In this document: piece after piece, positions 1 through 64,000 of the stretch | Position numbering within the stretch: position 1 is the first letter of the stretch | Layout: the number at the start of each line of letters is the position of its first letter | Virus record (IMG/VR): IMGVR_UViG_3300033233_000001 | Location: 186,001-250,000 of that record | Strand: one strand, 5' to 3' | Length of the DNA stretch: 64,000 nt | Notes under the pieces: model-generated | What the model was told of the DNA's origin: nothing | Databases searched by the model: none | What the model saw: the letters and a program-made list of their open reading frames with translations, nothing else | Position numbers and translations under genes: made by a program

Positions 1-55
1 GCAGGCTGCGGCGCCGACGCCGGATGCGCTGGCGCCCGAGTCGAAGTCGAACTGA

Positions 56-126
56 TCGTCGCGCCGAGAGTCGCACTCGGGTCTTCCGCGTGTCGGGCGG
101 GTACTCTTCTGTTGAGCTACGCGACG
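56..126 (-). tRNA. tRNA-Val(GAC), atypical T-loop
   Basis: Cloverleaf: acceptor CGTCGCG/CGCGACG, anticodon loop CC-GAC-AC, T-loop TGCGACT. Confidence 0.75.
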
Positions 127-198
127 TTGGTCCAGACTGATTGCGATGGCCATCGCTGCTCGGCCCAAGCCGGCCGACACGGAACGAGCCCAGCTGGA

Positions 199-270
199 TC
201 GGCGCAGGTGGAATCGGACCACCAACTCAACCTTATCAGGGTTGCGTTAAGACCACTTAACTATGCGCCG
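199..270 (-). tRNA. tRNA-Ile(GAT)
   Basis: Acceptor CGGCGCA/TGCGCCG; anticodon stem CAACC/GGTTG, loop CT-GAT-AA; T-loop TCCGATT. Confidence 0.85.
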
Positions 271-273
271 CGA

Positions 274-346
274 CGTCCTCGACAAGAATCGAACTTGTGG
301 CCTGCTTTTTAGGAAAAAGCTGCTCTTCCAGCTGAGCTACGAGGAC
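274..346 (-). tRNA. tRNA-Arg(CCT)
   Basis: GTCCTCG acceptor, TAGCTCAG D arm, loop TT-CCT-AA, TTCGATT T-loop. Confidence 0.9.
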
Positions 347-353
347 AATAAGG

Positions 354-426
354 GTGACCAGGGGGACATCGAACCCCTCATCCTCCGGACCACAACCGGA
401 TGCTCTACCTTTGAGCTATGGCCACC
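354..426 (-). tRNA. tRNA-His(GTG)
   Basis: GGTGGCCA start (G-1), loop TT-GTG-GT, GGTTCGA T arm. Confidence 0.9.
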
Positions 427-434
427 ATGAACCA

Positions 435-507
435 TGGAGTTAGCCGGGATCGAACCGGCGACCTCTTGAGTGCGATTCAAGCGCTCTCCCAGCTGAGCTA
501 TAACCCC
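435..507 (-). tRNA. tRNA-Ala(CGC)
   Basis: GGGGTTATAGCTCAGCTGGGAGAGC, G3:U70 pair, loop AT-CGC-AC. Confidence 0.92.
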
Positions 508-597
508 TCTTTCATTAAGACTGCGACGATCGAAGTGTTCCTCAGTCTTAGTTTTGCCGCATTTAGGACAGCGCTTTGTCCTCATCTTCAACCTCAT
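508..597 (-). pseudogene. Relic N-terminus of a Zn-finger (CxxC) endonuclease-type gene
   Basis: AT-rich spacer reading MRLKMRTKRCPKCGKTKTEEHF, then running into tRNA-Ala. Confidence 0.45.
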
Positions 598-618
598 CGG
601 GGTGCCCTCACCCAGTTA

Positions 619-692
619 CGCCCCCACGGGGAATTGAACCCCGCTCGACCCTGCTTGACAAGCAGGCGTCCACGCCAGTGGACTTTGGAGGC
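619..692 (-). tRNA. tRNA-Asp(GTC)
   Basis: Anticodon stem CCTGC/GCAGG, loop TT-GTC-AA, GGTTCAATTCC T arm. Confidence 0.88.
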
Positions 693-820
693 ATTGGTGT
701 GGCGGGTCCTACTCAGCGCGGACGCTGAGCCTTCGGTACCAAGGTGGACCTCACCACGATCACGCCGAGAGCTACCCGGCATGACTCGACGCAACACGGA
801 GAGCTACTCCGCCTTGGCCG
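693..820 (-). ncRNA. Candidate structured RNA between tRNA-Phe and tRNA-Asp
   Basis: Several adjacent hairpins, two with TAGCT loops; CCAAGG/CCTTGG closing helix; folded by eye. Confidence 0.35.
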
Positions 821-821
821 A

Positions 822-894
822 TGGGACGCCCTGGAGTCGAACCAGGTTCCGCGGCTTTTCAGACCGCTGCAATGACCGCACTTGCTCACGTCCC
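822..894 (-). tRNA. tRNA-Phe(GAA)
   Basis: GGGACG acceptor, loop CT-GAA-AA, GGTTCGACTCC. Confidence 0.88.
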
Positions 895-898
895 GTGA

Positions 899-969
899 CA
901 GGCCAGGCAGGCGTCGAACCTGCTCGACGCGCGATTTGGAGTCGCGCCGGCTACCTCAGCCTCTGACCT
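899..969 (-). tRNA. tRNA-Trp(CCA)
   Basis: AGGTCAG/CTGGCCT acceptor, loop CT-CCA-AA. Confidence 0.85.
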
Positions 970-974
970 AAGGA

Positions 975-1258
975 CTCCTGGGGCTGGAATCGAACCAGCG
1001 ACCACTCGGTTACGTACCACTTCGGCTTTCGCCGCCCGCAGGCGCGGTTCGTGGTCTGGACTATCCCATCGTCCTCGACTTGCAGTCGGTCGGACGTCGC
1101 CCCTCTAGTCTCTACACCTTCCCCCGAGGGGGCTTGGCTCGGGATTGCCACGTCTCTTGCGACGAGGGTTCCCCGAGTTTGGGCGATTTTCACCGGCCGA
1201 TTACTCGGTCGGGCTGCCAACGGACAGCCGAGCGCTCTTCCATCTGAGCTACCCAGGA
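975..1258 (-). tRNA. tRNA-Asn(GTT), split by an intron (exons 1258-1224 and 1012-975)
   Basis: Joined exons give CTCGG-CT GTT AA-CCGAG anticodon arm and TCCTGGG/CCCAGGA acceptor. Confidence 0.92.
1013..1223 (-). ncRNA. Group I intron (211 nt, IC3-like, no ORF) in the tRNA-Asn anticodon
   Basis: U.G at P1 (GGCTGT/GCAGCC); core elements AAACTCGGGGAA, AATCCCGAGCCAAG, GTGTAGAGACT, GATAGTCC; terminal G. Confidence 0.92.
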
Positions 1259-1300
1259 ATGTGGCTGGCGCCCGATGGCGCCAGCCGTCTTCTTCGGTTC

Positions 1301-1319
1301 CTATTCAGTTTTCAAAGAG
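1301..1319 (-). promoter_or_regulatory. rrn-type boxA antitermination-like element
   Basis: CTCTTTGAAAACTGAATAG on the tRNA-coding strand, upstream of tRNA-Asn. Confidence 0.6.
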
Positions 1320-1339
1320 GCCGCCGTGAAGCGGCTTCA

Positions 1340-1412
1340 TTCCGGGTCGAGGACTCGAACCTACGATTTTCTGAGTCAGAGTCAGACGGCCTGCCGATTA
1401 GCCGAACCCGGA
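1340..1412 (-). tRNA. tRNA-Gln(CTG)
   Basis: TCCGGGT acceptor, loop CT-CTG-AC, GGTTCGAGTCC. Confidence 0.9.
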
Positions 1413-1485
1413 TGGGATGGACGGGACTCGAACCCGCTTAGGCCGATGTAAGAAACCGGTGTAGTTCCTGATCTACATCCATCCC
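1413..1485 (-). tRNA. tRNA-Lys(CTT)
   Basis: GGGATGG/CCATCCC acceptor, loop TT-CTT-AC; unusual D arm. Confidence 0.75.
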
Positions 1486-1494
1486 GAAAAACCA

Positions 1495-1566
1495 TGGGAG
1501 CGACGGGGGTCGAACCCGCGACCGTCCAGTTAAAAGCTGGCTGATCTACCTCTGATCTACGCTCCC
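1495..1566 (-). tRNA. tRNA-Lys(TTT)
   Basis: GGGAGCG acceptor, loop CT-TTT-AA, GGTTCGACCCC. Confidence 0.88.
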
Positions 1567-1570
1567 GCTT

Positions 1571-1765
1571 TCACGCGGCAGCGCGTTTCTCCTCTCGTCC
1601 CTCGACGCCCAGCACGGTGCGCCGATCTGCTCCCGACATGAGCAGCCACAGGCCGTCGACTTCGTCCTGAAGCCGATCGACCTCGTCCTCTCCGCCGCGG
1701 GCGCGCGCAGCCCGAAGCCGCTCGCGCGCCAGCCGGTACCTCTCCACGATGTGCACGGTAGTCAT
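1571..1765 (-). CDS. Hypothetical protein (64 aa) inside the tRNA array
   Basis: ORF fills the gap between tRNA-Tyr and tRNA-Lys. Confidence 0.5.
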   Translation of the reverse strand: MTTVHIVERYRLARERLRAARARGGEDEVDRLQDEVDGLWLLMSGADRRTVLGVEGREEKRAAA

Positions 1766-1778
1766 GATCTTTCTCGAT

Positions 1779-1858
1779 TGGAGCCGGAGGGAATTGAACC
1801 CCCTGTGCCGTGAGGCGCCCGGTCTACAGCCGGGTGGGGACCATTCCCCATCGACTCC
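1779..1858 (-). tRNA. tRNA-Tyr(GTA)
   Basis: Loop CT-GTA-GA, long variable arm, GGTTCAATTCC. Confidence 0.88.
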
Positions 1859-2177
1859 AGAAATGCGAAGAGGGCGCTCGGTTTCCCGCGCGCCCTCGTA
1901 GTTTCTGGATGGTGGTCCGTACTTACGAGGGCGATCTGGGCTTCCGATTCTGGTGCGCGTAGAAGCCCGTCCAGGCGCACACGACTCCGCGATCGCAACC
2001 GCGGAGCGGCAGCGACATCGGGAGCATGGCGATGGAGGTTTTTGTCACGGAGGGCGGTTTCTCGTTCAGCGGGGAGTTATCCCCAGGTTCTCGTATGTCT
2101 GACATGCCGCTGGCAGGCGGGTCAAGAAGAAAAACGACAGGCAAGAAAAATCGTCGGAGACGCACCTACACACCGCA

Positions 2178-2531
2178 CTAGCGCTCCCGCTCGGCCCGGT
2201 CATACGCGCGCGCCAGCATCTCGACGTAAGGAAAGCGCTCTCCGAGATAGGTCTCGAAGCGCTTGAAGCTCGCGTCATCCACATCGCCGCGCCGATACGC
2301 ACGGCGCGCCGCACCCCAGACGTGCGCCGCCACCATCTCCTTGTCGCCGTCCAAGGCCAGAACGATGACCGGGTAGAGCATGCCGAGAAAGCGGCAGTCG
2401 AAGATCGAGAAGCTGTCGCCGTTCTCGACGCGCTTGCCGGGCGGTAGCTCGAACTCGCCCCACAGGCCGTCGGGTGCCTGCACGAAGATCGTGGGACCGC
2501 CGATCTCGATGGTGTTGGTCTCGACGTCCAC
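2178..2531 (-). CDS. Hypothetical protein
   Basis: ORF with native-looking codon usage. Confidence 0.7.
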   Translation of the reverse strand: MDVETNTIEIGGPTIFVQAPDGLWGEFELPPGKRVENGDSFSIFDCRFLGMLYPVIVLALDGDKEMVAAHVWGAARRAYRRGDVDDASFKRFETYLGERFPYVEMLARAYDRAERER

Positions 2532-2645
2532 GGCTCTTCTCCCCAGAAGCGAGGGGCCCGGACGTGAATCACGCCGGGCCCCGGACGGCGTACTACGCCG
2601 CTGCCTCCATGATGCACCATGTGGTAAGCACGCGCCACTCGACCT

Positions 2646-2981
2646 TCACGCGCTGCCCGCTTCCGCCTTCTGTCGGAGGCGACGGCAGATCTCGATCACC
2701 ATCTCGCCGTCCGCCACCGGCACCCCAAGTTCCGACGACAACTCGTCGAAGTACGAGCCGAAAGACGGGTGGCTTCGGCTGTGGAAGTCGGAGATCGACG
2801 ACATGTCGGACAGAAAGTCGACCCGGATATTGCGCACGCGGCCGAGCGCCTCGCAGATCGTCTCGACCTCTGCGGTGTAGTTCTCGATCGTGTCACGCGG
2901 GCCCATCTCGAAGTCGCCAGTCTCGCCCGCCTTGCGGATGGCAGCGACCGCTTCCTCGGGCTCCGGCTTCCGGCGCGTCAC
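2646..2981 (-). CDS. Acidic hypothetical protein
   Basis: GTG start overlapping the upstream TGA (GTGA). Confidence 0.65.
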   Translation of the reverse strand: MTRRKPEPEEAVAAIRKAGETGDFEMGPRDTIENYTAEVETICEALGRVRNIRVDFLSDMSSISDFHSRSHPSFGSYFDELSSELGVPVADGEMVIEICRRLRQKAEAGSA

Positions 2982-3223
2982 TTGAGCGCCTTCGCGCGAG
3001 ACGGACGTGTCGCAGGCTGCTTCACGCGCCTCCACCGGTTCTTCACGAGCCGCAGCGGCACGTCGTACAGCTGGCCGTTCCAGATGAGACGCGCGTACTG
3101 CGCCGTGAGATTGACGTCGCTCAGCTTGCCGCGCCTGATCAGGGCCGCCGGCACGGCGGACTTGTCGACGTAGAAGTCGTAGTACTCGCCGACGACCAAC
3201 GCGTTCGTGTACGTCGCCCTCAT
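2978..3223 (-). CDS. Hypothetical protein
   Basis: ATG at 3223 coupled to the upstream stop. Confidence 0.65.
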   Translation of the reverse strand: MRATYTNALVVGEYYDFYVDKSAVPAALIRRGKLSDVNLTAQYARLIWNGQLYDVPLRLVKNRWRRVKQPATRPSRAKALK

Positions 3224-3774
3224 TCCGTGTCCCTCACGCCCGTCCAGGGAAGCCAGACGTGGCTCTCGTTGAACGGCACGAACCCCAACGGTCGGTCGGC
3301 TGCGCTCCAGAGCGCCCTGGCGATCACGAGGCCACCGAGCCCGTAGTCCGGCCTGGTCGTTCGCGTCAGAAGAAAGCCGCCAGGACTCAGGTCGGCGACG
3401 AGTTCTCTCGGCGAACGCCAGCCGCCGACCTCGCACCCGTTCAGCGCGAACTCGAAGCCGTCGAGCTTCACGAGGCGCTGGTAGAACACGCGCGCGAACT
3501 CGTCGATGTCGCGCTCCTCGTCTTCACTGTTCGGACCGCCGTGACCGCAGAGATAGCTGTTCAGGCCCTCGCTGACATGCGGGACGACCGCGACCTCCCA
3601 GCCGACACGCTCGCTGTGCGACTGACGGGGCGGCTCGTTCTCGACGCCTACGTCGAGATAGACCGCGCGCGCGTACGGCACCTCGAACGGCGCGCGATCG
3701 AACGCGGCAGCAAAGCGGTCGGCCGCAGCGCGGTCGGCTCCGAAGTTCGCAGTAGCATGCCAGATGTACGCCAT
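3220..3774 (-). CDS. Hypothetical protein
   Basis: Coupled ORF in the minus-strand run. Confidence 0.75.
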   Translation of the reverse strand: MAYIWHATANFGADRAAADRFAAAFDRAPFEVPYARAVYLDVGVENEPPRQSHSERVGWEVAVVPHVSEGLNSYLCGHGGPNSEDEERDIDEFARVFYQRLVKLDGFEFALNGCEVGGWRSPRELVADLSPGGFLLTRTTRPDYGLGGLVIARALWSAADRPLGFVPFNESHVWLPWTGVRDTE

Positions 3775-4445
3775 CAGCCCGGTCCTTCCGCGACGCTCGC
3801 CTCGGCCAGTTGCCTCTGCTGCGCCGTCAGCCAGTCGTACAGCGCCATGTTCGAGATCGCCGTCGCACGAATCGCGTCGGAGGTCTCACCCGTGTCGACG
3901 AAACGCCACCACGGCGGGTTCGGCGGCGGCGTCTTTTCGATCTCGCGGCCGGTCACGCTGTCCTCGTCGCGAAGGTACATGCGTACCTCGATGTTCGCCA
4001 GGCAGTTGACGCCGGCATCCACGATGTCGGTAACAGTCCCGTGCGGCGGTCCCTGGTCGTAGTGGTACTCGGTGTCAAGGAACACCGAACCGAACTTCTC
4101 GCGCAGCCCGATGAAGCCCTCGTTCCCGTCGTAGACGCCGAGCCGGAAGTTGCGCGCGCGGATCTTGTAGAGGCGTCCCTTCACGCACTCCGAGATCGAC
4201 GTGCCCGCGCTCAGCGCCTTGTAGGGCGTAAGCCCCACCGGCGTACGCGGCCCCGCCAGCCAGTCCTCGAACGCGACCGCGACGCCTTCCTTCGTGTCAG
4301 CCACTAGGCGTGCGACCAGATCGCTGTTCGGGTTGCCGTCGCGGATGACGAGGACGATCCATCGCTCGTTGTCGCTCAGATGCGCGAACGCGCGATGGCC
4401 TTCACGCTCAGCGCTCATCCTACCGGTCGATTCTTTCCAGTCCAC
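3774..4445 (-). CDS. Hypothetical protein
   Basis: Coupled ORF, 223 aa. Confidence 0.75.
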   Translation of the reverse strand: MDWKESTGRMSAEREGHRAFAHLSDNERWIVLVIRDGNPNSDLVARLVADTKEGVAVAFEDWLAGPRTPVGLTPYKALSAGTSISECVKGRLYKIRARNFRLGVYDGNEGFIGLREKFGSVFLDTEYHYDQGPPHGTVTDIVDAGVNCLANIEVRMYLRDEDSVTGREIEKTPPPNPPWWRFVDTGETSDAIRATAISNMALYDWLTAQQRQLAEASVAEGPG

Positions 4446-4452
4446 TGGGTAC

Positions 4453-4755
4453 CTAGCCTTCTCCGTCGATCAACGCCGCGAGTCGTCGTAGAACTTCCGT
4501 CGCCTCCGCACGGTCGTGAATCGTCCTCATCAGGCTCATGCCAAGCTCGTTGTCTGCGTGACGCGGAATCGTAACCTCCATCACGAACCCGCCCGGCTCG
4601 TCGCCGCAGCGACCTACTTCGGCAAACTCGATACGCGGCAAATATCGAAAGTTTCCGTCACGTCCCGCTCCCGGATCAAAACGGTTCTCTGGCGCCACCG
4701 CCTTCTTCGCGTAGGCGAGGATCTGCTCAAGCTCTTCCGGAAGAGTCGTAGCCAT
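4453..4755 (-). CDS. Hypothetical protein
   Basis: ORF in operon. Confidence 0.7.
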   Translation of the reverse strand: MATTLPEELEQILAYAKKAVAPENRFDPGAGRDGNFRYLPRIEFAEVGRCGDEPGGFVMEVTIPRHADNELGMSLMRTIHDRAEATEVLRRLAALIDGEG

Positions 4756-4758
4756 CGA

Positions 4759-5079
4759 TCAGTCCTCCACCTTTGCAAGGCGCCCGTAAATGTGCGCCAT
4801 GTTGATCCAACCGTTCAGCCGTCCGTGGTTGTCTCCGACCAGGTACTTACCCTTCTCGGGATTCACTGCCTTGATCAGCCGCAGGTAGCAGTAGTTGCGC
4901 ACGCGACAGAACACGACATCGCCGATCACAGGAGTCTTCGCAAGTGGTTCGACCGTGCACAGCTGCCCGAACTTGATCCGCGGAAGCATCGAGCGACTGT
5001 GTGGCCGAAACGACGCGCTCTCGCCGCGGCGGAGCTTTTCCGCTGCCGGCTTGGCCCATCCAGCCGAAGGCGCAGCCAT
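4759..5079 (-). CDS. S24/S26 peptidase-like small beta protein
   Basis: SRSMLPRI..G..C.V.P....GDVVFC.V..Y.YL.LIKA....YLVG.N.G..NGW pattern. Confidence 0.55.
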   Translation of the reverse strand: MAAPSAGWAKPAAEKLRRGESASFRPHSRSMLPRIKFGQLCTVEPLAKTPVIGDVVFCRVRNYCYLRLIKAVNPEKGKYLVGDNHGRLNGWINMAHIYGRLAKVED

Positions 5080-5351
5080 CAGTCGTCGATCTCCGAGGAC
5101 AGCCGACGCTCTTCCTCTTCGCGTAGCCGCTTCGCCTCGTCGAACTGTCGCTGCGCCTTCTGCTTGCGATACCACTTCTTGAAGCGACGCCGGTAGCCGA
5201 TGTCCTCGTGGTCCGACACCGTCTGCCGGCAGCAGCAACAGAACTCGAACGGCGCGCAGCCGATGAGCCCCTCGCTGATACGAGCGTATGTCCACGGGCC
5301 GATGCAGATTTCCTGCTTGCAGACCGAGCACTTCTGAACGAGCCGCATCAT
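5079..5351 (-). CDS. Cys-rich hypothetical protein
   Basis: CxxC and CCCC motifs; coupled ORF. Confidence 0.6.
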   Translation of the reverse strand: MMRLVQKCSVCKQEICIGPWTYARISEGLIGCAPFEFCCCCRQTVSDHEDIGYRRRFKKWYRKQKAQRQFDEAKRLREEEERRLSSEIDD

Positions 5352-5614
5352 CGATAGTACCGCGGCGGCCTGTGTTTGTCGTCGTACGCGACTTCGTCGG
5401 CGGTCAGCTTCCGCGTCACGCCAGGCCCAACAGCGCGCTCGCAACGCGAGTACTCCTCCCGCGACAGCGGTGCCTGCGGGTGTCGCTTCGCGTGACAGGC
5501 TTCGCACGTAACGTGCAGCCAATCTTCGGTGCAGACCGCGTATTCGTCGCCGTTGCAGAACGCTCGCGGACCGCGGTCTTCGCTGCCAACGTCGCGGTGA
5601 TACACGCGCGTCAC
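5348..5614 (-). CDS. Cys/His-containing hypothetical protein
   Basis: GTG start overlapping the upstream stop. Confidence 0.55.
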   Translation of the reverse strand: MTRVYHRDVGSEDRGPRAFCNGDEYAVCTEDWLHVTCEACHAKRHPQAPLSREEYSRCERAVGPGVTRKLTADEVAYDDKHRPPRYYR

Positions 5615-6165
5615 TCGCCGCCGTCCTTCCGACGCAGGTCGGCCTCTACGACAGAGCGAAACACAGCCCACGTCTCTTCGGTGAAGAACGGCGAGAAGAT
5701 GCACGCGAACTTTTCGCCCAGGTACTGCGCGTGGTGTCCGGCCATCGGGACCACGGCACTCCCATGGCGACTGACGAACTCTGGGTCTACTCCGGCCACC
5801 GCCGCCAGCCGCAACAGGTTGAGGTGCTCGTTCATGAGCCCCGTGTGCTCGATGAAGCTGTGCACGCCTGCCGCGCGTGCCGCGTCGTAGAATGCGTTCG
5901 AGATACCCTTCAGTCGCGTGAGCTTCTCCTTTGAAGCCGCTAGGCCCTCGTCTGAAGCGCGGCGCACCTCGCTGCCGGTCCGTTCCGACGGCTTCGCCGG
6001 CCGCGATGAGCAGTACGGACACGCCTCGTCGCCACACTTGTCTTCGAGCCACTCGTCACAGAACGTGCACACGTAGGCGTCGTACACGGGGTCTCGCTCG
6101 ACCGCGTTGGTCTCGCAGTTCATGCACTTCGGCCTGCGCTTCGACGACGTCATGGTGTCAGACAC
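5611..6165 (-). CDS. Hypothetical protein with N-terminal Cys-rich region
   Basis: CxxC pairs; coupled ORF. Confidence 0.7.
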   Translation of the reverse strand: MSDTMTSSKRRPKCMNCETNAVERDPVYDAYVCTFCDEWLEDKCGDEACPYCSSRPAKPSERTGSEVRRASDEGLAASKEKLTRLKGISNAFYDAARAAGVHSFIEHTGLMNEHLNLLRLAAVAGVDPEFVSRHGSAVVPMAGHHAQYLGEKFACIFSPFFTEETWAVFRSVVEADLRRKDGGE

Positions 6166-6518
6166 TAGCGCCGTGCACGTCGGCCGGCAAACGTTTTCGA
6201 CGGCTCGGCGTGCGCACTCCGCTCGATGTTGATCTCGCGCGGCTCGGCTCGCGGCGCATGCGCGATGACGACGGCCGACTGCCTCGGGCTCGCCGCCTCG
6301 GCCAATTCCCGACGCCTGCGGGCTAGGCGCGTCGTATACCGCCGCGTGTACTGCTCGTCCTCTGCGTCGTCATCAGGTACGCCCTGTCCGCAGCCCGCGC
6401 ACACGTCGTAGTGACCGTCGTCGACGCCCTCGGGAATCACGGCCGACCGGAAAACCGGCAGGAAGCCGACGCGTACCGTCTGGCAGCAGACGCCGCACTT
6501 GACGATGACGTTAGCCAC
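6165..6518 (-). CDS. Zn-ribbon hypothetical protein
   Basis: GTG start; CGVC...CAGC. Confidence 0.55.
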   Translation of the reverse strand: MANVIVKCGVCCQTVRVGFLPVFRSAVIPEGVDDGHYDVCAGCGQGVPDDDAEDEQYTRRYTTRLARRRRELAEAASPRQSAVVIAHAPRAEPREINIERSAHAEPSKTFAGRRARR

Positions 6519-6849
6519 GAAGTCCGTCGAGACGCACCTCGTAGTGTGCGCCGGTCCACGCGTCGTCTCGCTTGTCGCCGTAGACCTCGATGCGGTAGTC
6601 GTGTGTCCGCGAGATCGCCAGGTAGCAGTAAAGCGCAGTAGGCACGTCCTCTGGACCGTCGCCACCTGTGGCCCAACCGCGCCGCGTCACGACGAACGGG
6701 TTGCCCTTGAGATTGACGAGTTCGCCGACGTCTGGCGCCTGCGGCAGTTGATAGCGCGCAAAGCGCACCTCGCTGTCTCGCGACGAGCCGAGCGCCAGCC
6801 GAAACTCGCACCAGACCAGCGTCGATGGCTTCGGATTTCGCTCGCTCAC
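6511..6849 (-). CDS. Hypothetical protein
   Basis: Coupled ORF. Confidence 0.65.
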   Translation of the reverse strand: MSERNPKPSTLVWCEFRLALGSSRDSEVRFARYQLPQAPDVGELVNLKGNPFVVTRRGWATGGDGPEDVPTALYCYLAISRTHDYRIEVYGDKRDDAWTGAHYEVRLDGLRG

Positions 6850-7772
6850 GTAGCCCTCCAGAAAAGCTCCTGCGCCTCGACGCAGAGCGCGTTCAGCTTC
6901 TCGACGTCGGGCGCGTGCCGCAGCGTGGAAGCGACGTAGAGCGTCTGCATCTCCGCGTCCTCACGCTCGGCCCACTCGACGAGCTTGTCGTACGACCACT
7001 CGCCATGTCGAATGGCGAGAAGCTCGGCAGCGTCCGGGCGCCGCACGATGACGCCGCGACCGTCGAGAATCTCACGGCACATTTTCAAGAGCCGAACTAG
7101 GTGCATCCCGTGTTTGCAATCGTATAGATGCTTCGCCTCGATCTCAGCACGCTTCGGATTCCTGTTGGCTTTCCAGTTCTCGTGCTGGTTCCAGTGGTTC
7201 AGTGCGGCACGATACCGCTTCTCCTGCTGGACCAGTTCCATCACGTTCGGATGAACCTGCTCGCCCTGGTCGACGAGCTTATCGAACGCGCCCATCATGT
7301 CGGGCGTGATCTTCGACGTCGTGCCGAGGCCGTATTCCGCGCGGCTCGGCTTGTGGTCCGGCGGGTTGAGCAGGTAGCCGCGGTGCGTGCGAATGCGCTT
7401 CAGCTGGGCAATCGCGTACCCCGAAAACGTGTGCCGCGCCTTCTTCGAGAGGAACAGGTCTCGATTGTCGCGGATGAGTTTGCCGGCCGGGTGCATGCGC
7501 AGCACGTCGAACTCGTCGACGAACAAGACCTCGATGACGTTGGGGTTGCAGTCGGCAGCGAGGTTGCAGAACTTCCGGATGTCGTAGACCACGCGATCAT
7601 CCGGGTCCTTGCTCTCGTGCTGCTCGAAGTTGTAGGCAAAGCCGAGGACGAAGTGCCTGGGCGCGACCGCGAAGCCACGAAGGTCGACGTCCGACTCGGG
7701 CAGACTCGTGCCATACGCGTGGCTGCCGTGCCGCGCGATATAGACCGTGTGCTTGTCGACGTCGAAGTGCAT
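6846..7772 (-). CDS. DNA-pol-beta-superfamily nucleotidyltransferase (RlaP/YcgL/NrdC.11-like)
   Basis: GSHAYGTSLPESDVDLRG motif, NPNVIEVL, C-terminal KHGMHLVRLL..C..IL. Confidence 0.88.
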   Translation of the reverse strand: MHFDVDKHTVYIARHGSHAYGTSLPESDVDLRGFAVAPRHFVLGFAYNFEQHESKDPDDRVVYDIRKFCNLAADCNPNVIEVLFVDEFDVLRMHPAGKLIRDNRDLFLSKKARHTFSGYAIAQLKRIRTHRGYLLNPPDHKPSRAEYGLGTTSKITPDMMGAFDKLVDQGEQVHPNVMELVQQEKRYRAALNHWNQHENWKANRNPKRAEIEAKHLYDCKHGMHLVRLLKMCREILDGRGVIVRRPDAAELLAIRHGEWSYDKLVEWAEREDAEMQTLYVASTLRHAPDVEKLNALCVEAQELFWRAT

Positions 7773-7778
7773 CGCCGC

Positions 7779-8099
7779 TTACAACATGATCTGGTACTTC
7801 CGACCGTCGATCTGCACATGCAGAAGAAGCTCGCCGCCTAGCGCGGCGCTGTACCTCGCTAGCGTCGAGAGACGGCAGTCCGCGCGCTTCTCGGCGCGCG
7901 ACACCTCGCTCTGGGTAATTTTCGCGCGCTTGGCGACCTGCTCTTGCGTCATGCCAATCGCGCCGCGCAGCAGCCGAAGCGAGTACTTGCGACGCGGCTG
8001 AACGCCACGACCAAGGTACTCCCACGTCGAGAAGTCGACCTCCGGCATCTCCGGAAGCTCGTCGTCGACATCAACGCGCTTCTTGGCAGTCTTCTTCAT
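7779..8099 (-). CDS. XRE/Cro HTH protein, putative antitoxin
   Basis: LR.AIGMTQEQVAKRAKITQSEVSRAE...D.RLSTL..Y..ALGG; coupled to BrnT. Confidence 0.85.
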   Translation of the reverse strand: MKKTAKKRVDVDDELPEMPEVDFSTWEYLGRGVQPRRKYSLRLLRGAIGMTQEQVAKRAKITQSEVSRAEKRADCRLSTLARYSAALGGELLLHVQIDGRKYQIML

Positions 8100-8443
8100 A
8101 GGGCTTCGCCTCCGGCTGCGTAACGCAGCGCCTCTCGCTTCTCTGCGAGACGCGCGGAGATGATCCTCGTTCTGGTCACGGATTCCCGCTCCGCATGAAC
8201 CACGTACAGAACGCGCGCAGCGTTGGACATGCCGATGACCACGAACCGCTCGTCGTCCTCATGAGGATCTTTCAGAGTCATCGCGCGATCATCATCGAAT
8301 GCCGTCGTGGCCTCCTCGAAGGTCACGCCGTGCTTCTTCAGGTTCGCCGCGGCCTTCTGAGGATCCCACTCGTATTCCTCGTGCTCCCCGTAGACCACCG
8401 TCTCCGTGGCAACGTTCTTACGCGACGTTCTCTTCTTTCTCAT
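8096..8443 (-). CDS. brnT: BrnT-family toxin with N-terminal basic tag
   Basis: YEWDPQKAAANLKKHGVTFEEA..AF.D...RIISAR; starts MRKKRTSRKN. Confidence 0.9.
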   Translation of the reverse strand: MRKKRTSRKNVATETVVYGEHEEYEWDPQKAAANLKKHGVTFEEATTAFDDDRAMTLKDPHEDDERFVVIGMSNAARVLYVVHAERESVTRTRIISARLAEKREALRYAAGGEAL

Positions 8444-8451
8444 GCCACCGC

Positions 8452-8480
8452 AACATACGCGCAAAGCGCTAGCACGTCAA
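8452..8480 (-). promoter_or_regulatory. sigma70-type promoter for brnT-HTH (near-leaderless)
   Basis: TTGACG-N17-TATGTT; ATG 8 nt after the -10. Confidence 0.7.
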
Positions 8481-8526
8481 GAGCCTTTTTTTCGGCGAGG
8501 CGCGCTACGAGCTTACGCGGACTAGA

Positions 8527-8883
8527 TCAGGACAGGTCTTTCGGATGCGGCGCAGCAGGCGGATGGAGATTGCCGCACTCCTCGCACGTGAACGGATCTG
8601 CCGACTCCAGTTCGAGTAGCGCCGCCTCGAACGCGGTCTCGACCGCGAAGTGGGTCTTCTCGACATCGCTGGCCTCGCGCGCCAGCCCTGACGTCGAAAC
8701 CAGCGAGTGGAGGCGCGCTTCGGCTGCGCGATATCGTGCCGCAGCCGCTTCCTTCCGCAGGTGCTCGTAGACGTAGCATCTGGCTTCCCACGGGAGCGTC
8801 TCCCAGAAGACGACGCTCGGATCGTCCTCGTCCAACAGATCGGCCGGCGGCGCGCCTGAATCGCCCTTCTTCTTCTCGCTCAC
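8527..8883 (-). CDS. Hypothetical protein with C-terminal CxxC
   Basis: Coupled ORF. Confidence 0.7.
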   Translation of the reverse strand: MSEKKKGDSGAPPADLLDEDDPSVVFWETLPWEARCYVYEHLRKEAAAARYRAAEARLHSLVSTSGLAREASDVEKTHFAVETAFEAALLELESADPFTCEECGNLHPPAAPHPKDLS

Positions 8884-9347
8884 GCGGACCTCGCTTTCTT
8901 CGCTACCATCTTCTTGAGCTTTCGCTGCGTCTTCGCGTCACCGACACGCAGCCCTGCGACTTCGAGCGTCGGCCTGTGCTTACGATAGCTGTTGTAGCAC
9001 GTCCCGCGTACTCGAAACCGGAACGGACCTTCCTTGCCACCCATGCGCGTGAACCAGTCTGGCTCGACCCAGCCGATCTTCACCGCAAGCGCCAGGGCCC
9101 GTTTCGGACTGACGCCGTAGAGGTCGAGCAACGCGCGACGAAGCGCGTCGTACGCGTCGCGACGCTGCCTGTCGTGGGCCATGTACAAGGCCGGCGCGGC
9201 CTCGCGGGCGAACGCCTCGTCCGGGCCAGCGGCCTCGTCGAACGCGCAGGCAACCGCGTGCAGCCGTACGACCGCCGCCTGGAGGTCGACGACTCGCAGT
9301 GCGCCGCGGAGCTTGCGCTTGATGGGCTTCATGACGTCGGCGTACAT
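8880..9347 (-). CDS. Hypothetical protein
   Basis: Coupled ORF. Confidence 0.65.
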   Translation of the reverse strand: MYADVMKPIKRKLRGALRVVDLQAAVVRLHAVACAFDEAAGPDEAFAREAAPALYMAHDRQRRDAYDALRRALLDLYGVSPKRALALAVKIGWVEPDWFTRMGGKEGPFRFRVRGTCYNSYRKHRPTLEVAGLRVGDAKTQRKLKKMVAKKARSA

Positions 9348-9796
9348 GCCGGACCGTGGCCGGCGTCCTCGTCATCTTTCGGCTCGCCGCACCACCTGCA
9401 CAGGCCGTGGCTATCTTGCTGGAACTCGTGATGGAAGGCGCCGCACTCGTCGCACTTCTCCGTGTCCCACTCGCCGTCGAGATCGTCCTTGTCGCCCATG
9501 CGCGACGAGGTCCCGTTCTGGGCGGCCCGTGCGAGCCGCTCCAGCGCCTCCGACCGCGTGTGCGCTGCCTCTACGGGTGTCACGCGCATGCCCATGCCGC
9601 CGAATGCGCCGAATACCGCCCCGAGTGCCTCGTCGGCGGTCCGCTTGGCCTCGCTCTCGATGAGCAGTTCGCCAGTCAGGTACGCCAGCACTTGGTCGCG
9701 CGTCAGCGGCCCCGTCTCGTACTTGTCGACGACGGTGTTCCAGACACGAAAGAGCAGCTGACCGTCGCGGCGCCGAGCATGTACGAACGTGGCCAT
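9329..9796 (-). CDS. Hypothetical protein with C-terminal Cys/His cluster
   Basis: ATG at 9796 after GGAG; CDEC..HH...CRWC. Confidence 0.65.
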   Translation of the reverse strand: MATFVHARRRDGQLLFRVWNTVVDKYETGPLTRDQVLAYLTGELLIESEAKRTADEALGAVFGAFGGMGMRVTPVEAAHTRSEALERLARAAQNGTSSRMGDKDDLDGEWDTEKCDECGAFHHEFQQDSHGLCRWCGEPKDDEDAGHGPACTPTS

Positions 9797-9878
9797 AACT
9801 TCCTTCTCCGCGATGACCGCGATGCCAACCGCACCGCGCGTAGCGGGAGTGTGTCGCAAGCTCTCGGCTACGTCAAGA

Positions 9879-10499
9879 TCAACGACGACGAATACGACGA
9901 CCTGCCACCGGACGGCTGCCACGCGCGCGTCGCTCACGGAACTTGACCAACAGCGCATCCCAGCGCGCTGTGTCTTCGCCGTCTTCCGAGTCGATGCTAG
10001 CGACCATTTCGCGGACGGCATCGGGATCAAAAATACCGCGTGTATACAGCTGCTTCAGGTCGTACTCGTCATCCTCGCGGTCCGACATGAACTTCATCAT
10101 GGCGAGCAGGTTCGGCTCGACGACATTGAGTTTGTCGCCGCCCTTGACGATCGGCAGCCTCATCGGAAACTCGGCCGCACTCAAGTCTGGCTCCCCAGCG
10201 TGGAACATCAGATCGATGCGTACGTCGGGGTCGCCGCCATGTTCCGGAAGCATCATGAAGTAGTGGAACGGTCTCATCGCTTCGCCGACCTCGTAACCGG
10301 CTGCGCGCAGCGCCTGTAGAACCTTATGACGGCCCTCTTCGGTGATGAAGACGTCTACATCTTCCGTGAATCTAGCGTACCCATGCGCGGCCATCGCCAG
10401 GGCACCGCCGATGGCGTAGTCGACGCCAAGCGGATCGATCACGTCACGCTCGACCGCCAGAAGATCGTTCACGCGCGGATCTGCCTTCACGCCTGCCAT
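9879..10499 (-). CDS. Nucleotidyltransferase (AbiEii/MNT-like)
   Basis: YAIGGALAMAAHGYARFTEDVDVF motif; K....R..D..D helix. Confidence 0.85.
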   Translation of the reverse strand: MAGVKADPRVNDLLAVERDVIDPLGVDYAIGGALAMAAHGYARFTEDVDVFITEEGRHKVLQALRAAGYEVGEAMRPFHYFMMLPEHGGDPDVRIDLMFHAGEPDLSAAEFPMRLPIVKGGDKLNVVEPNLLAMMKFMSDREDDEYDLKQLYTRGIFDPDAVREMVASIDSEDGEDTARWDALLVKFRERRARGSRPVAGRRIRRR

Positions 10500-10522
10500 G
10501 TCATCACCATCCCGTTGGAGCG

Positions 10523-10551
10523 AGTATGTCGCAAGCTCGGCCGGCTGTCAA
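10523..10551 (-). promoter_or_regulatory. sigma70-type promoter
   Basis: TTGACA-N17-CATACT upstream of 10499. Confidence 0.7.
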
Positions 10552-10784
10552 CCGAGCGGGAAGCGCTTTGCGAGCCGCGACGCGATGAACGGATAGGCGG
10601 CGAGCACTTCGGCCTCGGCCGCCTCGTACGTCGTCGCCGACGCCATGAAGACGAGCGCCGTATCATCGTCGCCGTGCGTGTGCGTCGGCGACCACGGCGG
10701 CTCTCGACAGAGCCGGACGCCGCGTACGTGCAGGCGATCGCCCTTCTCGCCGCCGAGGAACACGATGAGGTAGCAGGTGATCAC
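10548..10784 (-). CDS. Hypothetical protein
   Basis: GTG start near the upstream stop. Confidence 0.5.
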   Translation of the reverse strand: MITCYLIVFLGGEKGDRLHVRGVRLCREPPWSPTHTHGDDDTALVFMASATTYEAAEAEVLAAYPFIASRLAKRFPLG

Positions 10785-10788
10785 GCCG

Positions 10789-11145
10789 TCACGCGTCCGG
10801 CCATTCATGCCGCAAAGTCGTCGCCATGACGAGGAGCGCCATAGCCCGGCCATGGGCGGCCCTGTCGTCATCCGTCATCGGTCGGACCGTATACGCTGTA
10901 AAACGACTGATCGACGGATAGTGGCGGAGCACGACGGTGTCCGGCACGCGCGCCGGTCGACGAGTCAGGTCTCGTTCGCACACGTTGCACAAAAAGAATG
11001 TCGGCGGCTCGTCCGGATCGAAGTGCCGCCGCAGCACAGCACGTCTCACGTCCATCGTGTCCGCGCAACCGGCGCACGTCAGCGTAGTTTGAGGCCCCTT
11101 TCGCTTCGGTCTGCGGCGTCTGATGCGCAGAGTAACGTCAGGCAT
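10789..11145 (-). CDS. Zn-finger hypothetical protein
   Basis: CAGC...CNVC. Confidence 0.6.
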   Translation of the reverse strand: MPDVTLRIRRRRPKRKGPQTTLTCAGCADTMDVRRAVLRRHFDPDEPPTFFLCNVCERDLTRRPARVPDTVVLRHYPSISRFTAYTVRPMTDDDRAAHGRAMALLVMATTLRHEWPDA

Positions 11146-11847
11146 TTATCGACTCCGTCGCTTTCTTGGACGCGACGTCCGCTTGACCGGTCGCGGCAGA
11201 CGAGCCTGGACGAGGGCGAGCGACTGCCGCAGGTCGTCGACGTCAGGATCGCGTGTCTTGAGCGCCCACGCGATCGCGGCAGCGAGCACGGACGCGTCGA
11301 CGTGCTCGGCTGTCTGCTCGATCGCGGCGTGATCCTTTGCTCTGTCGGCCTTCGCCTTCACGAGCAGCACGCCACCAAGCGGCGCGACCGGGATGACAGT
11401 GTCTTCGAGCTTCCGCATTGCAGCCGACTCGATCATCCGCTTCTCTACTGGATGTTGCGCCGCGAGAATTTCCACCGTGAGCCCGAGCGGATTGCGCAGC
11501 GGAATCAGTCGGCGCTGTTGACGAACGACGAACAGCACCTTGTCGTCCATCGTGTGCTCTTCCGGCCTTTTCGCGATCTTGTAGTTGCCGTAACGGTCCG
11601 CCTTCAACGGCGTCCAGTCGAAGTCGTCGACCAGCTTCTCCGCAATGGCGAGCAGATCTGAAGCGGGCACCATGGCATCCAGATCGAGGGTATGTCGCGG
11701 CACGCCGTACGCACGAAGCGCTTGACCACCAATGAGTGCCCAGTGGATATCCATCGCATCGAGAGCACGCCGCAAGTCTTGCAGAGCAAGAGTCACGGCC
11801 GCCGGGCTCGGCGGCTCAGACGCGTCGCTGGTGTTTCTGCGGACCAT
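11146..11847 (-). CDS. Second AbiEii/MNT-like nucleotidyltransferase with C-terminal basic tag
   Basis: WALIGGQALRAYGVPRHTLDLDA; ends PVKRTSRPRKRRSR. Confidence 0.82.
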   Translation of the reverse strand: MVRRNTSDASEPPSPAAVTLALQDLRRALDAMDIHWALIGGQALRAYGVPRHTLDLDAMVPASDLLAIAEKLVDDFDWTPLKADRYGNYKIAKRPEEHTMDDKVLFVVRQQRRLIPLRNPLGLTVEILAAQHPVEKRMIESAAMRKLEDTVIPVAPLGGVLLVKAKADRAKDHAAIEQTAEHVDASVLAAAIAWALKTRDPDVDDLRQSLALVQARLPRPVKRTSRPRKRRSR

Positions 11848-11853
11848 CGTTAG

Positions 11854-11883
11854 ATGATATCATGTATCCAACGCGTCTGTCAA
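11854..11883 (-). promoter_or_regulatory. sigma70-type promoter (extended -10)
   Basis: TTGACA-N18-TATCAT with TGn. Confidence 0.65.
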
Positions 11884-11890
11884 GTGCGAT

Positions 11891-14854
11891 TTACGCGGTC
11901 GGCTCGCGGTGCGCAATCGCCCACTCGACGACGTACTTCTGCGCCTCGGCCACGGTCGGCAGCGTCTTACTCGGCGGGCCGCCTTCGTACGTGTACGCGT
12001 AGCCCGTGCCATCGCGTTCCTTCTCAACCTTCACGTCGAGCGGGCCGGCGCGGCCACTGCCCTCGCCCTGCGTCACGCGCCAGTCAGACGGATTGAGTCT
12101 CCACGTGTTCTCGTACGGAATCCACACAAGATTATCGCCGTACCGACGGTGGATGCCGTGCTCTTTCTCGTACTCGCCGATCGCGCCTGGCGTCATGTCC
12201 TGGAGCTTGTTGTACGGGCCGTAGCCGTAACCGCCGACGTCGGCACGCATGACCTCTTCACCACGCTGCCCGACGTAGCCGGTGCGCAGTGTGTACCAGT
12301 ACGCGTTTCCTGTGTCGATCGCCTTCGGACCCTTGATCCAAGTGTAGACGCCGACATCGCTCGGCGCCTCGATGCGCGCCCGCGGGTCAGCCGGCAGACT
12401 CGCCCACGCAAGACTGGCAAGCTCACGCGCCTGCTCATCCGTGACGTCGCGAAGCACACCGGTCGCCAGCAGCGCGTCATGGAGTTTCAGGGCGGTCTTC
12501 GGCTTCATGACGAACTCGGCACGCTTCGGCGGATGCCGGCGGAAGTCCGTCAGTGATTCGAGCGGGTTGATGTAGTGGCGTTCAAGGTCAGCGGCCACTC
12601 GCTCTGGAGTCGCCTTGCCGCCCTCGATGTCACGCATCCCGCTCCACGTGAAGCCGTCCCACGCTTGCAGTGCGTACGCGACGCGTCCGACCACGACATC
12701 CCACGGCACCTCGGCCTTCTCGATCTGCCCTGCTTTACGCGCTGCGCCCTCCTCGCGCGCCTGGACGTTCACGGCCTTCAAGATCTTCTTCGCCGCGGCC
12801 TTCATGCCGAAGGCGATCTTGATGTTCTCCGTCAGCGCATACGCGTACGCCTGGTCATGCAGGCCGTAGCCCTGCATGTGCGTCACTTCGTGGATGACCG
12901 ACGCGCAGAGTTCTTCGAGATCGCGCTCGCTCCCGAGATCGAAGTGGTCACCCTCTTCCTCGTACTTGAAGTCGCCGAGCGCCTTGAGCTTGATCGGATT
13001 CAGGAGCAGCCAATCGACACCGCCGTGGCTCAACGAACCAGCGCCTACGACCAACTCCTTGCCCTCCGGGTCCGTCTCGGTGTCGAACACCCAGCCAACG
13101 CCGAACGGCTTGAACATGCCCAGCTGGATGAGCGCGTACTTGCTGAGTTCCGCCCAGAGCCGGACGAGCCGCAGATACTTCGGCTGCATCGTCGCAGGGT
13201 CGAGCTTCTTCGGGACCTTGTAGCCCGGCAACGTCTGCTCGATCAGGAAGTCCGGCTTCCACGCCGCCATGCGGATGGCGCCCGCGACCTGCTCGACCTT
13301 CATGAGTTCAACGCCGCCGAGAACAGCGCGCACGGCTTCCACGTGCGGGCTCAGGTCGACTTCCGCCGCTCCAGAGCCAGAGGCCGACGCGAAGCTGCCG
13401 CGCTCTTTGGCCTCGGTGACGATCCGAATCGCAGTATCGAGCACTAGCTCGTTGATCGAGAAGCTCCTGCCGGCCTTCTTCGGCTGCATCTCGGTGACGT
13501 CGAACTTCTCCAGCGTCTTGGCGGCAACTTCGGCGGCGATACCCTCGCGAGCGTCGAGCGCGCCAGTGCCCTCGATAACGCGGCGGAAGCACGCCTCTTT
13601 CGCACGCTGCGCCTTGAGCGCAGACATCGGGTCAACAGACAGCTTCTTCACGAACTGCTTGACCGTGTCGCGGGCGCTCGATTCCCAGGAGAGAGCATCG
13701 CGCTTCTTCGTGAAGACCGAGCGTGGCGGAGCTTTGATGTCGACGTAGACGACACCCTTGAAGCCGCCCTTGCCGTCCTCGTTGCCAGACTCCTCGAACA
13801 TGAAGACGCCGTTGCCGCGGATGTAGACGCCGTGGCGGCGCGCGCGCGGCTGATGCCAGATCTCCATCGACCCGATCTCGCGCCGGTCGCTGAGCACGAT
13901 AGGGACGTCCGCGATCTTCGTTCCGCCCCGCAGGTCGGCGTCTACGCGCTTGCCGTTGACTGTCGTAACGATGCCAGGAAGGTAGCTGCGTTCGAGGATC
14001 GACATCGCGAACTCCGGCGATGTCGTCCGGTTCATGGGCATCCAGACCTTGACCTCCGTGCCCTGGATGGACTTCTGCCCGCCCTCGATGCCGGGCATGA
14101 ACAGGTCTTCGTGCCGACCACGTGCGACGAGGTCTCGCGTGCGCACCTCGTAGCCGAGCCACGGCGTCAGGATGAGTTCCTTCGCGTCGCCGAAGCCACC
14201 GACAGAACCCGCCTCCTTCACGGAGCCGCCACGCGTGAAGAACGCGGCCTTCAGCGTCGCCTCGTCCATACCAGTACCGTTGTCGCGCGCGATGACGACC
14301 ATCGCAGGCGTGCTCTCGTTCGTGTCGGGGTCGGTGAATGTCCCGGCTTCGCACGTCCAGTCGAAACGCGTAGCGCGCGCGTCACGCGAGTTCTGCGCGA
14401 CCTCGCGCCACCAAGCGAGTTCCCATTTGTCGTACGACTCGATGCGCCGTGCGTAGTAGTCGCCGGTCGTGCCCCAGCCGATCGTCGGCGGGTTCTCGCG
14501 GAGACGGTAGTACTCCTCTTCGGTCATCTCGCCGGAGAGGCCGAGCGCGGCGCTCGGCACACGCGGTTCCGAGAGCACCTCGAAGTGGTAGACGCTACCC
14601 TCGACGAAGAAGGTCTCCTCGCCGGGCATGACCAACGGGTGCCATTCGAGTGCCTTCGCGACGCCGTAGGCCTGCTGCCCGGTAGTAGTGTAGTAGGCGC
14701 CCGGCTTGCCGAGCAGAGCGCTTATGTCGCTGATGACCTCGATGAACGTCGGGTCGTTCGGGCGCGCCTCGTTGCCGACGAGCTTCGGGTTCCCGCGGAG
14801 GCGCGCGCGGCGAGAGGTACGCTTGGCCGGACGTGATGTTCGCTTCATGGTCAT
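11891..14854 (-). CDS. 987-aa GHKL (HATPase_c) ATPase with downstream HExxH motif and N-terminal basic tag
   Basis: REVAQNSRDA, DNGTGM, GGFGDAK, GTEV boxes; SVIHEVTHMQGYGLHD; starts MTMKRTSRPAKRTSRR..GNP. Confidence 0.85.
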   Translation of the reverse strand: MTMKRTSRPAKRTSRRARLRGNPKLVGNEARPNDPTFIEVISDISALLGKPGAYYTTTGQQAYGVAKALEWHPLVMPGEETFFVEGSVYHFEVLSEPRVPSAALGLSGEMTEEEYYRLRENPPTIGWGTTGDYYARRIESYDKWELAWWREVAQNSRDARATRFDWTCEAGTFTDPDTNESTPAMVVIARDNGTGMDEATLKAAFFTRGGSVKEAGSVGGFGDAKELILTPWLGYEVRTRDLVARGRHEDLFMPGIEGGQKSIQGTEVKVWMPMNRTTSPEFAMSILERSYLPGIVTTVNGKRVDADLRGGTKIADVPIVLSDRREIGSMEIWHQPRARRHGVYIRGNGVFMFEESGNEDGKGGFKGVVYVDIKAPPRSVFTKKRDALSWESSARDTVKQFVKKLSVDPMSALKAQRAKEACFRRVIEGTGALDAREGIAAEVAAKTLEKFDVTEMQPKKAGRSFSINELVLDTAIRIVTEAKERGSFASASGSGAAEVDLSPHVEAVRAVLGGVELMKVEQVAGAIRMAAWKPDFLIEQTLPGYKVPKKLDPATMQPKYLRLVRLWAELSKYALIQLGMFKPFGVGWVFDTETDPEGKELVVGAGSLSHGGVDWLLLNPIKLKALGDFKYEEEGDHFDLGSERDLEELCASVIHEVTHMQGYGLHDQAYAYALTENIKIAFGMKAAAKKILKAVNVQAREEGAARKAGQIEKAEVPWDVVVGRVAYALQAWDGFTWSGMRDIEGGKATPERVAADLERHYINPLESLTDFRRHPPKRAEFVMKPKTALKLHDALLATGVLRDVTDEQARELASLAWASLPADPRARIEAPSDVGVYTWIKGPKAIDTGNAYWYTLRTGYVGQRGEEVMRADVGGYGYGPYNKLQDMTPGAIGEYEKEHGIHRRYGDNLVWIPYENTWRLNPSDWRVTQGEGSGRAGPLDVKVEKERDGTGYAYTYEGGPPSKTLPTVAEAQKYVVEWAIAHREPTA

Positions 14855-14919
14855 GCTCTGGCCTTTCGCGACGCGCGCCTTTGATTCGTGGGCGACTCTT
14901 TTCTGATCGAGATCTTCAT
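14851..14919 (-). CDS. 22-aa minigene consisting almost only of an Asn plus basic tail
   Basis: AGGAG RBS; MKISIRKESPTNQRRASRKARA; TGA overlaps the 14854 ATG. Confidence 0.4.
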   Translation of the reverse strand: MKISIRKESPTNQRRASRKARA

Positions 14920-15010
14920 CGCACTCTCCTAGCGACGGCGACGGCTGCGCTTCTTCCGGGTGGCTTCTTTGACTCGACGACGAGTGCGAGTGCGAGTGCG
15001 AGTGACTTGT

Positions 15011-15367
15011 TCACGCGTTCTCCAGTCCGAGCGATTTACCCAACTCTTTGACTAGATCTTTCGCGTACTCGATCGCCGCGACGGATGCACCCTTGTGAAC
15101 GCCATCCTCGTACGCCGCCCACAGGCCCTCGGGGTCCTTCGAGTCGTTGATCTCTTTGGCGAAGAACTCGAACGGAGAGAACTGCCGAAAGTTCTCGCTC
15201 TCGTCCGCTGACGCGTCGGCCACCAGTCGATCGATCAGCGAATCGCGGCCGGCCTCCTTTCCACGGACACCCTCTAAGACCCATTCCCTGTAAACGTCGT
15301 CCGCGGAGCCTTTTGCGATTTCGTAGCCGTTCTCGTAGCCCTGCTTGTAGACGTCGCGCTTGTTCAT
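15011..15367 (-). CDS. Hypothetical protein (basic tail continues out of frame to 14929)
   Basis: Native ORF; adjacent frame reads TRTRTRTRRRVKEATRKKRSRRRR*. Confidence 0.7.
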   Translation of the reverse strand: MNKRDVYKQGYENGYEIAKGSADDVYREWVLEGVRGKEAGRDSLIDRLVADASADESENFRQFSPFEFFAKEINDSKDPEGLWAAYEDGVHKGASVAAIEYAKDLVKELGKSLGLENA

Positions 15368-16443
15368 GACGACACTCCAACACAGCTGAAAATCAGGTTC
15401 CGCCCATCCCGTCCATGCAGCGCGAGTCGCCCGGCCCGTACCTTCGCGGTCGCGAACGCCTCACCCTCTTCGCCGACAGCCTGCATGATCCACTTATCGA
15501 CGCCCCAGCCACTCATCATGGAGCACCAGGCGTCCAGCATCCGTGATCCAGAGCCCTTCTTCTTCTCGTGCGCCGAGATGAAGAACAGGACTCCGTACGG
15601 CGGCTCGCCGGCCTTGCGCTTGACGTAGCCGCTGATGTAGCCGTCACCCTTGACGTCGATGGTCGGGATGCCCCAGCGCTCGGCATGCGAGAACGGATCG
15701 ATGCGGCCGGTCATGCCAGTTTCAGTGGGCTTGCCGATGTGGACCTCGCAGACGTCAACCTCGCGCTGCTCGACGAGGATCGTGTACACCACGCCCTGGA
15801 CGTCTTCGTTCCATTCATACCGGCAGCGCTTGTCGAAGAAGCCCGCGAACGGGGGATCGTCGGTGCTGACGATCTCGCCGTCGGCGTAGCTGCCGCCGGC
15901 CTCTAGCTGGGCGAGGCACTGCGCGTAGACCTCGCGCGCACGCTCGTAGAACACATCGCGCTCTGGCGAGGCGCCGCCGGTCAGTGCCCTGATGTACGCC
16001 TCGGGGTCGCGCTGCGCGATGAGCTTGGTGGCCCAGGTCTGCGCCTGCTCTTTCAGTTGCTTTGACGCTTGTCGACTCGCCCGCTTCTGTCGCTGCTCGC
16101 CCCGGGCCTCGCGCTGCCCCAGCAGCTTCGCGAGTTCCACCTCGCGACCGAGCGTGCGGGCCGCCTTCGAGAGCAGGATGTTCGCGGTGTCGATCATCGA
16201 CTGCGACTTCCGGTCCCGCCAGTCGCCGAAAGACTTCTCCTGCTGCTTGAGCATCTGCTTGGAGAAGTGCCAGCGGAGCTTCCCCTCCTCGACGATGAAG
16301 TTCCCCCACGAATCGCGGTGGTAGCCCTTCGCAGACAGCCAAGCCGAGACGACCGGCTTTCCAGAGCCCAGCGTGACCTTCCGGCCGTCCCACGCGCGGA
16401 GGACCGCCTCGGCAACAGCCGTGTCGAGGGTGTCGGAAGACAT
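15364..16443 (-). CDS. Hypothetical protein, possible C-terminal GNAT-like fold
   Basis: KKKGSGSRMLD resembles acetyl-CoA motif A; weak. Confidence 0.6.
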   Translation of the reverse strand: MSSDTLDTAVAEAVLRAWDGRKVTLGSGKPVVSAWLSAKGYHRDSWGNFIVEEGKLRWHFSKQMLKQQEKSFGDWRDRKSQSMIDTANILLSKAARTLGREVELAKLLGQREARGEQRQKRASRQASKQLKEQAQTWATKLIAQRDPEAYIRALTGGASPERDVFYERAREVYAQCLAQLEAGGSYADGEIVSTDDPPFAGFFDKRCRYEWNEDVQGVVYTILVEQREVDVCEVHIGKPTETGMTGRIDPFSHAERWGIPTIDVKGDGYISGYVKRKAGEPPYGVLFFISAHEKKKGSGSRMLDAWCSMMSGWGVDKWIMQAVGEEGEAFATAKVRAGRLALHGRDGRNLIFSCVGVSS

Positions 16444-16492
16444 AGGGCGAGCCTAGCACGCCGGACCGCTCGCGTGCTAGGCTCCCCGGACC

Positions 16493-16774
16493 ATGAAGCG
16501 CAACAGCAGGGCGCCCAAGCGCACGAGCCGCCGGCAGGTGATCGATGTCGTGCTGACCCGTGACCCAGGGTCCGGCTGGTGGATCGGGTCCACGCCGACG
16601 CTCGCTGGGGCGTATGGGCAGGGCCGCACACAGGCCGCTGCGAAGCAGAACCTCATGGAAGCGGTCGAGGACCATCTCGAAACGTATCGCCTGCTCGGCG
16701 AGAAGCCGCCGCTCGTGCGTCGCGTGCACATGGAGCGAGTGGTTCGCAAAGCGTCGAACCGGGTAGTGTCCTAG
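16493..16774 (+). CDS. hicB: HicB-family antitoxin with N-terminal basic tag
   Basis: P.LAGAYGQGRTQAAAKQNLMEAVE..LE; inverted repeat CCTAGCACG/CGTGCTAGG upstream. Confidence 0.85.
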   Translation: MKRNSRAPKRTSRRQVIDVVLTRDPGSGWWIGSTPTLAGAYGQGRTQAAAKQNLMEAVEDHLETYRLLGEKPPLVRRVHMERVVRKASNRVVS

Positions 16775-16882
16775 ATGACTTTCCGTCGCACAAAAAGCCA
16801 ACGAACGCGGGAAGTGCAGCTTCCGCCTGGCCTGTACGACTGGTCGGCCTTCGAGGAGACGGTCCTGCTGCTACCGGGCGTG

Positions 16883-17128
16883 TCAGTTCGGGGCGGGCGC
16901 GGCCGGCTCGGTGTCGTTGAAGGCGCCGCACATCGAGCAGCGAAAGACCGTCCCGCGCACTTGATCCGCGAGCAGGCTCTTCGCGAGCTTGTGCCCACAG
17001 CTACCGCAGACCAGATCGTACGAGCCCTTCCCGACGTAGAACGGCGTGGCGTCCCCGTCGCTCCGCGAAAGCACCGCACGCGTGCCGTCAGGAGGCTGCG
17101 GAATGACGCGTAGCTTCTTCTTCGGCAT
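16883..17128 (-). CDS. Small Zn-ribbon protein
   Basis: CGSC...CSMC. Confidence 0.65.
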   Translation of the reverse strand: MPKKKLRVIPQPPDGTRAVLSRSDGDATPFYVGKGSYDLVCGSCGHKLAKSLLADQVRGTVFRCSMCGAFNDTEPAAPAPN

Positions 17129-17183
17129 CGCTGCCCCGCCTACGATCGACACGAGTTTCTGTCCAACGGAAACTCGTCGCTGT

Positions 17184-17501
17184 TCAGTGAAGCCGGCGGC
17201 GCTTCGGCTTCGACTTCGTCGTCGACGTGGCGGCGAGCCAGATCAGGCCGAGCGTGCCGGTGACACCGACGGCGATCGCCGCGACGCCGATCGCGTTCGG
17301 CCCGTGCGCCGTGATGGCGGGGGGCGTCATCGTCCATCGCACCATGTAGAGGTCGTCCCGCGGCGGAACGTGGACCGTGGCGGTCGGGCTGCGACCGCCG
17401 ATCAGATTCGGGTGGAATGGTTGGTCGCCGAGGCCGACGCGTGGATGGACGAAACGGGTAACGATGGTGCTCACTGCGCACTCCGGGGCTGTGGGTGTCA
17501 C
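17184..17501 (-). CDS. Small membrane protein, C-terminal TM plus basic tail
   Basis: AIGVAAIAVGVTGTLGLIWLAA then KSKPKRRR. Confidence 0.6.
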   Translation of the reverse strand: MTPTAPECAVSTIVTRFVHPRVGLGDQPFHPNLIGGRSPTATVHVPPRDDLYMVRWTMTPPAITAHGPNAIGVAAIAVGVTGTLGLIWLAATSTTKSKPKRRRLH

Positions 17502-17589
17502 GGTGCTCGTCGCCGTCGGGTAGGTGGTACTGCCCGGCGTCGCATCGGCTCCGCGTGTCGGCCTCGCCGACCAACGCCGCTGAGGCGGC

Positions 17590-17913
17590 GTGAAGCCGCG
17601 GCCTGCGGACGCCGCTGAGGTCGCACGCCTTCTCGGATGCCTGCGCGATCTGCACGGCGTCCAGGGGCGTCACGTCGGGTCGGTACACGTTCACGAGACG
17701 TTCCGAGGGCAGACCGCGTGGGAGGGCGACGTGGAGGTGTTCGACGTGCAGGGGCATCCGCAGACGACACGCGGCTACGCGTGGCCGCACGAGACGGATG
17801 TCGGAGGTCGGCGCTACGTCGCCGTGCTCGAAATCCCGCCGGTCACATCGGCCGAGACGGCGGTGCGCGCGGCGATCGTGAAGGAAGCGCGCGCTCGTCG
17901 AACCGGCAACTGA
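17590..17913 (+). CDS. Conserved-looking hypothetical protein
   Basis: VWEG.VEVFD..GHP...R.YAW...LEIPPV.SAETAVRAAIV pattern. Confidence 0.7.
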   Translation: MKPRPADAAEVARLLGCLRDLHGVQGRHVGSVHVHETFRGQTAWEGDVEVFDVQGHPQTTRGYAWPHETDVGGRRYVAVLEIPPVTSAETAVRAAIVKEARARRTGN

Positions 17914-17972
17914 GCAACGTTCGGGCCAGGACAGCGGCTTCACCGGCGCGACCGGCAATTTAGGACACTACC

Positions 17973-18083
17973 GTGAACCGTCGTGACTTGATCCGTCGCC
18001 TGCTGGTCAACGTGCCACGGCACAACACCATCAAGAAGCCGCTCGCGATGCAGCTGATTCGAGACGCCTGCGACGACCGGTAG
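17973..18083 (+). pseudogene. hicA: Internally deleted HicA toxin
   Basis: VNRRDLIRRL|LVNVPRHNTIKKPLAMQLIRDAC aligns with both ends of HicA 34778-34963; GGxH core absent. Confidence 0.7.
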
Positions 18084-18133
18084 CTGTTGGATCGATCTTG
18101 CGCGAAGCGGCTCCGCGCGCTAGAGACAGACCG

Positions 18134-18316
18134 ATGCCCGACGACGAGATCGTCCGCCTCCGAGCGGAAAACCTAGCCCTGCATCACGAGCGAGAGACGC
18201 TCATCGCCCTGGTGAAGCGCGCCAGCCGAGAGGTTCCCGGCGCCTTCAAGCGCGACCTGCTCGACGACCTCGACACTCTCCTCCGAGAGTCCACGGTCGG
18301 CAGGTCGCGGTCGTGA
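18134..18316 (+). CDS. Small coiled-coil hypothetical protein
   Basis: Coupled to the DUF192 gene. Confidence 0.5.
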   Translation: MPDDEIVRLRAENLALHHERETLIALVKRASREVPGAFKRDLLDDLDTLLRESTVGRSRS

Positions 18317-18705
18317 GAGCGGGCCCGCGCACCGCTTTTCTCCGCACGCCACATGGCAGCCTGCTCCACTGCGTCCTCGCCGAGACGCCAGAGCAGCGCG
18401 CGGTCGGCCTGAGCCGGGCGCACGAGGTCCCGCTGCACGGCATGCTCTTCGACTTCGGCGAGCCGGAGATCGTCAGCATGACGATGGCCGAGACCACCAT
18501 CCCGCTCGCGATGCTCTTCATCGACGAGAGCGGACGCGTCAGGCACGTCGTACCGCACGCAAGACCACACGATCCAGCGCCATACGACTGCCCGAGCCAT
18601 GTCCGCTGGGTACTAGAAACCAAGCCCGAGTACGTCGAGCGGCTCGGCGGTCTCATCGGCAAGTCGGTCGTGGTTTTCCTTCCCCACGGTCGCGCGGCGG
18701 CGTAG
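18313..18705 (+). CDS. DUF192-family protein
   Basis: LAETPEQRAVGL....GMLFDF......MTM..T.IPL..LFID..G.V...VLE. Confidence 0.85.
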   Translation: MRAGPRTAFLRTPHGSLLHCVLAETPEQRAVGLSRAHEVPLHGMLFDFGEPEIVSMTMAETTIPLAMLFIDESGRVRHVVPHARPHDPAPYDCPSHVRWVLETKPEYVERLGGLIGKSVVVFLPHGRAAA

Positions 18706-18715
18706 GATCTGTCGC

Positions 18716-18925
18716 ATGTCATCCCGACCCGAAGTCCACTTCCCGATGACCAGCGCGGTCGCGCAGAGTCAGTTTCTTCAGCAGCTTGCCCTGGCGATGG
18801 GCCTGCCGTCGAACGCGAGTGACGCGCAGATCCTCTCGCGCGCCACTGGCCTGTACAACACGATGGTGCTGATCGCCGCAGGCACGGCTGGCCAACCAGA
18901 AGCGATCATCGCGCTCACCAGCTGA
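18716..18925 (+). CDS. Hypothetical protein
   Basis: ORF in the plus-strand cluster. Confidence 0.5.
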   Translation: MSSRPEVHFPMTSAVAQSQFLQQLALAMGLPSNASDAQILSRATGLYNTMVLIAAGTAGQPEAIIALTS

Positions 18926-18939
18926 GGCTTTCGCGTGCT

Positions 18940-19170
18940 ATGTCTTGCCACGTAAAAACGGATGCTCCGATCCTTCCACTCGGAGACGAGGCCAGCCGCT
19001 TCGAGAGCGTCGACGAGGCGACGCTCGAAGAGGTGCCGTGCGCAGCATGCCACGGCGCCGGCTGGGGCATGCGGGACCTCTTCAACGGCGGCGACATCGA
19101 GGCCGCCGAGTGCGAGGCGTGCCGCGGGAGCGGGAAGAGCTACCAGTCGCCGACGCCCTCGTCGACGTAG
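18940..19170 (+). CDS. Small CxxCxGxG Zn-finger protein
   Basis: CAACHGAG...CEACRGSG. Confidence 0.6.
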   Translation: MSCHVKTDAPILPLGDEASRFESVDEATLEEVPCAACHGAGWGMRDLFNGGDIEAAECEACRGSGKSYQSPTPSST

Positions 19171-19478
19171 TTGCCGATGCCGTGCAGCGGCGTCGGCGGC
19201 ACGAGGCCGAGGCCAGCGCGCTCCATACAGCGATCGTAGGTCCACTTGGCGAAGTGACGTGCCGAGTCCGTAATCTCGAAGTCGCTCCAACCAGAGAAGT
19301 CACGCAGGCTAGCCACTATCCTTTCGTACGCGCGCTGCGATTCCTTTTCGCACTCTGCCTTGTGGCGTGCTCGGACGTCGTCCAACGTCCTCGTGGTCGG
19401 TGAAAGACCAGCGCTCCTCGGCAAAAATCCACGACCTCGCCGCTCAGCCGTCTGTCTCATGCTCATCACGCTTCTCAT
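19140..19478 (-). CDS. GLG/GIGNYV-motif protein
   Basis: Ends RAGLGL..HGIGNYVDEGVGDW, a motif shared with 59645 and 61510. Confidence 0.6.
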   Translation of the reverse strand: MRSVMSMRQTAERRGRGFLPRSAGLSPTTRTLDDVRARHKAECEKESQRAYERIVASLRDFSGWSDFEITDSARHFAKWTYDRCMERAGLGLVPPTPLHGIGNYVDEGVGDW

Positions 19479-19570
19479 AAAGACTTCCCCTCGCTCCGCC
19501 CGCCTCGGTGCCCAATCCGCAGCATCCCGAGCGTACGCCACCCCCCCCCAGTGGCGAGGTCAAGCCGTTC

Positions 19571-19954
19571 TCAGTCGAGCCTGAAGCCCAGCATCGAGAG
19601 CGCGAAGGTCACGACTTCCCGCGCCGACTTCTCGCCCTCGGCCGCCCGCTGGCTCATGAGGCGCAGGAACGTGTAGAGCACTTCCAGGTCCCGAAAGATC
19701 ACCCGCACGTGTCCGTCCTGGTGCATCGCGATGATGCGGTCTTCCGCGAAGCAGAACTCCAACAGACACCGCGCCGCCTCTCGACCAACGACCCGAACAT
19801 CCTCGTCGTCATCGAGCGGCAACGTGAACATGTCCGGCGGCGGACAGAGCGCGCTGTCACCATGCTCCATGTAGAACCAGACCTGGCGTACGAACGTCGC
19901 GTAGGCCGGAAGCTCGCCAGCCTTCAACGGAAAGAGGAGCGCGCTGTCCATCAC
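19571..19954 (-). CDS. Hypothetical protein
   Basis: Coupled to the J-domain gene. Confidence 0.65.
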
Positions 19955-20565
19955 CCAGCCGCTTTCCGTACGCTGAGCATCGCATCGCGAGCACGCGTGA
20001 TCTCCTCGAAGCGAGCGCGTGCCCGCTCCTTCACCCCGTCAGGTGAGCCAGGCGGCACCATGTCCGGATGGCACTCATGCGCGAGCTTGCGGTACGCCTT
20101 CTTGATCTCGTCCTCCGAAGCGTCGATCGAGATGCCAAGCACCTCGTACGGACGAGGCCCGAACGGCATCCCTGAAGCCGCTTGCTGCGCGGCCTGAGCC
20201 GCCCGCCGAGCGCCGGCTTGCGCGGCCGTTTGAGCGGCCTGACGCGCCTGCTCTTTGGCGCGCTCGCGGAGCTTCGCGGCACCGGCATCCCAGAGAAACT
20301 TGTAGCACTTCTTGCAGGTGCCGTGGCCGTTCGTCGGGTGGACCTGCTCCATCTCGCTGATGGAGAACTGCCGCTGGCACGGAGCGCACGTGAAGGTCGA
20401 CTGAAGGTACTCGGGCGGCAAGGCAGCGATGCTCGTCTGGTTGAAGCGCTGGGCGGCCCGGAAGCCGCCCTGCTCGATGAACTCGAAGCCGCGGTCGACG
20501 AGATGCTCGACGCCGGTCTCCATCACGTCGCCGAGGATGTCTTCGATCCGCTTCTGCCTGGGCAT
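19951..20565 (-). CDS. C-terminal J-domain (DnaJ-like) protein with Zn finger; start uncertain (ORF open to 20658)
   Basis: PYEVLGI...[18 protein letters not shown]; CAPC/CKKC. Confidence 0.85.
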
Positions 20566-20621
20566 GCTCCTGGTATCGCCGAATTCGGGTCCGAGGTCAA
20601 CGGGAAGGGACTGGCCGGCGC

Positions 20622-20649
20622 TTGCAAACGGGGGGGGGCCTGATAGGAT
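20622..20649 (+). promoter_or_regulatory. Putative promoter with a G9 run in the spacer
   Basis: TTGCAA-N16(G9)-TAGGAT, TGn extension, ATG at 20657. Confidence 0.45.
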
Positions 20650-20656
20650 TTCGGCC

Positions 20657-21004
20657 ATGTCATACTCAGGACTCGGACAGGTCGATTCGGTTCCGGCAGG
20701 CGTGCGCGAGGCTGCGCTCGCGTCACTGCGAGCGGAGGGCCTCCCGGCTCCGGCGCCGGAGGACTTCGCCGCTGCGCGACGAGCGTATGATCAGGGCGTG
20801 GCTCCAAGCCCAGGCTGGACGCCGACACGGCTGGCAGAACGCGGCGCGCAGCTGTACGCACAAACACTACGCGGCGCGGCGATGAATCGACTGCCAGGTC
20901 CGTTTCTGGGCGGCGTCAGTCCGTGGTTTTGGCCGCTGCTCGGCGTGTGTGTCGCAGTGCCCGTCGCGGGCTACGCATACTATCGGCAGCGACGGGCTGG
21001 CTAA
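20657..21004 (+). CDS. MSY-GLG membrane protein on the opposite strand
   Basis: MSYSGLGQ...[25 protein letters not shown]. Confidence 0.75.
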
Positions 21005-21080
21005 GCGGACTGCGCGAAGCGCTCGCCACACTCTGCGGTGGGTCTAGGGTCCGAGGTCAACGGAAAGGCGAACCTACGTG

Positions 21081-21536
21081 CTACTGGAAGCCGCGCATAA
21101 GATGCGAGAGCAAGACGTACGTTCCGGCGCCGACTCCGGCACCAACCGCTGCCCCGCCGAGTCTCGACTTCGAGTGCGCCCCGGCGGCTCCTGCGAGGAC
21201 ACTAGTGAAGGCGATGAAAGGCAGCATGGGATACCGCTGGCCTATCCAGGCCCATCCCGCCGCCGGAGGCGGAACGTAGTTCGTTTGCACCTGCATGCCG
21301 ATGGGAGGCGCCGCGACTAGACGAACGGCACCGCACGGACCGCCGGTCGGCGTGTACATATACCCGGCCGGAGCAGGCGCGCGCGGCGCCTCCGACGGGC
21401 ATGGCATACAATACGCCTCGGCAGCTGTATGCCCGGGAACGAACATCGTGCCCGACGAACAGTCGGCCTGACTCGTCGGGACAGTCGCTGCTGGCACGAT
21501 TCCGAGCGACGTTCGATAGCACGTTCGATAGCTCAT
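21081..21536 (-). CDS. MSY-type Cys/Pro-rich membrane protein
   Basis: MSYRTCYRTSLG; C-terminal TM segments. Confidence 0.7.
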   Translation of the reverse strand: MSYRTCYRTSLGIVPAATVPTSQADCSSGTMFVPGHTAAEAYCMPCPSEAPRAPAPAGYMYTPTGGPCGAVRLVAAPPIGMQVQTNYVPPPAAGWAWIGQRYPMLPFIAFTSVLAGAAGAHSKSRLGGAAVGAGVGAGTYVLLSHLMRGFQ

Positions 21537-21805
21537 CGCCTTCTCTTTCGTCGCCTGCGGTTCATCGTGAGCATCACGCCCGGCCGAACACCGCCGTAGC
21601 CGTACTGCATGCCGTAGCTTCCGCCGCCGAGCATCGGCGTCGGGTACTTGTACGCGAGCCAGCCAAGGCCGCCGAGGACAGCAAACGTGCCGATCCCGAT
21701 GCCGTACTTCCAGGCGTCCGAAAGCTCCGACATGCTGGCGGTCGGCACCGTCTCGGTACGCGTGACCGTCGTGATCGTGGACTGCCCGAGGCCGCGATAG
21801 CTCAT
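21533..21805 (-). CDS. MSY-GLG membrane protein
   Basis: MSYRGLGQ, TM, MNRRRRKRRR. Confidence 0.8.
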   Translation of the reverse strand: MSYRGLGQSTITTVTRTETVPTASMSELSDAWKYGIGIGTFAVLGGLGWLAYKYPTPMLGGGSYGMQYGYGGVRPGVMLTMNRRRRKRRR

Positions 21806-22212
21806 CGGTGACCTCGGCCGCCGCGCAGCATTTCCTTGGTCCACAGGCGGTTCTGGCCGACAGCGCTGCCGACCACGAGGGCAATGACGCCGCCGATGAT
21901 GCCGGTCCACATGACCGCATCCGGAAGGCCGAGACCACGGGTCGCAGAGGGAACCTGACCGAGAGCAACGGGCAACGGCGTGTTCGTCATCTGACGAGCG
22001 AGCGAGGTCCCAGTGTACCAAGACGTGTTCGATCGTACCGCGTCCCATCCGGCAGCGTGTTGCATGCGCGCGACCATCAGGCCTTTCATCGCCGTGCCCA
22101 TCTCCGTCGAGCCACCTGGCGTCATCATGTCCAGATAACGCTCGTGCGGTGTCCTCCGGTCCATCCGGTAGAGACGTGCCATGAGAGCATCGAGGTAGTC
22201 GTTCGGGCGCAT
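21802..22212 (-). CDS. GLG membrane protein
   Basis: ALGQ/RGLG then TM. Confidence 0.7.
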   Translation of the reverse strand: MRPNDYLDALMARLYRMDRRTPHERYLDMMTPGGSTEMGTAMKGLMVARMQHAAGWDAVRSNTSWYTGTSLARQMTNTPLPVALGQVPSATRGLGLPDAVMWTGIIGGVIALVVGSAVGQNRLWTKEMLRGGRGHR

Positions 22213-22219
22213 CGTGGCG

Positions 22220-22843
22220 TCAAGGCGGTAGGATCTGCGCGATTGCAGAGAGCTTCAGCCCGTTCCCCGCGCCGCCGCCGGTGTTGTCCGCGACGAGGTC
22301 GAGCACGTCGCCGCTGGCGAAGGCCACGGCCACCGCGGACACCTGCTGTGCGAGCGAGCCGGCGGGCACGGTGACGGTCATTCCCGTCGGCGCCGCGTTC
22401 TTGAAGATCGTGAGCACCGTGTCGGTCGTAAGCGTGCTGAACACCGGCTGCACCGTGATCTTGCTGAGTGTGCACGCCGGCATCGGATAGGCGACGGACC
22501 CGTGGATCGAGTCGCTGGCATTCTCGCTCAACGAGTCGGTAATCACGACAAGTACCTGCAAGACGTTATCGCCCTGGAACTGTCCAGAGAACTTCAGCAA
22601 GCTCGGCACAGCGCCGACAGCTGCAATCGCAACCCAGACAGCCGCGCCGGGCGTCGGGTCCGTACAGACGTACAAGGACGCCACGTCAACGACCCAGGCA
22701 AGATCGCCAGCCTGAATCTCAGACGTATACCCGCCATCCGTGAACGCCGCGGTGTTTGGCAGCTGCGCAGCGGTATTCCATTGTCCCCACCAGTGGTGAA
22801 AACGCCATGGCGCGACGGGTCTTTGGCCTGCAATGAACGTCAT
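22220..22843 (-). CDS. Putative spike/receptor-binding protein
   Basis: AGDLAWVVDVASLYVC...W fibre-type segment followed by a beta-rich domain. Confidence 0.5.
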   Translation of the reverse strand: MTFIAGQRPVAPWRFHHWWGQWNTAAQLPNTAAFTDGGYTSEIQAGDLAWVVDVASLYVCTDPTPGAAVWVAIAAVGAVPSLLKFSGQFQGDNVLQVLVVITDSLSENASDSIHGSVAYPMPACTLSKITVQPVFSTLTTDTVLTIFKNAAPTGMTVTVPAGSLAQQVSAVAVAFASGDVLDLVADNTGGGAGNGLKLSAIAQILPP

Positions 22844-22848
22844 GGTCC

Positions 22849-23367
22849 CTAGCGCTTTCTACGCCTACGATTCTTCCGTGCCCGGCGCCGGCCGCGGTTG
22901 TTCGCAAGGCTCGTGCTCTGATGCTTCTCGGCCATGAGACCGCCGAGCACGGCAAGACCGAAGACGCCAGCGGCGACTACCCCGAGCGCCGCGATCGGAC
23001 TCATTGGCGTCGCTGCCTGGCCGAGGCCACCAAGCTGACGACGGCCGGGTCTCCACCCGGCGTGGCCCATCCGAAGAGCAGGGCTGACGTGCGTCACTCT
23101 GGACGCCGATCCGCCCAACCGACGAGCGCAGTACGCCTGTCCTCTGTTCTTCAGCATGGCGCGCGCCTGAGGCTCGGAGAGCATAATCCCGTCGAGCCGG
23201 AGGTTGCGCAGCACTCCACGAATCTCCGAGGTATACCCCTCGAAGTTGCGTCGTACGGCATGGCACAGGTGGGCTGCACCGTAGGCCCGAACCCACCACA
23301 GCACCAACAGTTCGGCAGGCGACCTGGTTTCGCCCACCGCGTACATGTCCTGCCCCATGCCGTACAT
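22849..23367 (-). CDS. GLG membrane protein with basic tail
   Basis: MYGMGQ, GGLGQ, TM, ANNRGRRRARKNRRRRKR. Confidence 0.75.
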   Translation of the reverse strand: MYGMGQDMYAVGETRSPAELLVLWWVRAYGAAHLCHAVRRNFEGYTSEIRGVLRNLRLDGIMLSEPQARAMLKNRGQAYCARRLGGSASRVTHVSPALRMGHAGWRPGRRQLGGLGQAATPMSPIAALGVVAAGVFGLAVLGGLMAEKHQSTSLANNRGRRRARKNRRRRKR

Positions 23368-23376
23368 TTGAACCTC

Positions 23377-23913
23377 CTACATCACGACGAGCGAGCCGAG
23401 CCCGGAGACGGCCGGCGGCGGCACAGGCGTCGCGACGACAGGCGGCGGAGCCGACGGAAGCATCACCGGCATCGCGTGCTGCCGGCCCTGCCACCAGCGG
23501 TAGGCGAGGTAGCCGCCGCCCGCGAGAAGGAGCCACGTCATCGTGTCCGGGTTCCGACGAAGACGATGGTGCCCGCGGTTCCGACGGACGCTCTTGCCGC
23601 TCTTGCTGCTGCGCTTCTTGCTGTGACGCTTCCTGCTGGCCATGTGCTCTCTCCTGTTCGTTACTGCCTTCGACCGTGGCTTGCGACCGTGTCGCCAGCC
23701 TTCCTGCTGTTCCAGTGCCTCGCTGTTGTTGACGAAGTCGTCCGCCGTCAGGCGCGCTCGAACGCCCCCAGGCAGCGAGATCGAGTAGACATGGGCGCCG
23801 GACCCCTTCCGGCTCTCGGACGCGACCATGCCGTTCTTGCCGCGGTGCTTGCCGCCGATGATGGTCACGCTGTCACCGACGTAGGTGATGAAGCTGCGGC
23901 GCGGCGTCGTCAC
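23377..23913 (-). CDS. KOW/SH3-like domain, basic tract, RRNP, TM (possible internal start MASRK)
   Basis: VGDSVTIIGGKHRGKNG; internal AGGAG RBS. Confidence 0.65.
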   Translation of the reverse strand: MTTPRRSFITYVGDSVTIIGGKHRGKNGMVASESRKGSGAHVYSISLPGGVRARLTADDFVNNSEALEQQEGWRHGRKPRSKAVTNRREHMASRKRHSKKRSSKSGKSVRRNRGHHRLRRNPDTMTWLLLAGGGYLAYRWWQGRQHAMPVMLPSAPPPVVATPVPPPAVSGLGSLVVM

Positions 23914-24293
23914 ACGCGGCCTCCAAGCGACTGCATGTCGCCTTCGTACTGCCCGTGATCGTAGTTGCCGATACCGACGACATCGCGCATCGGCCCAATG
24001 TTCGCGCGCGCACCGGGAATGCGGCGATAGGCGAACGCGATGTCATCGCGAACCCAGCGGCTCCCGAGCCCGCTGAGCACGATCGGCGTCCGCTCATAGC
24101 CGATGTGGTGCATATAGTTGAGCGGCATCCCGATCATCATGTCGGGGCCCCAGCCGTACGGGCTGTAGATCGAGCCACGCGGCGACAGGCGCGCCGCGTA
24201 CGGATCGACCGCCTCGGCAAACCACGAGGTCGACGTCGTGCCGGGCGACACGAAGCCCATCCCTGGGCGGCGCAGCGGTCGACGGTAGCTCAT
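23910..24293 (-). CDS. MSY-GMG/GLG protein
   Basis: MSYRRPLRRPGMGF...SGLGS. Confidence 0.7.
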   Translation of the reverse strand: MSYRRPLRRPGMGFVSPGTTSTSWFAEAVDPYAARLSPRGSIYSPYGWGPDMMIGMPLNYMHHIGYERTPIVLSGLGSRWVRDDIAFAYRRIPGARANIGPMRDVVGIGNYDHGQYEGDMQSLGGRV

Positions 24294-24601
24294 CGCACGC
24301 CCGCCTGTCGAAGCGCATCGCCGATGCCGTCGAGGACCATCGCCATCTCGCGCGATACCGCTTTCCATTCGCGCGCGACCGCGCTGTCCTGCTCAGCGGC
24401 GACGGCAATGCCGCTGCTGCAAGCGAGGTCGGAAGCCATCATGTACGCCGCGAGAGCCTTCAACACGTGTCCAGTCTCCAGTTCGTCCTCAGCCGTCGAG
24501 AGGATGTGGTCTACGTCGCGCAGAGTGCGCGCAGCGCTGTTACGCACGAGCGAGCGAGGCCGGCGCGAGGGCGCTCGTCGACTGGTGCGCCTGCGTCTCA
24601 T
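24290..24601 (-). CDS. Basic-tagged small helical protein
   Basis: MRRRRTSRRAPSRRPRSLVRNS then a helical domain. Confidence 0.7.
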   Translation of the reverse strand: MRRRRTSRRAPSRRPRSLVRNSAARTLRDVDHILSTAEDELETGHVLKALAAYMMASDLACSSGIAVAAEQDSAVAREWKAVSREMAMVLDGIGDALRQAGVR

Positions 24602-25392
24602 TCGTCATCCGCCCACTTCAGTTCGTCTTCCACCTCGTCGACCCACAGCATCGGGTCACTCGCCTTGACCGAGCCACCGCCCATGCCGTCCGGAAACTTC
24701 TTGCTCTTGATCGGCGCGGTGCCCTTGTGCTCGTAGATCTCGACCGCTACCGCTCGCCCATCACCGCCATGCTCGGCGTAGTACACGCGCTGGTCATAGA
24801 AGACCGCGTCGTAGTCCTTGCCGTTCGCCGTGAATCCGGCCGTCCAGATGCCGTGCGATGTGCCGCTTTTCGCATGCCAGCCGAGCTTACGAAGCTCCTC
24901 AGTCTGGTCGTCCGACGCGAGTGACCACGCACGGATGAGACTCAGGTCTTTGCCGTGGACCTCGTCGGCGCCCCACTCGTCACTGGCGACAAACGGCGGA
25001 CTGTACTGGCCCTTCTGACACTTCAGTGTCGTGTGGCCGATGAGTGTCAGGTCCGCCTCGGCAGCATCGCGTACCTTCTCCGCGTTGCGCTCCGAGAGAT
25101 CGTGGATGCCACCGGCAGGCCACTCGACGCCGAGATCTTCGGCTGCGGCCTTGTAATCGCTCTCGTCGAGGAACGTGAAGATGCCGCACTTGCCCTCGTC
25201 GTCCAGGTAGTCGACAGCGTACTCGAAGGCGTCGTCGAAGCTGCCAGCCCACACGAGCAGTCGCAGCGGCGCGTGCGCATCGAACCACATGAGAAAAAGC
25301 TCGCCGCTGTCGGCATCGCTCCCGTTGACGATGGCGAGGTCAAGCAGATCGAAGTCGCCTCGGGCGTTCTTGCGTGTGCGCGCCATGGTCAA
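24598..25392 (-). CDS. Acidic hypothetical protein with short basic leader
   Basis: MTMARTRKNA; coupled ORF. Confidence 0.75.
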   Translation of the reverse strand: MTMARTRKNARGDFDLLDLAIVNGSDADSGELFLMWFDAHAPLRLLVWAGSFDDAFEYAVDYLDDEGKCGIFTFLDESDYKAAAEDLGVEWPAGGIHDLSERNAEKVRDAAEADLTLIGHTTLKCQKGQYSPPFVASDEWGADEVHGKDLSLIRAWSLASDDQTEELRKLGWHAKSGTSHGIWTAGFTANGKDYDAVFYDQRVYYAEHGGDGRAVAVEIYEHKGTAPIKSKKFPDGMGGGSVKASDPMLWVDEVEDELKWADDE

Positions 25393-25931
25393 CCCAGGTT
25401 CCTGGCCCGAGACTCGAAGCTGCTCTCGAACTGCCGAGCCGGCGAGCGGTCGCCGTAGACCTCGGAGTAGTCCTTGGCGTACCCGAAGTGGTGCTCGACG
25501 GCCTCGCGCGCCGTGTACGGGCCGGAGTCGAGGAACTCACGAAGTGTACTGAAGTGGAAGTAACCGACGCCGTTGATGACCTCGACGATCTGCTTGGCGG
25601 TGTCGTCCCAGGACTTCTCCGGCGACAGGCGCCACTTGTAGTCCTTCTTGTCGAGTTCGGCGACGAGCCCGACCTTCTCGAAAGCGCTCTCAACGGTCTC
25701 TTCGATCGAGGCCATGTACGCGTCATGGTACCAGGCTTCGAGGTCTGACTCGGCCTGCATGGCGAACTGCTCCGCCTCTTCGCCTTCGAGGCCCTCTTCC
25801 GCCGCCTGCCGTAGCGCGTAGCCGTAGACGTCGCTCTGGTCCATGTTCACGCTGTCCTCGAAGGACGGCAGCTTGAACGCGCGCAGGACGCTGTCGAACT
25901 CGACGATGATGGGTTTTGCTCCGCGTGCCAT
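25389..25931 (-). CDS. Acidic hypothetical protein
   Basis: ATG at 25931 after GAGG. Confidence 0.75.
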   Translation of the reverse strand: MARGAKPIIVEFDSVLRAFKLPSFEDSVNMDQSDVYGYALRQAAEEGLEGEEAEQFAMQAESDLEAWYHDAYMASIEETVESAFEKVGLVAELDKKDYKWRLSPEKSWDDTAKQIVEVINGVGYFHFSTLREFLDSGPYTAREAVEHHFGYAKDYSEVYGDRSPARQFESSFESRARNLG

Positions 25932-25938
25932 GGCTGCC

Positions 25939-26787
25939 TCAGTAGTTGAACGCGACAGACACGAGGTTGTTCGTCGGCGCAAATGTCGGCACTCCGTTGG
26001 CAGTCGCGATGAGCGCCTGTCCACCGTTCAAGTTCGGCAAGATGCCAGGCGCAAGCGGCGCAGCGCTAGTTGCAGTCCAGCGGTCCGACGTCTTACCAGC
26101 GATGGCCGCGACTTCCGCGTTGTTGCGTGTGTCCTTGAACCACTGATCGATCTCGGCCGCAGTCAACGCGAACGCACCGCCGGCCACGCCGTTGACCGAC
26201 GGGAAGATCGGATCGAGCGTGCCGAAGATCTTGAGAACCGACGCTGGCACCGCATAAGGCGCCACCGTTGCAACAGAGAACGCCTGTACGTTGTCCACGT
26301 AGAACGTTACGCGGGCGCCAGCACCTTCCGAGACGACCGTGACCAACCCGACCGTCACAGTGTCCCAGTCGTAGTTGAGCACGCCAGTCGACGCTGGCAG
26401 CCCAGTCCCAGGAAGCATGAATGGCGACTCTGCGTCGTTGCACGTCAGCACGATCAGCTGCTGATTTTCCGTGTCGCCTGGCGAAACTGTCTCCGTCAAG
26501 AATGCGGCCACACTTGCGAACAGACCGTCCGGCAACCCGGTGCCTGCGGTAACAGCAAACGCGGCTCCGAACGCCGTCGCGGTCGTCGTCACACAGGCGA
26601 AGCCGAACCACAGCGGCATTGGTCCCTGCGAGAACGACGGCGCAACAAGCGGGGCCTCGTAGTTCCAGAAGTCAGCGAACGTGTCTGCGCCGAGGTTGAA
26701 GAACCACATGTTGACCGGCGACTGCGGGCTTACGCCCTTTCGCCGGCCCCACGGACTCTTCCAGAGCATGCCCTTCTTGGCGGTCAT
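25939..26787 (-). CDS. LamG/concanavalin-like beta protein (vertex/spike candidate)
   Basis: W..V...........TFYVDNVQ...ALTAAEI..WF pattern. Confidence 0.55.
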   Translation of the reverse strand: MTAKKGMLWKSPWGRRKGVSPQSPVNMWFFNLGADTFADFWNYEAPLVAPSFSQGPMPLWFGFACVTTTATAFGAAFAVTAGTGLPDGLFASVAAFLTETVSPGDTENQQLIVLTCNDAESPFMLPGTGLPASTGVLNYDWDTVTVGLVTVVSEGAGARVTFYVDNVQAFSVATVAPYAVPASVLKIFGTLDPIFPSVNGVAGGAFALTAAEIDQWFKDTRNNAEVAAIAGKTSDRWTATSAAPLAPGILPNLNGGQALIATANGVPTFAPTNNLVSVAFNY

Positions 26788-26912
26788 GTGTACCGGGCTG
26801 ATCGACGACTGAAGGTGAGGTCTGGACCCTGCTACGGCTGGGCGCCTCGACGCACGGAGTTCCTCTGGGCTGGAAATCGTCGTCAGATCCAGACCCCACC
26901 TTCAATCGTCGT

Positions 26913-27590
26913 TCAGGTACCTCCTCCGCTAAGTCTGTTGAGGATACGGTCTAGCTGGAACTCTGGCACCACGAAGCCGTTGATCTCGACCGAAAGTAGC
27001 TTGGTCTCGAACGGTGGCGCGCGCAGCGCAATGGCGTTCGCTTCGATCGTCTGGCCGGGTCGCACGTAGCTCGCGAAGTTCCGCAGGCCGACCTGTGAGT
27101 CGCCGCCGAACGGATAGAAGCTGCCGCCGCCAGGAGTCGGCGGCGACGCCGGGAAGCCCTGCGGTGTCAAGATCACAGCGCCCTTGACGGTCAGGTTCGT
27201 CTGATAGTCGAGCGTGCCCCTTCCGCCGACCTTCAGCTGAAAGCCGAAGACGGTGACTAGGCGCGTCGGATCGACCTCGACGATGTCCTGTGGATCGATG
27301 CCAGAGTGTTCATAGACCTTGAAGACGGAGTTCTGGAGGACGATGCAGGCTTCCTTCGGCGCGACCAGCCGAAGGAGGTTGATCGGCCGCGGGTACGGCG
27401 GCGTGCCGCCGAGGGCCACCGGAATCGGATACTGCGCGAAGAACGGACGCTGGAAAAACGTCAGCTGCTGCGACGGCAAGAACTGAAAGTAGGCGTCGAG
27501 AACGCGGACGTTCTCCACCGTCGGCGCGACCTCTTCTTGAGGTAGCGGCGACGGCGCCTGGCTATGCAGCCTGCCGGGACGACCTACCAT
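26913..27590 (-). CDS. Putative minor capsid (jelly-roll-like) protein
   Basis: Beta-rich, Pro/Gly-rich, ends V.INGF; position after the MCP. Confidence 0.5.
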   Translation of the reverse strand: MVGRPGRLHSQAPSPLPQEEVAPTVENVRVLDAYFQFLPSQQLTFFQRPFFAQYPIPVALGGTPPYPRPINLLRLVAPKEACIVLQNSVFKVYEHSGIDPQDIVEVDPTRLVTVFGFQLKVGGRGTLDYQTNLTVKGAVILTPQGFPASPPTPGGGSFYPFGGDSQVGLRNFASYVRPGQTIEANAIALRAPPFETKLLSVEINGFVVPEFQLDRILNRLSGGGT

Positions 27591-27600
27591 GGCCGTCCGA

Positions 27601-28536
27601 TCAGACCGCCGGGCTCTCGGCCTGGAGGATCTTGTAGCCGCACATCGTGAAGTACACGGTGCCGCCGAGGTTGACGGCGAGCCGGCCGACGTTGTTGGCC
27701 GCCGACGGATCTGGCGCTGGAACTAGCTCGCCCTCGGCAAAGCCGAATCCAGGCAAGAAGCCGCCTCCCGGAAGCGTAGCCCAGTTGACCTCGGCGATGC
27801 CGATCTCGTGCATCAGCGTCATCTTCCAGGTCACGGTGGAGCCGCGCTCGAAGAAGTCGCCGACAGGCAGATAGAACGGCCGATCGAACTCGCTGAAGAT
27901 GTAACGAGACGGGATTGGGATCTGATTCTGCCGGTTGCGGTTCGAGGCGTTGTCCTGGATCTCGAACAAGTAGTCGATCTCGCCAGGCCGGAACGTCTGG
28001 ACCGCTTGCGCGCCAGCAACCGTGATGGGACCAACGCGCGCACCGATGTACGCCCCGGAGAACGGATCTGCGGTCGATGCGACCGGGCGGAACCGACCGG
28101 TGAGCGGCGTGATGACCTCGGTGCCTGCCGGCGGGTCACTCGGCCGACCGTCGTACGGTCCCTGCGAGTACGTCCGCATCAGAAACGCGCTCATGTAGCT
28201 CGTGCAGACGAACGGTCCGTCCATCGACACCTGCTTGTTGTCGAGCAACTGCGTGCCGGCGACAGTCAAGCCGGGCTCAGTCGGGCCCGGAATGTCGATG
28301 GAAAAGTTCAGGAAGTACGGGACGCGCTTGCCGGGAATGTCCTCGATGTACCGGATGCGCTTCTGCGACTTCGAGAGCGCTTCCTGCATCCGCCGAAGCT
28401 CAAGCTGCTGGGACTCGTAGTCGGTCGCCAGCTTGCCGTAGCGTTCGTTGAGAACCTTCGTGCGTGCAAAGAGCTTCCGGTGTTGCTCTTCCATCTGGCG
28501 GAGAACCGCCGCTGTTTCCGGGTCGTGAATCGGCAC
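27601..28536 (-). CDS. Putative capsid-associated jelly-roll protein with N-terminal coiled coil
   Basis: Coiled coil, then beta-rich domain ending VYFTMCGYKI. Confidence 0.55.
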   Translation of the reverse strand: MPIHDPETAAVLRQMEEQHRKLFARTKVLNERYGKLATDYESQQLELRRMQEALSKSQKRIRYIEDIPGKRVPYFLNFSIDIPGPTEPGLTVAGTQLLDNKQVSMDGPFVCTSYMSAFLMRTYSQGPYDGRPSDPPAGTEVITPLTGRFRPVASTADPFSGAYIGARVGPITVAGAQAVQTFRPGEIDYLFEIQDNASNRNRQNQIPIPSRYIFSEFDRPFYLPVGDFFERGSTVTWKMTLMHEIGIAEVNWATLPGGGFLPGFGFAEGELVPAPDPSAANNVGRLAVNLGGTVYFTMCGYKILQAESPAV

Positions 28537-28616
28537 TTGCTACCGTCCTTTGGCCGTTGGATTTCTCCCTGTGGCCGTTGGGCTGGTTGTGGTGCGCCGA
28601 CTCGGACGTCGGCGAC

Positions 28617-29675
28617 TTATTTTGGAACGGCCCGAACCTTCTCTGGCCTCTCCACGTCGCAGGTTGCCTCGTTCACCATCGAGAGCGACCTGCCGAACCT
28701 CTTCGCGATCTCCCGACACGGTACGCCTGACCCTGCCAGCGATCGCCACTCGTCTACTTCGGAACGCGGAACTCGTTTCTCCATGGGGAAGCGCGGTTTC
28801 GTAACCAGACCAAGCTCTTCTGTCGATCTGTTCGATGTCGGAACGATGTCTTTGACGACCGCATGCACTACCGAGTTAGCACGCCCGTAATGCCTTCCGA
28901 TCGCCACGATCGACGCACCATCTGTCCTGAGCCTTCGCCACTCTTCTTGGATCTCGTCCGTCAGTCCCGAGTTGACACCCGACCAGAATGACGACTCTCC
29001 TCCAGCTGCCCGGCGACCAGTCTTAGGTTGAAAGCCAGAGTCGAGAAGCGCCTTCCACTTGAGCGACCGAAGCCATTCCCCAATCGCCGCGACGTGGGCC
29101 TGACGATCGACGATGACGTAGTTCATCTCTTTCTGAGACGGCGGCGCCGAGATACGCGCGCTCCACCCTCTCGCCCTCAGAGCGCGGCGCACCCACCCGA
29201 TCAAAACGCCTGGCTTCTGAGCGAAGCCGAACTGCGCGCCATTGCTCGCGGACCGCTTCTCTGTCTTTCTAAGAAACCAGCCGTCCGTTTCGACCAGCGA
29301 CTTCAGGAAGAGCCTTGTGCACTCTTCGTCGTCATCCACCCACCGTGGCGGCGGTACCATCAGCTTATCGGCACCAGCACCGATGTACTTGTGAGCGACG
29401 CCGAAGTCGCCAATCACGTCATGCGTCGTCCAGTAGATCTCGAAGAAGTCACCGAACTCCTCGGTAAGCGCCTTCATGTGCTTCTGGTACACGTGGTACC
29501 CACCGTAGACGAGCGTGAACAGTTCTTTCACGCGCATCAGCCATGCTGGGTACTTATCGCCTACGGTGACGGCCACCTTCCAGCTTTGCTTGCCGCGCTG
29601 CTGGATGTAGCCGTCACCGAAGACGGCGCCCAAGAGTTCCGCTTTATACCCGTTCACGCACCGCTCGCTTGACAT
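28617..29675 (-). CDS. Free-standing two-motif LAGLIDADG homing endonuclease with C-terminal HTH-like repeats
   Basis: LLGAVFGDGYI and FLKSLVETDGWF; lower GC3; two HTH-like segments. Confidence 0.85.
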   Translation of the reverse strand: MSSERCVNGYKAELLGAVFGDGYIQQRGKQSWKVAVTVGDKYPAWLMRVKELFTLVYGGYHVYQKHMKALTEEFGDFFEIYWTTHDVIGDFGVAHKYIGAGADKLMVPPPRWVDDDEECTRLFLKSLVETDGWFLRKTEKRSASNGAQFGFAQKPGVLIGWVRRALRARGWSARISAPPSQKEMNYVIVDRQAHVAAIGEWLRSLKWKALLDSGFQPKTGRRAAGGESSFWSGVNSGLTDEIQEEWRRLRTDGASIVAIGRHYGRANSVVHAVVKDIVPTSNRSTEELGLVTKPRFPMEKRVPRSEVDEWRSLAGSGVPCREIAKRFGRSLSMVNEATCDVERPEKVRAVPK

Positions 29676-29737
29676 CGGCTCACCTCTCGTTGAGAGGTAG
29701 CACCTTCTGTCCTGCGCGCTAAGTACGCGAAATCAGG

Positions 29738-31280
29738 CTACAAAACGTCCCTTGAATGAATGCCATCGAGCACGTACTTGATGTCCTTCTCGATGTCGTC
29801 CTCGCCGGGAACCGAGAGGCCCGTGCCCGTCGCGATGCCGGTCGTGAGACCGGAGCCGGTGATGATCGCGTTCGGGCTGTTGTTCGGCACGAGGCCGTTC
29901 AGCTGCTCGATGACGCTCGCGCCGGGCGTCTGCCCGATCGGCGAAGCGATCGCGATGACCTGGAAGCCCTGACGCGGCGGGATGAGAATCGGCCTCGCCA
30001 GACGCATCAGCGCGGACGACGTCGGAACGCCGTTGTTCGCGCGCGGGAGACGGCTGTCCGAGAAGAAGCCATCGAGACCACCCGCCATCGGGGTGTACGC
30101 CGTGAACGTGGTCAGCTGCGGCTTGTCGCCCGCCACCATCTGCCAGAAGAACTGGTTCTGGCTCTGGTGGTAGAGCTTGTGCACGCGCATGATACGGTCG
30201 GGGAACACACCGTCGACCGAGCCGATCGGCTGGGCTCCCGGAGTCGGCTGTGCGATCACGACCGGTGCTTCCGGGTTGAACCGGAAGTACGTCCAGACGC
30301 GCACCGCGAGGGTGATGTACGTCTGGTCGGACGGGAAGAAGCCACCCGTCGTCAGGTTCGACACCGAGATGTCGGCGCCCTGACGAACGAACAGCTGCGC
30401 GCGGTTCGGGACTGCCCCGAACACGCCCTGGTTGGTGTTGCGGAGGTCCACGTCACCGTCGACTCGGATGAGCGAATCGTAGACTTCAGTTACGCCAGAA
30501 GTTTACTCTGGCTCTCCGGATTTCTCCGGAGTGTCGGACTATATCACCAACCGTCAGTTGACGGTCGCCGGGCGCTCTTGGGTCGGATTATCGTTGGAAC
30601 TCACCGACCTAGTCTCTACACCTTCTACCGGCACATCAGCCATTCGATGTCCACCGATAGCTTGGCTCGGGATTACCTCGCGGAGAATCGCTTCTACCTC
30701 CACAGGGGCTTCCCCGCCGTTTCGCTTGATGACCGCCATGGTATCTAGGACAACAGCGTCTAGCTTCGTCTGTCGATACATGCGCACCAAGCAGGCGCGT
30801 GTCAGGAACCAGTCAACGACCTCTGCCTCTGTCTTCTTGGCTGTGAGGTGCGGCAGCAAGATCCTAGTGATCTTGAGCACGTCGTCTTTGCGTGCGACGT
30901 GCAACCAATACTGCCAGCGGGTCGCCTTCTTGCCCTTCCACACGCGACGGATTGGCTGGTGATGCACACCAACGTCCGTCAGGATCCGACTCACTCGATC
31001 GACCATCGCTTTCGAGGTGTTGCAGATGACTAGCCACAGCTGGTAGCTCGTCTTCTTTCCCTTGGCCTTCCCGCTCTTGCGGACGATCGGGCGCTTCACT
31101 GCGAAGCATCCCTCTCCATCCACAATCCCGGCCAGCCAGGCGACGTCGGTCTCGTTCATCTTCTCCTTCTACCACGAAACGGTTTGATTCACCCAGTTGT
31201 TCACCGCTGAGTTACCTCAGCGGGCCGCCCTACTTCGACGGCTGATGAACGCGCTCACGGGTACCTACGATCTTGGGCAT
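29738..31280 (-). CDS. Putative major capsid protein, vertical jelly-roll type, 262 aa after splicing (exons 31280-31238, 30483-29738)
   Basis: Spliced frame MPKIVGTRERVHQP-F-YDSL; LF...SNL...G.FPSDQ; NNGVP..L.RPI.IP; LDG..SRDV; strong RBS. Confidence 0.65.
30484..31237 (-). mobile_element. Group I intron (754 nt) in the capsid gene
   Basis: P1 GCCGT/GCGGC; P3 CTGGGTG/CGCCCGG; AATCCCGAGCCAAG, GTGTAGAGACT, GATATAGTCC; ends in G; removal restores frame. Confidence 0.92.
30554..31159 (-). CDS. Intron-encoded single-motif LAGLIDADG endonuclease
   Basis: VAWLAGIVDGEGCF; own AGAGGAG RBS. Confidence 0.92.
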   Translation of the reverse strand: MNETDVAWLAGIVDGEGCFAVKRPIVRKSGKAKGKKTSYQLWLVICNTSKAMVDRVSRILTDVGVHHQPIRRVWKGKKATRWQYWLHVARKDDVLKITRILLPHLTAKKTEAEVVDWFLTRACLVRMYRQTKLDAVVLDTMAVIKRNGGEAPVEVEAILREVIPSQAIGGHRMADVPVEGVETRSVSSNDNPTQERPATVN

Positions 31281-31495
31281 TTCTCTATCTCTCTTTGTTG
31301 ACTCTCGGTGCCACCCTAGGGTTTCTTCCACCGAGATTTCGTGCGATCCACTCATCGCACTACCCGCTGATTCAGACGGCCCTTATCCCTTGATCGGGAT
31401 TTAGGCCGTCTCCGTGTTCCGAAACCTCCCAGCGGTAGGAGGCTTTTACCCGTCGGCTACCGGAACACGGAGAAGTCTTTGCGTTGCTACACCAT
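31281..31495 (-). promoter_or_regulatory. Highly structured leader upstream of the capsid gene
   Basis: Stems CTCCGTGTTCCG/CGGAACACGGAG, GACGGCC/GGCCGTC, GTGCGAT/ATCGCAC, TCTCGGTG/CACCGAGA. Confidence 0.55.
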
Positions 31496-32104
31496 TCAGC
31501 TTCCAGCGAATAGGTTGCGTGCGTAGAGACCGCCCGCATAGCCACGGCCGTCCGCGGCCGCGAACGGTTCACGTACCCGTCTGATCTGCTTTTGGAACGT
31601 CGCTGGCAGTGCGAGGTCCATCGGGATGACGGTCGAGACCGCCGGAGGCTGCATCGGACCACCGAGTCCGAGCATCCCCTGGTATGGCGCGCCATAGTGG
31701 GCGACATCCACCATCGGGTCTCCAAACCCAGACACGTTCGACGACGCCGGCATCGCAGCGGCCTGAGCCGGCGTCGCTTGCACCATCGCCATCGCCCGCG
31801 GCAGGTACGGCATGATCGCCGAGATCCCCATGCCAGTCGCGAGAGCCTGACTGACCTCGTCCGACATCCCGATCCCACCGCCCATCACGAGCGCCAAGGC
31901 CCCACCGCCAGCGCCAGTGATCGCCATGAGCATCTTCGGATCCTGCCCTACGAGCAGGCGACCAACCACGTTGTCGCTCAGCCACGAAGCGAGCAACATG
32001 CCGCCCGCGCCGACGAGAGACGGCACGACGAGACGATGGACGATGCCCGTCGTCGGGTCACCCTCTGCGTTTCGGCGCAGCCTCTTGTTTCGGCGCTTGC
32101 TCAT
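31496..32104 (-). CDS. Virion membrane protein with basic leader
   Basis: MSKRRNKRLRRN, several Gly-rich TM helices, ends GRGYAGGLYARNLFAGS. Confidence 0.8.
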   Translation of the reverse strand: MSKRRNKRLRRNAEGDPTTGIVHRLVVPSLVGAGGMLLASWLSDNVVGRLLVGQDPKMLMAITGAGGGALALVMGGGIGMSDEVSQALATGMGISAIMPYLPRAMAMVQATPAQAAAMPASSNVSGFGDPMVDVAHYGAPYQGMLGLGGPMQPPAVSTVIPMDLALPATFQKQIRRVREPFAAADGRGYAGGLYARNLFAGS

Positions 32105-32133
32105 GAAGTGGCTTTCCTGTGCTCAGGTAGCGC

Positions 32134-34356
32134 TCAGAACATGCCGGCGAAGAGGTTCCGCGCGAAGAGGCCTCCGGCGTAGCCGCGACCTTCGGGGGTC
32201 ACGAGCGACGACGGGATCTTTCGCTCGTACGGCATCTCGCCCGTGATGAGCTTGGCGCCCTCGACCGGCGTCTGGATCGACGCGAACGGGGGCTCCATGC
32301 GACCGCCCTCCGTCATGCTGCCCGGACGAACGAAGTCCGGGTGCTTGCCGTACCAGCCGTCGATGTCCGTCTCCTCGATGTACTCGCCGACGCCGCCGAG
32401 GCCGGCCGCCGCGTAGTACGTCTGACCGACGCCCGCCGCTGCCTCCATCACCGTGTTCCCCGTGGCCTCCATCACGTCCATGAGGCCGTCGACGCCCTCC
32501 TGATTCGCGGGATCGATGCCCTCGTGGTAGCCGGCCGCCGCGTAGTACGTCTCGCGACCGAGTCCGGCCGCGGCGTAGTACGTCTCGCGACCCATGCCGT
32601 GGCTCGGGTCGTCGACGTACGCGCCCAGGCCCTGCATCGGCTGCTCGACGTACTCGCCGAACGCGCCCATCGGCTGCTCAACGTACTCGCCGAGGTACGA
32701 CGCCATGCCAGTGCCGCGGAGTAGACGCGCGATGAGCGCGAGGCCCATGCCGGTCAGCACCGGTGTCGCGTTCTCCGTGATCATCGACATCTTGCCTGCG
32801 CGATGCGCCCAGGCCGAGAGGCCGAGAGCGCCAGCGATGACCGCCGCGTTCACGATGCTCTTCGTGGCGAGCGCCGCATCTGCCGGACGGCCCGCATCGA
32901 GCACGCCGCGGACCTGATCGCTGTTCGCAGCCAGGTTCGACAGCGCATTCGCTGCCAGGAAGCCCGCGGTTGCGTAGCCAGCCGGCATCGCGATGTCCGT
33001 GATCACGTCCTTGCCGTAGAGCTTGAAGAAGTTCCGACGAAGCCGGTGGCGGCGACGGTTCTTCGACATGCCCGTGGTCTGCGGAACGTAGATCGGGTTC
33101 CGGCGCGAATGCCGGCGGCTCTTCTTGCTCTTCCTCTTGCGGCCCATCGAGTGCCTCCTTGCGTTCTTCGTTACGGCCTTCTTCGAGCCGCGTGCCTTCT
33201 TCGACTTGCGTGCCGCCCTACGCGGCTTGCGCGAACGAGCCTTCGCCTGGATCATCCGAGCAAGCTCGGGACCCCACGATCCACGCTTCGAGTGCGCCCG
33301 ACGTGCGACGCCACCGAACGTGAACTTGCGCGTGTAACCCTTCACGCGACGGCCGCCGACCGAGACGGTCGACTTGCGGCTGCTGCCCGGACGGTAGAGC
33401 ACCGTCTGGCGGGCGCCGGTCAGAAAGTTCGGGTGGACGCGACGCGACCGGCGACGGCGGCTGCCGCGACGGCTGTTCCGACGCGAGCGGCGGCGATTGC
33501 CAAAGAGCCCGCGCGACGCACGACGACGACTGTTCCGGCGCGGTCGACGCGAGTGCGCACGACGTGACGTGTTACGGCGTGATCGACGGCGATGGCGGTT
33601 CGCCGCCAACTCGTGGAACAGCGGCGAGCCGTACATGTGATGCGACGAGCGGAACGTCGGCGTACCAGAGACGTGCGACTTGCTCGCGCGCTTCTTCGAC
33701 GAGCGCTTCTTCGAGCCGCCCTTCGACCGGCGCTTCTTCGATGCCTTCTTCTTGCTGGCGGCATTTCGCCGCGAACGACGACGACCGTTGCGACGTGATG
33801 CGCGGCGGCGGCCACCACGACGGCTCGTGTCTCGCCGCGAGCGCCTGCGACCGGCGTTTCGACGACTCCGACGGCGCGCGCTCCGGCGCGACGCGCGACG
33901 GCTGCCTCGGCGGCTCGTGTCCTTCCTCGATGCCCGACGGCGCGTACGCCTGTTCGCCGCGGCCTGCATCAGCGGGTTGCGGCGCGAAGCCTTGCGCGAA
34001 CGGCGACGCTTGCGACCGGCGCCATGGGCGACGACGCTCATCAGTCCGCCACGGTTACGGCGGACCGACGCCGTGCCAGGCGCGTGCGAACGACGCTTGC
34101 GGGAGCCACTCCTCTTCCGCTTGCGGCCAGCGTTGGCACGCATCGCAGCGCGCAGTCCCGGGTAGTTGTACGCCATCGAAACTCTCCTGCGACTAGGGTT
34201 CTTGGATCCGACGAGCGGAGAGCCGTGCGGATGCTTCGGTCGGCCTGGATTCACCACGGCGAGATGCGTTACGCCGCCCGGATTGGGCGCCATGCCCGGC
34301 GTTCGGTCGTACGACCTCGCCGCGCCTTCGCTGCTTCTCCGGTAGATCAAGGCCAC
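32134..34356 (-). CDS. 740-aa Arg/Ser/Lys-rich core-like membrane protein
   Basis: Long RRxRRN-type tract, TM region, YYAAAG repeats, ends GRGYAGGLFARNLFAGMF. Confidence 0.8.
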   Translation of the reverse strand: MALIYRRSSEGAARSYDRTPGMAPNPGGVTHLAVVNPGRPKHPHGSPLVGSKNPSRRRVSMAYNYPGLRAAMRANAGRKRKRSGSRKRRSHAPGTASVRRNRGGLMSVVAHGAGRKRRRSRKASRRNPLMQAAANRRTRRRASRKDTSRRGSRRASRRSARRRSRRNAGRRRSRRDTSRRGGRRRASRRNGRRRSRRNAASKKKASKKRRSKGGSKKRSSKKRASKSHVSGTPTFRSSHHMYGSPLFHELAANRHRRRSRRNTSRRAHSRRPRRNSRRRASRGLFGNRRRSRRNSRRGSRRRRSRRVHPNFLTGARQTVLYRPGSSRKSTVSVGGRRVKGYTRKFTFGGVARRAHSKRGSWGPELARMIQAKARSRKPRRAARKSKKARGSKKAVTKNARRHSMGRKRKSKKSRRHSRRNPIYVPQTTGMSKNRRRHRLRRNFFKLYGKDVITDIAMPAGYATAGFLAANALSNLAANSDQVRGVLDAGRPADAALATKSIVNAAVIAGALGLSAWAHRAGKMSMITENATPVLTGMGLALIARLLRGTGMASYLGEYVEQPMGAFGEYVEQPMQGLGAYVDDPSHGMGRETYYAAAGLGRETYYAAAGYHEGIDPANQEGVDGLMDVMEATGNTVMEAAAGVGQTYYAAAGLGGVGEYIEETDIDGWYGKHPDFVRPGSMTEGGRMEPPFASIQTPVEGAKLITGEMPYERKIPSSLVTPEGRGYAGGLFARNLFAGMF

Positions 34357-34424
34357 TCTGCACGCACTTCTCCCTGCCAGACCCGTAGCAGGGAGGAGCG
34401 GCGGCGCCCCGGTCTTCGATGGTC

Positions 34425-34453
34425 AAACTACAGGGGCTCTCGGTGCAGGTCAA
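34425..34453 (-). promoter_or_regulatory. sigma70-type promoter for the core/capsid operon
   Basis: TTGACC-N17-TAGTTT with A-rich upstream tract. Confidence 0.6.
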
Positions 34454-34523
34454 CAACTTTTTTCGCGTCCCATGTCGATTTTTGGATCGACCTGTTTTTC
34501 AGGCACATTGATGCGAATACGGC

Positions 34524-34714
34524 ATGCCGTCCGGTCCGGTCCGACGCTGATCTCGACGCAGTGCTCGCGCAGATCGAGCGCCTGTGGGACGCGCCAGAAG
34601 GCAGCCCAAGGAAAGCGCGCTCGCCGCGCTCGTCGAAGCCTACGAGGACGAGCACTATCCGATCGATCCGCCGACCCTGATCGAAGCACTTCGATTCCGT
34701 CCGGCTCGAACAGT
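34524..34714 (+). pseudogene. higA: Frameshifted HigA-type antitoxin relic
   Basis: RPVRSDADLDAVLAQIERLWDAPEGSP / LAALVEAYEDEHYPIDPP..IEALRFR in different frames. Confidence 0.75.
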
Positions 34715-34777
34715 CCACCGCGCTCTCAAAAGCGCTGTCCGTTCTTACGCGCACGTTGGCCATCAAGGGCTAGCAAC

Positions 34778-34963
34778 CTATTTCAGATCGGAACACGCGT
34801 CGCGGATCAGCTGCTTCGACACGTGCTTCGAGACCTCACGGTGCCGAGGTACCGACAGCGGGGCCTTCGTACGTGGGTTTTCGTACAGCGTGTGCTCTGC
34901 TCCTTCGCGAACGAGCACGGCTCCGCATGCGACGATGCGTCTGATGACCTCTACGCGTTTCAC
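34778..34963 (-). CDS. hicA: HicA-family toxin
   Basis: R.GAEHTLY.NP......VPRH.E. Confidence 0.85.
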   Translation of the reverse strand: MKRVEVIRRIVACGAVLVREGAEHTLYENPRTKAPLSVPRHREVSKHVSKQLIRDACSDLK

Positions 34964-35232
34964 GCCGCACCAACACGCTCAATCCGAACACGGTGCACCG
35001 CGTGCTGCGGACGGCCACGTTCCGCCTGCAACGCGAGGATGTCGTTCACGGCCGAGATCACGTTTTTGCGCGCGGCAGCCGGCGTCCGGCCCTGCCCATA
35101 CGCGCCCGGAAGAGCAGGAACTTCCGCCGACCACCACCGATCGCTCGCATCGTAGACCAGGACGATGTCGTAGGACTTCAGAAGCCGGCGGCTCGTACGC
35201 TTCGACGGAGTGTTTCGGCTGGTCCTCTTCAT
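34960..35232 (-). CDS. hicB: HicB-family antitoxin with N-terminal basic tag
   Basis: MKRTSRNTPSKRTSRR; W.AEVPALPGAYGQGRT..AA..N. Confidence 0.85.
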   Translation of the reverse strand: MKRTSRNTPSKRTSRRLLKSYDIVLVYDASDRWWSAEVPALPGAYGQGRTPAAARKNVISAVNDILALQAERGRPQHAVHRVRIERVGAA

Positions 35233-35269
35233 GTCGAAGACAGTACCACGAACCGAAGTCGAAGTCGCT

Positions 35270-35491
35270 TCAGGCCGGAACGAGCACTTTTTTCGTGATC
35301 TCGTCGTCCGGATCCACCCCCTTCGGCTCCTCCGGCGGCAACTTCGGCTGCACGTGCCGACCGCTGACACGCGGCAGGCCGCGCTGCGAGTCCTTCACGC
35401 CGCGCGCCGCCTTCCGAAACGCGACCATGGCCTCGCGCATCTCGGCGACTTCCTTCGGCTCGGGGATCTTCGACTGACGTGCCTCGGACAT
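35270..35491 (-). CDS. Hypothetical protein
   Basis: GGAGGG RBS; in operon. Confidence 0.6.
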   Translation of the reverse strand: MSEARQSKIPEPKEVAEMREAMVAFRKAARGVKDSQRGLPRVSGRHVQPKLPPEEPKGVDPDDEITKKVLVPA

Positions 35492-35495
35492 GACT

Positions 35496-35837
35496 CTACC
35501 TCCCTCGCCGCGGCTGCGGCGCCTCGTATCCACGAAGCAGCTTCTCGATCTCGTGCAAACGACTGTCCATGCGCTCCATCGTCTCGACCAGATGCTCCGA
35601 CGCGCCTTCGGTCTCGGTCGCGAGGCGCACCTGCTCTTGCAGGGCTTCCGAGAAGTCGTGCGTCGCCGTCAGCAGCGTGTCGCGCACTTCCTTCGCGTCC
35701 TGCACGCGGAGCGCCTGTACCTCGTTCAACTTCTGCGTCTGAAGCCAGGCGTAGCGAGCGAGCGGAACGAGCACGAGCAGGAACACGGCGCCGAATGCGC
35801 CCCACTGCTGCACGATCGCATCGGCCGCTTCAGGCAT
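35496..35837 (-). CDS. Single-TM plus coiled-coil protein (holin-like candidate)
   Basis: QWGAFGAVFLLVLV then coiled coil. Confidence 0.5.
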   Translation of the reverse strand: MPEAADAIVQQWGAFGAVFLLVLVPLARYAWLQTQKLNEVQALRVQDAKEVRDTLLTATHDFSEALQEQVRLATETEGASEHLVETMERMDSRLHEIEKLLRGYEAPQPRRGR

Positions 35838-38290
35838 TACCCATCAATCCCGTCCTTCAGGACCCTTAGCCCGCCACCGCACATGATGGCTAGGAAGCCC
35901 TCGCTTCCGTCCTCCTGCGGCTGCGGCGAATAGATCGCGAGCATCTTCCCGTCCGGCGCACAGAGCAGCCAGCAGTCGCGCGCCGACTTCCGTGAGTCGA
36001 TCTCCTCGAACTCGCCATCGTTCCGGCGAAGCTCGCCTCCGAGATACTTGCCGAGTCGTGTCCATGCCTTCGGGTACGCACGCGGAGGCCGCGTCGTACC
36101 GTTCTTACGCACGTCATTCGGGTCAGCCAGCTGCGCGTTCTCGTAGAACAACACGCCCTTGCCAACCTCGTACGGCTGATCCTCGCTCTTGCCGTGCAGG
36201 TGCTTGTAGTCGATGTCCTTGCCGTCGGCGTACCACTTGTCGGTTCTGTAGCTCACCGACAGCGCATCGCCGATGCAGACGAGACGCGCAGGCGGCTCGT
36301 GCCCGACGTCGACGACCTCAAGCGGCTTCTTCGAGTGGAACGTCTCGTACTTGTCCATCGCGGCGTCGATGTCATGACCGCGAGCGCCGCTGAACCTGTC
36401 CGGATCGACCTCTCGGCCTGCGACGCGCCCCATCACGCCCGGCCCAAGCCTGCGCTCCTCTGTCTCTCCGGTGCGATTCCGCCACAGCGGCTTGCTGATG
36501 CGCTTGGCACCCGGATGCCCGCTCGTGCGCTTGCCGTTTGCCGCCGGTCGGCTCGTGCGCTTGGTGACCAGCGTCCCGTTCGGACGGCTCGTGCGCTTCG
36601 CATCCACCGGCCGGCTCACGCGCTTCGGCGGCCGAGAGCGGCGCTTCTCTTGGATCTGCGCGTTGATCTGGAACCGATCGCCGTCGGACTCGTCGCGCGC
36701 GACCACGCGCGCGATCTCCTCGACCTGCTCGGGACTCGCGTCGGCGCCCTCGGTGTTCACGCGCATCGCGGTCCGCAGATGTGACAGCGGGTTGTTTTCC
36801 ATGGTCGATCCTTCCGGCGGCGCACTGCCGCCAGGCCGCTTCAGCCGGCTCACTCGCTTCTTCTTCGGCTCTTCCGGGCCAACAGGAGTCACACGGCTCA
36901 GTTCGGTTTCCTTCTGGCCCCGGAACTCGCCGTGCTTCTTGATCGTGGCCTTTACCCGTACGTGCTTCCCAGCGGCTTCAGACGGCCGGAAGTCCTCGAA
37001 CGGCCAGCTGGAACCGAACCACTTGAAGGCGTACTTGGCAGCATCGCCGGTGCCACGGAAGGAGCAGAGGTACGTCGTGCCGTAGTTACCCTCGATCGGC
37101 CGCACGCCGAGCATGTCGAGTTCCAGCACGATGCGCTCGTCGACGGTTCCGAAGTGCCCGTCGACTACGTCTCCTCGTACCTTCTCGGCTTCGCGCGCCA
37201 TCGCGCGCTGATATCCGGAAGCCAGGGACGCGACCACGCCTGCGCTCCGACCGGTCACGACGCCTGACAGCAGTGCCTGCCGCACGTTGTAGCCGTAGTC
37301 GGTCAGCGTCGTGACGTCCGCGTCGACGAACTCCTTCGTCGCCCACTCGATCGTACGCTTGGCGGCCTCGTGCTCCTGCGGATCTGGCTGCTGCTTCTTC
37401 GCGACCTCGAACCCGAGTTGTCCCCGGCGGCTGGGCATGCAGATGTCCCAGGCCTCGTCGGCCGTCGAGCGCTTGCCGCCTCCGCTCTCGTACGCCACCG
37501 ATCGCGACACCCAGCCGTACTTCGAGATCACGTGGATGACGACTGCGAGGTACTCCTCGATATCGACAGCCATCGTGAGGCGGCTCGCTCCGCCGCCCAG
37601 GCCCTCCCAGTCCTCCATGCCGCGCGCGAGGTCGAAGATCGCGAACAGCGTTTCAGCAACATCCGCGATTTTCTTCGGGTCACCATGACCGCCCAGGAAG
37701 TCCGTCAGACACGTCCTGCCCACCGCCGCGTACTTACCATCCTCATGCGCGAGCACGAAGACAGTAGCTCGATCCCTCTTGGTCAAGCAGTGATCACACC
37801 GCGTCGGCTCGACTGTGCGGAACTCTGCCGGCAACACCTCGTCGGGCACGACGCGCAGCCAGGGCCCGCCGTGCGCCTGCTCCTCGTCGTAGTCGAGACA
37901 CGCGATGAGCCGCCAACCCTTGAGGCGCGGCTCCTCGCCCGCAACGAGCACGGGTGTCACCTCGCTCTTGATCGTGCGCTTCTGCTCCGTGTACGCGGTG
38001 CCGCCGTACGCGCCTTCGATCGCCTTGAGCGTCGTCGACGGCACGTTCGTGTAGTACGGCTCGCCCTTCTCGAACACGAGCGGCTTCAGCCCGAGGCGCC
38101 GTGTCCGCTTCTGGAGCTTCTCGATCGCGTGCGAGAGCGCCTGTAGCTTCATCGCCGGGATCCAAAACAGCCCGACCTTGTAGCCGCCCGCTTCGAGCGC
38201 AGCTTTCCGCTCGACGAGGCGCGGGTCATCGCGCTTCTCCATCTTGTCGTCGGAGACGTTCGAGCGCAGGGCTGCGGACGTGTAACTCAT
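35837..38290 (-). CDS. 817-aa multidomain protein: MSY leader, Zn/OB-like phage domain, KRTSR repeats, C-terminal domain
   Basis: CDHC...VGRTCL.DFLG; GHFGTV...FKW...KATIKKH; five KR(T/V/I)S repeats. Confidence 0.8.
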   Translation of the reverse strand: MSYTSAALRSNVSDDKMEKRDDPRLVERKAALEAGGYKVGLFWIPAMKLQALSHAIEKLQKRTRRLGLKPLVFEKGEPYYTNVPSTTLKAIEGAYGGTAYTEQKRTIKSEVTPVLVAGEEPRLKGWRLIACLDYDEEQAHGGPWLRVVPDEVLPAEFRTVEPTRCDHCLTKRDRATVFVLAHEDGKYAAVGRTCLTDFLGGHGDPKKIADVAETLFAIFDLARGMEDWEGLGGGASRLTMAVDIEEYLAVVIHVISKYGWVSRSVAYESGGGKRSTADEAWDICMPSRRGQLGFEVAKKQQPDPQEHEAAKRTIEWATKEFVDADVTTLTDYGYNVRQALLSGVVTGRSAGVVASLASGYQRAMAREAEKVRGDVVDGHFGTVDERIVLELDMLGVRPIEGNYGTTYLCSFRGTGDAAKYAFKWFGSSWPFEDFRPSEAAGKHVRVKATIKKHGEFRGQKETELSRVTPVGPEEPKKKRVSRLKRPGGSAPPEGSTMENNPLSHLRTAMRVNTEGADASPEQVEEIARVVARDESDGDRFQINAQIQEKRRSRPPKRVSRPVDAKRTSRPNGTLVTKRTSRPAANGKRTSGHPGAKRISKPLWRNRTGETEERRLGPGVMGRVAGREVDPDRFSGARGHDIDAAMDKYETFHSKKPLEVVDVGHEPPARLVCIGDALSVSYRTDKWYADGKDIDYKHLHGKSEDQPYEVGKGVLFYENAQLADPNDVRKNGTTRPPRAYPKAWTRLGKYLGGELRRNDGEFEEIDSRKSARDCWLLCAPDGKMLAIYSPQPQEDGSEGFLAIMCGGGLRVLKDGIDG

Positions 38291-38612
38291 CGACGCCTTC
38301 TACTCGTACGCTTCCGGCGCCGATTCGCCTTCGGCAGCGGCCGCGCGAATCCCTGGATCAACGCCAGCGACAAGGTCACTGGCCACAGGCCCCCCCCATC
38401 CACCAGAGAATCCCCCAGCCAAGCGAGTCATTGTGCCTCTTGTAGCCGTGGTAGCCGAGCGGCAGCGCTGAGAGCATGCCGAGGCGATAGACCATGAATG
38501 CCATGTCCGTCTGTGAGACGCCCGCGCGAGACATGCTCTCTGAGAAGGACGTTGGCGCCGTTGATGGATAGGCCATCGGGGCGGAGCCGCCCCCTCCGCT
38601 CAATGAGTGCAT
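38287..38612 (-). pseudogene. Membrane protein frameshifted at a G8 run (38390-38397)
   Basis: One extra G gives WWMGGGLWP...KANRRRKRTSRRRR* with the stop overlapping ATG 38290; paralog of 61152. Confidence 0.75.
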
Positions 38613-38938
38613 CAGCCGTACTCCTTTAGCCACCACCACATCAGCCCGGCTCCGACGGCCGCGCCGATCGCGTACTTCACGACGCTGCTATCGCCCGGCT
38701 CGTCGAGCCCGAGAGGCAGCCCGCCGGCACGGCGGATCTCGCCGCGCGCCATATGATCGTACCCGACGAAGCGCGTCCCGCCCGGAAGCGTCTTGACCTG
38801 TGTGTCCGGGTCAGCGCCGATGGGCCCGACCTTCGCCGGCCGAGGCGGCTTCGGATCGTCGCCGACCGAGACAGGCGTGCTGTCTTGGTAAACAGCGTAC
38901 GCGTTCTTGTCCCAGTTCCACACCGAATAGAGAGCCAC
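38612..38938 (-). CDS. Small membrane protein
   Basis: GGAGG RBS + GTG; PLGL; C-terminal TM. Confidence 0.7.
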   Translation of the reverse strand: MALYSVWNWDKNAYAVYQDSTPVSVGDDPKPPRPAKVGPIGADPDTQVKTLPGGTRFVGYDHMARGEIRRAGGLPLGLDEPGDSSVVKYAIGAAVGAGLMWWWLKEYG

Positions 38939-38946
38939 GATGCCTC

Positions 38947-39150
38947 CTAAGCTGCCGTCCGGCGTTCTCGCCTCGCGCTCACGTACACCGGCACCGCCTG
39001 CTTCGCGTACTCCTCGATCCGGAACAGCGTCTTCCCGCTCTGGTCGAAGGCGCGCACGACGACAGGATAGCGCGACCTGCTGTCGACGAGCCAGTGGAAT
39101 TCGTGGCTCTTGGACGCTGCGATCCGCGTGCTCATCATCGCGCCGCTCAA
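38947..39150 (-). pseudogene. Orphan C-terminal gene fragment left of the putative inversion
   Basis: Native codon usage only from about 39150 downward. Confidence 0.4.
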
Positions 39151-39184
39151 AGCGCACCAGCAGGAGAGCGTCTCGGCGCTAGCC

Positions 39185-39698
39185 ATGTCTCGTCGCCGCA
39201 CCAGCCGCAGGCCACGTCGTACGTCGCGGAACCCGCGCCGCAACGTGACGCCTATCTTGAGTGCTGTCCAGCACGAATGGATGCGTGCCGAGGTCGTTGG
39301 CGCGCTTACGTCGAAGTGGAAGCGCACGAATGCTGTCGTGCGGGCCGTGCAACGTCGCTACTCCTGGGCACCAGAGAAGGAGTTGTGGCACATCATCAAC
39401 GTCTTGCAGGATGACGGTCTCGCGGAAACGCGCTCGGTGCGGGATGCTGAGGGTGTGTTCCGTGGCGAAGTGCGGGCGGCCAAGGCAGTCTCGAACCCGC
39501 GCGGTCGCATGGGCGCGTCCAAGGAATTCGCAGTCTACGACGCGATCGCCTCCGTGCGTGCCGAGCATCCGGCCGAGCAGCTGGGATTTCTGCCGCCGGG
39601 CTTGGCCGGCAAGCTCAAGGGCAAGCCGCCGGGTCTCTACTCGTACGGCTTCGGCCAGCGCGGCGAGTCGCTGCGGCCGTACAAGACCGACAGCTTTG
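39185..39698 (+). pseudogene. Basic-tagged domain segment lying on the opposite strand (inverted block)
   Basis: MSRRRTSRRPRRTSRNPRRN; native codons until about 39694, then reads antisense into the neighbour. Confidence 0.55.
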
Positions 39699-40219
39699 TT
39701 CGCTCGCGGCCTGACACGCACGACCTTGATGCCGAACAGCCGCAGCGCGCGGTCCTTCACGGCATCGAAGTCGTCCTCGTAGCCGAGCACGGCCTTGTGC
39801 CACTGGTCCCGGCCGGCGCTGTCCAGTCGCCGCATGACCTTGGCGATCGCGTCCCAAGCATCCGCCGCGCGCACCGTCTGGACAACCGCATTCTTCGCCG
39901 GCCGCTCGAACACGTCGAACGTACCTCCAGAGAAAGCGCCGCCCACCGGCCACCAGAGCCTCCCATGCTTGCCGCCTGCGAGCACAAAGAGGTAGTTCCG
40001 CGTATCGTTGTGCTTGAACGCCAGCGAGCCGTCCTCGTTCTGGTGCATCAGCTGGAACTCGTCGGCTTTTGCGTACCGGCGCCCGCCCTTCTCGGTCGGC
40101 ACTGAGTGCTCGCCGAGCGCGCGCTCTAGTCGCCCGAAGGCCGCGTCGATCTCGACGCGCGTGAACTCGTACTTCGGGTTTCGGCGCAGTCGCCTGCCTG
40201 TCCTCGCTCTACGCTTCAT
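39693..40219 (-). pseudogene. Basic-tagged multidomain gene, native frame ends at the inversion junction
   Basis: MKRRARTGRRLRRNP...RPRANK, then non-native codons. Confidence 0.55.
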
Positions 40220-41217
40220 CGGCGCCTCCGACTCGTCCGCTTCTTCTTGCGCCGACTGTTCCGCCGTGGGTGCATCGTCAGGTACAACCCGGTCTGCTTC
40301 TCGAAGACGTCGATCAGCTGGTCGCTGTAGATGTCGTCGAACGCCTTGACCAGCATGGCATTCGCGCCACGCACCCACCAGAACTCGACACGGTACGTGT
40401 CCGATGGCTCCAGCTTGATGACGAGCTTGTTGCCGGTCTCACGACGGCCGGCGAATCCGAACTGCAAGCCGTTCTCGATCGTGTAGATGTTCTTCGCGTT
40501 GAGCATCACCCGAAGCCGGCCGACGCCGCCAAGCTGCTGCGCGATGATGTTGCCGACGTCAGTGACGGCGTTTCGACGACTCTTTCTCCGACGATTGCGC
40601 GCGACCTTCGCCGCATACGCAACTGCCTCCGCCTCCGGCAACCAAGTAGTCCGATCTCGACCTTTCGTCGTGAAACGCACGCCGTAAATCGGACGTCCGC
40701 TGTCGTCCGCATCGACGCGAGAGATCGTCGCGGCCGTGTCAGCACGCAGGCGCCCCATGCCGATCCGATGGCCAGCCGGAAGCACGAGAGACTGGCCAAT
40801 GGCTAGCGCAGGATTCGCTGCCAGCCCCATGTCGATCGGCACGCCGCGAAACGCCTTCTTCGCGTGCTCGAACGCTGCCTCGCGCGAGACGAAGGCGCGC
40901 TCTCGCTTGTATGGCCCGCGTCGCCACGTGTCCGACTGCGCGCCATGATGCAACTGCACGTACCAAGCGTACTTGCCATGCTCGATCGTGATCTTGTCGG
41001 GCTTGGCCGTGTTCTTCCGGATCCGCGCTTCCTGCATCAGCTGGTACACGCGGCGCACTTCGGTCTTCGCTTTCGCGATGGCCGCGTCGTCGCCGGCCTT
41101 CTCTGCCTGCCGCTGCTCGAAGTTCACGCGATCCCAGTCGCCGTAGAGGTCATTACGCGTGAGCACGCGTCGTCGCGACGTCCTGCGCTTTGGCTTTCCG
41201 CTGGTTCGCTTGGTCAT
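40216..41217 (-). CDS. Basic-tagged polyprotein of small domains
   Basis: Tags at both ends; internal RN/KN/AN boundaries; last domain IAQQLGG...SDTYRVEF...DIYSDQL..FEKQTGL. Confidence 0.85.
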   Translation of the reverse strand: MTKRTSGKPKRRTSRRRVLTRNDLYGDWDRVNFEQRQAEKAGDDAAIAKAKTEVRRVYQLMQEARIRKNTAKPDKITIEHGKYAWYVQLHHGAQSDTWRRGPYKRERAFVSREAAFEHAKKAFRGVPIDMGLAANPALAIGQSLVLPAGHRIGMGRLRADTAATISRVDADDSGRPIYGVRFTTKGRDRTTWLPEAEAVAYAAKVARNRRRKSRRNAVTDVGNIIAQQLGGVGRLRVMLNAKNIYTIENGLQFGFAGRRETGNKLVIKLEPSDTYRVEFWWVRGANAMLVKAFDDIYSDQLIDVFEKQTGLYLTMHPRRNSRRKKKRTSRRRR

Positions 41218-41226
41218 CGTCTGACC

Positions 41227-41730
41227 TCAGAAGTAGAGCCCGCCGCCGTTCCAGCGCTCCATGATCTCGTCGAGCACGGCCTGCTCTTGCTCTCGGTCGG
41301 TGGCGTCCGGATCGGGCTCGTCGAGCTTCGGGATGCTTCGGCCACGCTTCGGATGCTTCTTGAGTAGAGCGTCGAGATCCCTCACGTGCATGTACGTGCC
41401 CGACTCCTGCTCCGCCTTGCCCTCCAGGATCATCTCGTTCAGCTGCTCGCGAAGGTCGTCGTCGTCCGCCACCTTCGGCGTCTCGCCATAGTCGAAATCG
41501 ATGAAGGTCAGTTCGTAGCTGGGCGTGATCTCTGCGACGTGAACATGCTTGTTCTTGTCGTACGCGTACACGCCGAAGATCTCGGTCGTCATGGCCTTGA
41601 TGTCGTCGCGCCAATGCTGGCGCTCGTCGAGCTTCACCAGACGCCAGTCTGGCTTTATCTCGGCCGGGTTGCGACGCACCGGCTTACGACTACCGCGCTT
41701 CGGCTTCCTGCTGGTCCTCTTCTTCGCCAT
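41227..41730 (-). CDS. Basic-tagged acidic protein (merged with the upstream gene in the ORF track)
   Basis: TGA-GGAGAAGG-ATG; MAKKRTSRKPKRGSRKPVRRNP. Confidence 0.7.
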   Translation of the reverse strand: MAKKRTSRKPKRGSRKPVRRNPAEIKPDWRLVKLDERQHWRDDIKAMTTEIFGVYAYDKNKHVHVAEITPSYELTFIDFDYGETPKVADDDDLREQLNEMILEGKAEQESGTYMHVRDLDALLKKHPKRGRSIPKLDEPDPDATDREQEQAVLDEIMERWNGGGLYF

Positions 41731-41740
41731 GACCTTCTCC

Positions 41741-42891
41741 TCAGTTCGCCACGAGCCGCGCCGCCTTCCGATGCCGGATGCCCTTGTGCTTCGCCGTCTG
41801 CGCGTGAGCCAGTCGGTACCCAGGCCATCCTTCCGCCACACGGCAGGGTAGTGCTTCATGATGAAACTGCGGATCGCCATGTAGTCGCCCGCGTTGCGCA
41901 CGCGTCCCATTCGGATGTACTTGATGGCGTCGCGCGCGCCCTGCGCGCTCTCGATCGGCCACGCGCGGTCCTTGGGGAACACGAACTTCGATGCTGGCAG
42001 CTTCGTGCGGCGCTTCTTCGAGAGACGCGGATTGTAGTAGAAGGTCTGGTTCGGACGCGACCGTCGTCGACCGTTCGACGCCACGGATGCGAGCATGGCG
42101 CGCGCCTGTCGCACGATACAATCGTCGCCGTGGCCGCACGGGCCACCGGGCGCGATCGGGCCGCGTCCATGGGAGTGGTCTCCGGTCGCTTCGTAGGCGG
42201 CGAGCGCGGTACGGATCGACACCGGATCGCCCGCCTCCATCGCCCGCACGAGGGCTTTGAACGCGGCGTGCTTTTCTGCGACGCGTGAGGGCGGGTTCCG
42301 GCGAGACGTGCGCTTGCCGTCGCGCATCGGCATCTCGGCGATGCTGGCGTTCGGGTACGCCCTCTTCGCGCGCGAGCGCCTCTTGCCCTTGAGGCCCCGC
42401 GACGAGCGCCGACGCCAGCCGTTCTTGCGCGACCGCCTCTTGCTACGATTCGCGGTCGCGGCCTTCGCCTTCGGCTTCTTGGTCACCATGAACGCCACGC
42501 CGATGACGCCTAGAACGCCAACCGCGCCAAGCACCGGCCAGTACCACTCGGTAGCGCTCGGCTCGACGTAGGGCGCGACGGGCCCGGCCGGCGGCGTCGC
42601 CGTCTGCCCGCCCTGCGTGGCCGTGATGATGCTCGCCGCGATCGTGCCTGCCGTCGTCAGCCCCGTGCTGACGTCCTGCGCCGTGTGGTCAGGCGCGCCG
42701 GGCTTGGTCTGACCGAGACCCATCATGCCGGCAAAGAGGTCGCGTGCGGGAGTCCGACCAAGGCCAGCCGCGCCCCACACCGGCGCATGCACGGGGATAA
42801 CGCGCGCGGTCACGCCCCTCGCCGTCACGCCCCTGGCCGTCACGCCACGGTACGCCCAGCCCAAACCGTTCATCGGTGCTCGGTAACTCAT
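41741..42891 (-). CDS. MSY-GLG membrane protein with basic linkers and extra domains; probable 1-nt frameshift near 41809
   Basis: GVTAR x3, GLG x3, TM; LP.SKFVFP..R.WPI domain; alternative frame ends KAARLVAN*. Confidence 0.65.
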
Positions 42892-43568
42892 TACCTTCTC
42901 CTCCGGCTACGCCGGTTTTGCTGCATCTCGCCCTGACGGCGCCGGTACAAAAAGAACCCCAGTCCGCCCACGATCGCCACGACTCCGACGACCCCAGTGA
43001 CCGCAAGCGCCGTCGTCATCGCCGCGGCTGCGGCGCCCTCGCTCTCTGGTGGCGGCGGACCCGAACTCGACGTCACGGGCGGCGCGCCCGTCGGCATCGG
43101 CGGCGGCGGCGGCACCGTGCCAGTAGGATACACGTAGAGGTTCGTGCCCATCGGCATGTTGACGCGGAAGCGCGTCATGACGATCTGCGACTGCGGACTG
43201 ATGCGCTGCGCACTCTGAAGGAGTGCGTCACGTACCATCGTCGCGTACTGCACCGCGGGCTGCGACGACAGCGGCCGCCATCGCGCATAGACGTAGCCGC
43301 CCGCGACCCACCGAATGTCGTCGACCACGTTACTCGTTGCGGTCAGCGCCGAGCGCACGTTGTCGATCACGCCGAGCGCTGCCTGCTCTCTGTTGACGTT
43401 CCGGACCACCAGGTTCGCGTCGAGCCATGGCACCGTCACGTGGGGTCCGAGCAGCCCCATCGCAGGCACGCCGGAGCCGACAGTGAACGACTGCACTGTC
43501 GCCGTGTTGCCCGACGGAATCGGACTCGGTGTCGTTCCGGCCAACGCCTGCGGCTGCCGGTAGCTCAT
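42891..43568 (-). CDS. MSY membrane protein
   Basis: MSYRQPQALAG, Pro-rich linker, TM, NRRSRRRR. Confidence 0.8.
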   Translation of the reverse strand: MSYRQPQALAGTTPSPIPSGNTATVQSFTVGSGVPAMGLLGPHVTVPWLDANLVVRNVNREQAALGVIDNVRSALTATSNVVDDIRWVAGGYVYARWRPLSSQPAVQYATMVRDALLQSAQRISPQSQIVMTRFRVNMPMGTNLYVYPTGTVPPPPPMPTGAPPVTSSSGPPPPESEGAAAAAMTTALAVTGVVGVVAIVGGLGFFLYRRRQGEMQQNRRSRRRR

Positions 43569-44260
43569 GACCGCCTGCCTTCCAACTTGCGGCGACGACC
43601 GCGACGACGCTTGCGGCGCCGTGGATTCCGACGCGTAGCCGCCGACGCGACTCCTGCCGGACTCCAGGCAACCGCAACCTTGCTCAGCGAGTACACGATT
43701 CCGGTCGTCAACAGAAGCCCGCCGCCGCCGATCAACGCCCACTGCCAGATGGGCAGGCCGAAGGGTCGCGGCTCCCGGTACTCGACTCCGACGGGCCCGA
43801 TGCCAGGCGGCGTCGGCTCGTGACCGGTTGCACGAAATCTCTCCTCGAACCGATTGTGTCGACCAGCAGCCTCTCGTGCGGCCAGCACCGCAGCGCTGCT
43901 CGACGTCGAGCCAACCCACGGAGCGTGGTACTGCCGCCACGTCGACAGGAAGCTCTCCGAGAACGAGCCGTACTCGCTCCGCAGCGGATTGCTGGCCGGA
44001 AGAGTTCTGGTGATATCCGTGTTCAGCTGCGAAATCGCGTTCAAGAGCACATTGTAGAACGCAGAGACCTCCGCGGCTGTCCAGAGCGTGTAGTCCGGAA
44101 TGGTGACCGCGCCGAGGCTCTCTTCGTAGCCGCGCGGCACTCGGCCCGCGCGCTCCTCGGCCACGATGTACCGGCCGCCGCCTGGACGGAGGAACGTGTG
44201 GCTAGGAACGTAGCCGCCAGGGCGCTGCCTCGTTCCTGAAGTAAGTGCTCGGTACGTCAT
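43565..44260 (-). CDS. MTY membrane protein with basic tail
   Basis: SLGA, GLPIWQW TM, RRNPRRRKRR. Confidence 0.8.
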   Translation of the reverse strand: MTYRALTSGTRQRPGGYVPSHTFLRPGGGRYIVAEERAGRVPRGYEESLGAVTIPDYTLWTAAEVSAFYNVLLNAISQLNTDITRTLPASNPLRSEYGSFSESFLSTWRQYHAPWVGSTSSSAAVLAAREAAGRHNRFEERFRATGHEPTPPGIGPVGVEYREPRPFGLPIWQWALIGGGGLLLTTGIVYSLSKVAVAWSPAGVASAATRRNPRRRKRRRGRRRKLEGRRS

Positions 44261-44272
44261 GACGCTCGAATC

Positions 44273-44956
44273 CTAGACGGCCTCGACCCGAAGGTCGACC
44301 TCGGTGCCGCGCTGAAGCGACTTGTTGTAGGCCCGGCGCGCGAAGGCCGCGGCCGCCGCTTCCGAGGGCGACCGCACGACCAGCGTCGGCAGCGCCTGTT
44401 TACGCATTGCGCGCTGCGTACCGTGCGTCGCGAGGCCTCGGACTACGAAGACGCGCCGGCCGGTCGAGAGAATCGCGGCGGCCTCGGGGGTGCCGTCGAC
44501 GGCCGCGCGGCTCGCGTTACGCTGCATCGCCGGCATCTGAAGCGTCTTGCTCACGGCACGCTGCGTCGGCACCCGTTCCGTCCTGGCCTCGCCGAGTGCC
44601 ATCTGGTGATCCCAGGTCTTCATCCGATCGATGCCCTCGTAGGCCGCCATCTTCCACTCGTGCGTCCAGACCTTCGGTAGCGGCTTCCAGCGATCGATGT
44701 CGGCGGCGACCGCGACGCGTACGCCCGGCACGTGCTCCCAGCCGAAGTACGCGACCGACTCGGCTTCCTGGCGCGTTCGTTGGTTCGGCACGCCGCTGAA
44801 CATGAGCTTGCCGGCTCTGTCGTAGAAGGCGTAGCCCCAGTTCTCGCGCTTGAAGAGGTCACCGAAGAAGCCGTTGCGGCGCGGCCGACTCGTCCGACGC
44901 GCGGGAGCGCGGCGACTGGTCCTCTTTGGCTTGCGGCTTGTACGCTTCACGATCAT
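44273..44956 (-). CDS. Basic-tagged two-domain protein
   Basis: MIVKRTSRKPKRTSRR..RRNG; internal QRN boundary. Confidence 0.8.
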   Translation of the reverse strand: MIVKRTSRKPKRTSRRAPARRTSRPRRNGFFGDLFKRENWGYAFYDRAGKLMFSGVPNQRTRQEAESVAYFGWEHVPGVRVAVAADIDRWKPLPKVWTHEWKMAAYEGIDRMKTWDHQMALGEARTERVPTQRAVSKTLQMPAMQRNASRAAVDGTPEAAAILSTGRRVFVVRGLATHGTQRAMRKQALPTLVVRSPSEAAAAAFARRAYNKSLQRGTEVDLRVEAV

Positions 44957-45657
44957 CACCAAACCAGCATCACGTCCTGCGGCCGGAACCACAGCGACTT
45001 GCCAGAGCGGTCTAGCTTGACGCGCACCGCGCCATCCTTCTTGCGCACGCTCGTAACGTTGCCAAAGCGGTCGCCCATCATCCAGCGGTCGGTTCCTGGA
45101 TGCAGCTGGACGCGGTCGCCTTTGGCGTGGTTCGCACGCATGCGGCGGACCTTGCGCTTCGGGTTCCGACTCGTGCGCCGTCGCGGATTCCTCGCGTACG
45201 GCGTCCCTTCCTCGTCGCCCTTCTCGGACAGGAACCGCTGCCACGCGTCCTTCGCCTTCGCACCCGTCATCACGCGCTTGGTCGACGGCCAGTAGAGCAC
45301 CTCGTCGCCCCGGCGTACCTTGTTGCCCTCGTCATCGACGCTGTCGAAACGCGCGGTGATCCAACGCGGGTCGCCACCGTAGCTGCGGCCGTAGCCGTTC
45401 CGATGGAGGCGCATCTCGGCCATGGCCCGGTCGACCTCGCCGGCACGCACAACCCTAGCGTCCACGACGCGAGCGCCCGACGCGCCAGCCACCAGCTTGG
45501 CGAGCTTCGCCTTGGACGGCGCGCCCCACTTCTGAAGCCATGAATCCTTCGAGACGCGCCCGTGCTCGTCGCGCGCCACGATGAACCACTTCACCTCGTA
45601 GCTGCGGCCGTTGCGGCGACTCGTGCGCTTCGGCTTCTTGCTGGTTCGCTTGGTCAT
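44956..45657 (-). CDS. Basic-tagged three-domain protein
   Basis: MTKRTSKKPKRTSRRNG; HRNG; ARNPRRRTSRNP..RAN; SH3-like last domain. Confidence 0.85.
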   Translation of the reverse strand: MTKRTSKKPKRTSRRNGRSYEVKWFIVARDEHGRVSKDSWLQKWGAPSKAKLAKLVAGASGARVVDARVVRAGEVDRAMAEMRLHRNGYGRSYGGDPRWITARFDSVDDEGNKVRRGDEVLYWPSTKRVMTGAKAKDAWQRFLSEKGDEEGTPYARNPRRRTSRNPKRKVRRMRANHAKGDRVQLHPGTDRWMMGDRFGNVTSVRKKDGAVRVKLDRSGKSLWFRPQDVMLVW

Positions 45658-46268
45658 GATCAGTATTCGTAGTCGCGAACGAGAATGCGCGCGAGTTCCA
45701 CCGCAGCGGCACGCGCCGTCTTGCCGGTAACCGCGCCGGCTACGTCGCCGTGCGCCATCCAGGTGTCTCCGCTGGTTCGCGCAGGGGTCATGAGCTTGTC
45801 CACAGCACCAGCGCGCTTGCCGTCGACGAGCACCGTGTAGAGGTTCTTGGTGACCTTTCGGAGCGTCACCTTCGCGCCGTCCACAGTCGTGTTCCGACGC
45901 GAGCGACGTTTGCGGCGTCCCTTGTTCGGCGTGGTGCTCTTGCCGAACGGCCACGTCGGATGCGACACCGAATGCCGCGCTCGCATATCGAGGCTGCCGT
46001 CCTTCTTGACGGCAAACTCGGTGTTCCGCAGCCAGTCCTGGTCATCGCGGAACTGGACTGGATACGTGCCGCCGCCCGGCATCGGCTCGCGGGCCCAAGA
46101 TGGCTTGTGCGTCCCCGTGAAGCGGTGCACGTACATGTTCAGCGCGCGCTTCTGGGTCGCAGGCGACAGTTGAGCGCCGGACACCATCCTGAACGCCGGG
46201 TTACGGCGTGCACGCGGCCTTCTGCTCGTCCGCGAGCGCTTCGGCTTCTTGCTGGTTCGCTTGGTCAT
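45625..46268 (-). repeat. Identical 33-bp repeats encoding MTKRTSKKPKR (45625-45657, 46236-46268)
   Basis: Exact nucleotide match. Confidence 0.9.
45660..46268 (-). CDS. Basic-tagged two-domain protein
   Basis: RRNP..YVHRFTG.HKP.W..QF.DD.DWL.NT.F; PNKGRRKRRSRRN. Confidence 0.85.
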   Translation of the reverse strand: MTKRTSKKPKRSRTSRRPRARRNPAFRMVSGAQLSPATQKRALNMYVHRFTGTHKPSWAREPMPGGGTYPVQFRDDQDWLRNTEFAVKKDGSLDMRARHSVSHPTWPFGKSTTPNKGRRKRRSRRNTTVDGAKVTLRKVTKNLYTVLVDGKRAGAVDKLMTPARTSGDTWMAHGDVAGAVTGKTARAAAVELARILVRDYEY

Positions 46269-47185
46269 CGCTCAGTACTCTTGCGACGCTTGCCGCGATT
46301 CGCCGTCACCGCAGTCGGCGCGCGTCGACCGCCGCCACGGCTCCACATGGAGTACCCGATACCACCTGCGACCACGACACTGCCGGCTATCAGCGCCGGC
46401 ACGAGCCAGCCCGGCATGTTGCCGCCCTCGTCGACGACGACAGGGTTCCCACTCGCATCCGTCCCGACCACGCCGGTCGTGTCCGTCGGCGGCGCATCGG
46501 ATGCACCGGGCACCTTGCCCGTCGACGGCGAAGTCCTCGACGATGAAGAGGCGGTCATGAGCGATGTCGACGTCGTGCGATGCGTGGGACGGGGCGGTCG
46601 ACCCGGGTCTGGGACCATCGGCAGCGCCGACAGCGCGTTCACGAGCGCGTGCGACAAGATCGCGCGCGACGAGTTCCGAGCGGTACCAGGGTCGTTCGAG
46701 ACCGCGAGGTCGCCCGGCGCCGCCGTCGGCGGCAGGATGTGCGCTGCCGCGCGCAGACCCGCCATCGTCAATGGGCCCACGGCGCCACCGACGTGAATCC
46801 GTGTAATCGCGCCGTTGTGCGCGTAGTAGGCATTCACTGCCCGCTGTGCCCACTGGCCGCTGACGCTCAGATTCGGGCCAGCCGTGCGCACGCTCACCGG
46901 CGCCCCGAGCGGTCGTCCGATCTGACCGAGACCCGCCATGTGCGCATACCCCGGACCCGAGATGGTGATCGGCACGCCGCGCGCAGCAAGACGCGACAGG
47001 CACGCGCCTGCATCCGCGTACTGAAGGCACTGCCGCGTCATCGCGTCAGCCTCGGACACACCGAGACCAGCCGCGCCCCACACCGGCGCTCGCCTCGCCG
47101 TCACGCCGCGCGCGGTCACGCCGCGACGCACAGCGGCGCCACGGTACATCGGAAGCGCCACACCCATTCCTGCTCGGTAACTCAT
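46265..47185 (-). CDS. MSY-GLG membrane protein with a peptidoglycan-binding-like segment
   Basis: QRAVNAY.......V.GAVGPLTMAGL; TM; TANRGKRRK. Confidence 0.75.
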   Translation of the reverse strand: MSYRAGMGVALPMYRGAAVRRGVTARGVTARRAPVWGAAGLGVSEADAMTRQCLQYADAGACLSRLAARGVPITISGPGYAHMAGLGQIGRPLGAPVSVRTAGPNLSVSGQWAQRAVNAYYAHNGAITRIHVGGAVGPLTMAGLRAAAHILPPTAAPGDLAVSNDPGTARNSSRAILSHALVNALSALPMVPDPGRPPRPTHRTTSTSLMTASSSSRTSPSTGKVPGASDAPPTDTTGVVGTDASGNPVVVDEGGNMPGWLVPALIAGSVVVAGGIGYSMWSRGGGRRAPTAVTANRGKRRKSTER

Positions 47186-47197
47186 GTCTTCGTCTCC

Positions 47198-47656
47198 TCA
47201 GTCCTGCGGCAACACTGGCCACCGCTTCGCGAGCTTCTTGTAGGTCGTCCACCATTCTCTATCGAGCGCCGCGCCGCCCCGATACACTTCGCCGCGCTCG
47301 TTCGTGAGCCGCGCCAACGCATGTGCCTCACCGGCCATCCTCTCGGAGGCCAGAACCCAGCTGAGTACGTTTCGTTGCCACGACAGTCTCGCATGCTCGG
47401 CGCCACGCGCATCCCGTCGCGTGCTGTCTCTTTCGGCTGCATCCAGTTGACCTTCGGCGGTCTTCAGGTACGAGGTCGCCTCTTGCCAGAGATGTCGTAC
47501 GTACTGGTCCCGCGAGTAGCGCTTCATGCCTGGACTGCGGGCCGTGTCCATCTGCATGTCGAAGACCAGACGCTCGCCGACCGGACCAGTCGTGAACAAG
47601 CCGTTACGCCGCGAACGACTCGTTCGCTTCGTCGGCCTGCTGGTCCGGCGGTACAC
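47198..47656 (-). CDS. Basic-tagged protein
   Basis: MYRRTSRPTKRTSRSRRNG. Confidence 0.8.
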   Translation of the reverse strand: MYRRTSRPTKRTSRSRRNGLFTTGPVGERLVFDMQMDTARSPGMKRYSRDQYVRHLWQEATSYLKTAEGQLDAAERDSTRRDARGAEHARLSWQRNVLSWVLASERMAGEAHALARLTNERGEVYRGGAALDREWWTTYKKLAKRWPVLPQD

Positions 47657-47658
47657 GA

Positions 47659-48093
47659 TTAGTTCCTCTTCCTCGAAGTGCGCTTGCGCTGGCGTGCGTT
47701 TTTCGATGTTCGCCTACGACTACGATTCGCCACCGGTGTCGCGACACCGTGACCGATCGCGATCACGGCCTCTTCGGCAGTGAAACCATGATCGCGCACC
47801 AGCAGATAGAACTGATGCGCGACATCGTCAGCAAAGTTCGCTACGTGCTCCGGGTCATTGGAGAACAAGGCGACGGTCTCCTTGTACGCCGTCTTCAGCG
47901 GTACACCCTCGTCGAGTAGCGTGTGCATGCGAGCAACTGCCTCGTTGCCGGCGTTGTTCAGGCTGGCCGCGCTCGCGCCGTGCTGTGTCACGTAGCTCCG
48001 CTTCCAGTCGCCAATACGGCGCGTAGCGGCCTCAGCATGACGCCGATGGCCGCCTGCCGGATTGCGAACGTGTCTACGTGCTCGGCGCTTCAT
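47659..48093 (-). CDS. Protein tagged at both ends
   Basis: MKRRARRHVRNP...VANRSRRRTSKNARQRKRTSRKRN. Confidence 0.75.
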   Translation of the reverse strand: MKRRARRHVRNPAGGHRRHAEAATRRIGDWKRSYVTQHGASAASLNNAGNEAVARMHTLLDEGVPLKTAYKETVALFSNDPEHVANFADDVAHQFYLLVRDHGFTAEEAVIAIGHGVATPVANRSRRRTSKNARQRKRTSRKRN

Positions 48094-48103
48094 GCTCGTC
48101 CTC

Positions 48104-48847
48104 TCAGACCGTCTGCCCGTCGTCCCTGAGATCGTCGATATAGCGCTCCCAAGCCCGACCACGCTTGCCTGTCGGATTCGGATAGAGGCCCACGACGCCG
48201 CTTCCGTGATCGGTCGCGGTGAGCCCTTCCTTCTTGCAGAGCTTTTCGAGGTCCGCCATCGGCAGCGTCGTGCTCGTCGAGCACTTCAGCGTGATGAGTG
48301 GCGAGACGGGCTTACAGTACCGCTTCGCTTCATCTGCATCCGTGTAGACCTTGATGTCCTTGGCCGGCAGCCCGCGCTTGCCGATGAAGCTCGTCAGCTG
48401 ATGGCCGAAGCGAGTGCGACTCGGGCTCCAGCCACCCTCGTCGGCCGGCGGCGGCGGAAGCGCCGGACGATCATCATCGTCCTTCTCGCCTTCGTTCGGA
48501 GTCGTCATGCCGTGCTTGTAGAGGTAGTAGCCTCCGCCGAGCACGCCGATCGTGATGAGACCCCAGCCCCACCCCGGCACTCCGGCATACCGCGCGGTCA
48601 AGATATTGCCGTCTGTCGCTGGCTGCACCGGTCCGGTCGGACCGATAGTGCCCGGCAGCACGCCCTGTGCGAGCGACAGCGGGTAGTACCGCTGGCCTTC
48701 CGGCGCGTAGTACTGCTGCGGCATCCCATCGATGCCCTGCACCGTCATCGGGTGCCCACCTTCCGCGAGCATCGCCTGCTCGCTCGCCGCTTGGCGCTCG
48801 AAGTACTCGTTCTCCATCTCATCGATCTCGTCCATGGTGTCCGGCAT
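48104..48847 (-). CDS. Membrane protein with internal TM
   Basis: GVPGWGWGLITIGVLGGGYYLY. Confidence 0.75.
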   Translation of the reverse strand: MPDTMDEIDEMENEYFERQAASEQAMLAEGGHPMTVQGIDGMPQQYYAPEGQRYYPLSLAQGVLPGTIGPTGPVQPATDGNILTARYAGVPGWGWGLITIGVLGGGYYLYKHGMTTPNEGEKDDDDRPALPPPPADEGGWSPSRTRFGHQLTSFIGKRGLPAKDIKVYTDADEAKRYCKPVSPLITLKCSTSTTLPMADLEKLCKKEGLTATDHGSGVVGLYPNPTGKRGRAWERYIDDLRDDGQTV

Positions 48848-48889
48848 GCCCAGCCTTTCGTGTGTGCCCAGTTATCGTTCCCAGAGACC

Positions 48890-49384
48890 TCAGCGTGAAC
48901 GCCGATGTTTGCGTCGAGCATTACGACGTGCGCGTCGCTTGTTTGCCGTTGCAGCCGGCGCTCGACGACCCGACATCGCAACGAAGCCGACGGTGAGCAC
49001 GACCGCACCGCCGATGAGGGCGATCGGGACCCAGGGGATCTCGCTCTCCGTCGCGCCGTACGTCATCGGCATGCCCGGCGCCGTCGGCCCATACGACGTC
49101 AACACCGTGCCACCGGTCTTGCCGCCCGTCGGAGCGTACGGCGAGTACGCCGGACCGCCGGTCGTCTTGGCGCCGCCTGTCGTCGGACCAGGCGCCGGAA
49201 AATCGGCGGAGATCGACGCCATCAGCGTGTCCTCCGACGGCGTCGTCGTCGACGGCGTCGTCTGCCCGAGCGGCTGCGCGTCGAACAGGTTCGCGCGGAA
49301 GATACCGCTACCGGTATCGTGACGCGGGCCCTGCCCGAGCGCCTCGCCGTTGAACAGATCATTCGTGAACAGTCCCTTACCCAT
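48890..49384 (-). CDS. LGQ membrane protein with basic tail
   Basis: GLF.NDLF..ALGQ repeat; IPW TM; TANKRRARRN. Confidence 0.75.
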   Translation of the reverse strand: MGKGLFTNDLFNGEALGQGPRHDTGSGIFRANLFDAQPLGQTTPSTTTPSEDTLMASISADFPAPGPTTGGAKTTGGPAYSPYAPTGGKTGGTVLTSYGPTAPGMPMTYGATESEIPWVPIALIGGAVVLTVGFVAMSGRRAPAATANKRRARRNARRKHRRSR

Positions 49385-49398
49385 ATGACTTCTTCTCC

Positions 49399-49692
49399 TC
49401 ATCGAGCCTCGCGGCTCGTCCTCTTGTTGCGACGCGGGCGCGACGTGCGCTTGCGGCCTCGGTTCTTCTTCAGTCCAGTCTTCTTCCACGCACGGAACTC
49501 GCCAGGCGTCACGTTGATGCGCTGCGCCGTTCTCTCGATGCTGCCCCAGCCTGCCTCGGCCAAAGCGGCCGAGCCCAGGTAGCCTTCATCGACGAAGCCT
49601 TTGACGCTGCCTCGCTCACCGAAGACGATCCATCCGCGTCGCGGGTTGCCGTTCGTGTCGTTGGTCGTCGCGATGTACACAGCCAGCATCAC
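49399..49692 (-). CDS. Small domain plus C-terminal KRTSR tag
   Basis: NDTNGNPRRGWIV; KKNRGRKRTSRPRRNKRTSR. Confidence 0.8.
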   Translation of the reverse strand: MMLAVYIATTNDTNGNPRRGWIVFGERGSVKGFVDEGYLGSAALAEAGWGSIERTAQRINVTPGEFRAWKKTGLKKNRGRKRTSRPRRNKRTSREAR

Positions 49693-50174
49693 CGTCTCCT
49701 GTGCTTGTTCGGCGTCGGCGCGGTCTCTTCCGGCGGCGGCGGCGCAGCCTCTTCCTCGCCACCCTGGTTACGGTTGGCGACGACGAGTGCGACCGCGGCC
49801 GCTCCGATCGCCCAGGTCATCCACGAGAAGCCGAGCGGACCCGTCACCGTACCATCAGGCTTCGTGGTCTCCAGAAAGGAAAAGAAGCCCTTCTTCGGCG
49901 TCGCGTTCGCGCTGGTCATCATCGGCATCGGCTGCGCCATCGAGCCATCCGGCATCTGCGTCGGAAGTGGCATCGAGATCGGCGGACTGATCGGGACAGC
50001 CGTCATCGGCGGCGGCGACGCGTCCACTGCCTGCGGTTGGGTGTACGCGTTAGGATCCGTCGTGAACTGCACCGTGGCCGACGGTGTAGTGTCAAACGGG
50101 TCGGTGGCGACCTCGGTCCCGAGACCATGAAGGCCGGGCAAGCGACGCGCGCGCGCTGGTTGACGATACGACAT
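49689..50174 (-). CDS. MSY-GLG membrane protein
   Basis: MSYRQ..HGLG; TM; TPNKHRRR. Confidence 0.8.
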   Translation of the reverse strand: MSYRQPARARRLPGLHGLGTEVATDPFDTTPSATVQFTTDPNAYTQPQAVDASPPPMTAVPISPPISMPLPTQMPDGSMAQPMPMMTSANATPKKGFFSFLETTKPDGTVTGPLGFSWMTWAIGAAAVALVVANRNQGGEEEAAPPPPEETAPTPNKHRRR

Positions 50175-50177
50175 GAC

Positions 50178-51005
50178 CTAGGCCTTCCTGCTCGTGCGCT
50201 TGTTACGGCGCGAGGCGCGCCTGCGCCGATTCGGAGTCGACCGCGCGCTCTTGCGCGTCGACATATACCACGCGCCGCCGCCAACTACGACAGCGCCGCC
50301 GATGCCGACGTACAGCCATGGGAACCCGCCACCGACGTTCTGGTTCGCCGTAGTCGGCGTCGACGGCGGCGGCACTAGGTCGCTCGTCGTCACCGGCGCC
50401 TCGGTCCCTGGCACCGGCGAGGTCACGAGATCGACATTCGTCTTCGTCGGCGGTGGCGGCGGCGCGTCCGGCGGTTTCGGCTGCGAGCCGAAAGTCGGCG
50501 TGTACTTCAAGAGCACCGGCGCCTGCTCCTTCGGCGGCGCCAAGAACGTCGACAGCGACTTGTACGCCGTCACGTTGATAGTGCCAGGCGCGGCGACCAG
50601 TCCACCGACAAGATCTGTCGCCAGGCTCTTGTACGTCGCGCCAGGCCAGAACGTCATCAGCGCCTCGTTCAGTCGGCGCTCGCGGTTCGCATTCGTGATC
50701 GCAAGGTCGAGCAGCGCCTTCACCGTGGAGCCCGCCACTACCGTGCCGCCCGTATACGCTCCGGAGGCCAGCCGCGTCATGTCCGTCGGCCTCATGGCAC
50801 GAAGACCGTCGCGCAGAGCCTTGAGCCCAGCCGCGTCTGCTGTCTCGTTGTTGATGGCCGCCATGCCCATGGCGCGGTCGGCCGCCTGCGCGAGCCGATC
50901 GCGATTCAACAGCGGCCAGGAGCCCTGCCCACGACCAGCTACGGGCGAAAACCCGCCGACGACAGCGAAGTCAATCGTTGCGCCAAGATCGTTCGTATAG
51001 CTCAT
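50178..51005 (-). CDS. MSYTNDLGA membrane protein
   Basis: GFPWLY TM; TPNRRRRASRRNKRTSRKA. Confidence 0.8.
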   Translation of the reverse strand: MSYTNDLGATIDFAVVGGFSPVAGRGQGSWPLLNRDRLAQAADRAMGMAAINNETADAAGLKALRDGLRAMRPTDMTRLASGAYTGGTVVAGSTVKALLDLAITNANRERRLNEALMTFWPGATYKSLATDLVGGLVAAPGTINVTAYKSLSTFLAPPKEQAPVLLKYTPTFGSQPKPPDAPPPPPTKTNVDLVTSPVPGTEAPVTTSDLVPPPSTPTTANQNVGGGFPWLYVGIGGAVVVGGGAWYMSTRKSARSTPNRRRRASRRNKRTSRKA

Positions 51006-52102
51006 CGCCGCCCTCTGCTCGTGCGCGTTCGGCGCCTGTTCGGCGTCGGCCCCGGTCGCAGCAACAGATACCCACCGACCGCAACCGCGCCGCCGACTCC
51101 GATGTACATCCACGGGACCCCAAACAGCCCCGCTCGCGGAGCCACCGGCGGCGGCACCAGTTCCTGCGGCGTCGGCGGTACGAGACTGCCTTCAGGCCGC
51201 TCGACCGTCACCTCCGGCGGCGGTGGCGTAACCGTGTTCGCAACGCACACGCCTGTCGCATCACGGTAGTAGCCGTCGTTGCACGCGATCTCCCTCGACC
51301 CCGAGCCCGTCACGTCCTGACCCTGGACCTTGCCCGCGTCGGTCCCGGCCTTCGCGGCCGCTTCGTCGGCGGCGACCTTCGCGGCAGCCGCTTCCGACGC
51401 ACTCTTCGCGTCCTCGGCCGCCTTCGCCGCCGCGGCCGCAGCAGCCGCGTCATCGGCCGACTTCGCAGCCGCAGCAGCTTCCGCGGCGATCCTCGCATCA
51501 GCCGCCGCCTTGGCCGCAGCCGCCGCTTCGGCCTCGGCCTGAGCCTGCGCCGCCGCGCTCGCCTGCTGGCGCTGAAGAGTAGCCAGGGCCGCAGCCAGAT
51601 TCGCCGCGCGCTGACGCAGCCGTTCTGCCGTCGCAGCCGCCTCTGCGGCAGCCTTCCGGCGCGCCGTCTCTGCGGCAGCAGCGGCAACAGCCGGATCGAA
51701 CTCCATGGCCGCGACTCTCGCCATCAGCTTCGGACCGCGAATCTGCCAGTTGATGTAGCCGATCCGCGCGGTGCCGCGGTACCGATCCGAGATCGCTCCC
51801 TTGATGAGATTGACCAGCGCACGCGTGTTGACCAGGCCCGCCGCGTTCACCGCGAGGACTCCGATCCAACTCGCCCCGTTGTTCAAGGCGGTCACGTCCG
51901 ACCGTGCCGTTGTGCCCTCCGTACGAGACCGAAGCGCCGCAGACCGCAGCATCGCAGCCGCCCGCATCGCACGCACGATCTCGTTGCGCTCTGCCGCCGG
52001 ATAGCCCGCACGGTAATCGACCCTGCCGGGCAGAACCGACTTGCTACTGAGTCCGGTGGGCGCGAGGTCCAGGCCGGCGCCAAGGTCGTTCGTGTAGCTC
52101 AT
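51002..52102 (-). CDS. MSYTNDLGA membrane protein with Ala-rich coiled stalk
   Basis: Long A/E/K-rich helix; GVPWMY TM. Confidence 0.8.
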   Translation of the reverse strand: MSYTNDLGAGLDLAPTGLSSKSVLPGRVDYRAGYPAAERNEIVRAMRAAAMLRSAALRSRTEGTTARSDVTALNNGASWIGVLAVNAAGLVNTRALVNLIKGAISDRYRGTARIGYINWQIRGPKLMARVAAMEFDPAVAAAAAETARRKAAAEAAATAERLRQRAANLAAALATLQRQQASAAAQAQAEAEAAAAAKAAADARIAAEAAAAAKSADDAAAAAAAAKAAEDAKSASEAAAAKVAADEAAAKAGTDAGKVQGQDVTGSGSREIACNDGYYRDATGVCVANTVTPPPPEVTVERPEGSLVPPTPQELVPPPVAPRAGLFGVPWMYIGVGGAVAVGGYLLLRPGPTPNRRRTRTSRGRR

Positions 52103-53067
52103 TCGAGACTTCCCTTCAGCGCTGTCACCAGCGCGGACATCGCGGAACTAGACACCGGAGTAAACGTCGTGGCAATCCCAGAACGGAAAACCTGCTTGTT
52201 CATCGACGACGGAAGCCCGAGAACAGGCGGCCGGATCGTCGCGGCCGCAAACGCCGCTCTCGCAGCATCGCTCGCACTCGCAATCGCCGTTCGCCGAACG
52301 ATCTGCCGTGGCGTCTCGCCAGACAGGACCGCCGCCAGCAGCTTCTCCGGAATCCGAATCTCATCACCGTTCGTGTTGGGACCGAAGTTGAAGCCGCCCG
52401 GCCAGTCACCATAGTCGAGGCGCGCCGCGCCGCTGTTCACGAGCGCTACTCCCTCGTCGTAGTAGGCCTTCAACGCCTGGGCCATCGCGCCATCGTCCTT
52501 CGTGCTCACCGGTGCCGAGGGGGACAGGTATCCACTCTGCATGAGTGCGTTTCGCAACACGTCCTTGTACAAGCTATCGGCCACGTACAGCCGCACGTAG
52601 CCATCCGGATTCACGATCCAACGAGGCACACTCGTGCTCGTCAGACGCTCGTAGAGCGGCCGAGAAATCTGGAGATCTTTGCTGGAGTTCGTGTTGGGAC
52701 CGAAGTCGGTACCCGTCGGCCACTCCGCGTCGTTCCGACCAGTCCTCACCCAGTACGAGCGCACCGCCGTGATGAACGGGCCGTCATCCCTGATCTCATA
52801 GTCGTGGCTGCCATCCCACTTCTGCACGTTGCGACGCGCCGTGAAGAGATGACTGTCAGCGTCGACGTTCCGACGATCGATCACGCCCAAGTCGGCCAGC
52901 CTCGACATCATGGCGTTCAGGACAGCCTCGTCTCCGATCTTCACGTAGTCCATGTCGCCATGCCGGAACGCGCTGGCCTGCATCGAACTCCACGAAGGCA
53001 GCGACGAGGGCGAGGGCGGCGTCTGTCCAAGACCGTTCCGCCGAACGCGAGGCATACGATAGGTCAT
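52099..53067 (-). CDS. MTY-GLG protein with two internal repeats (PG-binding-like)
   Basis: DFGPNTN/NFGPNTN; L..LG....DDG...A...Y pattern twice. Confidence 0.7.
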   Translation of the reverse strand: MTYRMPRVRRNGLGQTPPSPSSLPSWSSMQASAFRHGDMDYVKIGDEAVLNAMMSRLADLGVIDRRNVDADSHLFTARRNVQKWDGSHDYEIRDDGPFITAVRSYWVRTGRNDAEWPTGTDFGPNTNSSKDLQISRPLYERLTSTSVPRWIVNPDGYVRLYVADSLYKDVLRNALMQSGYLSPSAPVSTKDDGAMAQALKAYYDEGVALVNSGAARLDYGDWPGGFNFGPNTNGDEIRIPEKLLAAVLSGETPRQIVRRTAIASASDAARAAFAAATIRPPVLGLPSSMNKQVFRSGIATTFTPVSSSAMSALVTALKGSLE

Positions 53068-54518
53068 GACGTCCTCCTGCTCGTTCGACGAGCGCGACGA
53101 CGACGCGCGTTGGCGGTCGGAGCCGCAGCCCGCCGCTTACGCAGCGCGCGCACGGCGACCGCACCACCGACGACGATCGTCGCGCCGCCGCCCAGCCACG
53201 CGTACACGGGCACGCCGTTGAAGTCCTTCTGCCACCAAGGCAAACACGACTGCCCACGAGACTGGGCGTTCAGCGCCAGCTGCGAGTCGATCAGAGCCAT
53301 CTTCTGCACGATGGCGTCACGGTTCTGCGTGATCGCACCGGCCTTTGCTTGCGCGTCCGAGAACTGCAACGCCACCTGCTTCAACTGCGTGTCCAACGAG
53401 CGCTTGGCGTTCGAGAAGTACAGACACTTCATGTACTCCTTCGTCACCGCCATCGTGTCCTGCGCGACCGCGCCGTCTACGGCCTGAACGACCTCGTTGC
53501 GGATCGCTCTGACGATCGCGCCGCCGTCCGGGTTCGTCTCGCTCTGGACATACTGCTGAAGCCACTGCGCGCCGTCGAGCCCGCCCTGAAGCGCGGCCTT
53601 CGCGTTCGTAAGCGCAGCCGTGGTCGCATCGAGCGCCGCGACGGCCGCTGTGCACGCGTCGCCCGCAGCCGCATCGCGCGCCGCCGGGCCTGCAACCGCC
53701 GCCGCTGCGACGATCGCCTCTGTCTGTCCCGCCGCCGCCAGCGCCGCCGTCACCTTGGCCGCCGCGTCGTTGAACTGCCGCGTCGTCCGCGTGAGCGCAA
53801 TCGCCCTGTTGAGCGGGCTGCCGGAGAACGGCGCGGCAAGCGCCGCAAAGAACCCGACCGTCGCGCTCGCCGAGCGGACCGCAGCCATCTGCAACGCGTT
53901 GTCGCTCTGGTCCTGGGCGACCTTGACGATCCCGCCCTTGCCGATCGGACTCGGCAAGGTCGCCGATGCAGATCCTGCCGCCTGCACCGGCACGCCACTC
54001 GCCTTGCCGACGACGAGCAAGCCGAACGCACGAGCCGCGCTTGCCGAGACTGCGCCCGGCCAGGCAAACGCCACCCACAGCGTGCCGTGCGAGATCGCCT
54101 GATTCGTTGCAGCATCGCGCATCCAACCGGACGCCACGAAGTTGGGAGCCGAATCGACGATCCGATCGGTGATCGCCTGGCCGGTGGCCTGGATGAGTGC
54201 GTTGCCGCCGGCCCCACCACCGTAGATGCCGTCGAGCGCCGCCTGCACCTTCACGTCGTCGAGCGTCACGTACGGCCAGGCCATGACCGCGACCTGACCG
54301 GGGCCTGGGTTCTCCGTAGTTCCGAGCGTTTCGAGCCGCAGCGACTGGCAGCTGTACGGGATGATGTCCAACGTCAACTGTCGCTGTGCAGCAGCCGTTG
54401 GCGCCGCCAACTGAGGAGCAACGCGCACGTTCGTGATCACCAACGGCGCAGCCGGGCGCGTCGGGTCAGAGGATGTCCCCTGTCCCAAGCCGAAGCCGTG
54501 CTGTGCGCGGTAGCTCAT
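53064..54518 (-). CDS. MSY-GLG large membrane protein
   Basis: MSYRAQHGFGLGQ; GVPVYAW TM; TANARRRRARRTSRRTS. Confidence 0.82.
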   Translation of the reverse strand: MSYRAQHGFGLGQGTSSDPTRPAAPLVITNVRVAPQLAAPTAAAQRQLTLDIIPYSCQSLRLETLGTTENPGPGQVAVMAWPYVTLDDVKVQAALDGIYGGGAGGNALIQATGQAITDRIVDSAPNFVASGWMRDAATNQAISHGTLWVAFAWPGAVSASAARAFGLLVVGKASGVPVQAAGSASATLPSPIGKGGIVKVAQDQSDNALQMAAVRSASATVGFFAALAAPFSGSPLNRAIALTRTTRQFNDAAAKVTAALAAAGQTEAIVAAAAVAGPAARDAAAGDACTAAVAALDATTAALTNAKAALQGGLDGAQWLQQYVQSETNPDGGAIVRAIRNEVVQAVDGAVAQDTMAVTKEYMKCLYFSNAKRSLDTQLKQVALQFSDAQAKAGAITQNRDAIVQKMALIDSQLALNAQSRGQSCLPWWQKDFNGVPVYAWLGGGATIVVGGAVAVRALRKRRAAAPTANARRRRARRTSRRTS

Positions 54519-54530
54519 CTTCGTCGATCC

Positions 54531-54971
54531 TCAGTATCCAGGCCACCCGTATACGTACGACGGACACCAGGTTCCCATGCAGCGCTGCCAGTCGCTCGGG
54601 TCCAGGAATCCATCGCAGCGCCACTGCTCGCTGCACACCGGATAGTTACCACCGTAGTAGTAGCCGTCGCCGTAGTAGCCCGGCCAGCCCCAACCCCAGC
54701 CGCCGCCCCAACCGCGCCCGCGCCAACGACCACCGTGCCCATGGCCGTGTCCGCCGTGGCCATGACGAGGCGCCCCGCCGCCCATGAACCCGGCGCCGCC
54801 GCCGCGAGGCCCGAGGCCGCCGCCGCCAGGCAGATTCCGAGGCGCACCTGGCATACCGCCGCCGGGACCGCGCATGGGCATTCCGCCACCCATCCGACCA
54901 GCGCCGCCGCCCCGGCCACCGCCACCGCCGCCACCCTTGCCGAGACCGTATAGAGGCTGCCTGTAGCTCAT
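54531..54971 (-). CDS. MSY-GLG Gly-rich, Cys/Trp/Tyr-rich protein
   Basis: MSYRQPLYGLGK; poly-Gly. Confidence 0.65.
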   Translation of the reverse strand: MSYRQPLYGLGKGGGGGGGRGGGAGRMGGGMPMRGPGGGMPGAPRNLPGGGGLGPRGGGAGFMGGGAPRHGHGGHGHGHGGRWRGRGWGGGWGWGWPGYYGDGYYYGGNYPVCSEQWRCDGFLDPSDWQRCMGTWCPSYVYGWPGY

Positions 54972-55090
54972 GACTGATCTCCGTACTTACGTTCCCACGC
55001 CCTGGCCTCAGGGCTGTTTTCGTACCTGACCGCGGCGACAAACCAGAGCGCGAATGCGCCGACCGCCATCCACTTGAGTCGCTCAGACAT
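54968..55090 (-). CDS. 40-aa single-TM peptide
   Basis: Coupled at both ends. Confidence 0.5.
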   Translation of the reverse strand: MSERLKWMAVGAFALWFVAAVRYENSPEARAWERKYGDQS

Positions 55091-55431
55091 CAGCGCCTCC
55101 GCTTGTTTCGACGCGCCCTGCGACGACCACGATTGGCCGTGGGCGACGCCGCGCGCGCCTTCATGCGCGTATAGAAGAACCACAGCGACCATGCACTCAA
55201 CCCGAGACTCACGAACGCGACGTACTCCATGCGCCGCGCGCGCGCACGGTCTTCATCGATGAACGCGTCCTGCCCGAGATGGTCGTTCATCAGCCGCGGC
55301 GGATGCGTCTGAAACACCATGGGAGAGACCTGGCCACGAAGCCGCTGGGGCTGGCCGTAGTCGGCGAAGACCCATGGGTTCGTAACGCCCCACCTCTGGA
55401 AGCCGAGCGACCTGTCGACCTTGTAGCTCAT
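55090..55431 (-). CDS. MSY membrane protein with basic tail
   Basis: MSYK..SLGF..HLGQ; TM; TANRGRRRARRNKRRR. Confidence 0.78.
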   Translation of the reverse strand: MSYKVDRSLGFQRWGVTNPWVFADYGQPQRLRGQVSPMVFQTHPPRLMNDHLGQDAFIDEDRARARRMEYVAFVSLGLSAWSLWFFYTRMKARAASPTANRGRRRARRNKRRR

Positions 55432-55892
55432 CGAGATCTCCCGCTGGTCCGCTTCTTCGGCCGGCGGCTGCCGCGCTTCTTGCTGCCGCGCTTCTTGTTC
55501 GCACGAAGCGGCGAGCCGTGGATCTCGCCGTCGTCGACGTACAGGTCGAACATCCCAAACTTCTTCGCCGCTTTCGAGAGGCGCTTCTGGTTCTCTTCGG
55601 ACAGATCGTCCTCGTCCCAAAAACCAGTGCCATGACCGTTCCTGTTCAACCAGAAACGGTTGCCCGCGCGATCGTCGTCGATGCCGGCCTGATCGTCTGT
55701 CGCGCTCCAGAAGTACTCGTTGCCACCGAAGAACTCCTCGCAGTCTCGCTTCATCGCTGCGAGCGTCTCTGCTGCGATGTCAGCGGGTCCGTAGTGCTTG
55801 TCGAGCGGTTCGCCGCCAGACTCGTCGCTCTCGTCGTTCGTCGACCAGAGCGCCGCTTCGATGTACGCATCCGTGAACTTCTTGAGGCTCAT
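55428..55892 (-). CDS. Small phage-type domain plus C-terminal tag
   Basis: F.DAYIEAALWS...FWLNRNGHGTGFWD; RANKKRGS..KKRTSGRSR. Confidence 0.85.
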   Translation of the reverse strand: MSLKKFTDAYIEAALWSTNDESDESGGEPLDKHYGPADIAAETLAAMKRDCEEFFGGNEYFWSATDDQAGIDDDRAGNRFWLNRNGHGTGFWDEDDLSEENQKRLSKAAKKFGMFDLYVDDGEIHGSPLRANKKRGSKKRGSRRPKKRTSGRSR

Positions 55893-56572
55893 CGTGCCCT
55901 CCCGCTGGTCCGCTTCTTCGGTCGACGGGAACCACGCTTGTTCTTCCGGAACCCGTACACGCCGAGTTCCTTCGCGAGCACCACCATTTCTGCGTCCGTG
56001 AAGCCCTCGGGATGGAACGAACGGCGACGCTCTTCGCCGCGCTCGAAGTACCCCCGGTCCTGTACGACATCCGTCTCGGTGAACCAGCGCGGCACACCAG
56101 CAGAGGAGTCGGCTTCGAGTGAGCCGCCAGACTCGTACCTGAGCTTCTTTGCGGCAGCCTCAACCCAGCCGATGCCGTCGTCCTCGTCGAGGTCGTCCGG
56201 CGTGATGAGCATCGAGTCGTCCCAGCCGCGCTCAGCGACATCGCCCTCTTCTGCGCTCTCGGGCGTCACGATGTCGTAGGTCACGTTGATCACGCGGCAC
56301 TCGTCGCCGCCGGGACGCGTGACGGTCCACTCGGCCGCCGCGCCGCCGCCGCCCGTGTAGCTCTGGCCGGGCTTGAGTGCCTTGAGCGCCTTGACCTCGT
56401 CATCGCCGAGGCCCTCGCCGTTCACGCGCAGGAACTCATGCAGCGACGTCGGAGCCTCGCCTTGAGCCTCAGTGTCGCCGTAATCGGCAGGCGAATGGTA
56501 GGTGATCTCTCCATCGATCAAGATCGTGAAGTGGTCACCGGTCCTGCCGTTGCGCTTCGGGCGCCTAGTCAT
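55889..56572 (-). CDS. Two acidic domains, tagged at both ends
   Basis: MTRRPKRNG; VTYDIVTPESAEEGD; RKNKRGSRRPKKRTSGRAR. Confidence 0.82.
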   Translation of the reverse strand: MTRRPKRNGRTGDHFTILIDGEITYHSPADYGDTEAQGEAPTSLHEFLRVNGEGLGDDEVKALKALKPGQSYTGGGGAAAEWTVTRPGGDECRVINVTYDIVTPESAEEGDVAERGWDDSMLITPDDLDEDDGIGWVEAAAKKLRYESGGSLEADSSAGVPRWFTETDVVQDRGYFERGEERRRSFHPEGFTDAEMVVLAKELGVYGFRKNKRGSRRPKKRTSGRAR

Positions 56573-57009
56573 CGACGCCTCCGGCTCGTGCGCTTCTTCG
56601 GGCGACTCGTGCGCCTGCGACGCGGAACCGGGTTCCGACGCGAACGGCGGCTCCTGCGCTTCCCGCGATTCGCCGCCGTTCCATGCTGGATCCGGTACTC
56701 CGCCGCCCATTCCTCGGCCATGTCTTTCGCGACCTGCTTGCGCGTGGCCGGCGTGAACATCGAGTTCCACCGATCAGGCGTCCCCTCCTCACGTGCCCAC
56801 TTCTTGGCGCCCGCGTCGACGAGGTACTTGAAAGCCGCAGGCGCGCGCGCCGCGTCGAAGACGCCGCGCTTCATCTTCTTTTCGAGACCTTTGTGAACGT
56901 ACGTCGTCGTCGATCGATACAAGTCGCCATCGTTGTCGATGTAGAGCTTGAGATCATCCGCGCTGTACACGCGGTTACAACGAGAAGTACGCGTTGTTCG
57001 ACGGACCAT
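56569..57009 (-). CDS. Small phage-type domain tagged at both ends
   Basis: LKLYIDNDGDLYR..F.YLVDAGAKK; AANRGK..KKRTSRRRR. Confidence 0.82.
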   Translation of the reverse strand: MVRRTTRTSRCNRVYSADDLKLYIDNDGDLYRSTTTYVHKGLEKKMKRGVFDAARAPAAFKYLVDAGAKKWAREEGTPDRWNSMFTPATRKQVAKDMAEEWAAEYRIQHGTAANRGKRRSRRSRRNPVPRRRRTSRPKKRTSRRRR

Positions 57010-57011
57010 CG

Positions 57012-57353
57012 TCAGTCCTCGCTCTTCGTCTTGAACTTGAAGTGCTTGTTCTTCTCGAACTTCTTCTTCTTCGATCGCGCCTGCCGCGGCCGCCACCATC
57101 CGAAGTAGAACCACAGCGCGCCGATCGCAGTCGCGCCCGTTCCGAACCAGAAGTAGTTGGCCCGATAAAACGGCACAGCCTCCGGCGCGGGCGGAACCTG
57201 CCCGATGCCGTACAGCGGATATGGTGCCATCCCGGCCGCCTGCCGAGCGCCGCCGCTCGCACGGCGCGCCTGCGACGCGTACGAGAGCGGCGCGTCGCTC
57301 TCGTCACCGCCGATGACGTAGTCCTGTGCTGTCATGGTGCGTGCTGCGGGCAT
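57012..57353 (-). CDS. GIG membrane protein
   Basis: LYGIGQ; TM; KKKFEKN. Confidence 0.7.
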   Translation of the reverse strand: MPAARTMTAQDYVIGGDESDAPLSYASQARRASGGARQAAGMAPYPLYGIGQVPPAPEAVPFYRANYFWFGTGATAIGALWFYFGWWRPRQARSKKKKFEKNKHFKFKTKSED

Positions 57354-57356
57354 GGG

Positions 57357-58856
57357 TTAGTTCCTCTTTCCTCGACTGCGCTTCGAGCGCCGACTGTTCC
57401 GCTTCATCTTGCGCATCATGCGCCGCCAGCTGCCCTTGACGTTCTCAGTCACCTTCTGACCAGCTTCCGTCTGGGTCGCCGCGAGGTAGCCGACGCCGAG
57501 CACCGCAGCGCCGATGACGATGTTGCGCGGCGTCAGAAAGCCCGTCGGCGTCTGCCCAGCGGGCACAATCGCCGTCCCGTCCGGCGAAGTCTGCGCGACC
57601 TCGCCCATGCCGGCAGCGGCAGGAGAGTGGTAGAACGCTCCGAGGTCCGTCTGGAGCTTCTGCTGGTCGGCCACGAGCGGCGAAAGGTGGTCGCTTGCCG
57701 CCTTCTTCAACGCCGGCTGATTGGCTCGCACGGCCATCGCCATGCGGTCGAGACGCGGCAGACCGCCGCCGGCCTTCGCGCGGTCGGCAAGGTCGCGCAT
57801 CGTCGCGTGCATCACGCAGTGCGCGAGCGTGTCTTCGAGCGCCGCATCCGGCCGGTAGCCCATCTGGATCAGACGGTCCGCCACGAGCTTCGCCTTCTTC
57901 GACATCTGCGGCCCAAGAGCCTCGGTCGCAGTCGACAGGAACCGCGACCGCGTGTTCGGGTCGTGCATCATCTTGGCCTCCGCCAAGAGACACTGCGCAG
58001 CGCGCCGCCCGAATGCCTCGATGTGCGACTGCGGGCCAGTGCGATCCTTCGCCATCTTGGGCATCGCTCGACTCTGCCGACTCGGACCCTGCGCGTTGCC
58101 GTTCATGTACGGACTGAACGCAGCGGGCGGCGGATTCAGAGACGGCACGCGCTTGCTGAGGGGAACGCCAGAGGCGTTCACCTGCGTGACGGTCCAGTTG
58201 TCGGCAGTCGAGTCCCACATGGCAGACTGCTGAATCCCGTCCGCGTCCTCTTCTGCGATGTACGCTGGCTCTGCGAACTTGTTCGCGAAGATACCGTCGC
58301 GCACACGAAAGGTCACGCCCTCCGGCATGTCGAAAATGCCGGCGCCGATGACGTTCTGCTCGCTCGTGTCGTACTCGTAGGACGACCGGTCGTATTCCGT
58401 CAGCGGATCGACATCCTCCTGGGACGGCATCTCGTTCTGCTGCGTCGGCCGGAAGCGTGAAATCCGAGCCTCACCGTCGGGACTGACTGCGATGCTGCGC
58501 GGTGCGAGCGCGGTACCTGGACCTGCATCGCCAAGGTCCGACATATCCGTGTGCTGCTGCGAGAACGGACGGTAGCCCGTGTCGCTAGCGGTTTCCCACG
58601 GGTTCGCGCCGTAGGTCGTCTGGTTGATGCCAGGGCCATTGTCGACATCGTCCATCATCGTGAACGACTTCGTGCCCTCGATGTCTGTCGCGGGCGCAGG
58701 GCCGCCGCCCTTCTTCGGCACGGTCTCCTGAAGGTCATCGGTCAGGAAGTCGTCGTCCATCGACGAGCCCTGGTAGTCCTGCACGTCGAGATTGGCGTTG
58801 CCGCGCATCGTCGGCAGTTCCATCTCGTCATCGTTGAACAGATCGTCGTCGCTCAT
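57357..58856 (-). CDS. 499-aa membrane protein with acidic N-half
   Basis: AAGMGE; TM; KRNSRRSKRSRGKRN. Confidence 0.8.
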   Translation of the reverse strand: MSDDDLFNDDEMELPTMRGNANLDVQDYQGSSMDDDFLTDDLQETVPKKGGGPAPATDIEGTKSFTMMDDVDNGPGINQTTYGANPWETASDTGYRPFSQQHTDMSDLGDAGPGTALAPRSIAVSPDGEARISRFRPTQQNEMPSQEDVDPLTEYDRSSYEYDTSEQNVIGAGIFDMPEGVTFRVRDGIFANKFAEPAYIAEEDADGIQQSAMWDSTADNWTVTQVNASGVPLSKRVPSLNPPPAAFSPYMNGNAQGPSRQSRAMPKMAKDRTGPQSHIEAFGRRAAQCLLAEAKMMHDPNTRSRFLSTATEALGPQMSKKAKLVADRLIQMGYRPDAALEDTLAHCVMHATMRDLADRAKAGGGLPRLDRMAMAVRANQPALKKAASDHLSPLVADQQKLQTDLGAFYHSPAAAGMGEVAQTSPDGTAIVPAGQTPTGFLTPRNIVIGAAVLGVGYLAATQTEAGQKVTENVKGSWRRMMRKMKRNSRRSKRSRGKRN

Positions 58857-58902
58857 GTCCGTGTTTCCCGTCTTGTTTTTAGGCGCCCAGCCCGGTTTAT
58901 GA

Positions 58903-59634
58903 TCAGGAGAGAATCAGCCAGAGAATCGCGGTGACACCAAGGACGCCGCCGCCGACCATGAACATCTTCCTTCGCGTGACCTGTGCGTGCCCGGCAGCAA
59001 GCTGTGCAGCCTCAAGCTGTCGCTGAGCGGTCGCTGCCTGTGACGCCGCGAGTCTAGCCTGCGCTTCGCGCTGCTCGCGCGTGCAGTCCATCGCGCCGCT
59101 TGCGATACCGCTGCCGACGTCGGTGACACCTTTGACGATGGTGCCCCAGAATGGAACGATACTCGCGATGCCGCCGACGGTGTTCGCGCCGCCTGCAATA
59201 GAACAGCCGATGGCACGGTCGCCAGGAGCGAGATCGCCCAGGCCGGCGGTGCCGAGGGGCGTGTCGACCAGCACATCCCAGCCGAGGCGGTTGCCGACGC
59301 TGTTTCGGATCTGCCCGACGACTCGCTCGCGGACGCGGTCAGCGAGCGTCGAGCGGATCGCGTCGAACAGCGCCTGGTCCTGGCCGCGGTTCCGCGTGTT
59401 CTTCCGCAGCCGCCGCGCGACTTCCGGGCCGAGGCCCGGCTGAAGCGCATCGAGCTTCTGGCGCAGCACCAGAGACCGCGAGGCCGGCTGCGCCTTCGCC
59501 ATGGCGAGCAAAACGCCACTCGCGTCGAGCGAAGCGCGCGCGAGGATCGGATCTGCGGACGCGGCTTGCCCGACGGTGAGTCCGCCCGAAGCCACTTCGC
59601 CGAAACCGAGACCTCTCCGCGCACGATACGACAC
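58903..59634 (-). CDS. VSY-GLG membrane protein, paralog of 60028
   Basis: ADPIL..ASL.AS.VLL.MA; C-terminal TM. Confidence 0.78.
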   Translation of the reverse strand: MSYRARRGLGFGEVASGGLTVGQAASADPILARASLDASGVLLAMAKAQPASRSLVLRQKLDALQPGLGPEVARRLRKNTRNRGQDQALFDAIRSTLADRVRERVVGQIRNSVGNRLGWDVLVDTPLGTAGLGDLAPGDRAIGCSIAGGANTVGGIASIVPFWGTIVKGVTDVGSGIASGAMDCTREQREAQARLAASQAATAQRQLEAAQLAAGHAQVTRRKMFMVGGGVLGVTAILWLILS

Positions 59635-59644
59635 ACGAGCCTTT

Positions 59645-60019
59645 CTACCATTCACGAACGTAGTTGCCGATCCCGCGCATGGATACGCGCATCAGCGGGC
59701 GTACAGCGGGCTTTGTCATCAAGATGGAACGCGCGGCCGCCTGTGCCCGCTGCGCTTGCCTTGCCGTAAGCCAGGACGTATCGCCACCGACGCGCGTTCT
59801 GCGCGCTGCCTGCTCTCGATAGGATGCCGTGCGCGCTGCTTCGTAGCGGGCCCGCCTGGACTGCCTTTCCCGCTCCGCCTGATTTCGCTGGGATGCCGTA
59901 CGCGCCGCTTCGTAACGGGCGCGGGTGGCCTGTCTTTCTCGATCTAGCTGCGCCGCTTCGCGCGCTAGTTCTTCCGGCGAAACCCTCACCTTCAATCCAA
60001 CCTGTCCAAGTCCGAACAT
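59645..60019 (-). CDS. GLG/GIGNYV coiled protein
   Basis: MFGLGQ; ARYEAARTAS x2; ends GIGNYVREW. Confidence 0.7.
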   Translation of the reverse strand: MFGLGQVGLKVRVSPEELAREAAQLDRERQATRARYEAARTASQRNQAERERQSRRARYEAARTASYREQAARRTRVGGDTSWLTARQAQRAQAAARSILMTKPAVRPLMRVSMRGIGNYVREW

Positions 60020-60027
60020 CCTACGCC

Positions 60028-60711
60028 TCACTTCTTCAACACCGCGAACAACACGGTCGCGATCACTAGACCGCCGCCGCCGATGAGAAGGTAGCGCATC
60101 ATACGCGCCTCCTGAGCCTGCTGCATCTGAAGCTGCTGCATCTGAACGCTCTGCGCGAGTTGCGCCTGCGCCTGCGCCTGCCGAGTCTGAGCATCGATGC
60201 CAGCGATGTTGCAACCGCCGATCGTGCCACCCGTTGCCGAGGCCGACTGGACTGCGCCGATCTGTCCGGTCTGACCGCCGGCTCCGAACGCATCGAGGAA
60301 GCCCCCGACAATCGACGTGCCTCCCGCCACCGTACAGAAGCCGACACGGACGTCACTATCGGTGCTGCCGAGGCCCTGCGTCCCCTGCTGACCCATCTGC
60401 GCCTTCGTCAACGCGACGAGCCGATTCGCGATGGCCGCGCGCACGACGTCGAAAATGACTTGGTCAGCCTGATCAGCGGACTTCGTCGCGGCGAGACGCA
60501 GGAAGTCGGCGCGCGTCTTCGTCCCAAGACCTGGCGTCGCGGCGTTCAGCGTGTCCGTCATCACCCGAAGCCGCTTGCTGCGCGGGACGGCCGCCATCTT
60601 GAGCAGCACGTTCGACGCCGCGAGGCTGGCCGACGAGAGGATCGGGTCCGTCTTTGCCTGTTGGCCGGCCTGGATGGGCGCAGAGCCTGTGATCGTGAGT
60701 CCGAGAGCCAT
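60028..60711 (-). CDS. GLG membrane protein, paralog of 58903
   Basis: KTDPILSSASLAASNVLLKMA; QGLGS; C-terminal TM. Confidence 0.8.
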   Translation of the reverse strand: MALGLTITGSAPIQAGQQAKTDPILSSASLAASNVLLKMAAVPRSKRLRVMTDTLNAATPGLGTKTRADFLRLAATKSADQADQVIFDVVRAAIANRLVALTKAQMGQQGTQGLGSTDSDVRVGFCTVAGGTSIVGGFLDAFGAGGQTGQIGAVQSASATGGTIGGCNIAGIDAQTRQAQAQAQLAQSVQMQQLQMQQAQEARMMRYLLIGGGGLVIATVLFAVLKK

Positions 60712-60714
60712 GGA

Positions 60715-61155
60715 TCACTTCCTTCTGCGACGCCGACGAACGTTCGGGCTGACCGAGGCCGGCGCGGCCGCTCTGGCCGGAGCGGGCCTCATGGCCACCG
60801 TGATGAGCGCGACCGCAACGGCAGCGCCGCCGATGCCGATGTACGTCAGCGTGTTGTCCGGTGCGGGCACCATCGGCATGACCGGAGCCCAACTCGTCGA
60901 CGGCGAAGCCGACACGAAGTGCGAGAGGTCGGTCTTCGCCGGTTCCGGACGATAACCCGACGGCTTCGTCCCGCCCGAGGGCGCCGGTGTCGTCGTAGAC
61001 GTCGACGCCCCGGTCGTACTCGACGGCATCCCGATTGACATCGCCGTCAAAGACGACTCCTGTCCGAGCGAGCCCGTGCCGTGGTACTGCGGCACGCGAC
61101 CACGCACTCGGAAGGCCGCGAGACGGTCGAAGATCGGCGAGATCGCGTAGCTCAC
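60715..61155 (-). CDS. VSY-LGQ membrane protein
   Basis: GSLGQ; TM; SPNVRRRRRRK. Confidence 0.75.
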   Translation of the reverse strand: MSYAISPIFDRLAAFRVRGRVPQYHGTGSLGQESSLTAMSIGMPSSTTGASTSTTTPAPSGGTKPSGYRPEPAKTDLSHFVSASPSTSWAPVMPMVPAPDNTLTYIGIGGAAVAVALITVAMRPAPARAAAPASVSPNVRRRRRRK

Positions 61156-61499
61156 CGCGAACGCCTCCGGCGACGGCGGCTGTTGCGCTGCGTGTGCCGA
61201 ACTCCGAAGCCCTGGGCAAGGCTGATCGGAATCGCCAGCGGCCAGAAGGCGCCGCCGATGATGCCCCATACGAGGGCCCACCCGATCGAGTTGTTCCGGC
61301 GGTAGCCGTGGTACGCGAGGGCGCCGACAGATGCAGTGCCCGCGACGAGCATGAGCGTGCGCACGGGCTGCGAAAGGGTCATCGCCGTGCTCGTCTGACC
61401 GGTTACGACCGGAGACGGAGCAGGCGGAATCGTCTGCTGACCGAGTCCAGCCGCCGCGAAGAGTCCGCCGCCAGCGCCGTAATAGCCCATGCCGTTCAT
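61152..61499 (-). CDS. GMG/GLG membrane protein, paralog of 38287
   Basis: AYHGYRRNNSIGWALVWG..GG.FWP; QRNSRRRRRRSR. Confidence 0.8.
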   Translation of the reverse strand: MNGMGYYGAGGGLFAAAGLGQQTIPPAPSPVVTGQTSTAMTLSQPVRTLMLVAGTASVGALAYHGYRRNNSIGWALVWGIIGGAFWPLAIPISLAQGFGVRHTQRNSRRRRRRSR

Positions 61500-61509
61500 T
61501 GTCGTCTCC

Positions 61510-61980
61510 TTACCAGCCACGCACGTAGTTGCCGATGCCTGAAGTGGCTGGCAACGCCCTGTCCGCCGAACCTCGCTGCGTCGTCGACGAGGCCTGTGCG
61601 GCCGCCGCGATCTGCTGCGCCGCAGCCGCCGCCTGCGCGTTCGCAACCGCTGCTGCCTGCGGAGAGCGAGCGCGAAGTTCGAGCACCGCGAGCCAGCCCT
61701 GCGCGTCCCCGTGCACCGACGGACCGACGAGCGCGAGCCAGTCCGCGAGCGCGGCCGGCGACACGCTCTGCCCGACGACGACGACGTCCGCGCGGTTGAC
61801 CATCTCGGCAAAGTCCGGCTGCCATGCCGATCGCGGCTGCGAAAGCATCGAGGCGGCCTGCTGCTTGGCAGAGTCGTACCGCTGACGTCGCGCTTCGGTC
61901 GAAACCGCCATCCCAGGCGGGACCTGGCCGTCCGGTCGTCGACCAGTGAAAACGCTGAGGATTCTGTCGATGAAGTTCAC
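61510..61980 (-). CDS. GIGNYV protein
   Basis: Ends SGIGNYVRGW. Confidence 0.7.
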   Translation of the reverse strand: MNFIDRILSVFTGRRPDGQVPPGMAVSTEARRQRYDSAKQQAASMLSQPRSAWQPDFAEMVNRADVVVVGQSVSPAALADWLALVGPSVHGDAQGWLAVLELRARSPQAAAVANAQAAAAAQQIAAAAQASSTTQRGSADRALPATSGIGNYVRGW

Positions 61981-61995
61981 GTGTTCGTTTCCTTC

Positions 61996-62571
61996 TTACG
62001 CCGCCGACTGGACCGGGAACATCGAGTGCTGCTTCACGCGCCCAAGCATCGACGCCGTACGTCGGCCCGCGACCGGATCGAGAACCCACCAGGTCTTCGT
62101 GCGCGGGTCCTGCGCCGTACAGAAGACGTGCGTGTGGATCTTCTGCTCGCCAGGCCATCGAGGCTGAAAGCCGACGGTCACGAAGCGAACCGGCGCACCG
62201 ATACAGAGGCATCCGGTGCCGATTGCCACAGCGAGGTCGTCGCAGTCCATCGCCGCCCGACCAGAGAGCGCATCGTCGAGCAGACGCTCAGGGTCCCGGA
62301 TCAATTCCTGGTGCAACGGGTCTCGCGTATAGCGACCCGCGTTGCCCCACCATCGGCAGATGGCGATGATCTCGGACGTGTAGTCCTTCGGACGAATGTT
62401 CGCGATGATCTGTTCCGTGTGCCGCCGGACCTTGAACGATTGTTCGCCGCGCGGACCGAGCGCGACCTCGATCATCTTCGCGACGGTGTGATCGGTGCCT
62501 CGGTACGGCTCAACCGTACCGACCGCCGTGTTGTAGGCAGAATTGTAGGCGCTTGCGCGGAGCGACGGCAT
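61996..62571 (-). CDS. Transglutaminase-fold Cys hydrolase (candidate maturation protease)
   Basis: DCDD, HTHVF and VLDP give a Cys-His-Asp triad; first gene of the long minus-strand run. Confidence 0.85.
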   Translation of the reverse strand: MPSLRASAYNSAYNTAVGTVEPYRGTDHTVAKMIEVALGPRGEQSFKVRRHTEQIIANIRPKDYTSEIIAICRWWGNAGRYTRDPLHQELIRDPERLLDDALSGRAAMDCDDLAVAIGTGCLCIGAPVRFVTVGFQPRWPGEQKIHTHVFCTAQDPRTKTWWVLDPVAGRRTASMLGRVKQHSMFPVQSAA

Positions 62572-62714
62572 ATTTCTGCCGTGCCCGAGGCGCCCGGATG
62601 GAAGTCTCGCACATAGACCGGTCGATGTGCAAGTGCCGAAGCCGCCCGATCTCAAACCGCTGGCGTCGTTACCACGGCGTGCTAACGTCACGAGCAAGGA
62701 GCAGCGTTTGCACG

Positions 62715-62948
62715 ATGAACACCACCATCAGGAAGATCGGGAACAGCGACGGCGTCATCATTCCGGCGGCCGTCATGGCGCGCCTGGGCATGGAGACAGG
62801 CGATCCGGTTACTCTCGACGTCGAGGGTAGCCGACTCGTGATCTCGTCGAGGTCCGGCGCGGCCTCTGACAGCGGCGACTTCGAGCGCGCGGCCGTTGCC
62901 GTGACGAGGCGCTACGCGTCGCTTCTTCGTAAGCTGGCCGACTTGTGA
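62715..62948 (+). CDS. AbrB/MazE-family antitoxin
   Basis: IRKIGNSDGVIIP....LG...GD.V. Confidence 0.88.
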   Translation: MNTTIRKIGNSDGVIIPAAVMARLGMETGDPVTLDVEGSRLVISSRSGAASDSGDFERAAVAVTRRYASLLRKLADL

Positions 62949-63418
62949 GCCACTTCCGCTACCTCAGCGTCGACGAGGTTCTGGCTCTTCACGAGATAGC
63001 AATTCAGAATGGCGGCGGTGGCCCACTTGAAGTCCGAGACCCAGGCGGAGTCGAAGCTGCCGTTTTTCAACCGCAAGCCGGCTTCGGAGACATTCTATTC
63101 TACAAGACCGTCCCCGAGATTGCCGCTGCTTACGCGTATTTCATCGCACAACGGCAGGCTTTCGTCGAGGGCAACAAAAGGACCGGATGGCTTGCGGCCT
63201 GCACCTTCGTCGAGATGAACGGCGGCCTAGTCGAAGCCACGGACGACGACGCCATCCAGATGCTACTGGAGGTCTCAAAAGGCCTGTCGCTGGAAAGCGT
63301 GGCGGACTGGTTTGCCGAGCGCATCGTCCAACTGGTACACGAAAATCTCCCGAAACGGAACAGCAGACCAAAGCGCACGAGTCGCAGGTCGAAGCGCGCT
63401 AGCAGGCCGAAGCGCTAG
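62945..63418 (+). CDS. doc: Doc/Fic-family toxin with C-terminal basic tag; motif His replaced by Gln
   Basis: RQAFVEGNKRTG; VRD.GG.EAAV.QP; ends KRNSRPKRTSRRSKRASRPKR. Confidence 0.85.
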   Translation: MSHFRYLSVDEVLALHEIAIQNGGGGPLEVRDPGGVEAAVFQPQAGFGDILFYKTVPEIAAAYAYFIAQRQAFVEGNKRTGWLAACTFVEMNGGLVEATDDDAIQMLLEVSKGLSLESVADWFAERIVQLVHENLPKRNSRPKRTSRRSKRASRPKR

Positions 63419-63744
63419 CGCCGCGTCGTCAGCTTCACCCCGTCGCGCATGACGACCTTCGGCAACGGTCGCTCGACGACCGCCGGCCTCGATCCGGTGC
63501 GTTCAATGCGCACGTCGACGACGTTCCGCCCCTGGAAGACCGTCACCATGACGAACGGGTCACCGGGCACGATGCCGAGCGTCCGGAACGGCGCGAGCGG
63601 AAACGCGTGCAGCTGTCCGTCGAGCCAGCGCACCGACACGCGATCGCCCCGCGCTGACAGCACCATGCCGGTGCGACGCTCCTGCGTCAGCTTCTGCTGC
63701 TGCGGTTGCGGCAGTCGCCGATAGTTACCGATGCCGACCTTCAC
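63415..63744 (-). CDS. Hypothetical protein
   Basis: ORF convergent with doc. Confidence 0.6.
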   Translation of the reverse strand: MKVGIGNYRRLPQPQQQKLTQERRTGMVLSARGDRVSVRWLDGQLHAFPLAPFRTLGIVPGDPFVMVTVFQGRNVVDVRIERTGSRPAVVERPLPKVVMRDGVKLTTRR

Positions 63745-63755
63745 GCGCGCAGAGC

Positions 63756-63995
63756 TTACTCGTCCCCGCCGCCGCCCGCTACAGCCTCACGCAACAGCGC
63801 CATGGAATCCCTGATCAGGCGATGCCCGGCAGGCGTCGCACCCGCAGACCGCGGCTCGACCGCCTTGATGCCGTCGATGATTTCCTGGTCGCTCTTGGCG
63901 CAGATGCCTTCGAGAATCGCGGTCGGGAAGCCGCCTTCCATGACCTTCTCGACGAACTCCTCAGCCGTGTCGGCCTGGTTCACGGAGTCGTGCAC
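63756..63995 (-). CDS. Hypothetical protein (start near the window edge)
   Basis: Native-looking ORF. Confidence 0.5.
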   Translation of the reverse strand: MHDSVNQADTAEEFVEKVMEGGFPTAILEGICAKSDQEIIDGIKAVEPRSAGATPAGHRLIRDSMALLREAVAGGGGDE

Positions 63996-64000
63996 GAGCT

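What the first reader, a model, noticed from the sequence alone, without database searches (positions are those of the whole stretch)
8096..63418. Genome-wide KRTSR...Asn basic tag on unrelated proteins: candidate virion cargo-loading and release code
Seen: more than 20 unrelated proteins carry a terminal or internal Arg/Lys/Ser/Thr tract with a KRTSR core. Examples are BrnT 8096, NTase 11146, GHKL protein 11891, HicB 16493 and 34960, 24290, 35837, 40216, 41227, 44273, 44956, 45660, 47198, 47659, 49399, 55428, 55889, 56569 and Doc 62945. The tag/domain border is usually an Asn: N-terminal tags end RN-P/G/D/S, and C-terminal tags start after AN, PN, KN or RN. Genes at 2.1-7.8 kb lack it, which is an internal control. 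Established: basic tails bind and condense DNA in viral cores (adenovirus pVII, microvirus J). Inference: the tag is a transferable address that co-packages cargo with the genome, and the Asn marks a processing site that frees the folded domain. I know of no description of such a system in a bacterial virus.
Basis: partly seen in the sequence, partly recalled or inferred. Interest (0 to 1): 0.92.

Follow-up and report, generated by a model that had tools for sequence, protein, structure and literature searches.

The report
Polybasic KRTSR/Asn tags across phage proteins
In an uncultured ~298-kb bacterial virus and its relatives, about a third of the proteins in this window, including toxin-antitoxin enzymes taken from bacteria, carry short protamine-like arginine/lysine/serine tags bounded by a conserved asparagine; these most likely tie the proteins to the viral DNA, but this has not been tested.

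Summary
KRTSR occurs 22 times in 89 predicted proteins, against 0.03 expected. It is written with 21 different 15-mers, using both serine codon families, so selection acts on the peptide and not on a DNA repeat. 31 of 89 proteins have a terminal K/R tract. N-terminal tags end in RRN followed by P/G/A. C-terminal tails start after (P/A)(T/S)(A/P)N. Asn is enriched at both junctions (p about 1e-8) and is kept in orthologues from four other contigs. The tags are short copies of the repeat unit of a neighbouring protamine/H1-like protein (32134-34356). The nearest BrnT homologue differs by a clean six-residue KKRTSR insertion.

The tags fall into two classes:
- Soluble, mostly accessory proteins carry KRTSR tags.
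- About 13 single-pass membrane-type proteins, mostly starting MSY, carry Asn plus poly-Arg tails.

A divergent operon, the 2-8 kb genes and the conserved beta-rich hallmark genes lack tags. No cellular genome and no cultured phage shows the system.

Best reading: the tags are polyanion (DNA)-binding address modules that hold proteins on the condensed viral genome, probably in the virion core. Cleavage at Asn is plausible but unproven. This is a new variant of polybasic core-protein arms and capsid-targeting tags.

The parts
8096..8443 (-). BrnT toxin with N-terminal tag MRKKRTSRK. The Pfam domain starts at residue 26.
   Evidence: the nearest homologue lacks KKRTSR
11146..11775 (-). Weak nucleotidyltransferase-like protein with C-terminal KRTSRPRKRRSR
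11891..14854 (-). 987-aa protein with a weak GHKL match. N-tag MTMKRTSRPAKRTSRRARLRGN followed by P.
   Evidence: orthologues in L118, L081 and L144 keep a tag ending N-P
16493..16774 (+). HicB-like (UPF0150) protein with N-tag MKRNSRAPKRTSRR
21533..21805 (-). MSY protein with a hydrophobic segment, then N and RRRRKRRR
23377..23913 (-). KOW-like protein with an internal basic block ending RLRRN before PDT, followed by a membrane-like segment
   Evidence: the L144 orthologue has MRRN before PDT
24290..24601 (-). N-tag MRRRRTSRRAPSRRPRSLVRN followed by S
   Evidence: the L144 orthologue reads MKRRRTSRRPKRRSRRN followed by F
31496..32104 (-). N-tag MSKRRNKRLRRN followed by AEG, then membrane-like segments. 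The C-terminus reads GRGYAGGLYARNLFAGS.
   Evidence: orthologues
32134..34356 (-). Protamine/H1-like protein. About 380 residues are RRxSRRN-type repeats, followed by a hydrophobic/acidic C-terminal half.
   Evidence: orthologues
34960..35232 (-). HicB-like (UPF0150) protein with N-tag MKRTSRNTPSKRTSRR
35837..38290 (-). 817-aa protein (phrog_2319, RecT-like N-terminal part). An internal linker holds 6 KRxSRP units, around residues 549-607.
   Evidence: In L145 the C-terminal domain is a separate gene with an N-tag; in L148 it is a separate gene without one.
38291..38534 (-). Frameshifted paralogue of 61152-61520, ending KAN then RRRKRTSRRRR
40216..41166 (-). 316-aa protein (phrog_9437 C-terminal domain) with C-tail RRNSRRKKKRTSRRRR and one internal block
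41227..42891 (-). MSY protein that looks like a polyprotein. A membrane-like segment is followed by four basic blocks, each ending in N. One block is an in-frame MAKKRTSRKPKRGSRKPVRRN followed by P, with an upstream GAGGAG.
   Evidence: the L148 orthologue
42891..44260 (-). Two MSY/MTY proteins, each with a hydrophobic segment and an Asn plus poly-Arg tail
44273..46268 (-). Three soluble proteins with double or triple N-tags ending RRN followed by G or P
   Evidence: no orthologue in L003/L148
46265..47185 (-). MSY protein with a hydrophobic segment and VTAN then RGKRRKSTER
47198..48093 (-). Two soluble proteins. The first has an N-tag ending RRN followed by G. The second has both an N-tag ending VRN followed by P and a C-tail after VAN.
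48890..52102 (-). Five genes. Four are membrane-type with TAN/TPN then poly-Arg tails: 48890, 49689 (true start MSYRQP at 50174), 50178 and 51002. One is soluble with a C-tag (49399).
53064..54518 (-). MSY protein with a hydrophobic segment and PTAN then ARRRRARRTSRRTS
55090..57114 (-). One MSY membrane-type protein (55090) and three soluble C-tagged proteins (55428, 55889, 56569) whose tails start after AN or KN
57357..58856 (-). 499-aa protein with an acidic N-terminus, a hydrophobic segment and a basic tail
60715..61520 (-). Two membrane-type proteins ending SPN then VRRRRRRK, and QRN then SRRRRRRSR
61996..62571 (-). Untagged transglutaminase-like (papain-fold) hallmark gene at the head of the tagged operon. 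It is the only candidate modifying or processing enzyme seen.
62945..63418 (+). Doc (Fic) toxin with C-tail KRN then SRPKRTSRRSKRASRPKR. The upstream MazE/AbrB-type antitoxin is untagged.
199..1859 (-). Start of a 28-gene tRNA array with 5 tRNA-Arg and 2 tRNA-Lys genes. This fits heavy Arg/Lys use.

Best explanation
The tags are short, disordered, protamine-like polycation modules. Their unit is [KR]R[T/x]S[RK], often followed by RRN, in 1-4 copies. This virus lineage grafts them onto the ends, and into the linkers, of unrelated proteins so that those proteins bind the viral DNA polyanion.

Proposed mechanism:
1. The same repeat builds a dedicated protamine/H1-like protein that condenses the genome.
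2. Tagged soluble proteins are held on that nucleoprotein. These include RNA- and translation-targeting toxins, antitoxins, a RecT-like protein and a protein with a weak GHKL match.
3. About 13 single-pass membrane-type proteins point Asn plus poly-Arg tails at it.
4. The most likely place is the virion core, so that the cargo enters the next host with the DNA.
5. The invariant Asn at each tag/domain junction is a recognition site, possibly a cleavage site.

Shown here: the motif, selection at peptide level, modular gain and loss, conservation across the clade, junction Asn, the protamine-like protein, and restriction of tags to one transcription block.

Inferred, not shown: DNA binding, virion location, delivery into the host, and cleavage.
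For: - Enrichment and codon diversity.
- Tract composition is 48% R, 19% K, 11% S and 4% T. The mean tag charge is +10.5 on proteins that are otherwise neutral.
- Tag insertion into BrnT relative to a 78%-identical homologue.
- Pfam domains lie outside the tags.
- Tags and the RRN junction are conserved in orthologues from L003/L148, L118, L081, L144 and L145, while length and sequence vary.
- The protamine-like protein is conserved in composition, not in sequence. It is R/S/N-rich in the window and L144, and K/A/S-rich in L145 and L148, as DNA-condensing proteins typically are.
- Tags are confined to one co-directional block. They are absent from 17 divergent genes, from the 2-8 kb genes, and from all but one of the 14 genes in the hallmark beta-protein block.
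- The tandem-tag DNA pattern found no cellular genome carrying the system among 185,579 species genomes.
- Five tRNA-Arg genes.
- Only one partner of each toxin-antitoxin pair is tagged.
Against: - No tagged protein could be tied to a virion.
- Capsid, portal and terminase were not found in the window or in about 60 kb of extra sequence.
- AlphaFold models of the two hallmark beta-rich proteins match nothing significant.
- If packaging goes through a portal, DNA affinity cannot carry folded proteins in, so a separate prohead-loading step would be needed.
- Membrane-type proteins are unusual inside tailed-phage heads.
- Asn also occurs inside the tracts, so it may be a binding residue rather than a cut site.
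- No Asn-specific protease was identified.
Confidence: 0.45

Rival explanations
1. The tags work inside the infected cell, not in the virion. The protamine/H1-like protein coats replicating viral DNA as a protective condensate or viral factory. The tags recruit client enzymes to it, and the membrane proteins tether it to the envelope. Ser/Thr phosphorylation could switch binding on and off.
For: - The tagged proteins include DNA and RNA enzymes: a RecT-like protein, a protein with a weak GHKL match, HicB, BrnT and a nucleotidyltransferase.
- The composition resembles RS and H1 tails.
- A tag sits in an interdomain linker of the 817-aa protein.
- This reading needs no passage through a portal.
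Against: - No kinase or phosphatase was seen apart from Doc.
- Restriction of the tags to one long operon next to conserved structural-looking genes fits a late or virion module better.
- No direct data exist either way.
Confidence: 0.25
2. The tags are a transport or sorting signal read by a protein machine. Examples would be import into a virus-built compartment, or prohead loading through an acidic scaffold. RRN / AN-RR would be the docking or processing site, and charge-based DNA binding would be secondary.
For: - The order K-R-T-S-R is specific beyond composition: 22 observed against 7 after within-tract shuffling.
- The junction Asn is kept across orthologues.
- A second shared N-terminal leader, MSY...G[LM]GQ, sits on 13 proteins.
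- A conserved transglutaminase-like enzyme lies in the operon.
- Very acidic or coiled-coil proteins lie nearby.
Against: - No receptor, shell protein or protease was identified.
- In relative L003 the tails are nearly pure poly-Arg with no KRTSR, which argues that charge matters more than sequence.
Confidence: 0.15
3. The tags are polybasic membrane anchors. They bind acidic phospholipids, and in the membrane-type proteins they simply enforce positive-inside topology.
For: 13 of 22 C-tailed proteins have a hydrophobic, Gly-rich segment 7-31 residues before the tail.
Against: - Tails of 10-20 Arg far exceed what topology requires.
- Soluble enzymes and a 380-residue basic protein carry the same unit.
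- This reading does not explain the conserved Asn.
Confidence: 0.08
4. The pattern is an artefact of composition or gene overlap. High GC makes Arg-rich stretches, and C-terminal RRRR reflects the downstream Shine-Dalgarno sequence (GGAGG) and ATGA overlaps.
For: 15 of 21 C-tailed genes have an SD-like string in their last 27 nt, against 24 of 61 other genes.
Against: - It cannot explain the N-terminal or internal tags.
- It cannot explain tails of 10-20 residues or the K-R-T-S-R order.
- It cannot explain the use of both Ser codon families or the conserved Asn.
- Genes of equal Arg content at 2-8 kb and in the divergent operon lack tags.
Confidence: 0.02

Closest known systems
T4 capsid targeting sequence (CTS) on internal proteins IPI-III and Alt
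   Same: It is a short terminal peptide shared by unrelated proteins of one phage. It addresses them to the head interior for co-injection, and anti-defence cargo is among them (PMC3012670, PMC7697877).
   Different: The CTS is an N-terminal leader of about 10 residues that is not polybasic. It ends in (L/I)xE and is cut by the prohead protease gp21. Here the tags are N-terminal, C-terminal or internal, polycationic and repeated, with Asn at the junction, and cleavage is unproven. The MSY...GLGQ leader on 13 proteins is formally closer to a CTS than the KRTSR tag is.
Protamine-like viral core proteins: baculovirus P6.9, adenovirus pVII/mu, and the hepatitis B core C-terminal domain
   Same: They are Arg/Ser/Thr-rich disordered sequences that neutralise and condense the packaged genome. 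P6.9 and the HBV C-terminal domain are switched by Ser/Thr phosphorylation (PMC5899202, PMC9121876). Adenovirus precursors are trimmed by a viral cysteine protease (my own knowledge).
   Different: Those are viruses of animals, and the basic sequence sits on one or a few dedicated proteins. Here a bacterial virus spreads the unit over dozens of unrelated proteins.
Arginine-rich N-terminal arms of small icosahedral virus capsid proteins, and the microvirus J protein
   Same: They are polybasic and disordered, and they face the genome.
   Different: They are part of the coat protein or a single small peptide. They are not a portable tag on enzymes.
C-terminal tripartite sorting signals (LPXTG, PEP-CTERM, GlyGly-CTERM)
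   Same: They combine a signature motif, a hydrophobic helix and a basic cluster at the C-terminus of many paralogous proteins.
   Different: The order differs. Here the helix comes first, then PTAN, then a very long Arg tail. No sortase or exosortase was seen, and the proteins have no signal peptide.
Asparagine-specific processing: legumain-type endopeptidases and asparagine peptide lyases such as reovirus mu1 N42/P43 and FlhB/YscU N/PTH
   Same: Asn would be the only invariant residue at the junction, and Asn-Pro and Asn-Gly junctions are frequent.
   Different: This is recalled from my own knowledge as a lead only. No such enzyme or fold was found. The lyases need a folded context, whereas these junctions lie in disordered sequence.

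Membership tests
T4-type capsid targeting sequence | Short N-terminal leader shared by several internal proteins | tested here: inconclusive
   KRTSR tags sit at N-termini, C-termini and in linkers. A different shared leader, MSY..G[LM]GQ, exists on 13 proteins.
T4-type capsid targeting sequence | The leader ends in (L/I)xE and is removed by the prohead protease | tested here: not met
   Junctions read RRN followed by P/G/A, or AN followed by RR. No LxE is present. Cleavage itself cannot be tested here.
Protamine-like / polybasic viral core proteins | Disordered tract with more than 40% Arg/Lys and interspersed Ser/Thr | tested here: met
   Tracts are 48% R, 19% K, 11% S and 4% T. Protein 32134-34356 has about 380 residues of such repeats, and the L144 orthologue has about 300 residues of RRNSRRRTSRRA.
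Protamine-like / polybasic viral core proteins | Binds and condenses the genome inside the virion | not testable with these tools
   This needs DNA-binding assays and virion proteomics.
AT-hook | R-G-R-P core flanked by basic residues | tested here: not met
   There is one RGRP in 89 proteins, and it lies outside any tag.
Twin-arginine (Tat) signal peptide | S/T-R-R-x-F-L-K followed by a hydrophobic h-region | tested here: not met
   No matches were found. The N-tags are followed directly by the folded domain.
RS domain / SPKK motifs | Runs of RS/SR dipeptides, or S/T-P-K-K | tested here: not met
   There are no runs of three or more RS/SR, and only 3 scattered [ST]P[KR][KR].
Sortase/exosortase-type C-terminal sorting signal | Signature motif, then a transmembrane helix, then a short basic cluster | tested here: not met
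   The order here is helix, then (P/A)(T/S)(A/P)N, then a tail of 7-20 residues.
BrnT toxin (PF04365), the host domain of one tag | Full-length match to the family profile | tested here: met
   E 1.4e-27, profile positions 1-77 of 77, at residues 26-104. The tag lies outside the domain.
Transglutaminase-like superfamily (PF01841), gene 61996-62571 | Profile match plus a Cys-His-Asp triad | tested here: inconclusive
   The window protein scores E 0.008, below the cut-off. 7 of 30 homologues match, best 2.6e-6. C110, H148 and D165 are invariant. No PDB sequence match.

The most novel reading that the evidence does not exclude
This lineage of 150-300 kb uncultured bacterial viruses uses a proteome-wide, Asn-delimited polybasic address code. 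KRTSR/RRN modules load soluble cargo onto a protamine-condensed genome. That cargo includes free toxins without their antitoxins, and antitoxins without their toxins. A set of MSY-leader membrane proteins with poly-Arg tails wraps the genome. A dedicated enzyme, perhaps the conserved transglutaminase-like protein, cuts or cross-links at the Asn or Gln motifs. The virion core would then be organised more like adenovirus, ASFV or baculovirus than like any known phage, and the virus might not be a conventional tailed phage.
Probability: 0.15. Interest if true: 0.92.

Novelty: new variant of a known kind. Interest (0 to 1): 0.7.

Why it matters
- If the tags tie proteins to the packaged genome, this would be the first protamine-style, tag-based cargo system in a bacterial virus.
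- It would be a natural, portable peptide for loading enzymes into a phage particle.
- It would show how phages could deliver toxins and antitoxins ahead of gene expression to shut off the host or disarm abortive infection.
- It also marks out a widespread clade with no cultured member. There are more than 200 clusters of one hallmark protein and contigs up to 298 kb. Its conserved proteins have no recognisable fold, so basic questions about virion architecture are open.
- The conserved junction Asn gives a sharp hypothesis that N-terminomics can test.

Tried and rejected
- **DNA repeat explanation.** Rejected, because there are 21 distinct 15-mers among 22 sites.
- **RBS/overlap explanation.** It covers only part of the terminal RRRR.
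- **Single-unit DNA pattern scan of viral contigs.** Swamped by chance hits, though it brought in L048, L081 and L118.
- **Tandem-tag pattern in 185,579 species genomes.** 16 hits, all off-frame, tandem DNA repeats or isolated; none shows the system.
- **Pfam and PHROGs on all 89 proteins.** No capsid, portal, terminase or tail protein, and only a weak phrog_53 hit.
- **Tunturi_5 and other jumbo phages.** They share only the RecT-like gene.
- **Cultured phages.** No record among 50,697 has the 311-aa hallmark or the transglutaminase-like gene. No plasmid match.
- **AlphaFold plus Foldseek on the two hallmark beta-rich proteins.** No significant match. Jelly-roll capsid proteins appear only among non-significant hits, so a double- or single-jelly-roll capsid is neither supported nor excluded.
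- **PDB sequence search for the transglutaminase-like profile.** Only spurious designed-repeat hits.
- **Literature.** 'KRTSR' and related terms found no phage report.
- **Other motif families.** AT-hook, Tat, SPKK and RS-repeat readings were tested and not met.
- **Genome walking.** Six look-ups reached a tRNA array, a tag-free divergent operon, and an RNA-repair/metabolic region, but no structural hallmark genes.

Full report
**Source.** The window is bases 186,001-250,000 of IMG/VR contig IMGVR_UViG_3300033233_000001, which is 297,749 bp. An independent ENA assembly of 297,555 bp has rotated coordinates, so the genome is probably complete and circular or circularly permuted. GC content is about 65%. 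Genes are tightly packed, mostly on the minus strand, and often joined by ATGA overlaps. A 28-gene tRNA array starts at window 199-1859. It includes five tRNA-Arg and two tRNA-Lys genes. Only a handful of proteins match Pfam: BrnT, Fic/Doc, a MazE-type antitoxin, AbiEii, RlaP, DUF192, DnaJ, HTH domains and two weak UPF0150/HicB matches. No capsid, portal, terminase or tail family was detected. The 817-aa protein shares its N-terminal part (phrog_2319, annotated RecT-like in one record) with jumbo phages. This is an uncultured, very divergent large bacterial virus.

- KRTSR occurs 24 times in the six-frame translation. Nearly all hits are in frames that carry genes.
- In my 89-protein set it occurs 22 times, against 0.03 expected from per-protein shuffles with a maximum of 2 in 1000.
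- The looser [KR]RxSR occurs 67 times against 1.8.
- Shuffling only within the basic tracts still gives 7 against 22, so the residue order matters and not only the composition.
- The 22 sites use 21 different 15-mers. Ser is coded by both AGY (15) and TCN (7), and Arg by both CGN and AGR. This rules out a DNA repeat and shows selection on the peptide.
- IMG's own gene call for BrnT includes the tag.
24290 needs the ATG at 24601.
- 31 of 89 proteins have a terminal K/R tract and 40 have one somewhere.

**The Asn junction.** Background Asn frequency is 2.7%.
- Asn is the residue exactly after the N-terminal tag in 6 of 10 proteins (p=7e-8).
- Asn is the residue exactly before the C-terminal tail in 9 of 22 (p=3e-9), and within two residues in nearly all.
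- The N-tag consensus is ...RRN followed by P/G/A/S. The C-tail consensus is (P/A)(T/S)(A/P)N followed by R/K.
- The junction is kept in orthologues while the tags themselves drift:
  - The 987-aa protein reads RGN-P in the window, SRN-P in L144, and RRN-P in L118 and L081, with 2 to 3 repeats.
  - The 24290, 31496, 23377 and 32134 families all keep [RT]RN at the junction in L144, L145 or L148.
- One caveat applies. Asn also recurs inside the tracts (RRNSRR, RRNKRR). It is part of the repeat unit as well as the border.

**Two classes of tagged protein.**
- Class A has about 13 proteins. Each has a Gly-rich hydrophobic segment 7-31 residues before Asn plus poly-Arg. Most of them begin MSY or MTY, usually followed within about 10 residues by G[LM]GQ-like residues. 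In all, 13 window proteins start this way. These are conserved and syntenic in relative L003/L148 at 35-70% identity. There the tails are nearly pure Arg/Asn and KRTSR is absent over the 29 genes of L003.
- Class B consists of soluble proteins with KRTSR-type tags. It includes BrnT, Doc, two HicB-like proteins, a nucleotidyltransferase-like protein, the 987-aa protein with a weak GHKL match, and a dozen proteins of unknown function.
- The class B genes at 44273-47656 and 55428-57114 have no counterpart in the syntenic relative. They are accessory insertions inside the conserved operon.

**How the tags arise.**
- The nearest BrnT homologue (78% identical) reads MRKN-VETVVYG. The window reads MRKKRTSRKNVATETVVYG. 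Ordinary bacterial BrnT proteins have no extension.
- Pfam domains lie entirely outside the tags.
- An orthologue that is untagged in the window (25389) is tagged in L118.
- The C-terminal domain of the 817-aa protein is a separate N-tagged gene in L145, a separate untagged gene in L148, and is fused through a six-unit KRxSRP linker in the window and L144.
- The 554-aa protein 41227-42891 carries four internal blocks that each end in Asn. One block keeps an in-frame ATG with a GAGGAG upstream. This looks like a gene fusion or a polyprotein.

**The key neighbour.** Protein 32134-34356 has about 380 residues made almost entirely of RRxSRRN-type repeats, followed by a hydrophobic/acidic half.
- Its L144 orthologue contains about 300 residues of RRNSRRRTSRRA repeats.
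- The L145 and L148 orthologues instead have a histone-H1-like K/A/S-rich block plus RRN blocks.
- Conservation of composition without conservation of sequence is typical of DNA-condensing proteins.
- The KRTSR and RRN tags are therefore one to four copies of this protein's repeat unit.

**Distribution.**
- Within the window, terminal tracts occur in 0 of 11 proteins at 2.1-7.8 kb, 7 of 20 at 8-21 kb, 1 of 14 at 21.5-31.2 kb (the block with the conserved beta-rich genes), and 22 of 40 at 31.4-62.6 kb.
- The 17-gene divergent operon beyond the right edge has no [KR]RxS[KR] unit at all, although its Arg content is equal.
- Tags recur at 108-115 kb of the same genome (L048) and in contigs from other samples: L081, L118, L144 at 259 kb, L145 at 177 kb and L148 at 153 kb.
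- The 311-aa protein 27601-28536 and the 191-aa protein 61996-62571 each have more than 150-200 homologue clusters at 57-84% identity and no annotation.
- Neither protein has a homologue among 50,697 phage records.
- A tandem-tag DNA pattern scanned against 185,579 species genomes returned only 16 chance hits.

**Interpretation.** The best-supported reading is that the tags are polyanion-binding address modules that hold proteins on the viral DNA, which is condensed by the protamine-like protein. I place this most probably in the virion core, for three reasons:
- The tags are confined to one long operon next to the most conserved, structural-looking genes.
- Polybasic arms in viruses nearly always face the packaged genome.
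- Only one partner of each toxin-antitoxin pair is tagged. The BrnT and Doc toxins are tagged. The HicB antitoxin is tagged while its HicA neighbour in L144 is not. This makes sense for delivering free toxin, or free antitoxin, with the incoming DNA.

Confidence is only 0.45. Virion location is not shown. Folded proteins cannot ride DNA through a portal. The main rival, an intracellular nucleoprotein condensate or factory with tagged clients, fits almost as well.

Cleavage at Asn fits the geometry, since Asn is always on the domain-proximal side of the tag. I put it at about 0.3, because no Asn-specific protease was found. The only enzyme candidate is the transglutaminase-like hallmark gene. 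PF01841 matches 7 of 30 homologues (best 2.6e-6), and Cys, His and Asp are invariant. Its link to the tags is inference only.

**Comparison with known systems.**
- T4's capsid targeting sequence is a precedent for a portable, cleavable cargo tag in a phage (PMC3012670, PMC7697877).
- Baculovirus P6.9 and the HBV core C-terminal domain are precedents for Arg/Ser/Thr-rich, phosphorylation-regulated genome-binding sequences (PMC5899202, PMC9121876).
- The system here differs from each of them. It is polybasic, repeated, works at either end, is Asn-delimited, is spread over dozens of unrelated proteins, and occurs in a bacterial virus.
- AT-hook, Tat, SPKK, RS-repeat and sortase-type signals were tested and not met.
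- I found no description of this system in the literature searches.

**Verdict.** The pattern is real, striking and conserved across the clade. I rate it a new variant of a known kind, with interest 0.7.

Noticed in passing
window 199-1859 (-), continuing left of the window (L146:11916-18361): A tRNA array. 11 genes lie in the window and 28 in all, including 5 tRNA-Arg (CCT, TCT, ACG x2, CCG) and 2 tRNA-Lys.
   Followed up: partly
window 29738-31283 (-): A conserved gene of about 260 aa is split. Exon 1 (MPKIVGTRERVHQP) lies at about 31242-31283. Next comes a LAGLIDADG endonuclease ORF at 30554-31159, with a weak group I intron match at 30514-30802 (23 bits, E 0.005). Exon 2 is the ORF 29738-30502. 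A second LAGLIDADG ORF (28617-29657) sits between this gene and the 311-aa hallmark gene.
   Followed up: partly
window 27601-28536 (-) and 29738-30451 (-): Two beta-rich hallmark proteins. The 311-aa protein is 58-84% identical in more than 200 clusters. Neither has a Pfam or PHROG match or a significant structural match (AlphaFold pLDDT 68.5 and 78.1). Their role, possibly capsid, is unknown.
   Followed up: partly
window 61996-62571 (-): A transglutaminase-like (papain-fold) protein with invariant Cys, His and Asp. It is 57-83% identical in more than 150 clusters and has no homologue in cultured phages.
   Followed up: partly
window 38291-38534 (-): A paralogue of 61152-61520 is broken across two reading frames. 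This could be a frameshift, a pseudogene or a sequencing error. The second frame ends in a KRTSRRRR tail.
   Followed up: no
13 genes, e.g. window 21533, 41227, 42891, 46265, 49689, 50178, 51002, 53064, 54531, 55090, 60715: These proteins start MSY or MTY, often followed by R and then G[LM]GQ within about 10 residues. The leader is also present in relatives L003, L118, L144 and L148. It is a second shared short motif, formally similar to a capsid-targeting leader. Related motifs recur: GIGNY, NLFxG and GRGYAGGLxARNLFAG.
   Followed up: partly
window 54531-54971 (-): An odd 146-aa protein. It has an MSY start, then long Gly runs, then a Trp/Tyr/Cys-rich end. It has no tail and no match.
   Followed up: no
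window 62715-63418 (+), 7779-8443 (-), 16493-16774 (+), 34960-35232 (-): Toxin-antitoxin-type genes in a virus: MazE-type antitoxin with Doc, BrnT with an HTH partner, and two HicB-like genes with no HicA recognised by Pfam in the window. A HicA does sit beside the HicB orthologue in L144.
   Followed up: partly
L142:1-8927 (contig 254.1-263.1 kb, beyond the right edge of the window): A divergently transcribed block of 17 small genes with no Pfam matches and no tags. It is probably an early operon.
   Followed up: partly
L147 (same genome, about 98-124 kb): A region with peptidyl-tRNA hydrolase PTH2, adenylosuccinate synthetase, an RtcB ligase interrupted by an intein-like insert, and an SNF2 helicase. 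Only two tagged proteins lie here.
   Followed up: no
window 38947-40216: Gene calls are unclear here because ORFs overlap on both strands. In relative L148 this position holds a 296-aa N-tagged protein (MAAKRTSRQRRRTSKRIRAN...), and only its last 63 residues match the window (38947-39150). The window copy may be degraded.
   Followed up: no

What the first reader, a model, noticed from the sequence alone, without database searches (positions are those of the whole stretch)
22220..32104. Jelly-roll capsid module in a genome larger than 64 kb with no tailed-phage genes: possible oversized tailless virus
Seen: a spliced 262-aa beta-rich protein with QPFYDS, LF..SNL..G.FP, NNG.P..L..PI.IP and LDG..R motifs, preceded by a Gly-rich membrane protein and followed by two more beta-rich proteins and a LamG-like protein. 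No terminase, portal, tail or HK97 gene is recognisable in 64 kb. Established: characterised tailless jelly-roll bacterial viruses (PRD1, PM2, P23-77) have genomes of only about 10-20 kb. Inference: a much larger, tRNA-carrying membrane-containing lineage. The fold is judged from motifs only, so single versus double jelly-roll is unresolved.
Basis: partly seen in the sequence, partly recalled or inferred. Interest (0 to 1): 0.8.

Follow-up and report, generated by a model that had tools for sequence, protein, structure and literature searches.

The report
Jelly-roll capsid-like module, 298-kb phage
A complete ~298-kb virus-like genome, probably of Planctomycetota bacteria, carries an intron-split, very conserved gene predicted to fold like the capsid proteins of small tailless membrane-containing viruses. 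No tailed-phage gene is recognisable in the half of the genome that could be read, so it may be the first very large tailless bacterial virus, but this is not proven.

Summary
A 262-aa protein is encoded in two exons (31280-31238 and 30483-29738, minus strand), split by a 754-nt group I intron that carries a LAGLIDADG endonuclease. Intron-less homologs read straight across the junction (…HQP-F-YDS…).

An AlphaFold model (pLDDT 80, pTM 0.81) is a single eight-stranded jelly roll. Its structural neighbours are almost all viral jelly-roll capsid proteins, led by SPV1, then SH1 and P23-77. No match is statistically significant (E ≥ 0.01).

This protein is the most conserved gene of its neighbourhood. 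In 18 of the 19 loci that carry the second conserved protein (27601-28536), only intergenic DNA or a homing-endonuclease ORF lies between the two genes.

Pfam and PHROG scans of 114 proteins here and 133 in distant relatives found no terminase, portal, HK97 capsid or tail gene. They also found no FtsK-HerA ATPase.

The genome is a complete, circularly permuted 297.7-kb contig with at least 28 tRNAs. I read 155 kb (52%) of it without finding any hallmark gene; 143 kb remain unread.

About 15 proteins share an MSYR…GLG start, and many also have a C-terminal membrane anchor and an Arg/Lys tail. This fits a membrane-containing virion.

Verdict: partly supported. Probability about 0.5 that this is a jelly-roll capsid virus.

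The parts
31238..31280 (-). Exon 1 of the capsid-protein candidate (MCP1): ATG, 14 codons (MPKIVGTRERVHQP) and the first base (T) of the Phe codon.
   Evidence: sequence and frames. Intron-less homologs start with the same 14 residues. Contigs of relatives join 31238 to 30483 exactly.
30484..31237 (-). Group I intron, 754 nt. The 5' splice site follows a U that pairs with a G in P1 (exon GCCGU pairs with intron GCGGC). The last base is G.
   Evidence: Rfam RF00028 scores 23.2 bits, E 0.0057, here. The homologous intron at the same site in L014 scores 30.1 bits, E 1.3e-5. Both are below the gathering score of 50. By my reading of the alignment, several stems show compensatory changes between the window and L014/L028. 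The same insertion site occurs in a lineage whose MCP1 is 61% identical.
30554..31159 (-). LAGLIDADG homing endonuclease ORF (201 aa) inside the intron.
   Evidence: Pfam LAGLIDADG_3, E 0.001, below the cut-off. phrog_5046 endonuclease, E 2.3e-11. The motif LAGIVDGEG is visible. A 62%-identical copy sits in the L013/L014 intron.
29738..30483 (-). Exon 2 of MCP1 (the remaining 248 codons plus the stop). The spliced product is 262 aa with a predicted single jelly-roll fold.
   Evidence: The AF2 model of the 93%-identical P0002 has pLDDT 80.2 and pTM 0.81. Foldseek hit lists are dominated by jelly-roll capsid proteins. It is the most conserved gene of the neighbourhood.
28617..29675 (-). Free-standing endonuclease-like ORF (352 aa) between MCP1 and the next conserved gene. 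It has a LAGLIDADG-like N-terminus and a helix-turn-helix.
   Evidence: HTH_38, E 5.9e-5, below the cut-off. Homologs lie in the same intergenic position in L004-L009, and part of those homologs also matches the intron endonuclease. The assignment is weak.
27601..28536 (-). Second conserved structural protein (MCP2 candidate, 311 aa): an N-terminal coiled coil of about 60 aa, an IRYIEDIPGKRVPY motif, and a domain of about 240 aa that is presumably a beta-sandwich.
   Evidence: It lies just downstream of MCP1 in 18 of 19 loci, separated only by intergenic DNA or a homing-endonuclease ORF; in L021 a 775-aa transposase-like ORF lies between them. These loci include the distant clade (24-29% identity). 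ESM-Atlas gives beta-sandwich neighbours, and the nearest named families are PM2 P2 and PRD1 P3, which is a lead only. The fold was not modelled.
26913..27590 (-). Third beta-sandwich candidate (225 aa; the true start may be V25). It could be a penton or a third capsomer subunit.
   Evidence: It is conserved in 11 loci of the close clade at 31-49% identity. ESM-Atlas structural neighbours include GH172 (TM 0.53), and the nearest named family is PM2 P2. The fold was not modelled.
25939..26787 (-). Function unknown.
   Evidence: No Pfam, PHROG or PDB match. Homologs occur in only 2 loci.
31496..32104 (-). 202-aa Gly-rich membrane protein that ends in GRGYAGGLYARNLFAGS.
   Evidence: Translation. 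Hydrophobic segment. Conserved in 10 loci.
32134..34356 (-). 740-aa protein with about 400 aa of Arg/Ser/Lys-rich repeats, hydrophobic segments, GEYVE/TYYAAAG repeats, and the same C-terminal motif GRGYAGGLFARNLFAG. A candidate DNA-condensing, membrane-associated core protein.
   Evidence: Translation. Conserved in 11 loci. The protein at the same position in distant L001 shares the GEYV repeats. No family match.
22220..24368 (-). Four small genes at the low end of the finding: 207 aa (unknown); 172 aa (membrane anchor plus an RRRARKNRRRRKR tail); a 178-aa basic protein; 152 aa (internal MSYRRPL…GMG start).
   Evidence: The Pfam container scan found a weak KOW hit (E 2e-4) in one window protein, but it does not say which one.
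41227..59655 (-). Block of paralog-like proteins with an M[ST]Y[RT]…GLG N-terminus, a C-terminal membrane anchor and an Arg/Lys-rich tail. Examples: 41227-42891, 42891-43940, 46265-47185, 49689-50174, 50178-51113, 51002-52102, 53064-54518, 58903-59655. They are inferred to be virion membrane proteins.
   Evidence: The same N-terminal signature occurs in relatives L012 and L017-L019.
56..1859 (-). The part of a tRNA gene array that lies inside the window: 11 genes by ARAGORN plus one more by Rfam. The array has 28 genes over about 6.5 kb.

Best explanation
Window 22-34 kb is the core of the virion-building module of a complete dsDNA virus of about 298 kb, probably infecting Planctomycetota or other PVC bacteria.

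The shell would be built from jelly-roll proteins, not an HK97-fold protein. MCP1 (262 aa) is a single jelly roll. Its loop between GGLDG and NNGVP accepts insertions of 100-220 aa in relatives, as an outward-facing tower loop would. MCP2 (311 aa) follows MCP1, with at most a homing-endonuclease ORF between them in nearly all loci. It would be the partner subunit, as in the two-capsid-protein viruses P23-77, SH1 and SPV1. The 225-aa protein could be a vertex or third subunit.

MCP1 can be made only after a group I intron, a mobile element with its own LAGLIDADG endonuclease, splices out of the mRNA.

Around this core lie many tail-anchored membrane proteins with Arg/Lys tails and a 740-aa Arg-rich protein. 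I infer an inner membrane whose protein tails, together with basic core proteins, bind and condense the DNA.

Shown: the gene structure, the intron, the family and its synteny, the predicted fold, and the absence of recognisable tailed-phage genes in 52% of the genome. Inferred: the capsid role, the membrane, the DNA condensation, the lack of a tail and the host.
For: - Splice junction and intron.
- Fold: AF2 gives pLDDT 80.2 and pTM 0.81, with eight main strands and one helix.
- Foldseek against PDB: by my count of the listed descriptions, roughly two-thirds to three-quarters of the top 50 hits are viral jelly-roll capsid proteins. The best by probability are the SPV1 capsid chain 6oj0_A (prob 0.98, TM 0.46), SH1 6qt9_h and P23-77 VP16/VP17. 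No HK97 or tail-tube protein appears.
- Foldseek against BFVD: SPV1 VP4 and several unnamed viral entries at prob 0.9 or higher.
- ESM-Atlas: for MCP1, MCP2 and the 225-aa protein alike, the nearest named clusters are the PM2 P2 and (for the first two) PRD1 P3 capsid families. Structural neighbours include GH172, a cellular jelly-roll relative of capsid proteins.
- Conservation: MCP1 is 61-72% identical in the close clade, where neighbouring genes are 30-60%. The MCP1-MCP2 pair is kept in all clades.
- Exposed-loop insertions in homologs.
- No terminase, portal, HK97 capsid, sheath, tube or baseplate family among 114 proteins here and 133 proteins of six distant loci. The PHROG matches named baseplate hub, lytic tail protein, tail fibre and tape measure in the relatives were not traced to their proteins. 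Pfam found SLT lytic domains in two of those proteins and no baseplate or tail family.
- Nothing in the Pfam tables of a further 70 kb.
- Tail-anchored basic-tailed proteins.
- Binning with Phycisphaeraceae, Planctomycetota, Pirellulales and Lentisphaeraceae MAGs.
Against: - No Foldseek match is significant (best E 0.01-0.02, TM at most 0.46). Jelly rolls also occur in non-capsid proteins.
- The folds of MCP2 and the 225-aa protein were not modelled. MCP1 and MCP2 show no profile similarity.
- No FtsK-HerA/A32-type packaging ATPase, nor any convincing P-loop protein, lies in the late gene block. In known jelly-roll viruses that gene sits next to the capsid genes.
- 143 kb (48%) of the genome was not read and could hold an HK97 head and tail module.
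- To my knowledge, every prokaryotic virus above about 100 kb characterised so far is tailed.
- The automatic taxon labels of Atlas clusters say Uroviricota for the minority of members that have a label.
- A beta-helix protein and a Gly-rich fibre-like protein elsewhere in the genome would fit tail fibres as well as capsid spikes.
Confidence: 0.5

Rival explanations
1. This is a tailed jumbo phage (Caudoviricetes) of a very divergent lineage. Its HK97 capsid protein, portal, terminase and tail genes lie in the unread 143 kb, or are too divergent for Pfam and PHROGs. The conserved jelly-roll proteins would then be accessory virion parts, such as decoration or cement proteins, baseplate or fibre parts, or inner-body proteins.
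For: To my knowledge, all known phages above 100 kb are tailed. Only 52% of the genome was read. Some accessory genes have homologs in jumbo tailed phages: the 817-aa protein matches phrog_2319 at 4.5e-52 and Tunturi_5, RsoM2USA and KVP40-like phages. Beta-helix and Gly-rich fibre-like proteins are present. There is a weak phrog_53 'head maturation protease' hit at E 7e-4. Atlas labels say Uroviricota. No jelly-roll-type packaging ATPase was found.
Against: The co-directional late-type gene block, about 66 kb or more, has no recognisable head, packaging or tail gene, although enzymes of the same genome are readily recognised by Pfam (helicase, primase, RNA ligase). The protease hit falls on an Ala-rich, low-complexity, coiled-coil-like stretch. 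MCP1 is more conserved than every neighbour, hosts a homing intron, and resembles capsid jelly rolls, not tube or decoration folds. About 15 tail-anchored membrane proteins with basic tails would be unusual for a tailed phage.
Confidence: 0.33
2. This is not a capsid module. The element is a giant plasmid-like or otherwise non-viral element, or the block encodes something other than a virion. In that case the jelly-roll proteins and tail-anchored proteins form a cell-envelope, vesicle or compartment structure.
For: No packaging enzyme or any other classical virus hallmark gene was identified in 155 kb. There are many toxin-antitoxin genes, TnpB elements and RNA-repair genes. The fold matches are not significant.
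Against: Relatives were collected in IMG/VR as viral contigs, and the contig itself is an IMG/VR entry. The genome has a 28-tRNA array, homing introns and inteins, almost no cellular housekeeping genes, and a phage-like tightly packed one-strand gene layout. No replication or partition genes of plasmid type were seen. Two assemblies give circular permutations of the same length, as for a phage genome.
Confidence: 0.1

Closest known systems
Two-capsid-protein single-jelly-roll viruses (Sphaerolipoviridae SH1/HHIV-2, Simuloviridae, Matsushitaviridae P23-77/IN93) and Portogloboviridae SPV1
   Same: The predicted single jelly-roll capsid protein has its best structural neighbours here: SPV1 6oj0_A at prob 0.98, SH1 and P23-77. 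Two different conserved structural genes sit side by side. Many membrane proteins suggest an inner membrane.
   Different: The genome is 298 kb against 16-31 kb. No sequence similarity exists, and the structural matches are non-significant. No FtsK-HerA ATPase lies next to the capsid genes or anywhere in 155 kb. MCP2 has an N-terminal coiled coil. The genome also has tRNAs, introns, inteins and Arg-rich core proteins. The host is bacterial (PVC), not a halophilic archaeon or Thermus.
Double-jelly-roll phages PRD1 (Tectiviridae) and PM2 (Corticoviridae)
   Same: These are tailless, membrane-containing bacterial viruses. The protein language model places all three candidate proteins nearest to the PM2 P2 capsid family, and two of them also near PRD1 P3 (scores 0.72-0.76, leads only). 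SLT lytic transglycosylase domains in relatives recall PRD1 P7.
   Different: MCP1 has one jelly roll, not two. The genome is 20-30 times larger. No A32/P9-type ATPase or protein-primed polymerase was seen.
Jumbo tailed phages (e.g. Tunturi_5, RsoM2USA, KVP40-like vibriophages)
   Same: Genome size, a large tRNA array, homing endonucleases, inteins and RNA-repair genes. One shared accessory protein family, phrog_2319.
   Different: No HK97 capsid, portal, terminase, sheath, tube or baseplate family was detected in 52% of the genome, including its large late block. The MCP1 family is absent from 50,697 GenBank phage records.
Phage group I introns with homing endonucleases in structural or replication genes
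   Same: The 5' splice site follows a U·G pair. The intron ends in G, has a core matching RF00028 and holds a LAGLIDADG ORF. It is present or absent at one identical site among relatives.
   Different: The scores are below Rfam's gathering threshold. Splicing of this copy has not been observed in RNA.

Membership tests
Single-jelly-roll two-capsid-protein viruses (Helvetiavirae-type; SPV1-type) | Major capsid protein with a single eight-stranded jelly-roll fold | tested here: met
   AF2 model with pLDDT 80.2 and pTM 0.81. Foldseek hit lists are dominated by jelly-roll capsid proteins, with SPV1 at prob 0.98, but every E is 0.01 or higher. This is a prediction, not an experiment.
Single-jelly-roll two-capsid-protein viruses (Helvetiavirae-type; SPV1-type) | Two different jelly-roll capsid proteins encoded side by side | tested here: inconclusive
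   The adjacency of MCP1 and MCP2 is conserved in 18 of 19 loci. The MCP2 fold was not modelled; only Atlas neighbours suggest a beta-sandwich.
Single-jelly-roll two-capsid-protein viruses (Helvetiavirae-type; SPV1-type) | FtsK-HerA-type packaging ATPase next to the capsid genes | tested here: not met
   No P-loop protein lies in the late block. No FtsK/HerA family appears in any Pfam or PHROG result over 155 kb or in six distant loci.
Single-jelly-roll two-capsid-protein viruses (Helvetiavirae-type; SPV1-type) | Inner lipid membrane | not testable with these tools
   Only inferred, from 12 or more tail-anchored proteins with basic tails.
Double-jelly-roll viruses (Tectiviridae, Corticoviridae and relatives) | Capsid protein with two jelly rolls in one chain | tested here: not met
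   The model of the 260-aa protein has one sandwich of eight main strands. Family members are 190-290 aa long.
Caudoviricetes (tailed phages) | HK97-fold major capsid protein, portal and large terminase | tested here: inconclusive
   None was detected in 114 proteins of the window plus 20 kb, or in the Pfam tables of a further 70 kb. 48% of the genome is unread, and very divergent versions cannot be excluded.
Caudoviricetes (tailed phages) | Tail genes (tube, sheath, tape measure, baseplate) | tested here: inconclusive
   None is detected in the window. In relatives there are PHROG hits named baseplate hub (phrog_196, E 1.7e-32), lytic tail protein, tail fibre and tape measure, together with two SLT-domain proteins and no Pfam baseplate or tail family. 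The proteins hit were not identified. Scanning the ten largest proteins did not find them.
Group I introns | 5' splice site after a U paired with G in P1, and a terminal G | tested here: met
   Exon …GCCGU| pairs with intron GCGGC. The intron ends …CUGAAG|. The junction is fixed by intron-less homologs and by joined contigs of relatives at 31238|30483.
Group I introns | Conserved catalytic core (match to RF00028) | tested here: inconclusive
   23.2 bits, E 0.0057, here and 30.1 bits, E 1.3e-5, in L014. Both are below the gathering score of 50. By my reading of the three-sequence alignment, stems show compensatory changes.
Group I introns | Splicing seen in RNA | not testable with these tools
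   No RNA run holds this genome. The joined forms seen come from relatives and may be intron-less DNA.

The most novel reading that the evidence does not exclude
This is a previously undescribed, deep lineage of bacterial viruses of about 300 kb, with hosts in Planctomycetota/PVC. Its large icosahedral, membrane-containing, tailless virions would be built from two or three single-jelly-roll proteins unrelated in sequence to any known capsid family. The DNA would be condensed by Arg-rich core proteins and by the basic tails of membrane proteins. It would be packaged without a recognisable terminase or FtsK-HerA ATPase. That would break the rule that large prokaryotic virus genomes need HK97 heads.
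Probability: 0.4. Interest if true: 0.92.

Novelty: new variant of a known kind. Interest (0 to 1): 0.74.

Why it matters
[quoted passage not shown] To my knowledge, every prokaryotic virus above about 100 kb is a tailed HK97 phage.

A 298-kb jelly-roll virus of bacteria would show that this capsid architecture scales to giant size in prokaryotes as well as in eukaryotic giant viruses. That bears on the origin of large jelly-roll-capsid viruses. It would also open a virus group for Planctomycetota, whose viruses are hardly known.

The family is widespread: hundreds of clusters from sediment, soil, fresh water and wastewater. Hardly any of its proteins have been described. Even if the tailed-phage reading wins, this is a very dark jumbo-phage lineage with an unusual set of tail-anchored, basic-tailed proteins.

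Tried and rejected
- Pfam and PHROG scans of the module's ten proteins gave only endonuclease and HTH hits.
- tblastn of MCP1 and megablast of 22 kb against 50,697 phage records gave no match.
- Profile searches of the MCP1 and MCP2 families against PDB sequences gave only chance or coiled-coil hits.
- A profile-profile comparison of MCP1 with MCP2 showed no relationship.
- The first AF2 run, with a shallow alignment, gave pLDDT 56 and was discarded. It was redone with distant homologs.
- The weak 'head maturation protease' hit on 51002-52102 was rejected as an Ala-rich, low-complexity match.
- The 'baseplate hub' and tail-named PHROG hits in relatives could not be traced to a protein. They are not in the ten largest proteins.
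- Walker-A scans found no packaging ATPase candidate in the late block.
- The 1196-aa P-loop protein (SVGKT, FVDEDP, QAVHRIRP) looks like a helicase, not a terminase. It has only 3 homologs and no PDB match.
- tblastn of three large unknown proteins against the phage records gave nothing.
- Attempts to reach the unread half of the contig through dispersed repeats or TnpB paralogs failed.
- Literature searches found no description of such a lineage. The 'moraphages' are a different group with Bacteroidota hosts.
- No RNA run holds this genome, so splicing could not be observed.
- 'LamG-like' for 25939-26787 has no support.

Full report
**What is in the sequence.** The window is 65% G+C, and almost all its genes lie on the minus strand.

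The capsid-protein candidate (MCP1) is split.
- Exon 1 (31280..31238) encodes MPKIVGTRERVHQP plus one base.
- Exon 2 (30483..29738) continues …(F)YDSLIRVDG… to the stop. The total is 262 aa.
It is produced exactly by this junction.
- 246 homolog clusters exist. Most are 260-290 aa and intron-less, and they begin MPKIVGTRERVHQPFYDSLIRVDG.

**The intron.** The 754-nt intervening sequence behaves as a group I intron.
- The 5' exon ends in U, which can pair with G in a five-pair P1 (GCCGU with GCGGC). The intron ends in G.
- Rfam's group I model matches its 3' part at 23 bits (E 0.0057), and at 30 bits (E 1.3e-5) in a homologous copy. Both scores are below the curated threshold of 50.
- The same intron sits at the identical site in L013/L014/L028, whose MCP1 is only about 61% identical. 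By my reading of the alignment, stems differ by compensatory changes.
- It carries a LAGLIDADG endonuclease ORF.
- Contigs of relatives in public runs join 31238 to 30483 exactly. No RNA data set holds this genome, so splicing itself is inferred.

**Fold.** With an alignment of close homologs only, AlphaFold gave a poor model (pLDDT 56). An exhaustive search found relatives down to 23% identity, mostly 190-260 aa.

With 55 diverse sequences the model reached pLDDT 80.2 and pTM 0.81. It has eight main strands and one 17-residue helix, which is a single jelly roll.
- Foldseek found no significant match in PDB or BFVD (best E 0.01-0.02).
- The lists nevertheless consist largely of jelly-roll proteins. 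By my count of the descriptions, roughly two-thirds to three-quarters of the top 50 PDB hits are viral capsid proteins (circovirus, SPV1, P23-77, SH1, iridovirus, nodavirus, picornavirus, polyomavirus).
- Most of the rest are cellular proteins that I know as jelly rolls (PNGase F, PHM, a TNF-type ligand). A few are unrelated, such as an RNA polymerase chain.
- The highest Foldseek probabilities go to the SPV1 capsid chain (0.98, TM 0.46) and to unnamed viral entries (0.92-0.94).
- No HK97, tail-tube or decoration fold appears.
- Homologs with 100-220 extra residues carry them all in one loop, GGLDG…NNG, as an exposed tower loop would.

**Neighbourhood.** tblastn of all window proteins against 21 related loci shows MCP1 as the most conserved gene. 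It is 61-72% identical in the close clade and about 30% in a distant clade.

The 311-aa protein (27601-28536) comes next at 49-61% and 24-29%. In 18 of the 19 loci that have it, it lies just downstream of MCP1, separated only by intergenic DNA or a homing-endonuclease ORF. In L021 a 775-aa transposase-like ORF lies between them. It has an N-terminal coiled coil and a domain of about 240 aa.

The 225-aa protein (26913-27590) is kept only in the close clade.

The ESM Atlas gives beta-sandwich structural neighbours for both (PepX_C, GOLD, GH172). As for MCP1, the nearest named clusters are PM2 P2 (all three) and PRD1 P3 (MCP1 and the 311-aa protein), at scores 0.72-0.76. The tool itself rates such scores as leads only.

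'LamG-like' for 25939-26787 has no support.

Upstream of MCP1 lie a 202-aa Gly-rich membrane protein and a 740-aa protein with about 400 residues of Arg/Ser-rich repeats. Both end in GRGYAGGL[FY]ARNLFAG.

**The wider block.** From about 20 to 60 kb:
- About 15 proteins begin with M[ST]Y[RT] followed within a few residues by GLG.
- At least 12 have a hydrophobic segment near the C-terminus.
- At least 17 end in an Arg/Lys-rich tail.
- A [KR][KR]TS[RGK] motif occurs in at least 18 proteins, including the Fic toxin homolog.

The N-terminal signature recurs in relatives, including the distant clade. I read these as tail-anchored membrane proteins whose basic tails face DNA. That is an inference.

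**Search for hallmark genes.** Pfam and PHROG scans covered 114 predicted proteins (the window plus 20 kb).
- They found toxin-antitoxin genes, DnaJ, RlaP, regulators and endonucleases.
- They found no terminase, portal, HK97 capsid, protease, sheath, tube, baseplate or tape-measure family, and no FtsK-HerA ATPase.
- The one 'head maturation protease' hit (E 7e-4) lies on an Ala-rich low-complexity stretch.

Scans of 133 proteins from six distant loci gave two SLT domains, DnaJ and glycosyltransferases. They also gave several PHROGs named after tails: baseplate hub (1.7e-32), lytic tail protein, tail fibre and tape measure. I could not trace these to their proteins. They may reflect the SLT lytic domains, since Pfam found no baseplate or tail family, but this point stays open.

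No convincing Walker A motif lies in a real gene of the late block.

**The genome.** The window is positions 186,001-250,000 of JGI contig 3300033233|Ga0334722_10000009 (297,749 bp), which is also an IMG/VR entry. An independent ENA assembly of 297,555 bp is a circular permutation of it. The genome is therefore complete and circular or terminally redundant.

Together they read window coordinates -17.5 kb to +137.1 kb, which is 155 kb or 52%. The additional genes found were:
- RNA ligase and a metallophosphatase.
- An SF2 helicase with an intein.
- RNase T and an AEP primase.
- Ro60/TROVE and an RRM protein.
- At least three TnpB genes.
- A 28-gene tRNA array.
- A 1196-aa helicase-like P-loop protein.
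- A beta-helix protein and a Gly-rich fibre-like protein.
- A 900-aa repeat protein with a membrane anchor and basic tail.

The great majority of the genes in these tables have no Pfam hit at all. No hallmark of either virus realm appeared. Positions 25,386-168,474 remain unread.

**Host and distribution.** MAG bins holding MCP1 homologs are Phycisphaeraceae, Planctomycetota, Pirellulales (twice) and Lentisphaeraceae, plus a few scattered others. The source is a sediment metagenome. Relatives occur in soil, aquatic and wastewater data, including metatranscriptome assemblies, and on contigs up to 180 kb.

**Assessment.** The interpretation passed the fold test and half of the 'elsewhere on the contig' test.

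For a jelly-roll capsid:
- The predicted fold and the kind of its structural neighbours.
- Conservation above all neighbouring genes.
- The conserved pairing with a second structural gene.
- Exposed-loop insertions and a homing intron.
- The absence of any tailed-phage gene in the whole late block.
- The many membrane-anchored and Arg-rich proteins.

Against:
- Non-significant structural scores.
- No packaging ATPase of the expected type.
- Half of the genome unread.
- The strong prior that large phages are tailed.

I put the jelly-roll capsid virus at about 0.5, a divergent tailed jumbo phage at about 0.33, and a non-virion role at about 0.1. No paper in the searchable library describes this lineage.

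Noticed in passing
window 41227-59655, and also 20429-24368: About 15 proteins start with M[ST]Y[RT] followed by GLG(Q) within 2-15 residues. Many end in a membrane anchor plus an Arg/Lys tail. The N-terminal signature is conserved in distant relatives (L012, L017-L019). It could be a sorting signal, a virion-targeting signal or a protease-processing signal.
   Followed up: partly
window-wide, e.g. 62945-63418, 55428-56770, 44273-45954, 40216-41217: A basic motif of the KRTSR type sits at the N- or C-terminus of at least 18 otherwise unrelated proteins, including the Fic/Doc toxin homolog. This looks like a shared tag for DNA binding or packaging into particles.
   Followed up: partly
window 31496-31550, 32134-32190 and 42690-42720: The 202-aa and 740-aa proteins end in the same motif, GRGYAGGL[FY]ARNLFAG. 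A related ARDLFAG lies near the N-terminus of the 554-aa protein.
   Followed up: no
window 56-1859 and L041:9907-16352: A tRNA array of 28 genes (ARAGORN) covers most amino acids and is interspersed with HNH endonuclease genes.
   Followed up: yes
L035:10267-14328: An SF2 helicase (ResIII, Helicase_C) is interrupted by an intein with a LAGLIDADG endonuclease. A homolog of the 1196-aa P-loop protein in another genome also carries a LAGLIDADG insertion (P0237).
   Followed up: no
window 28617-29675: A second, free-standing endonuclease-like ORF lies between MCP1 and MCP2. It sits in the same position in L004-L009, so the capsid gene pair is a hot spot for homing elements.
   Followed up: partly
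window 6846-7772 and 8096-8464; L024:10299-11399; L123:10001-14500: RNA-repair and RNA-binding genes: an RlaP nucleotidyltransferase, an RNA ligase, a Ro60/TROVE protein with a vWA domain, and an RRM protein. Toxin-antitoxin genes are also present (BrnT, HicA, MazE-Fic, AbiEii).
   Followed up: no
window 35837-38290: The N-terminal 470 residues of this 817-aa protein match phrog_2319 (E 4.5e-52) and proteins of jumbo tailed phages (Tunturi_5, RsoM2USA, KVP40-like vibriophages). It is the strongest link found to known phages. It is annotated RecT-like in one record.
   Followed up: partly
L039:9146-12808 (window coordinates about 121-124 kb): A 233-aa protein has an N-terminus (…RVYPRIRDSLIRASQG) that faintly resembles the MCP1 N-terminus (hhalign E 0.007 over 25 columns). 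It is followed by a 493-aa beta-helix protein and a 440-aa Gly-rich protein that look like fibres or spikes.
   Followed up: partly
L036:14142-16844: A 900-aa protein is made of about 20 repeats of PERLDRPVPQQPDSF. It has a J-domain-like stretch, a C-terminal membrane anchor and an RRRPKRNRRRRR tail.
   Followed up: no
window 19951-20658 and relatives: A DnaJ-domain protein with a zinc-finger-like centre lies near the module. DnaJ domains were found in 4 of the 133 proteins scanned from six distant loci (L001, L016, L017, L019-L021), so a J-protein seems to belong to the conserved set.
   Followed up: no
P0121, P0138, P0139 (homologs of MCP1): Some family members carry Cys-rich or beta-helix-like insertions of 100-220 aa in the GGLDG…NNG loop. 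This suggests a surface-exposed loop used for host interaction.
   Followed up: partly
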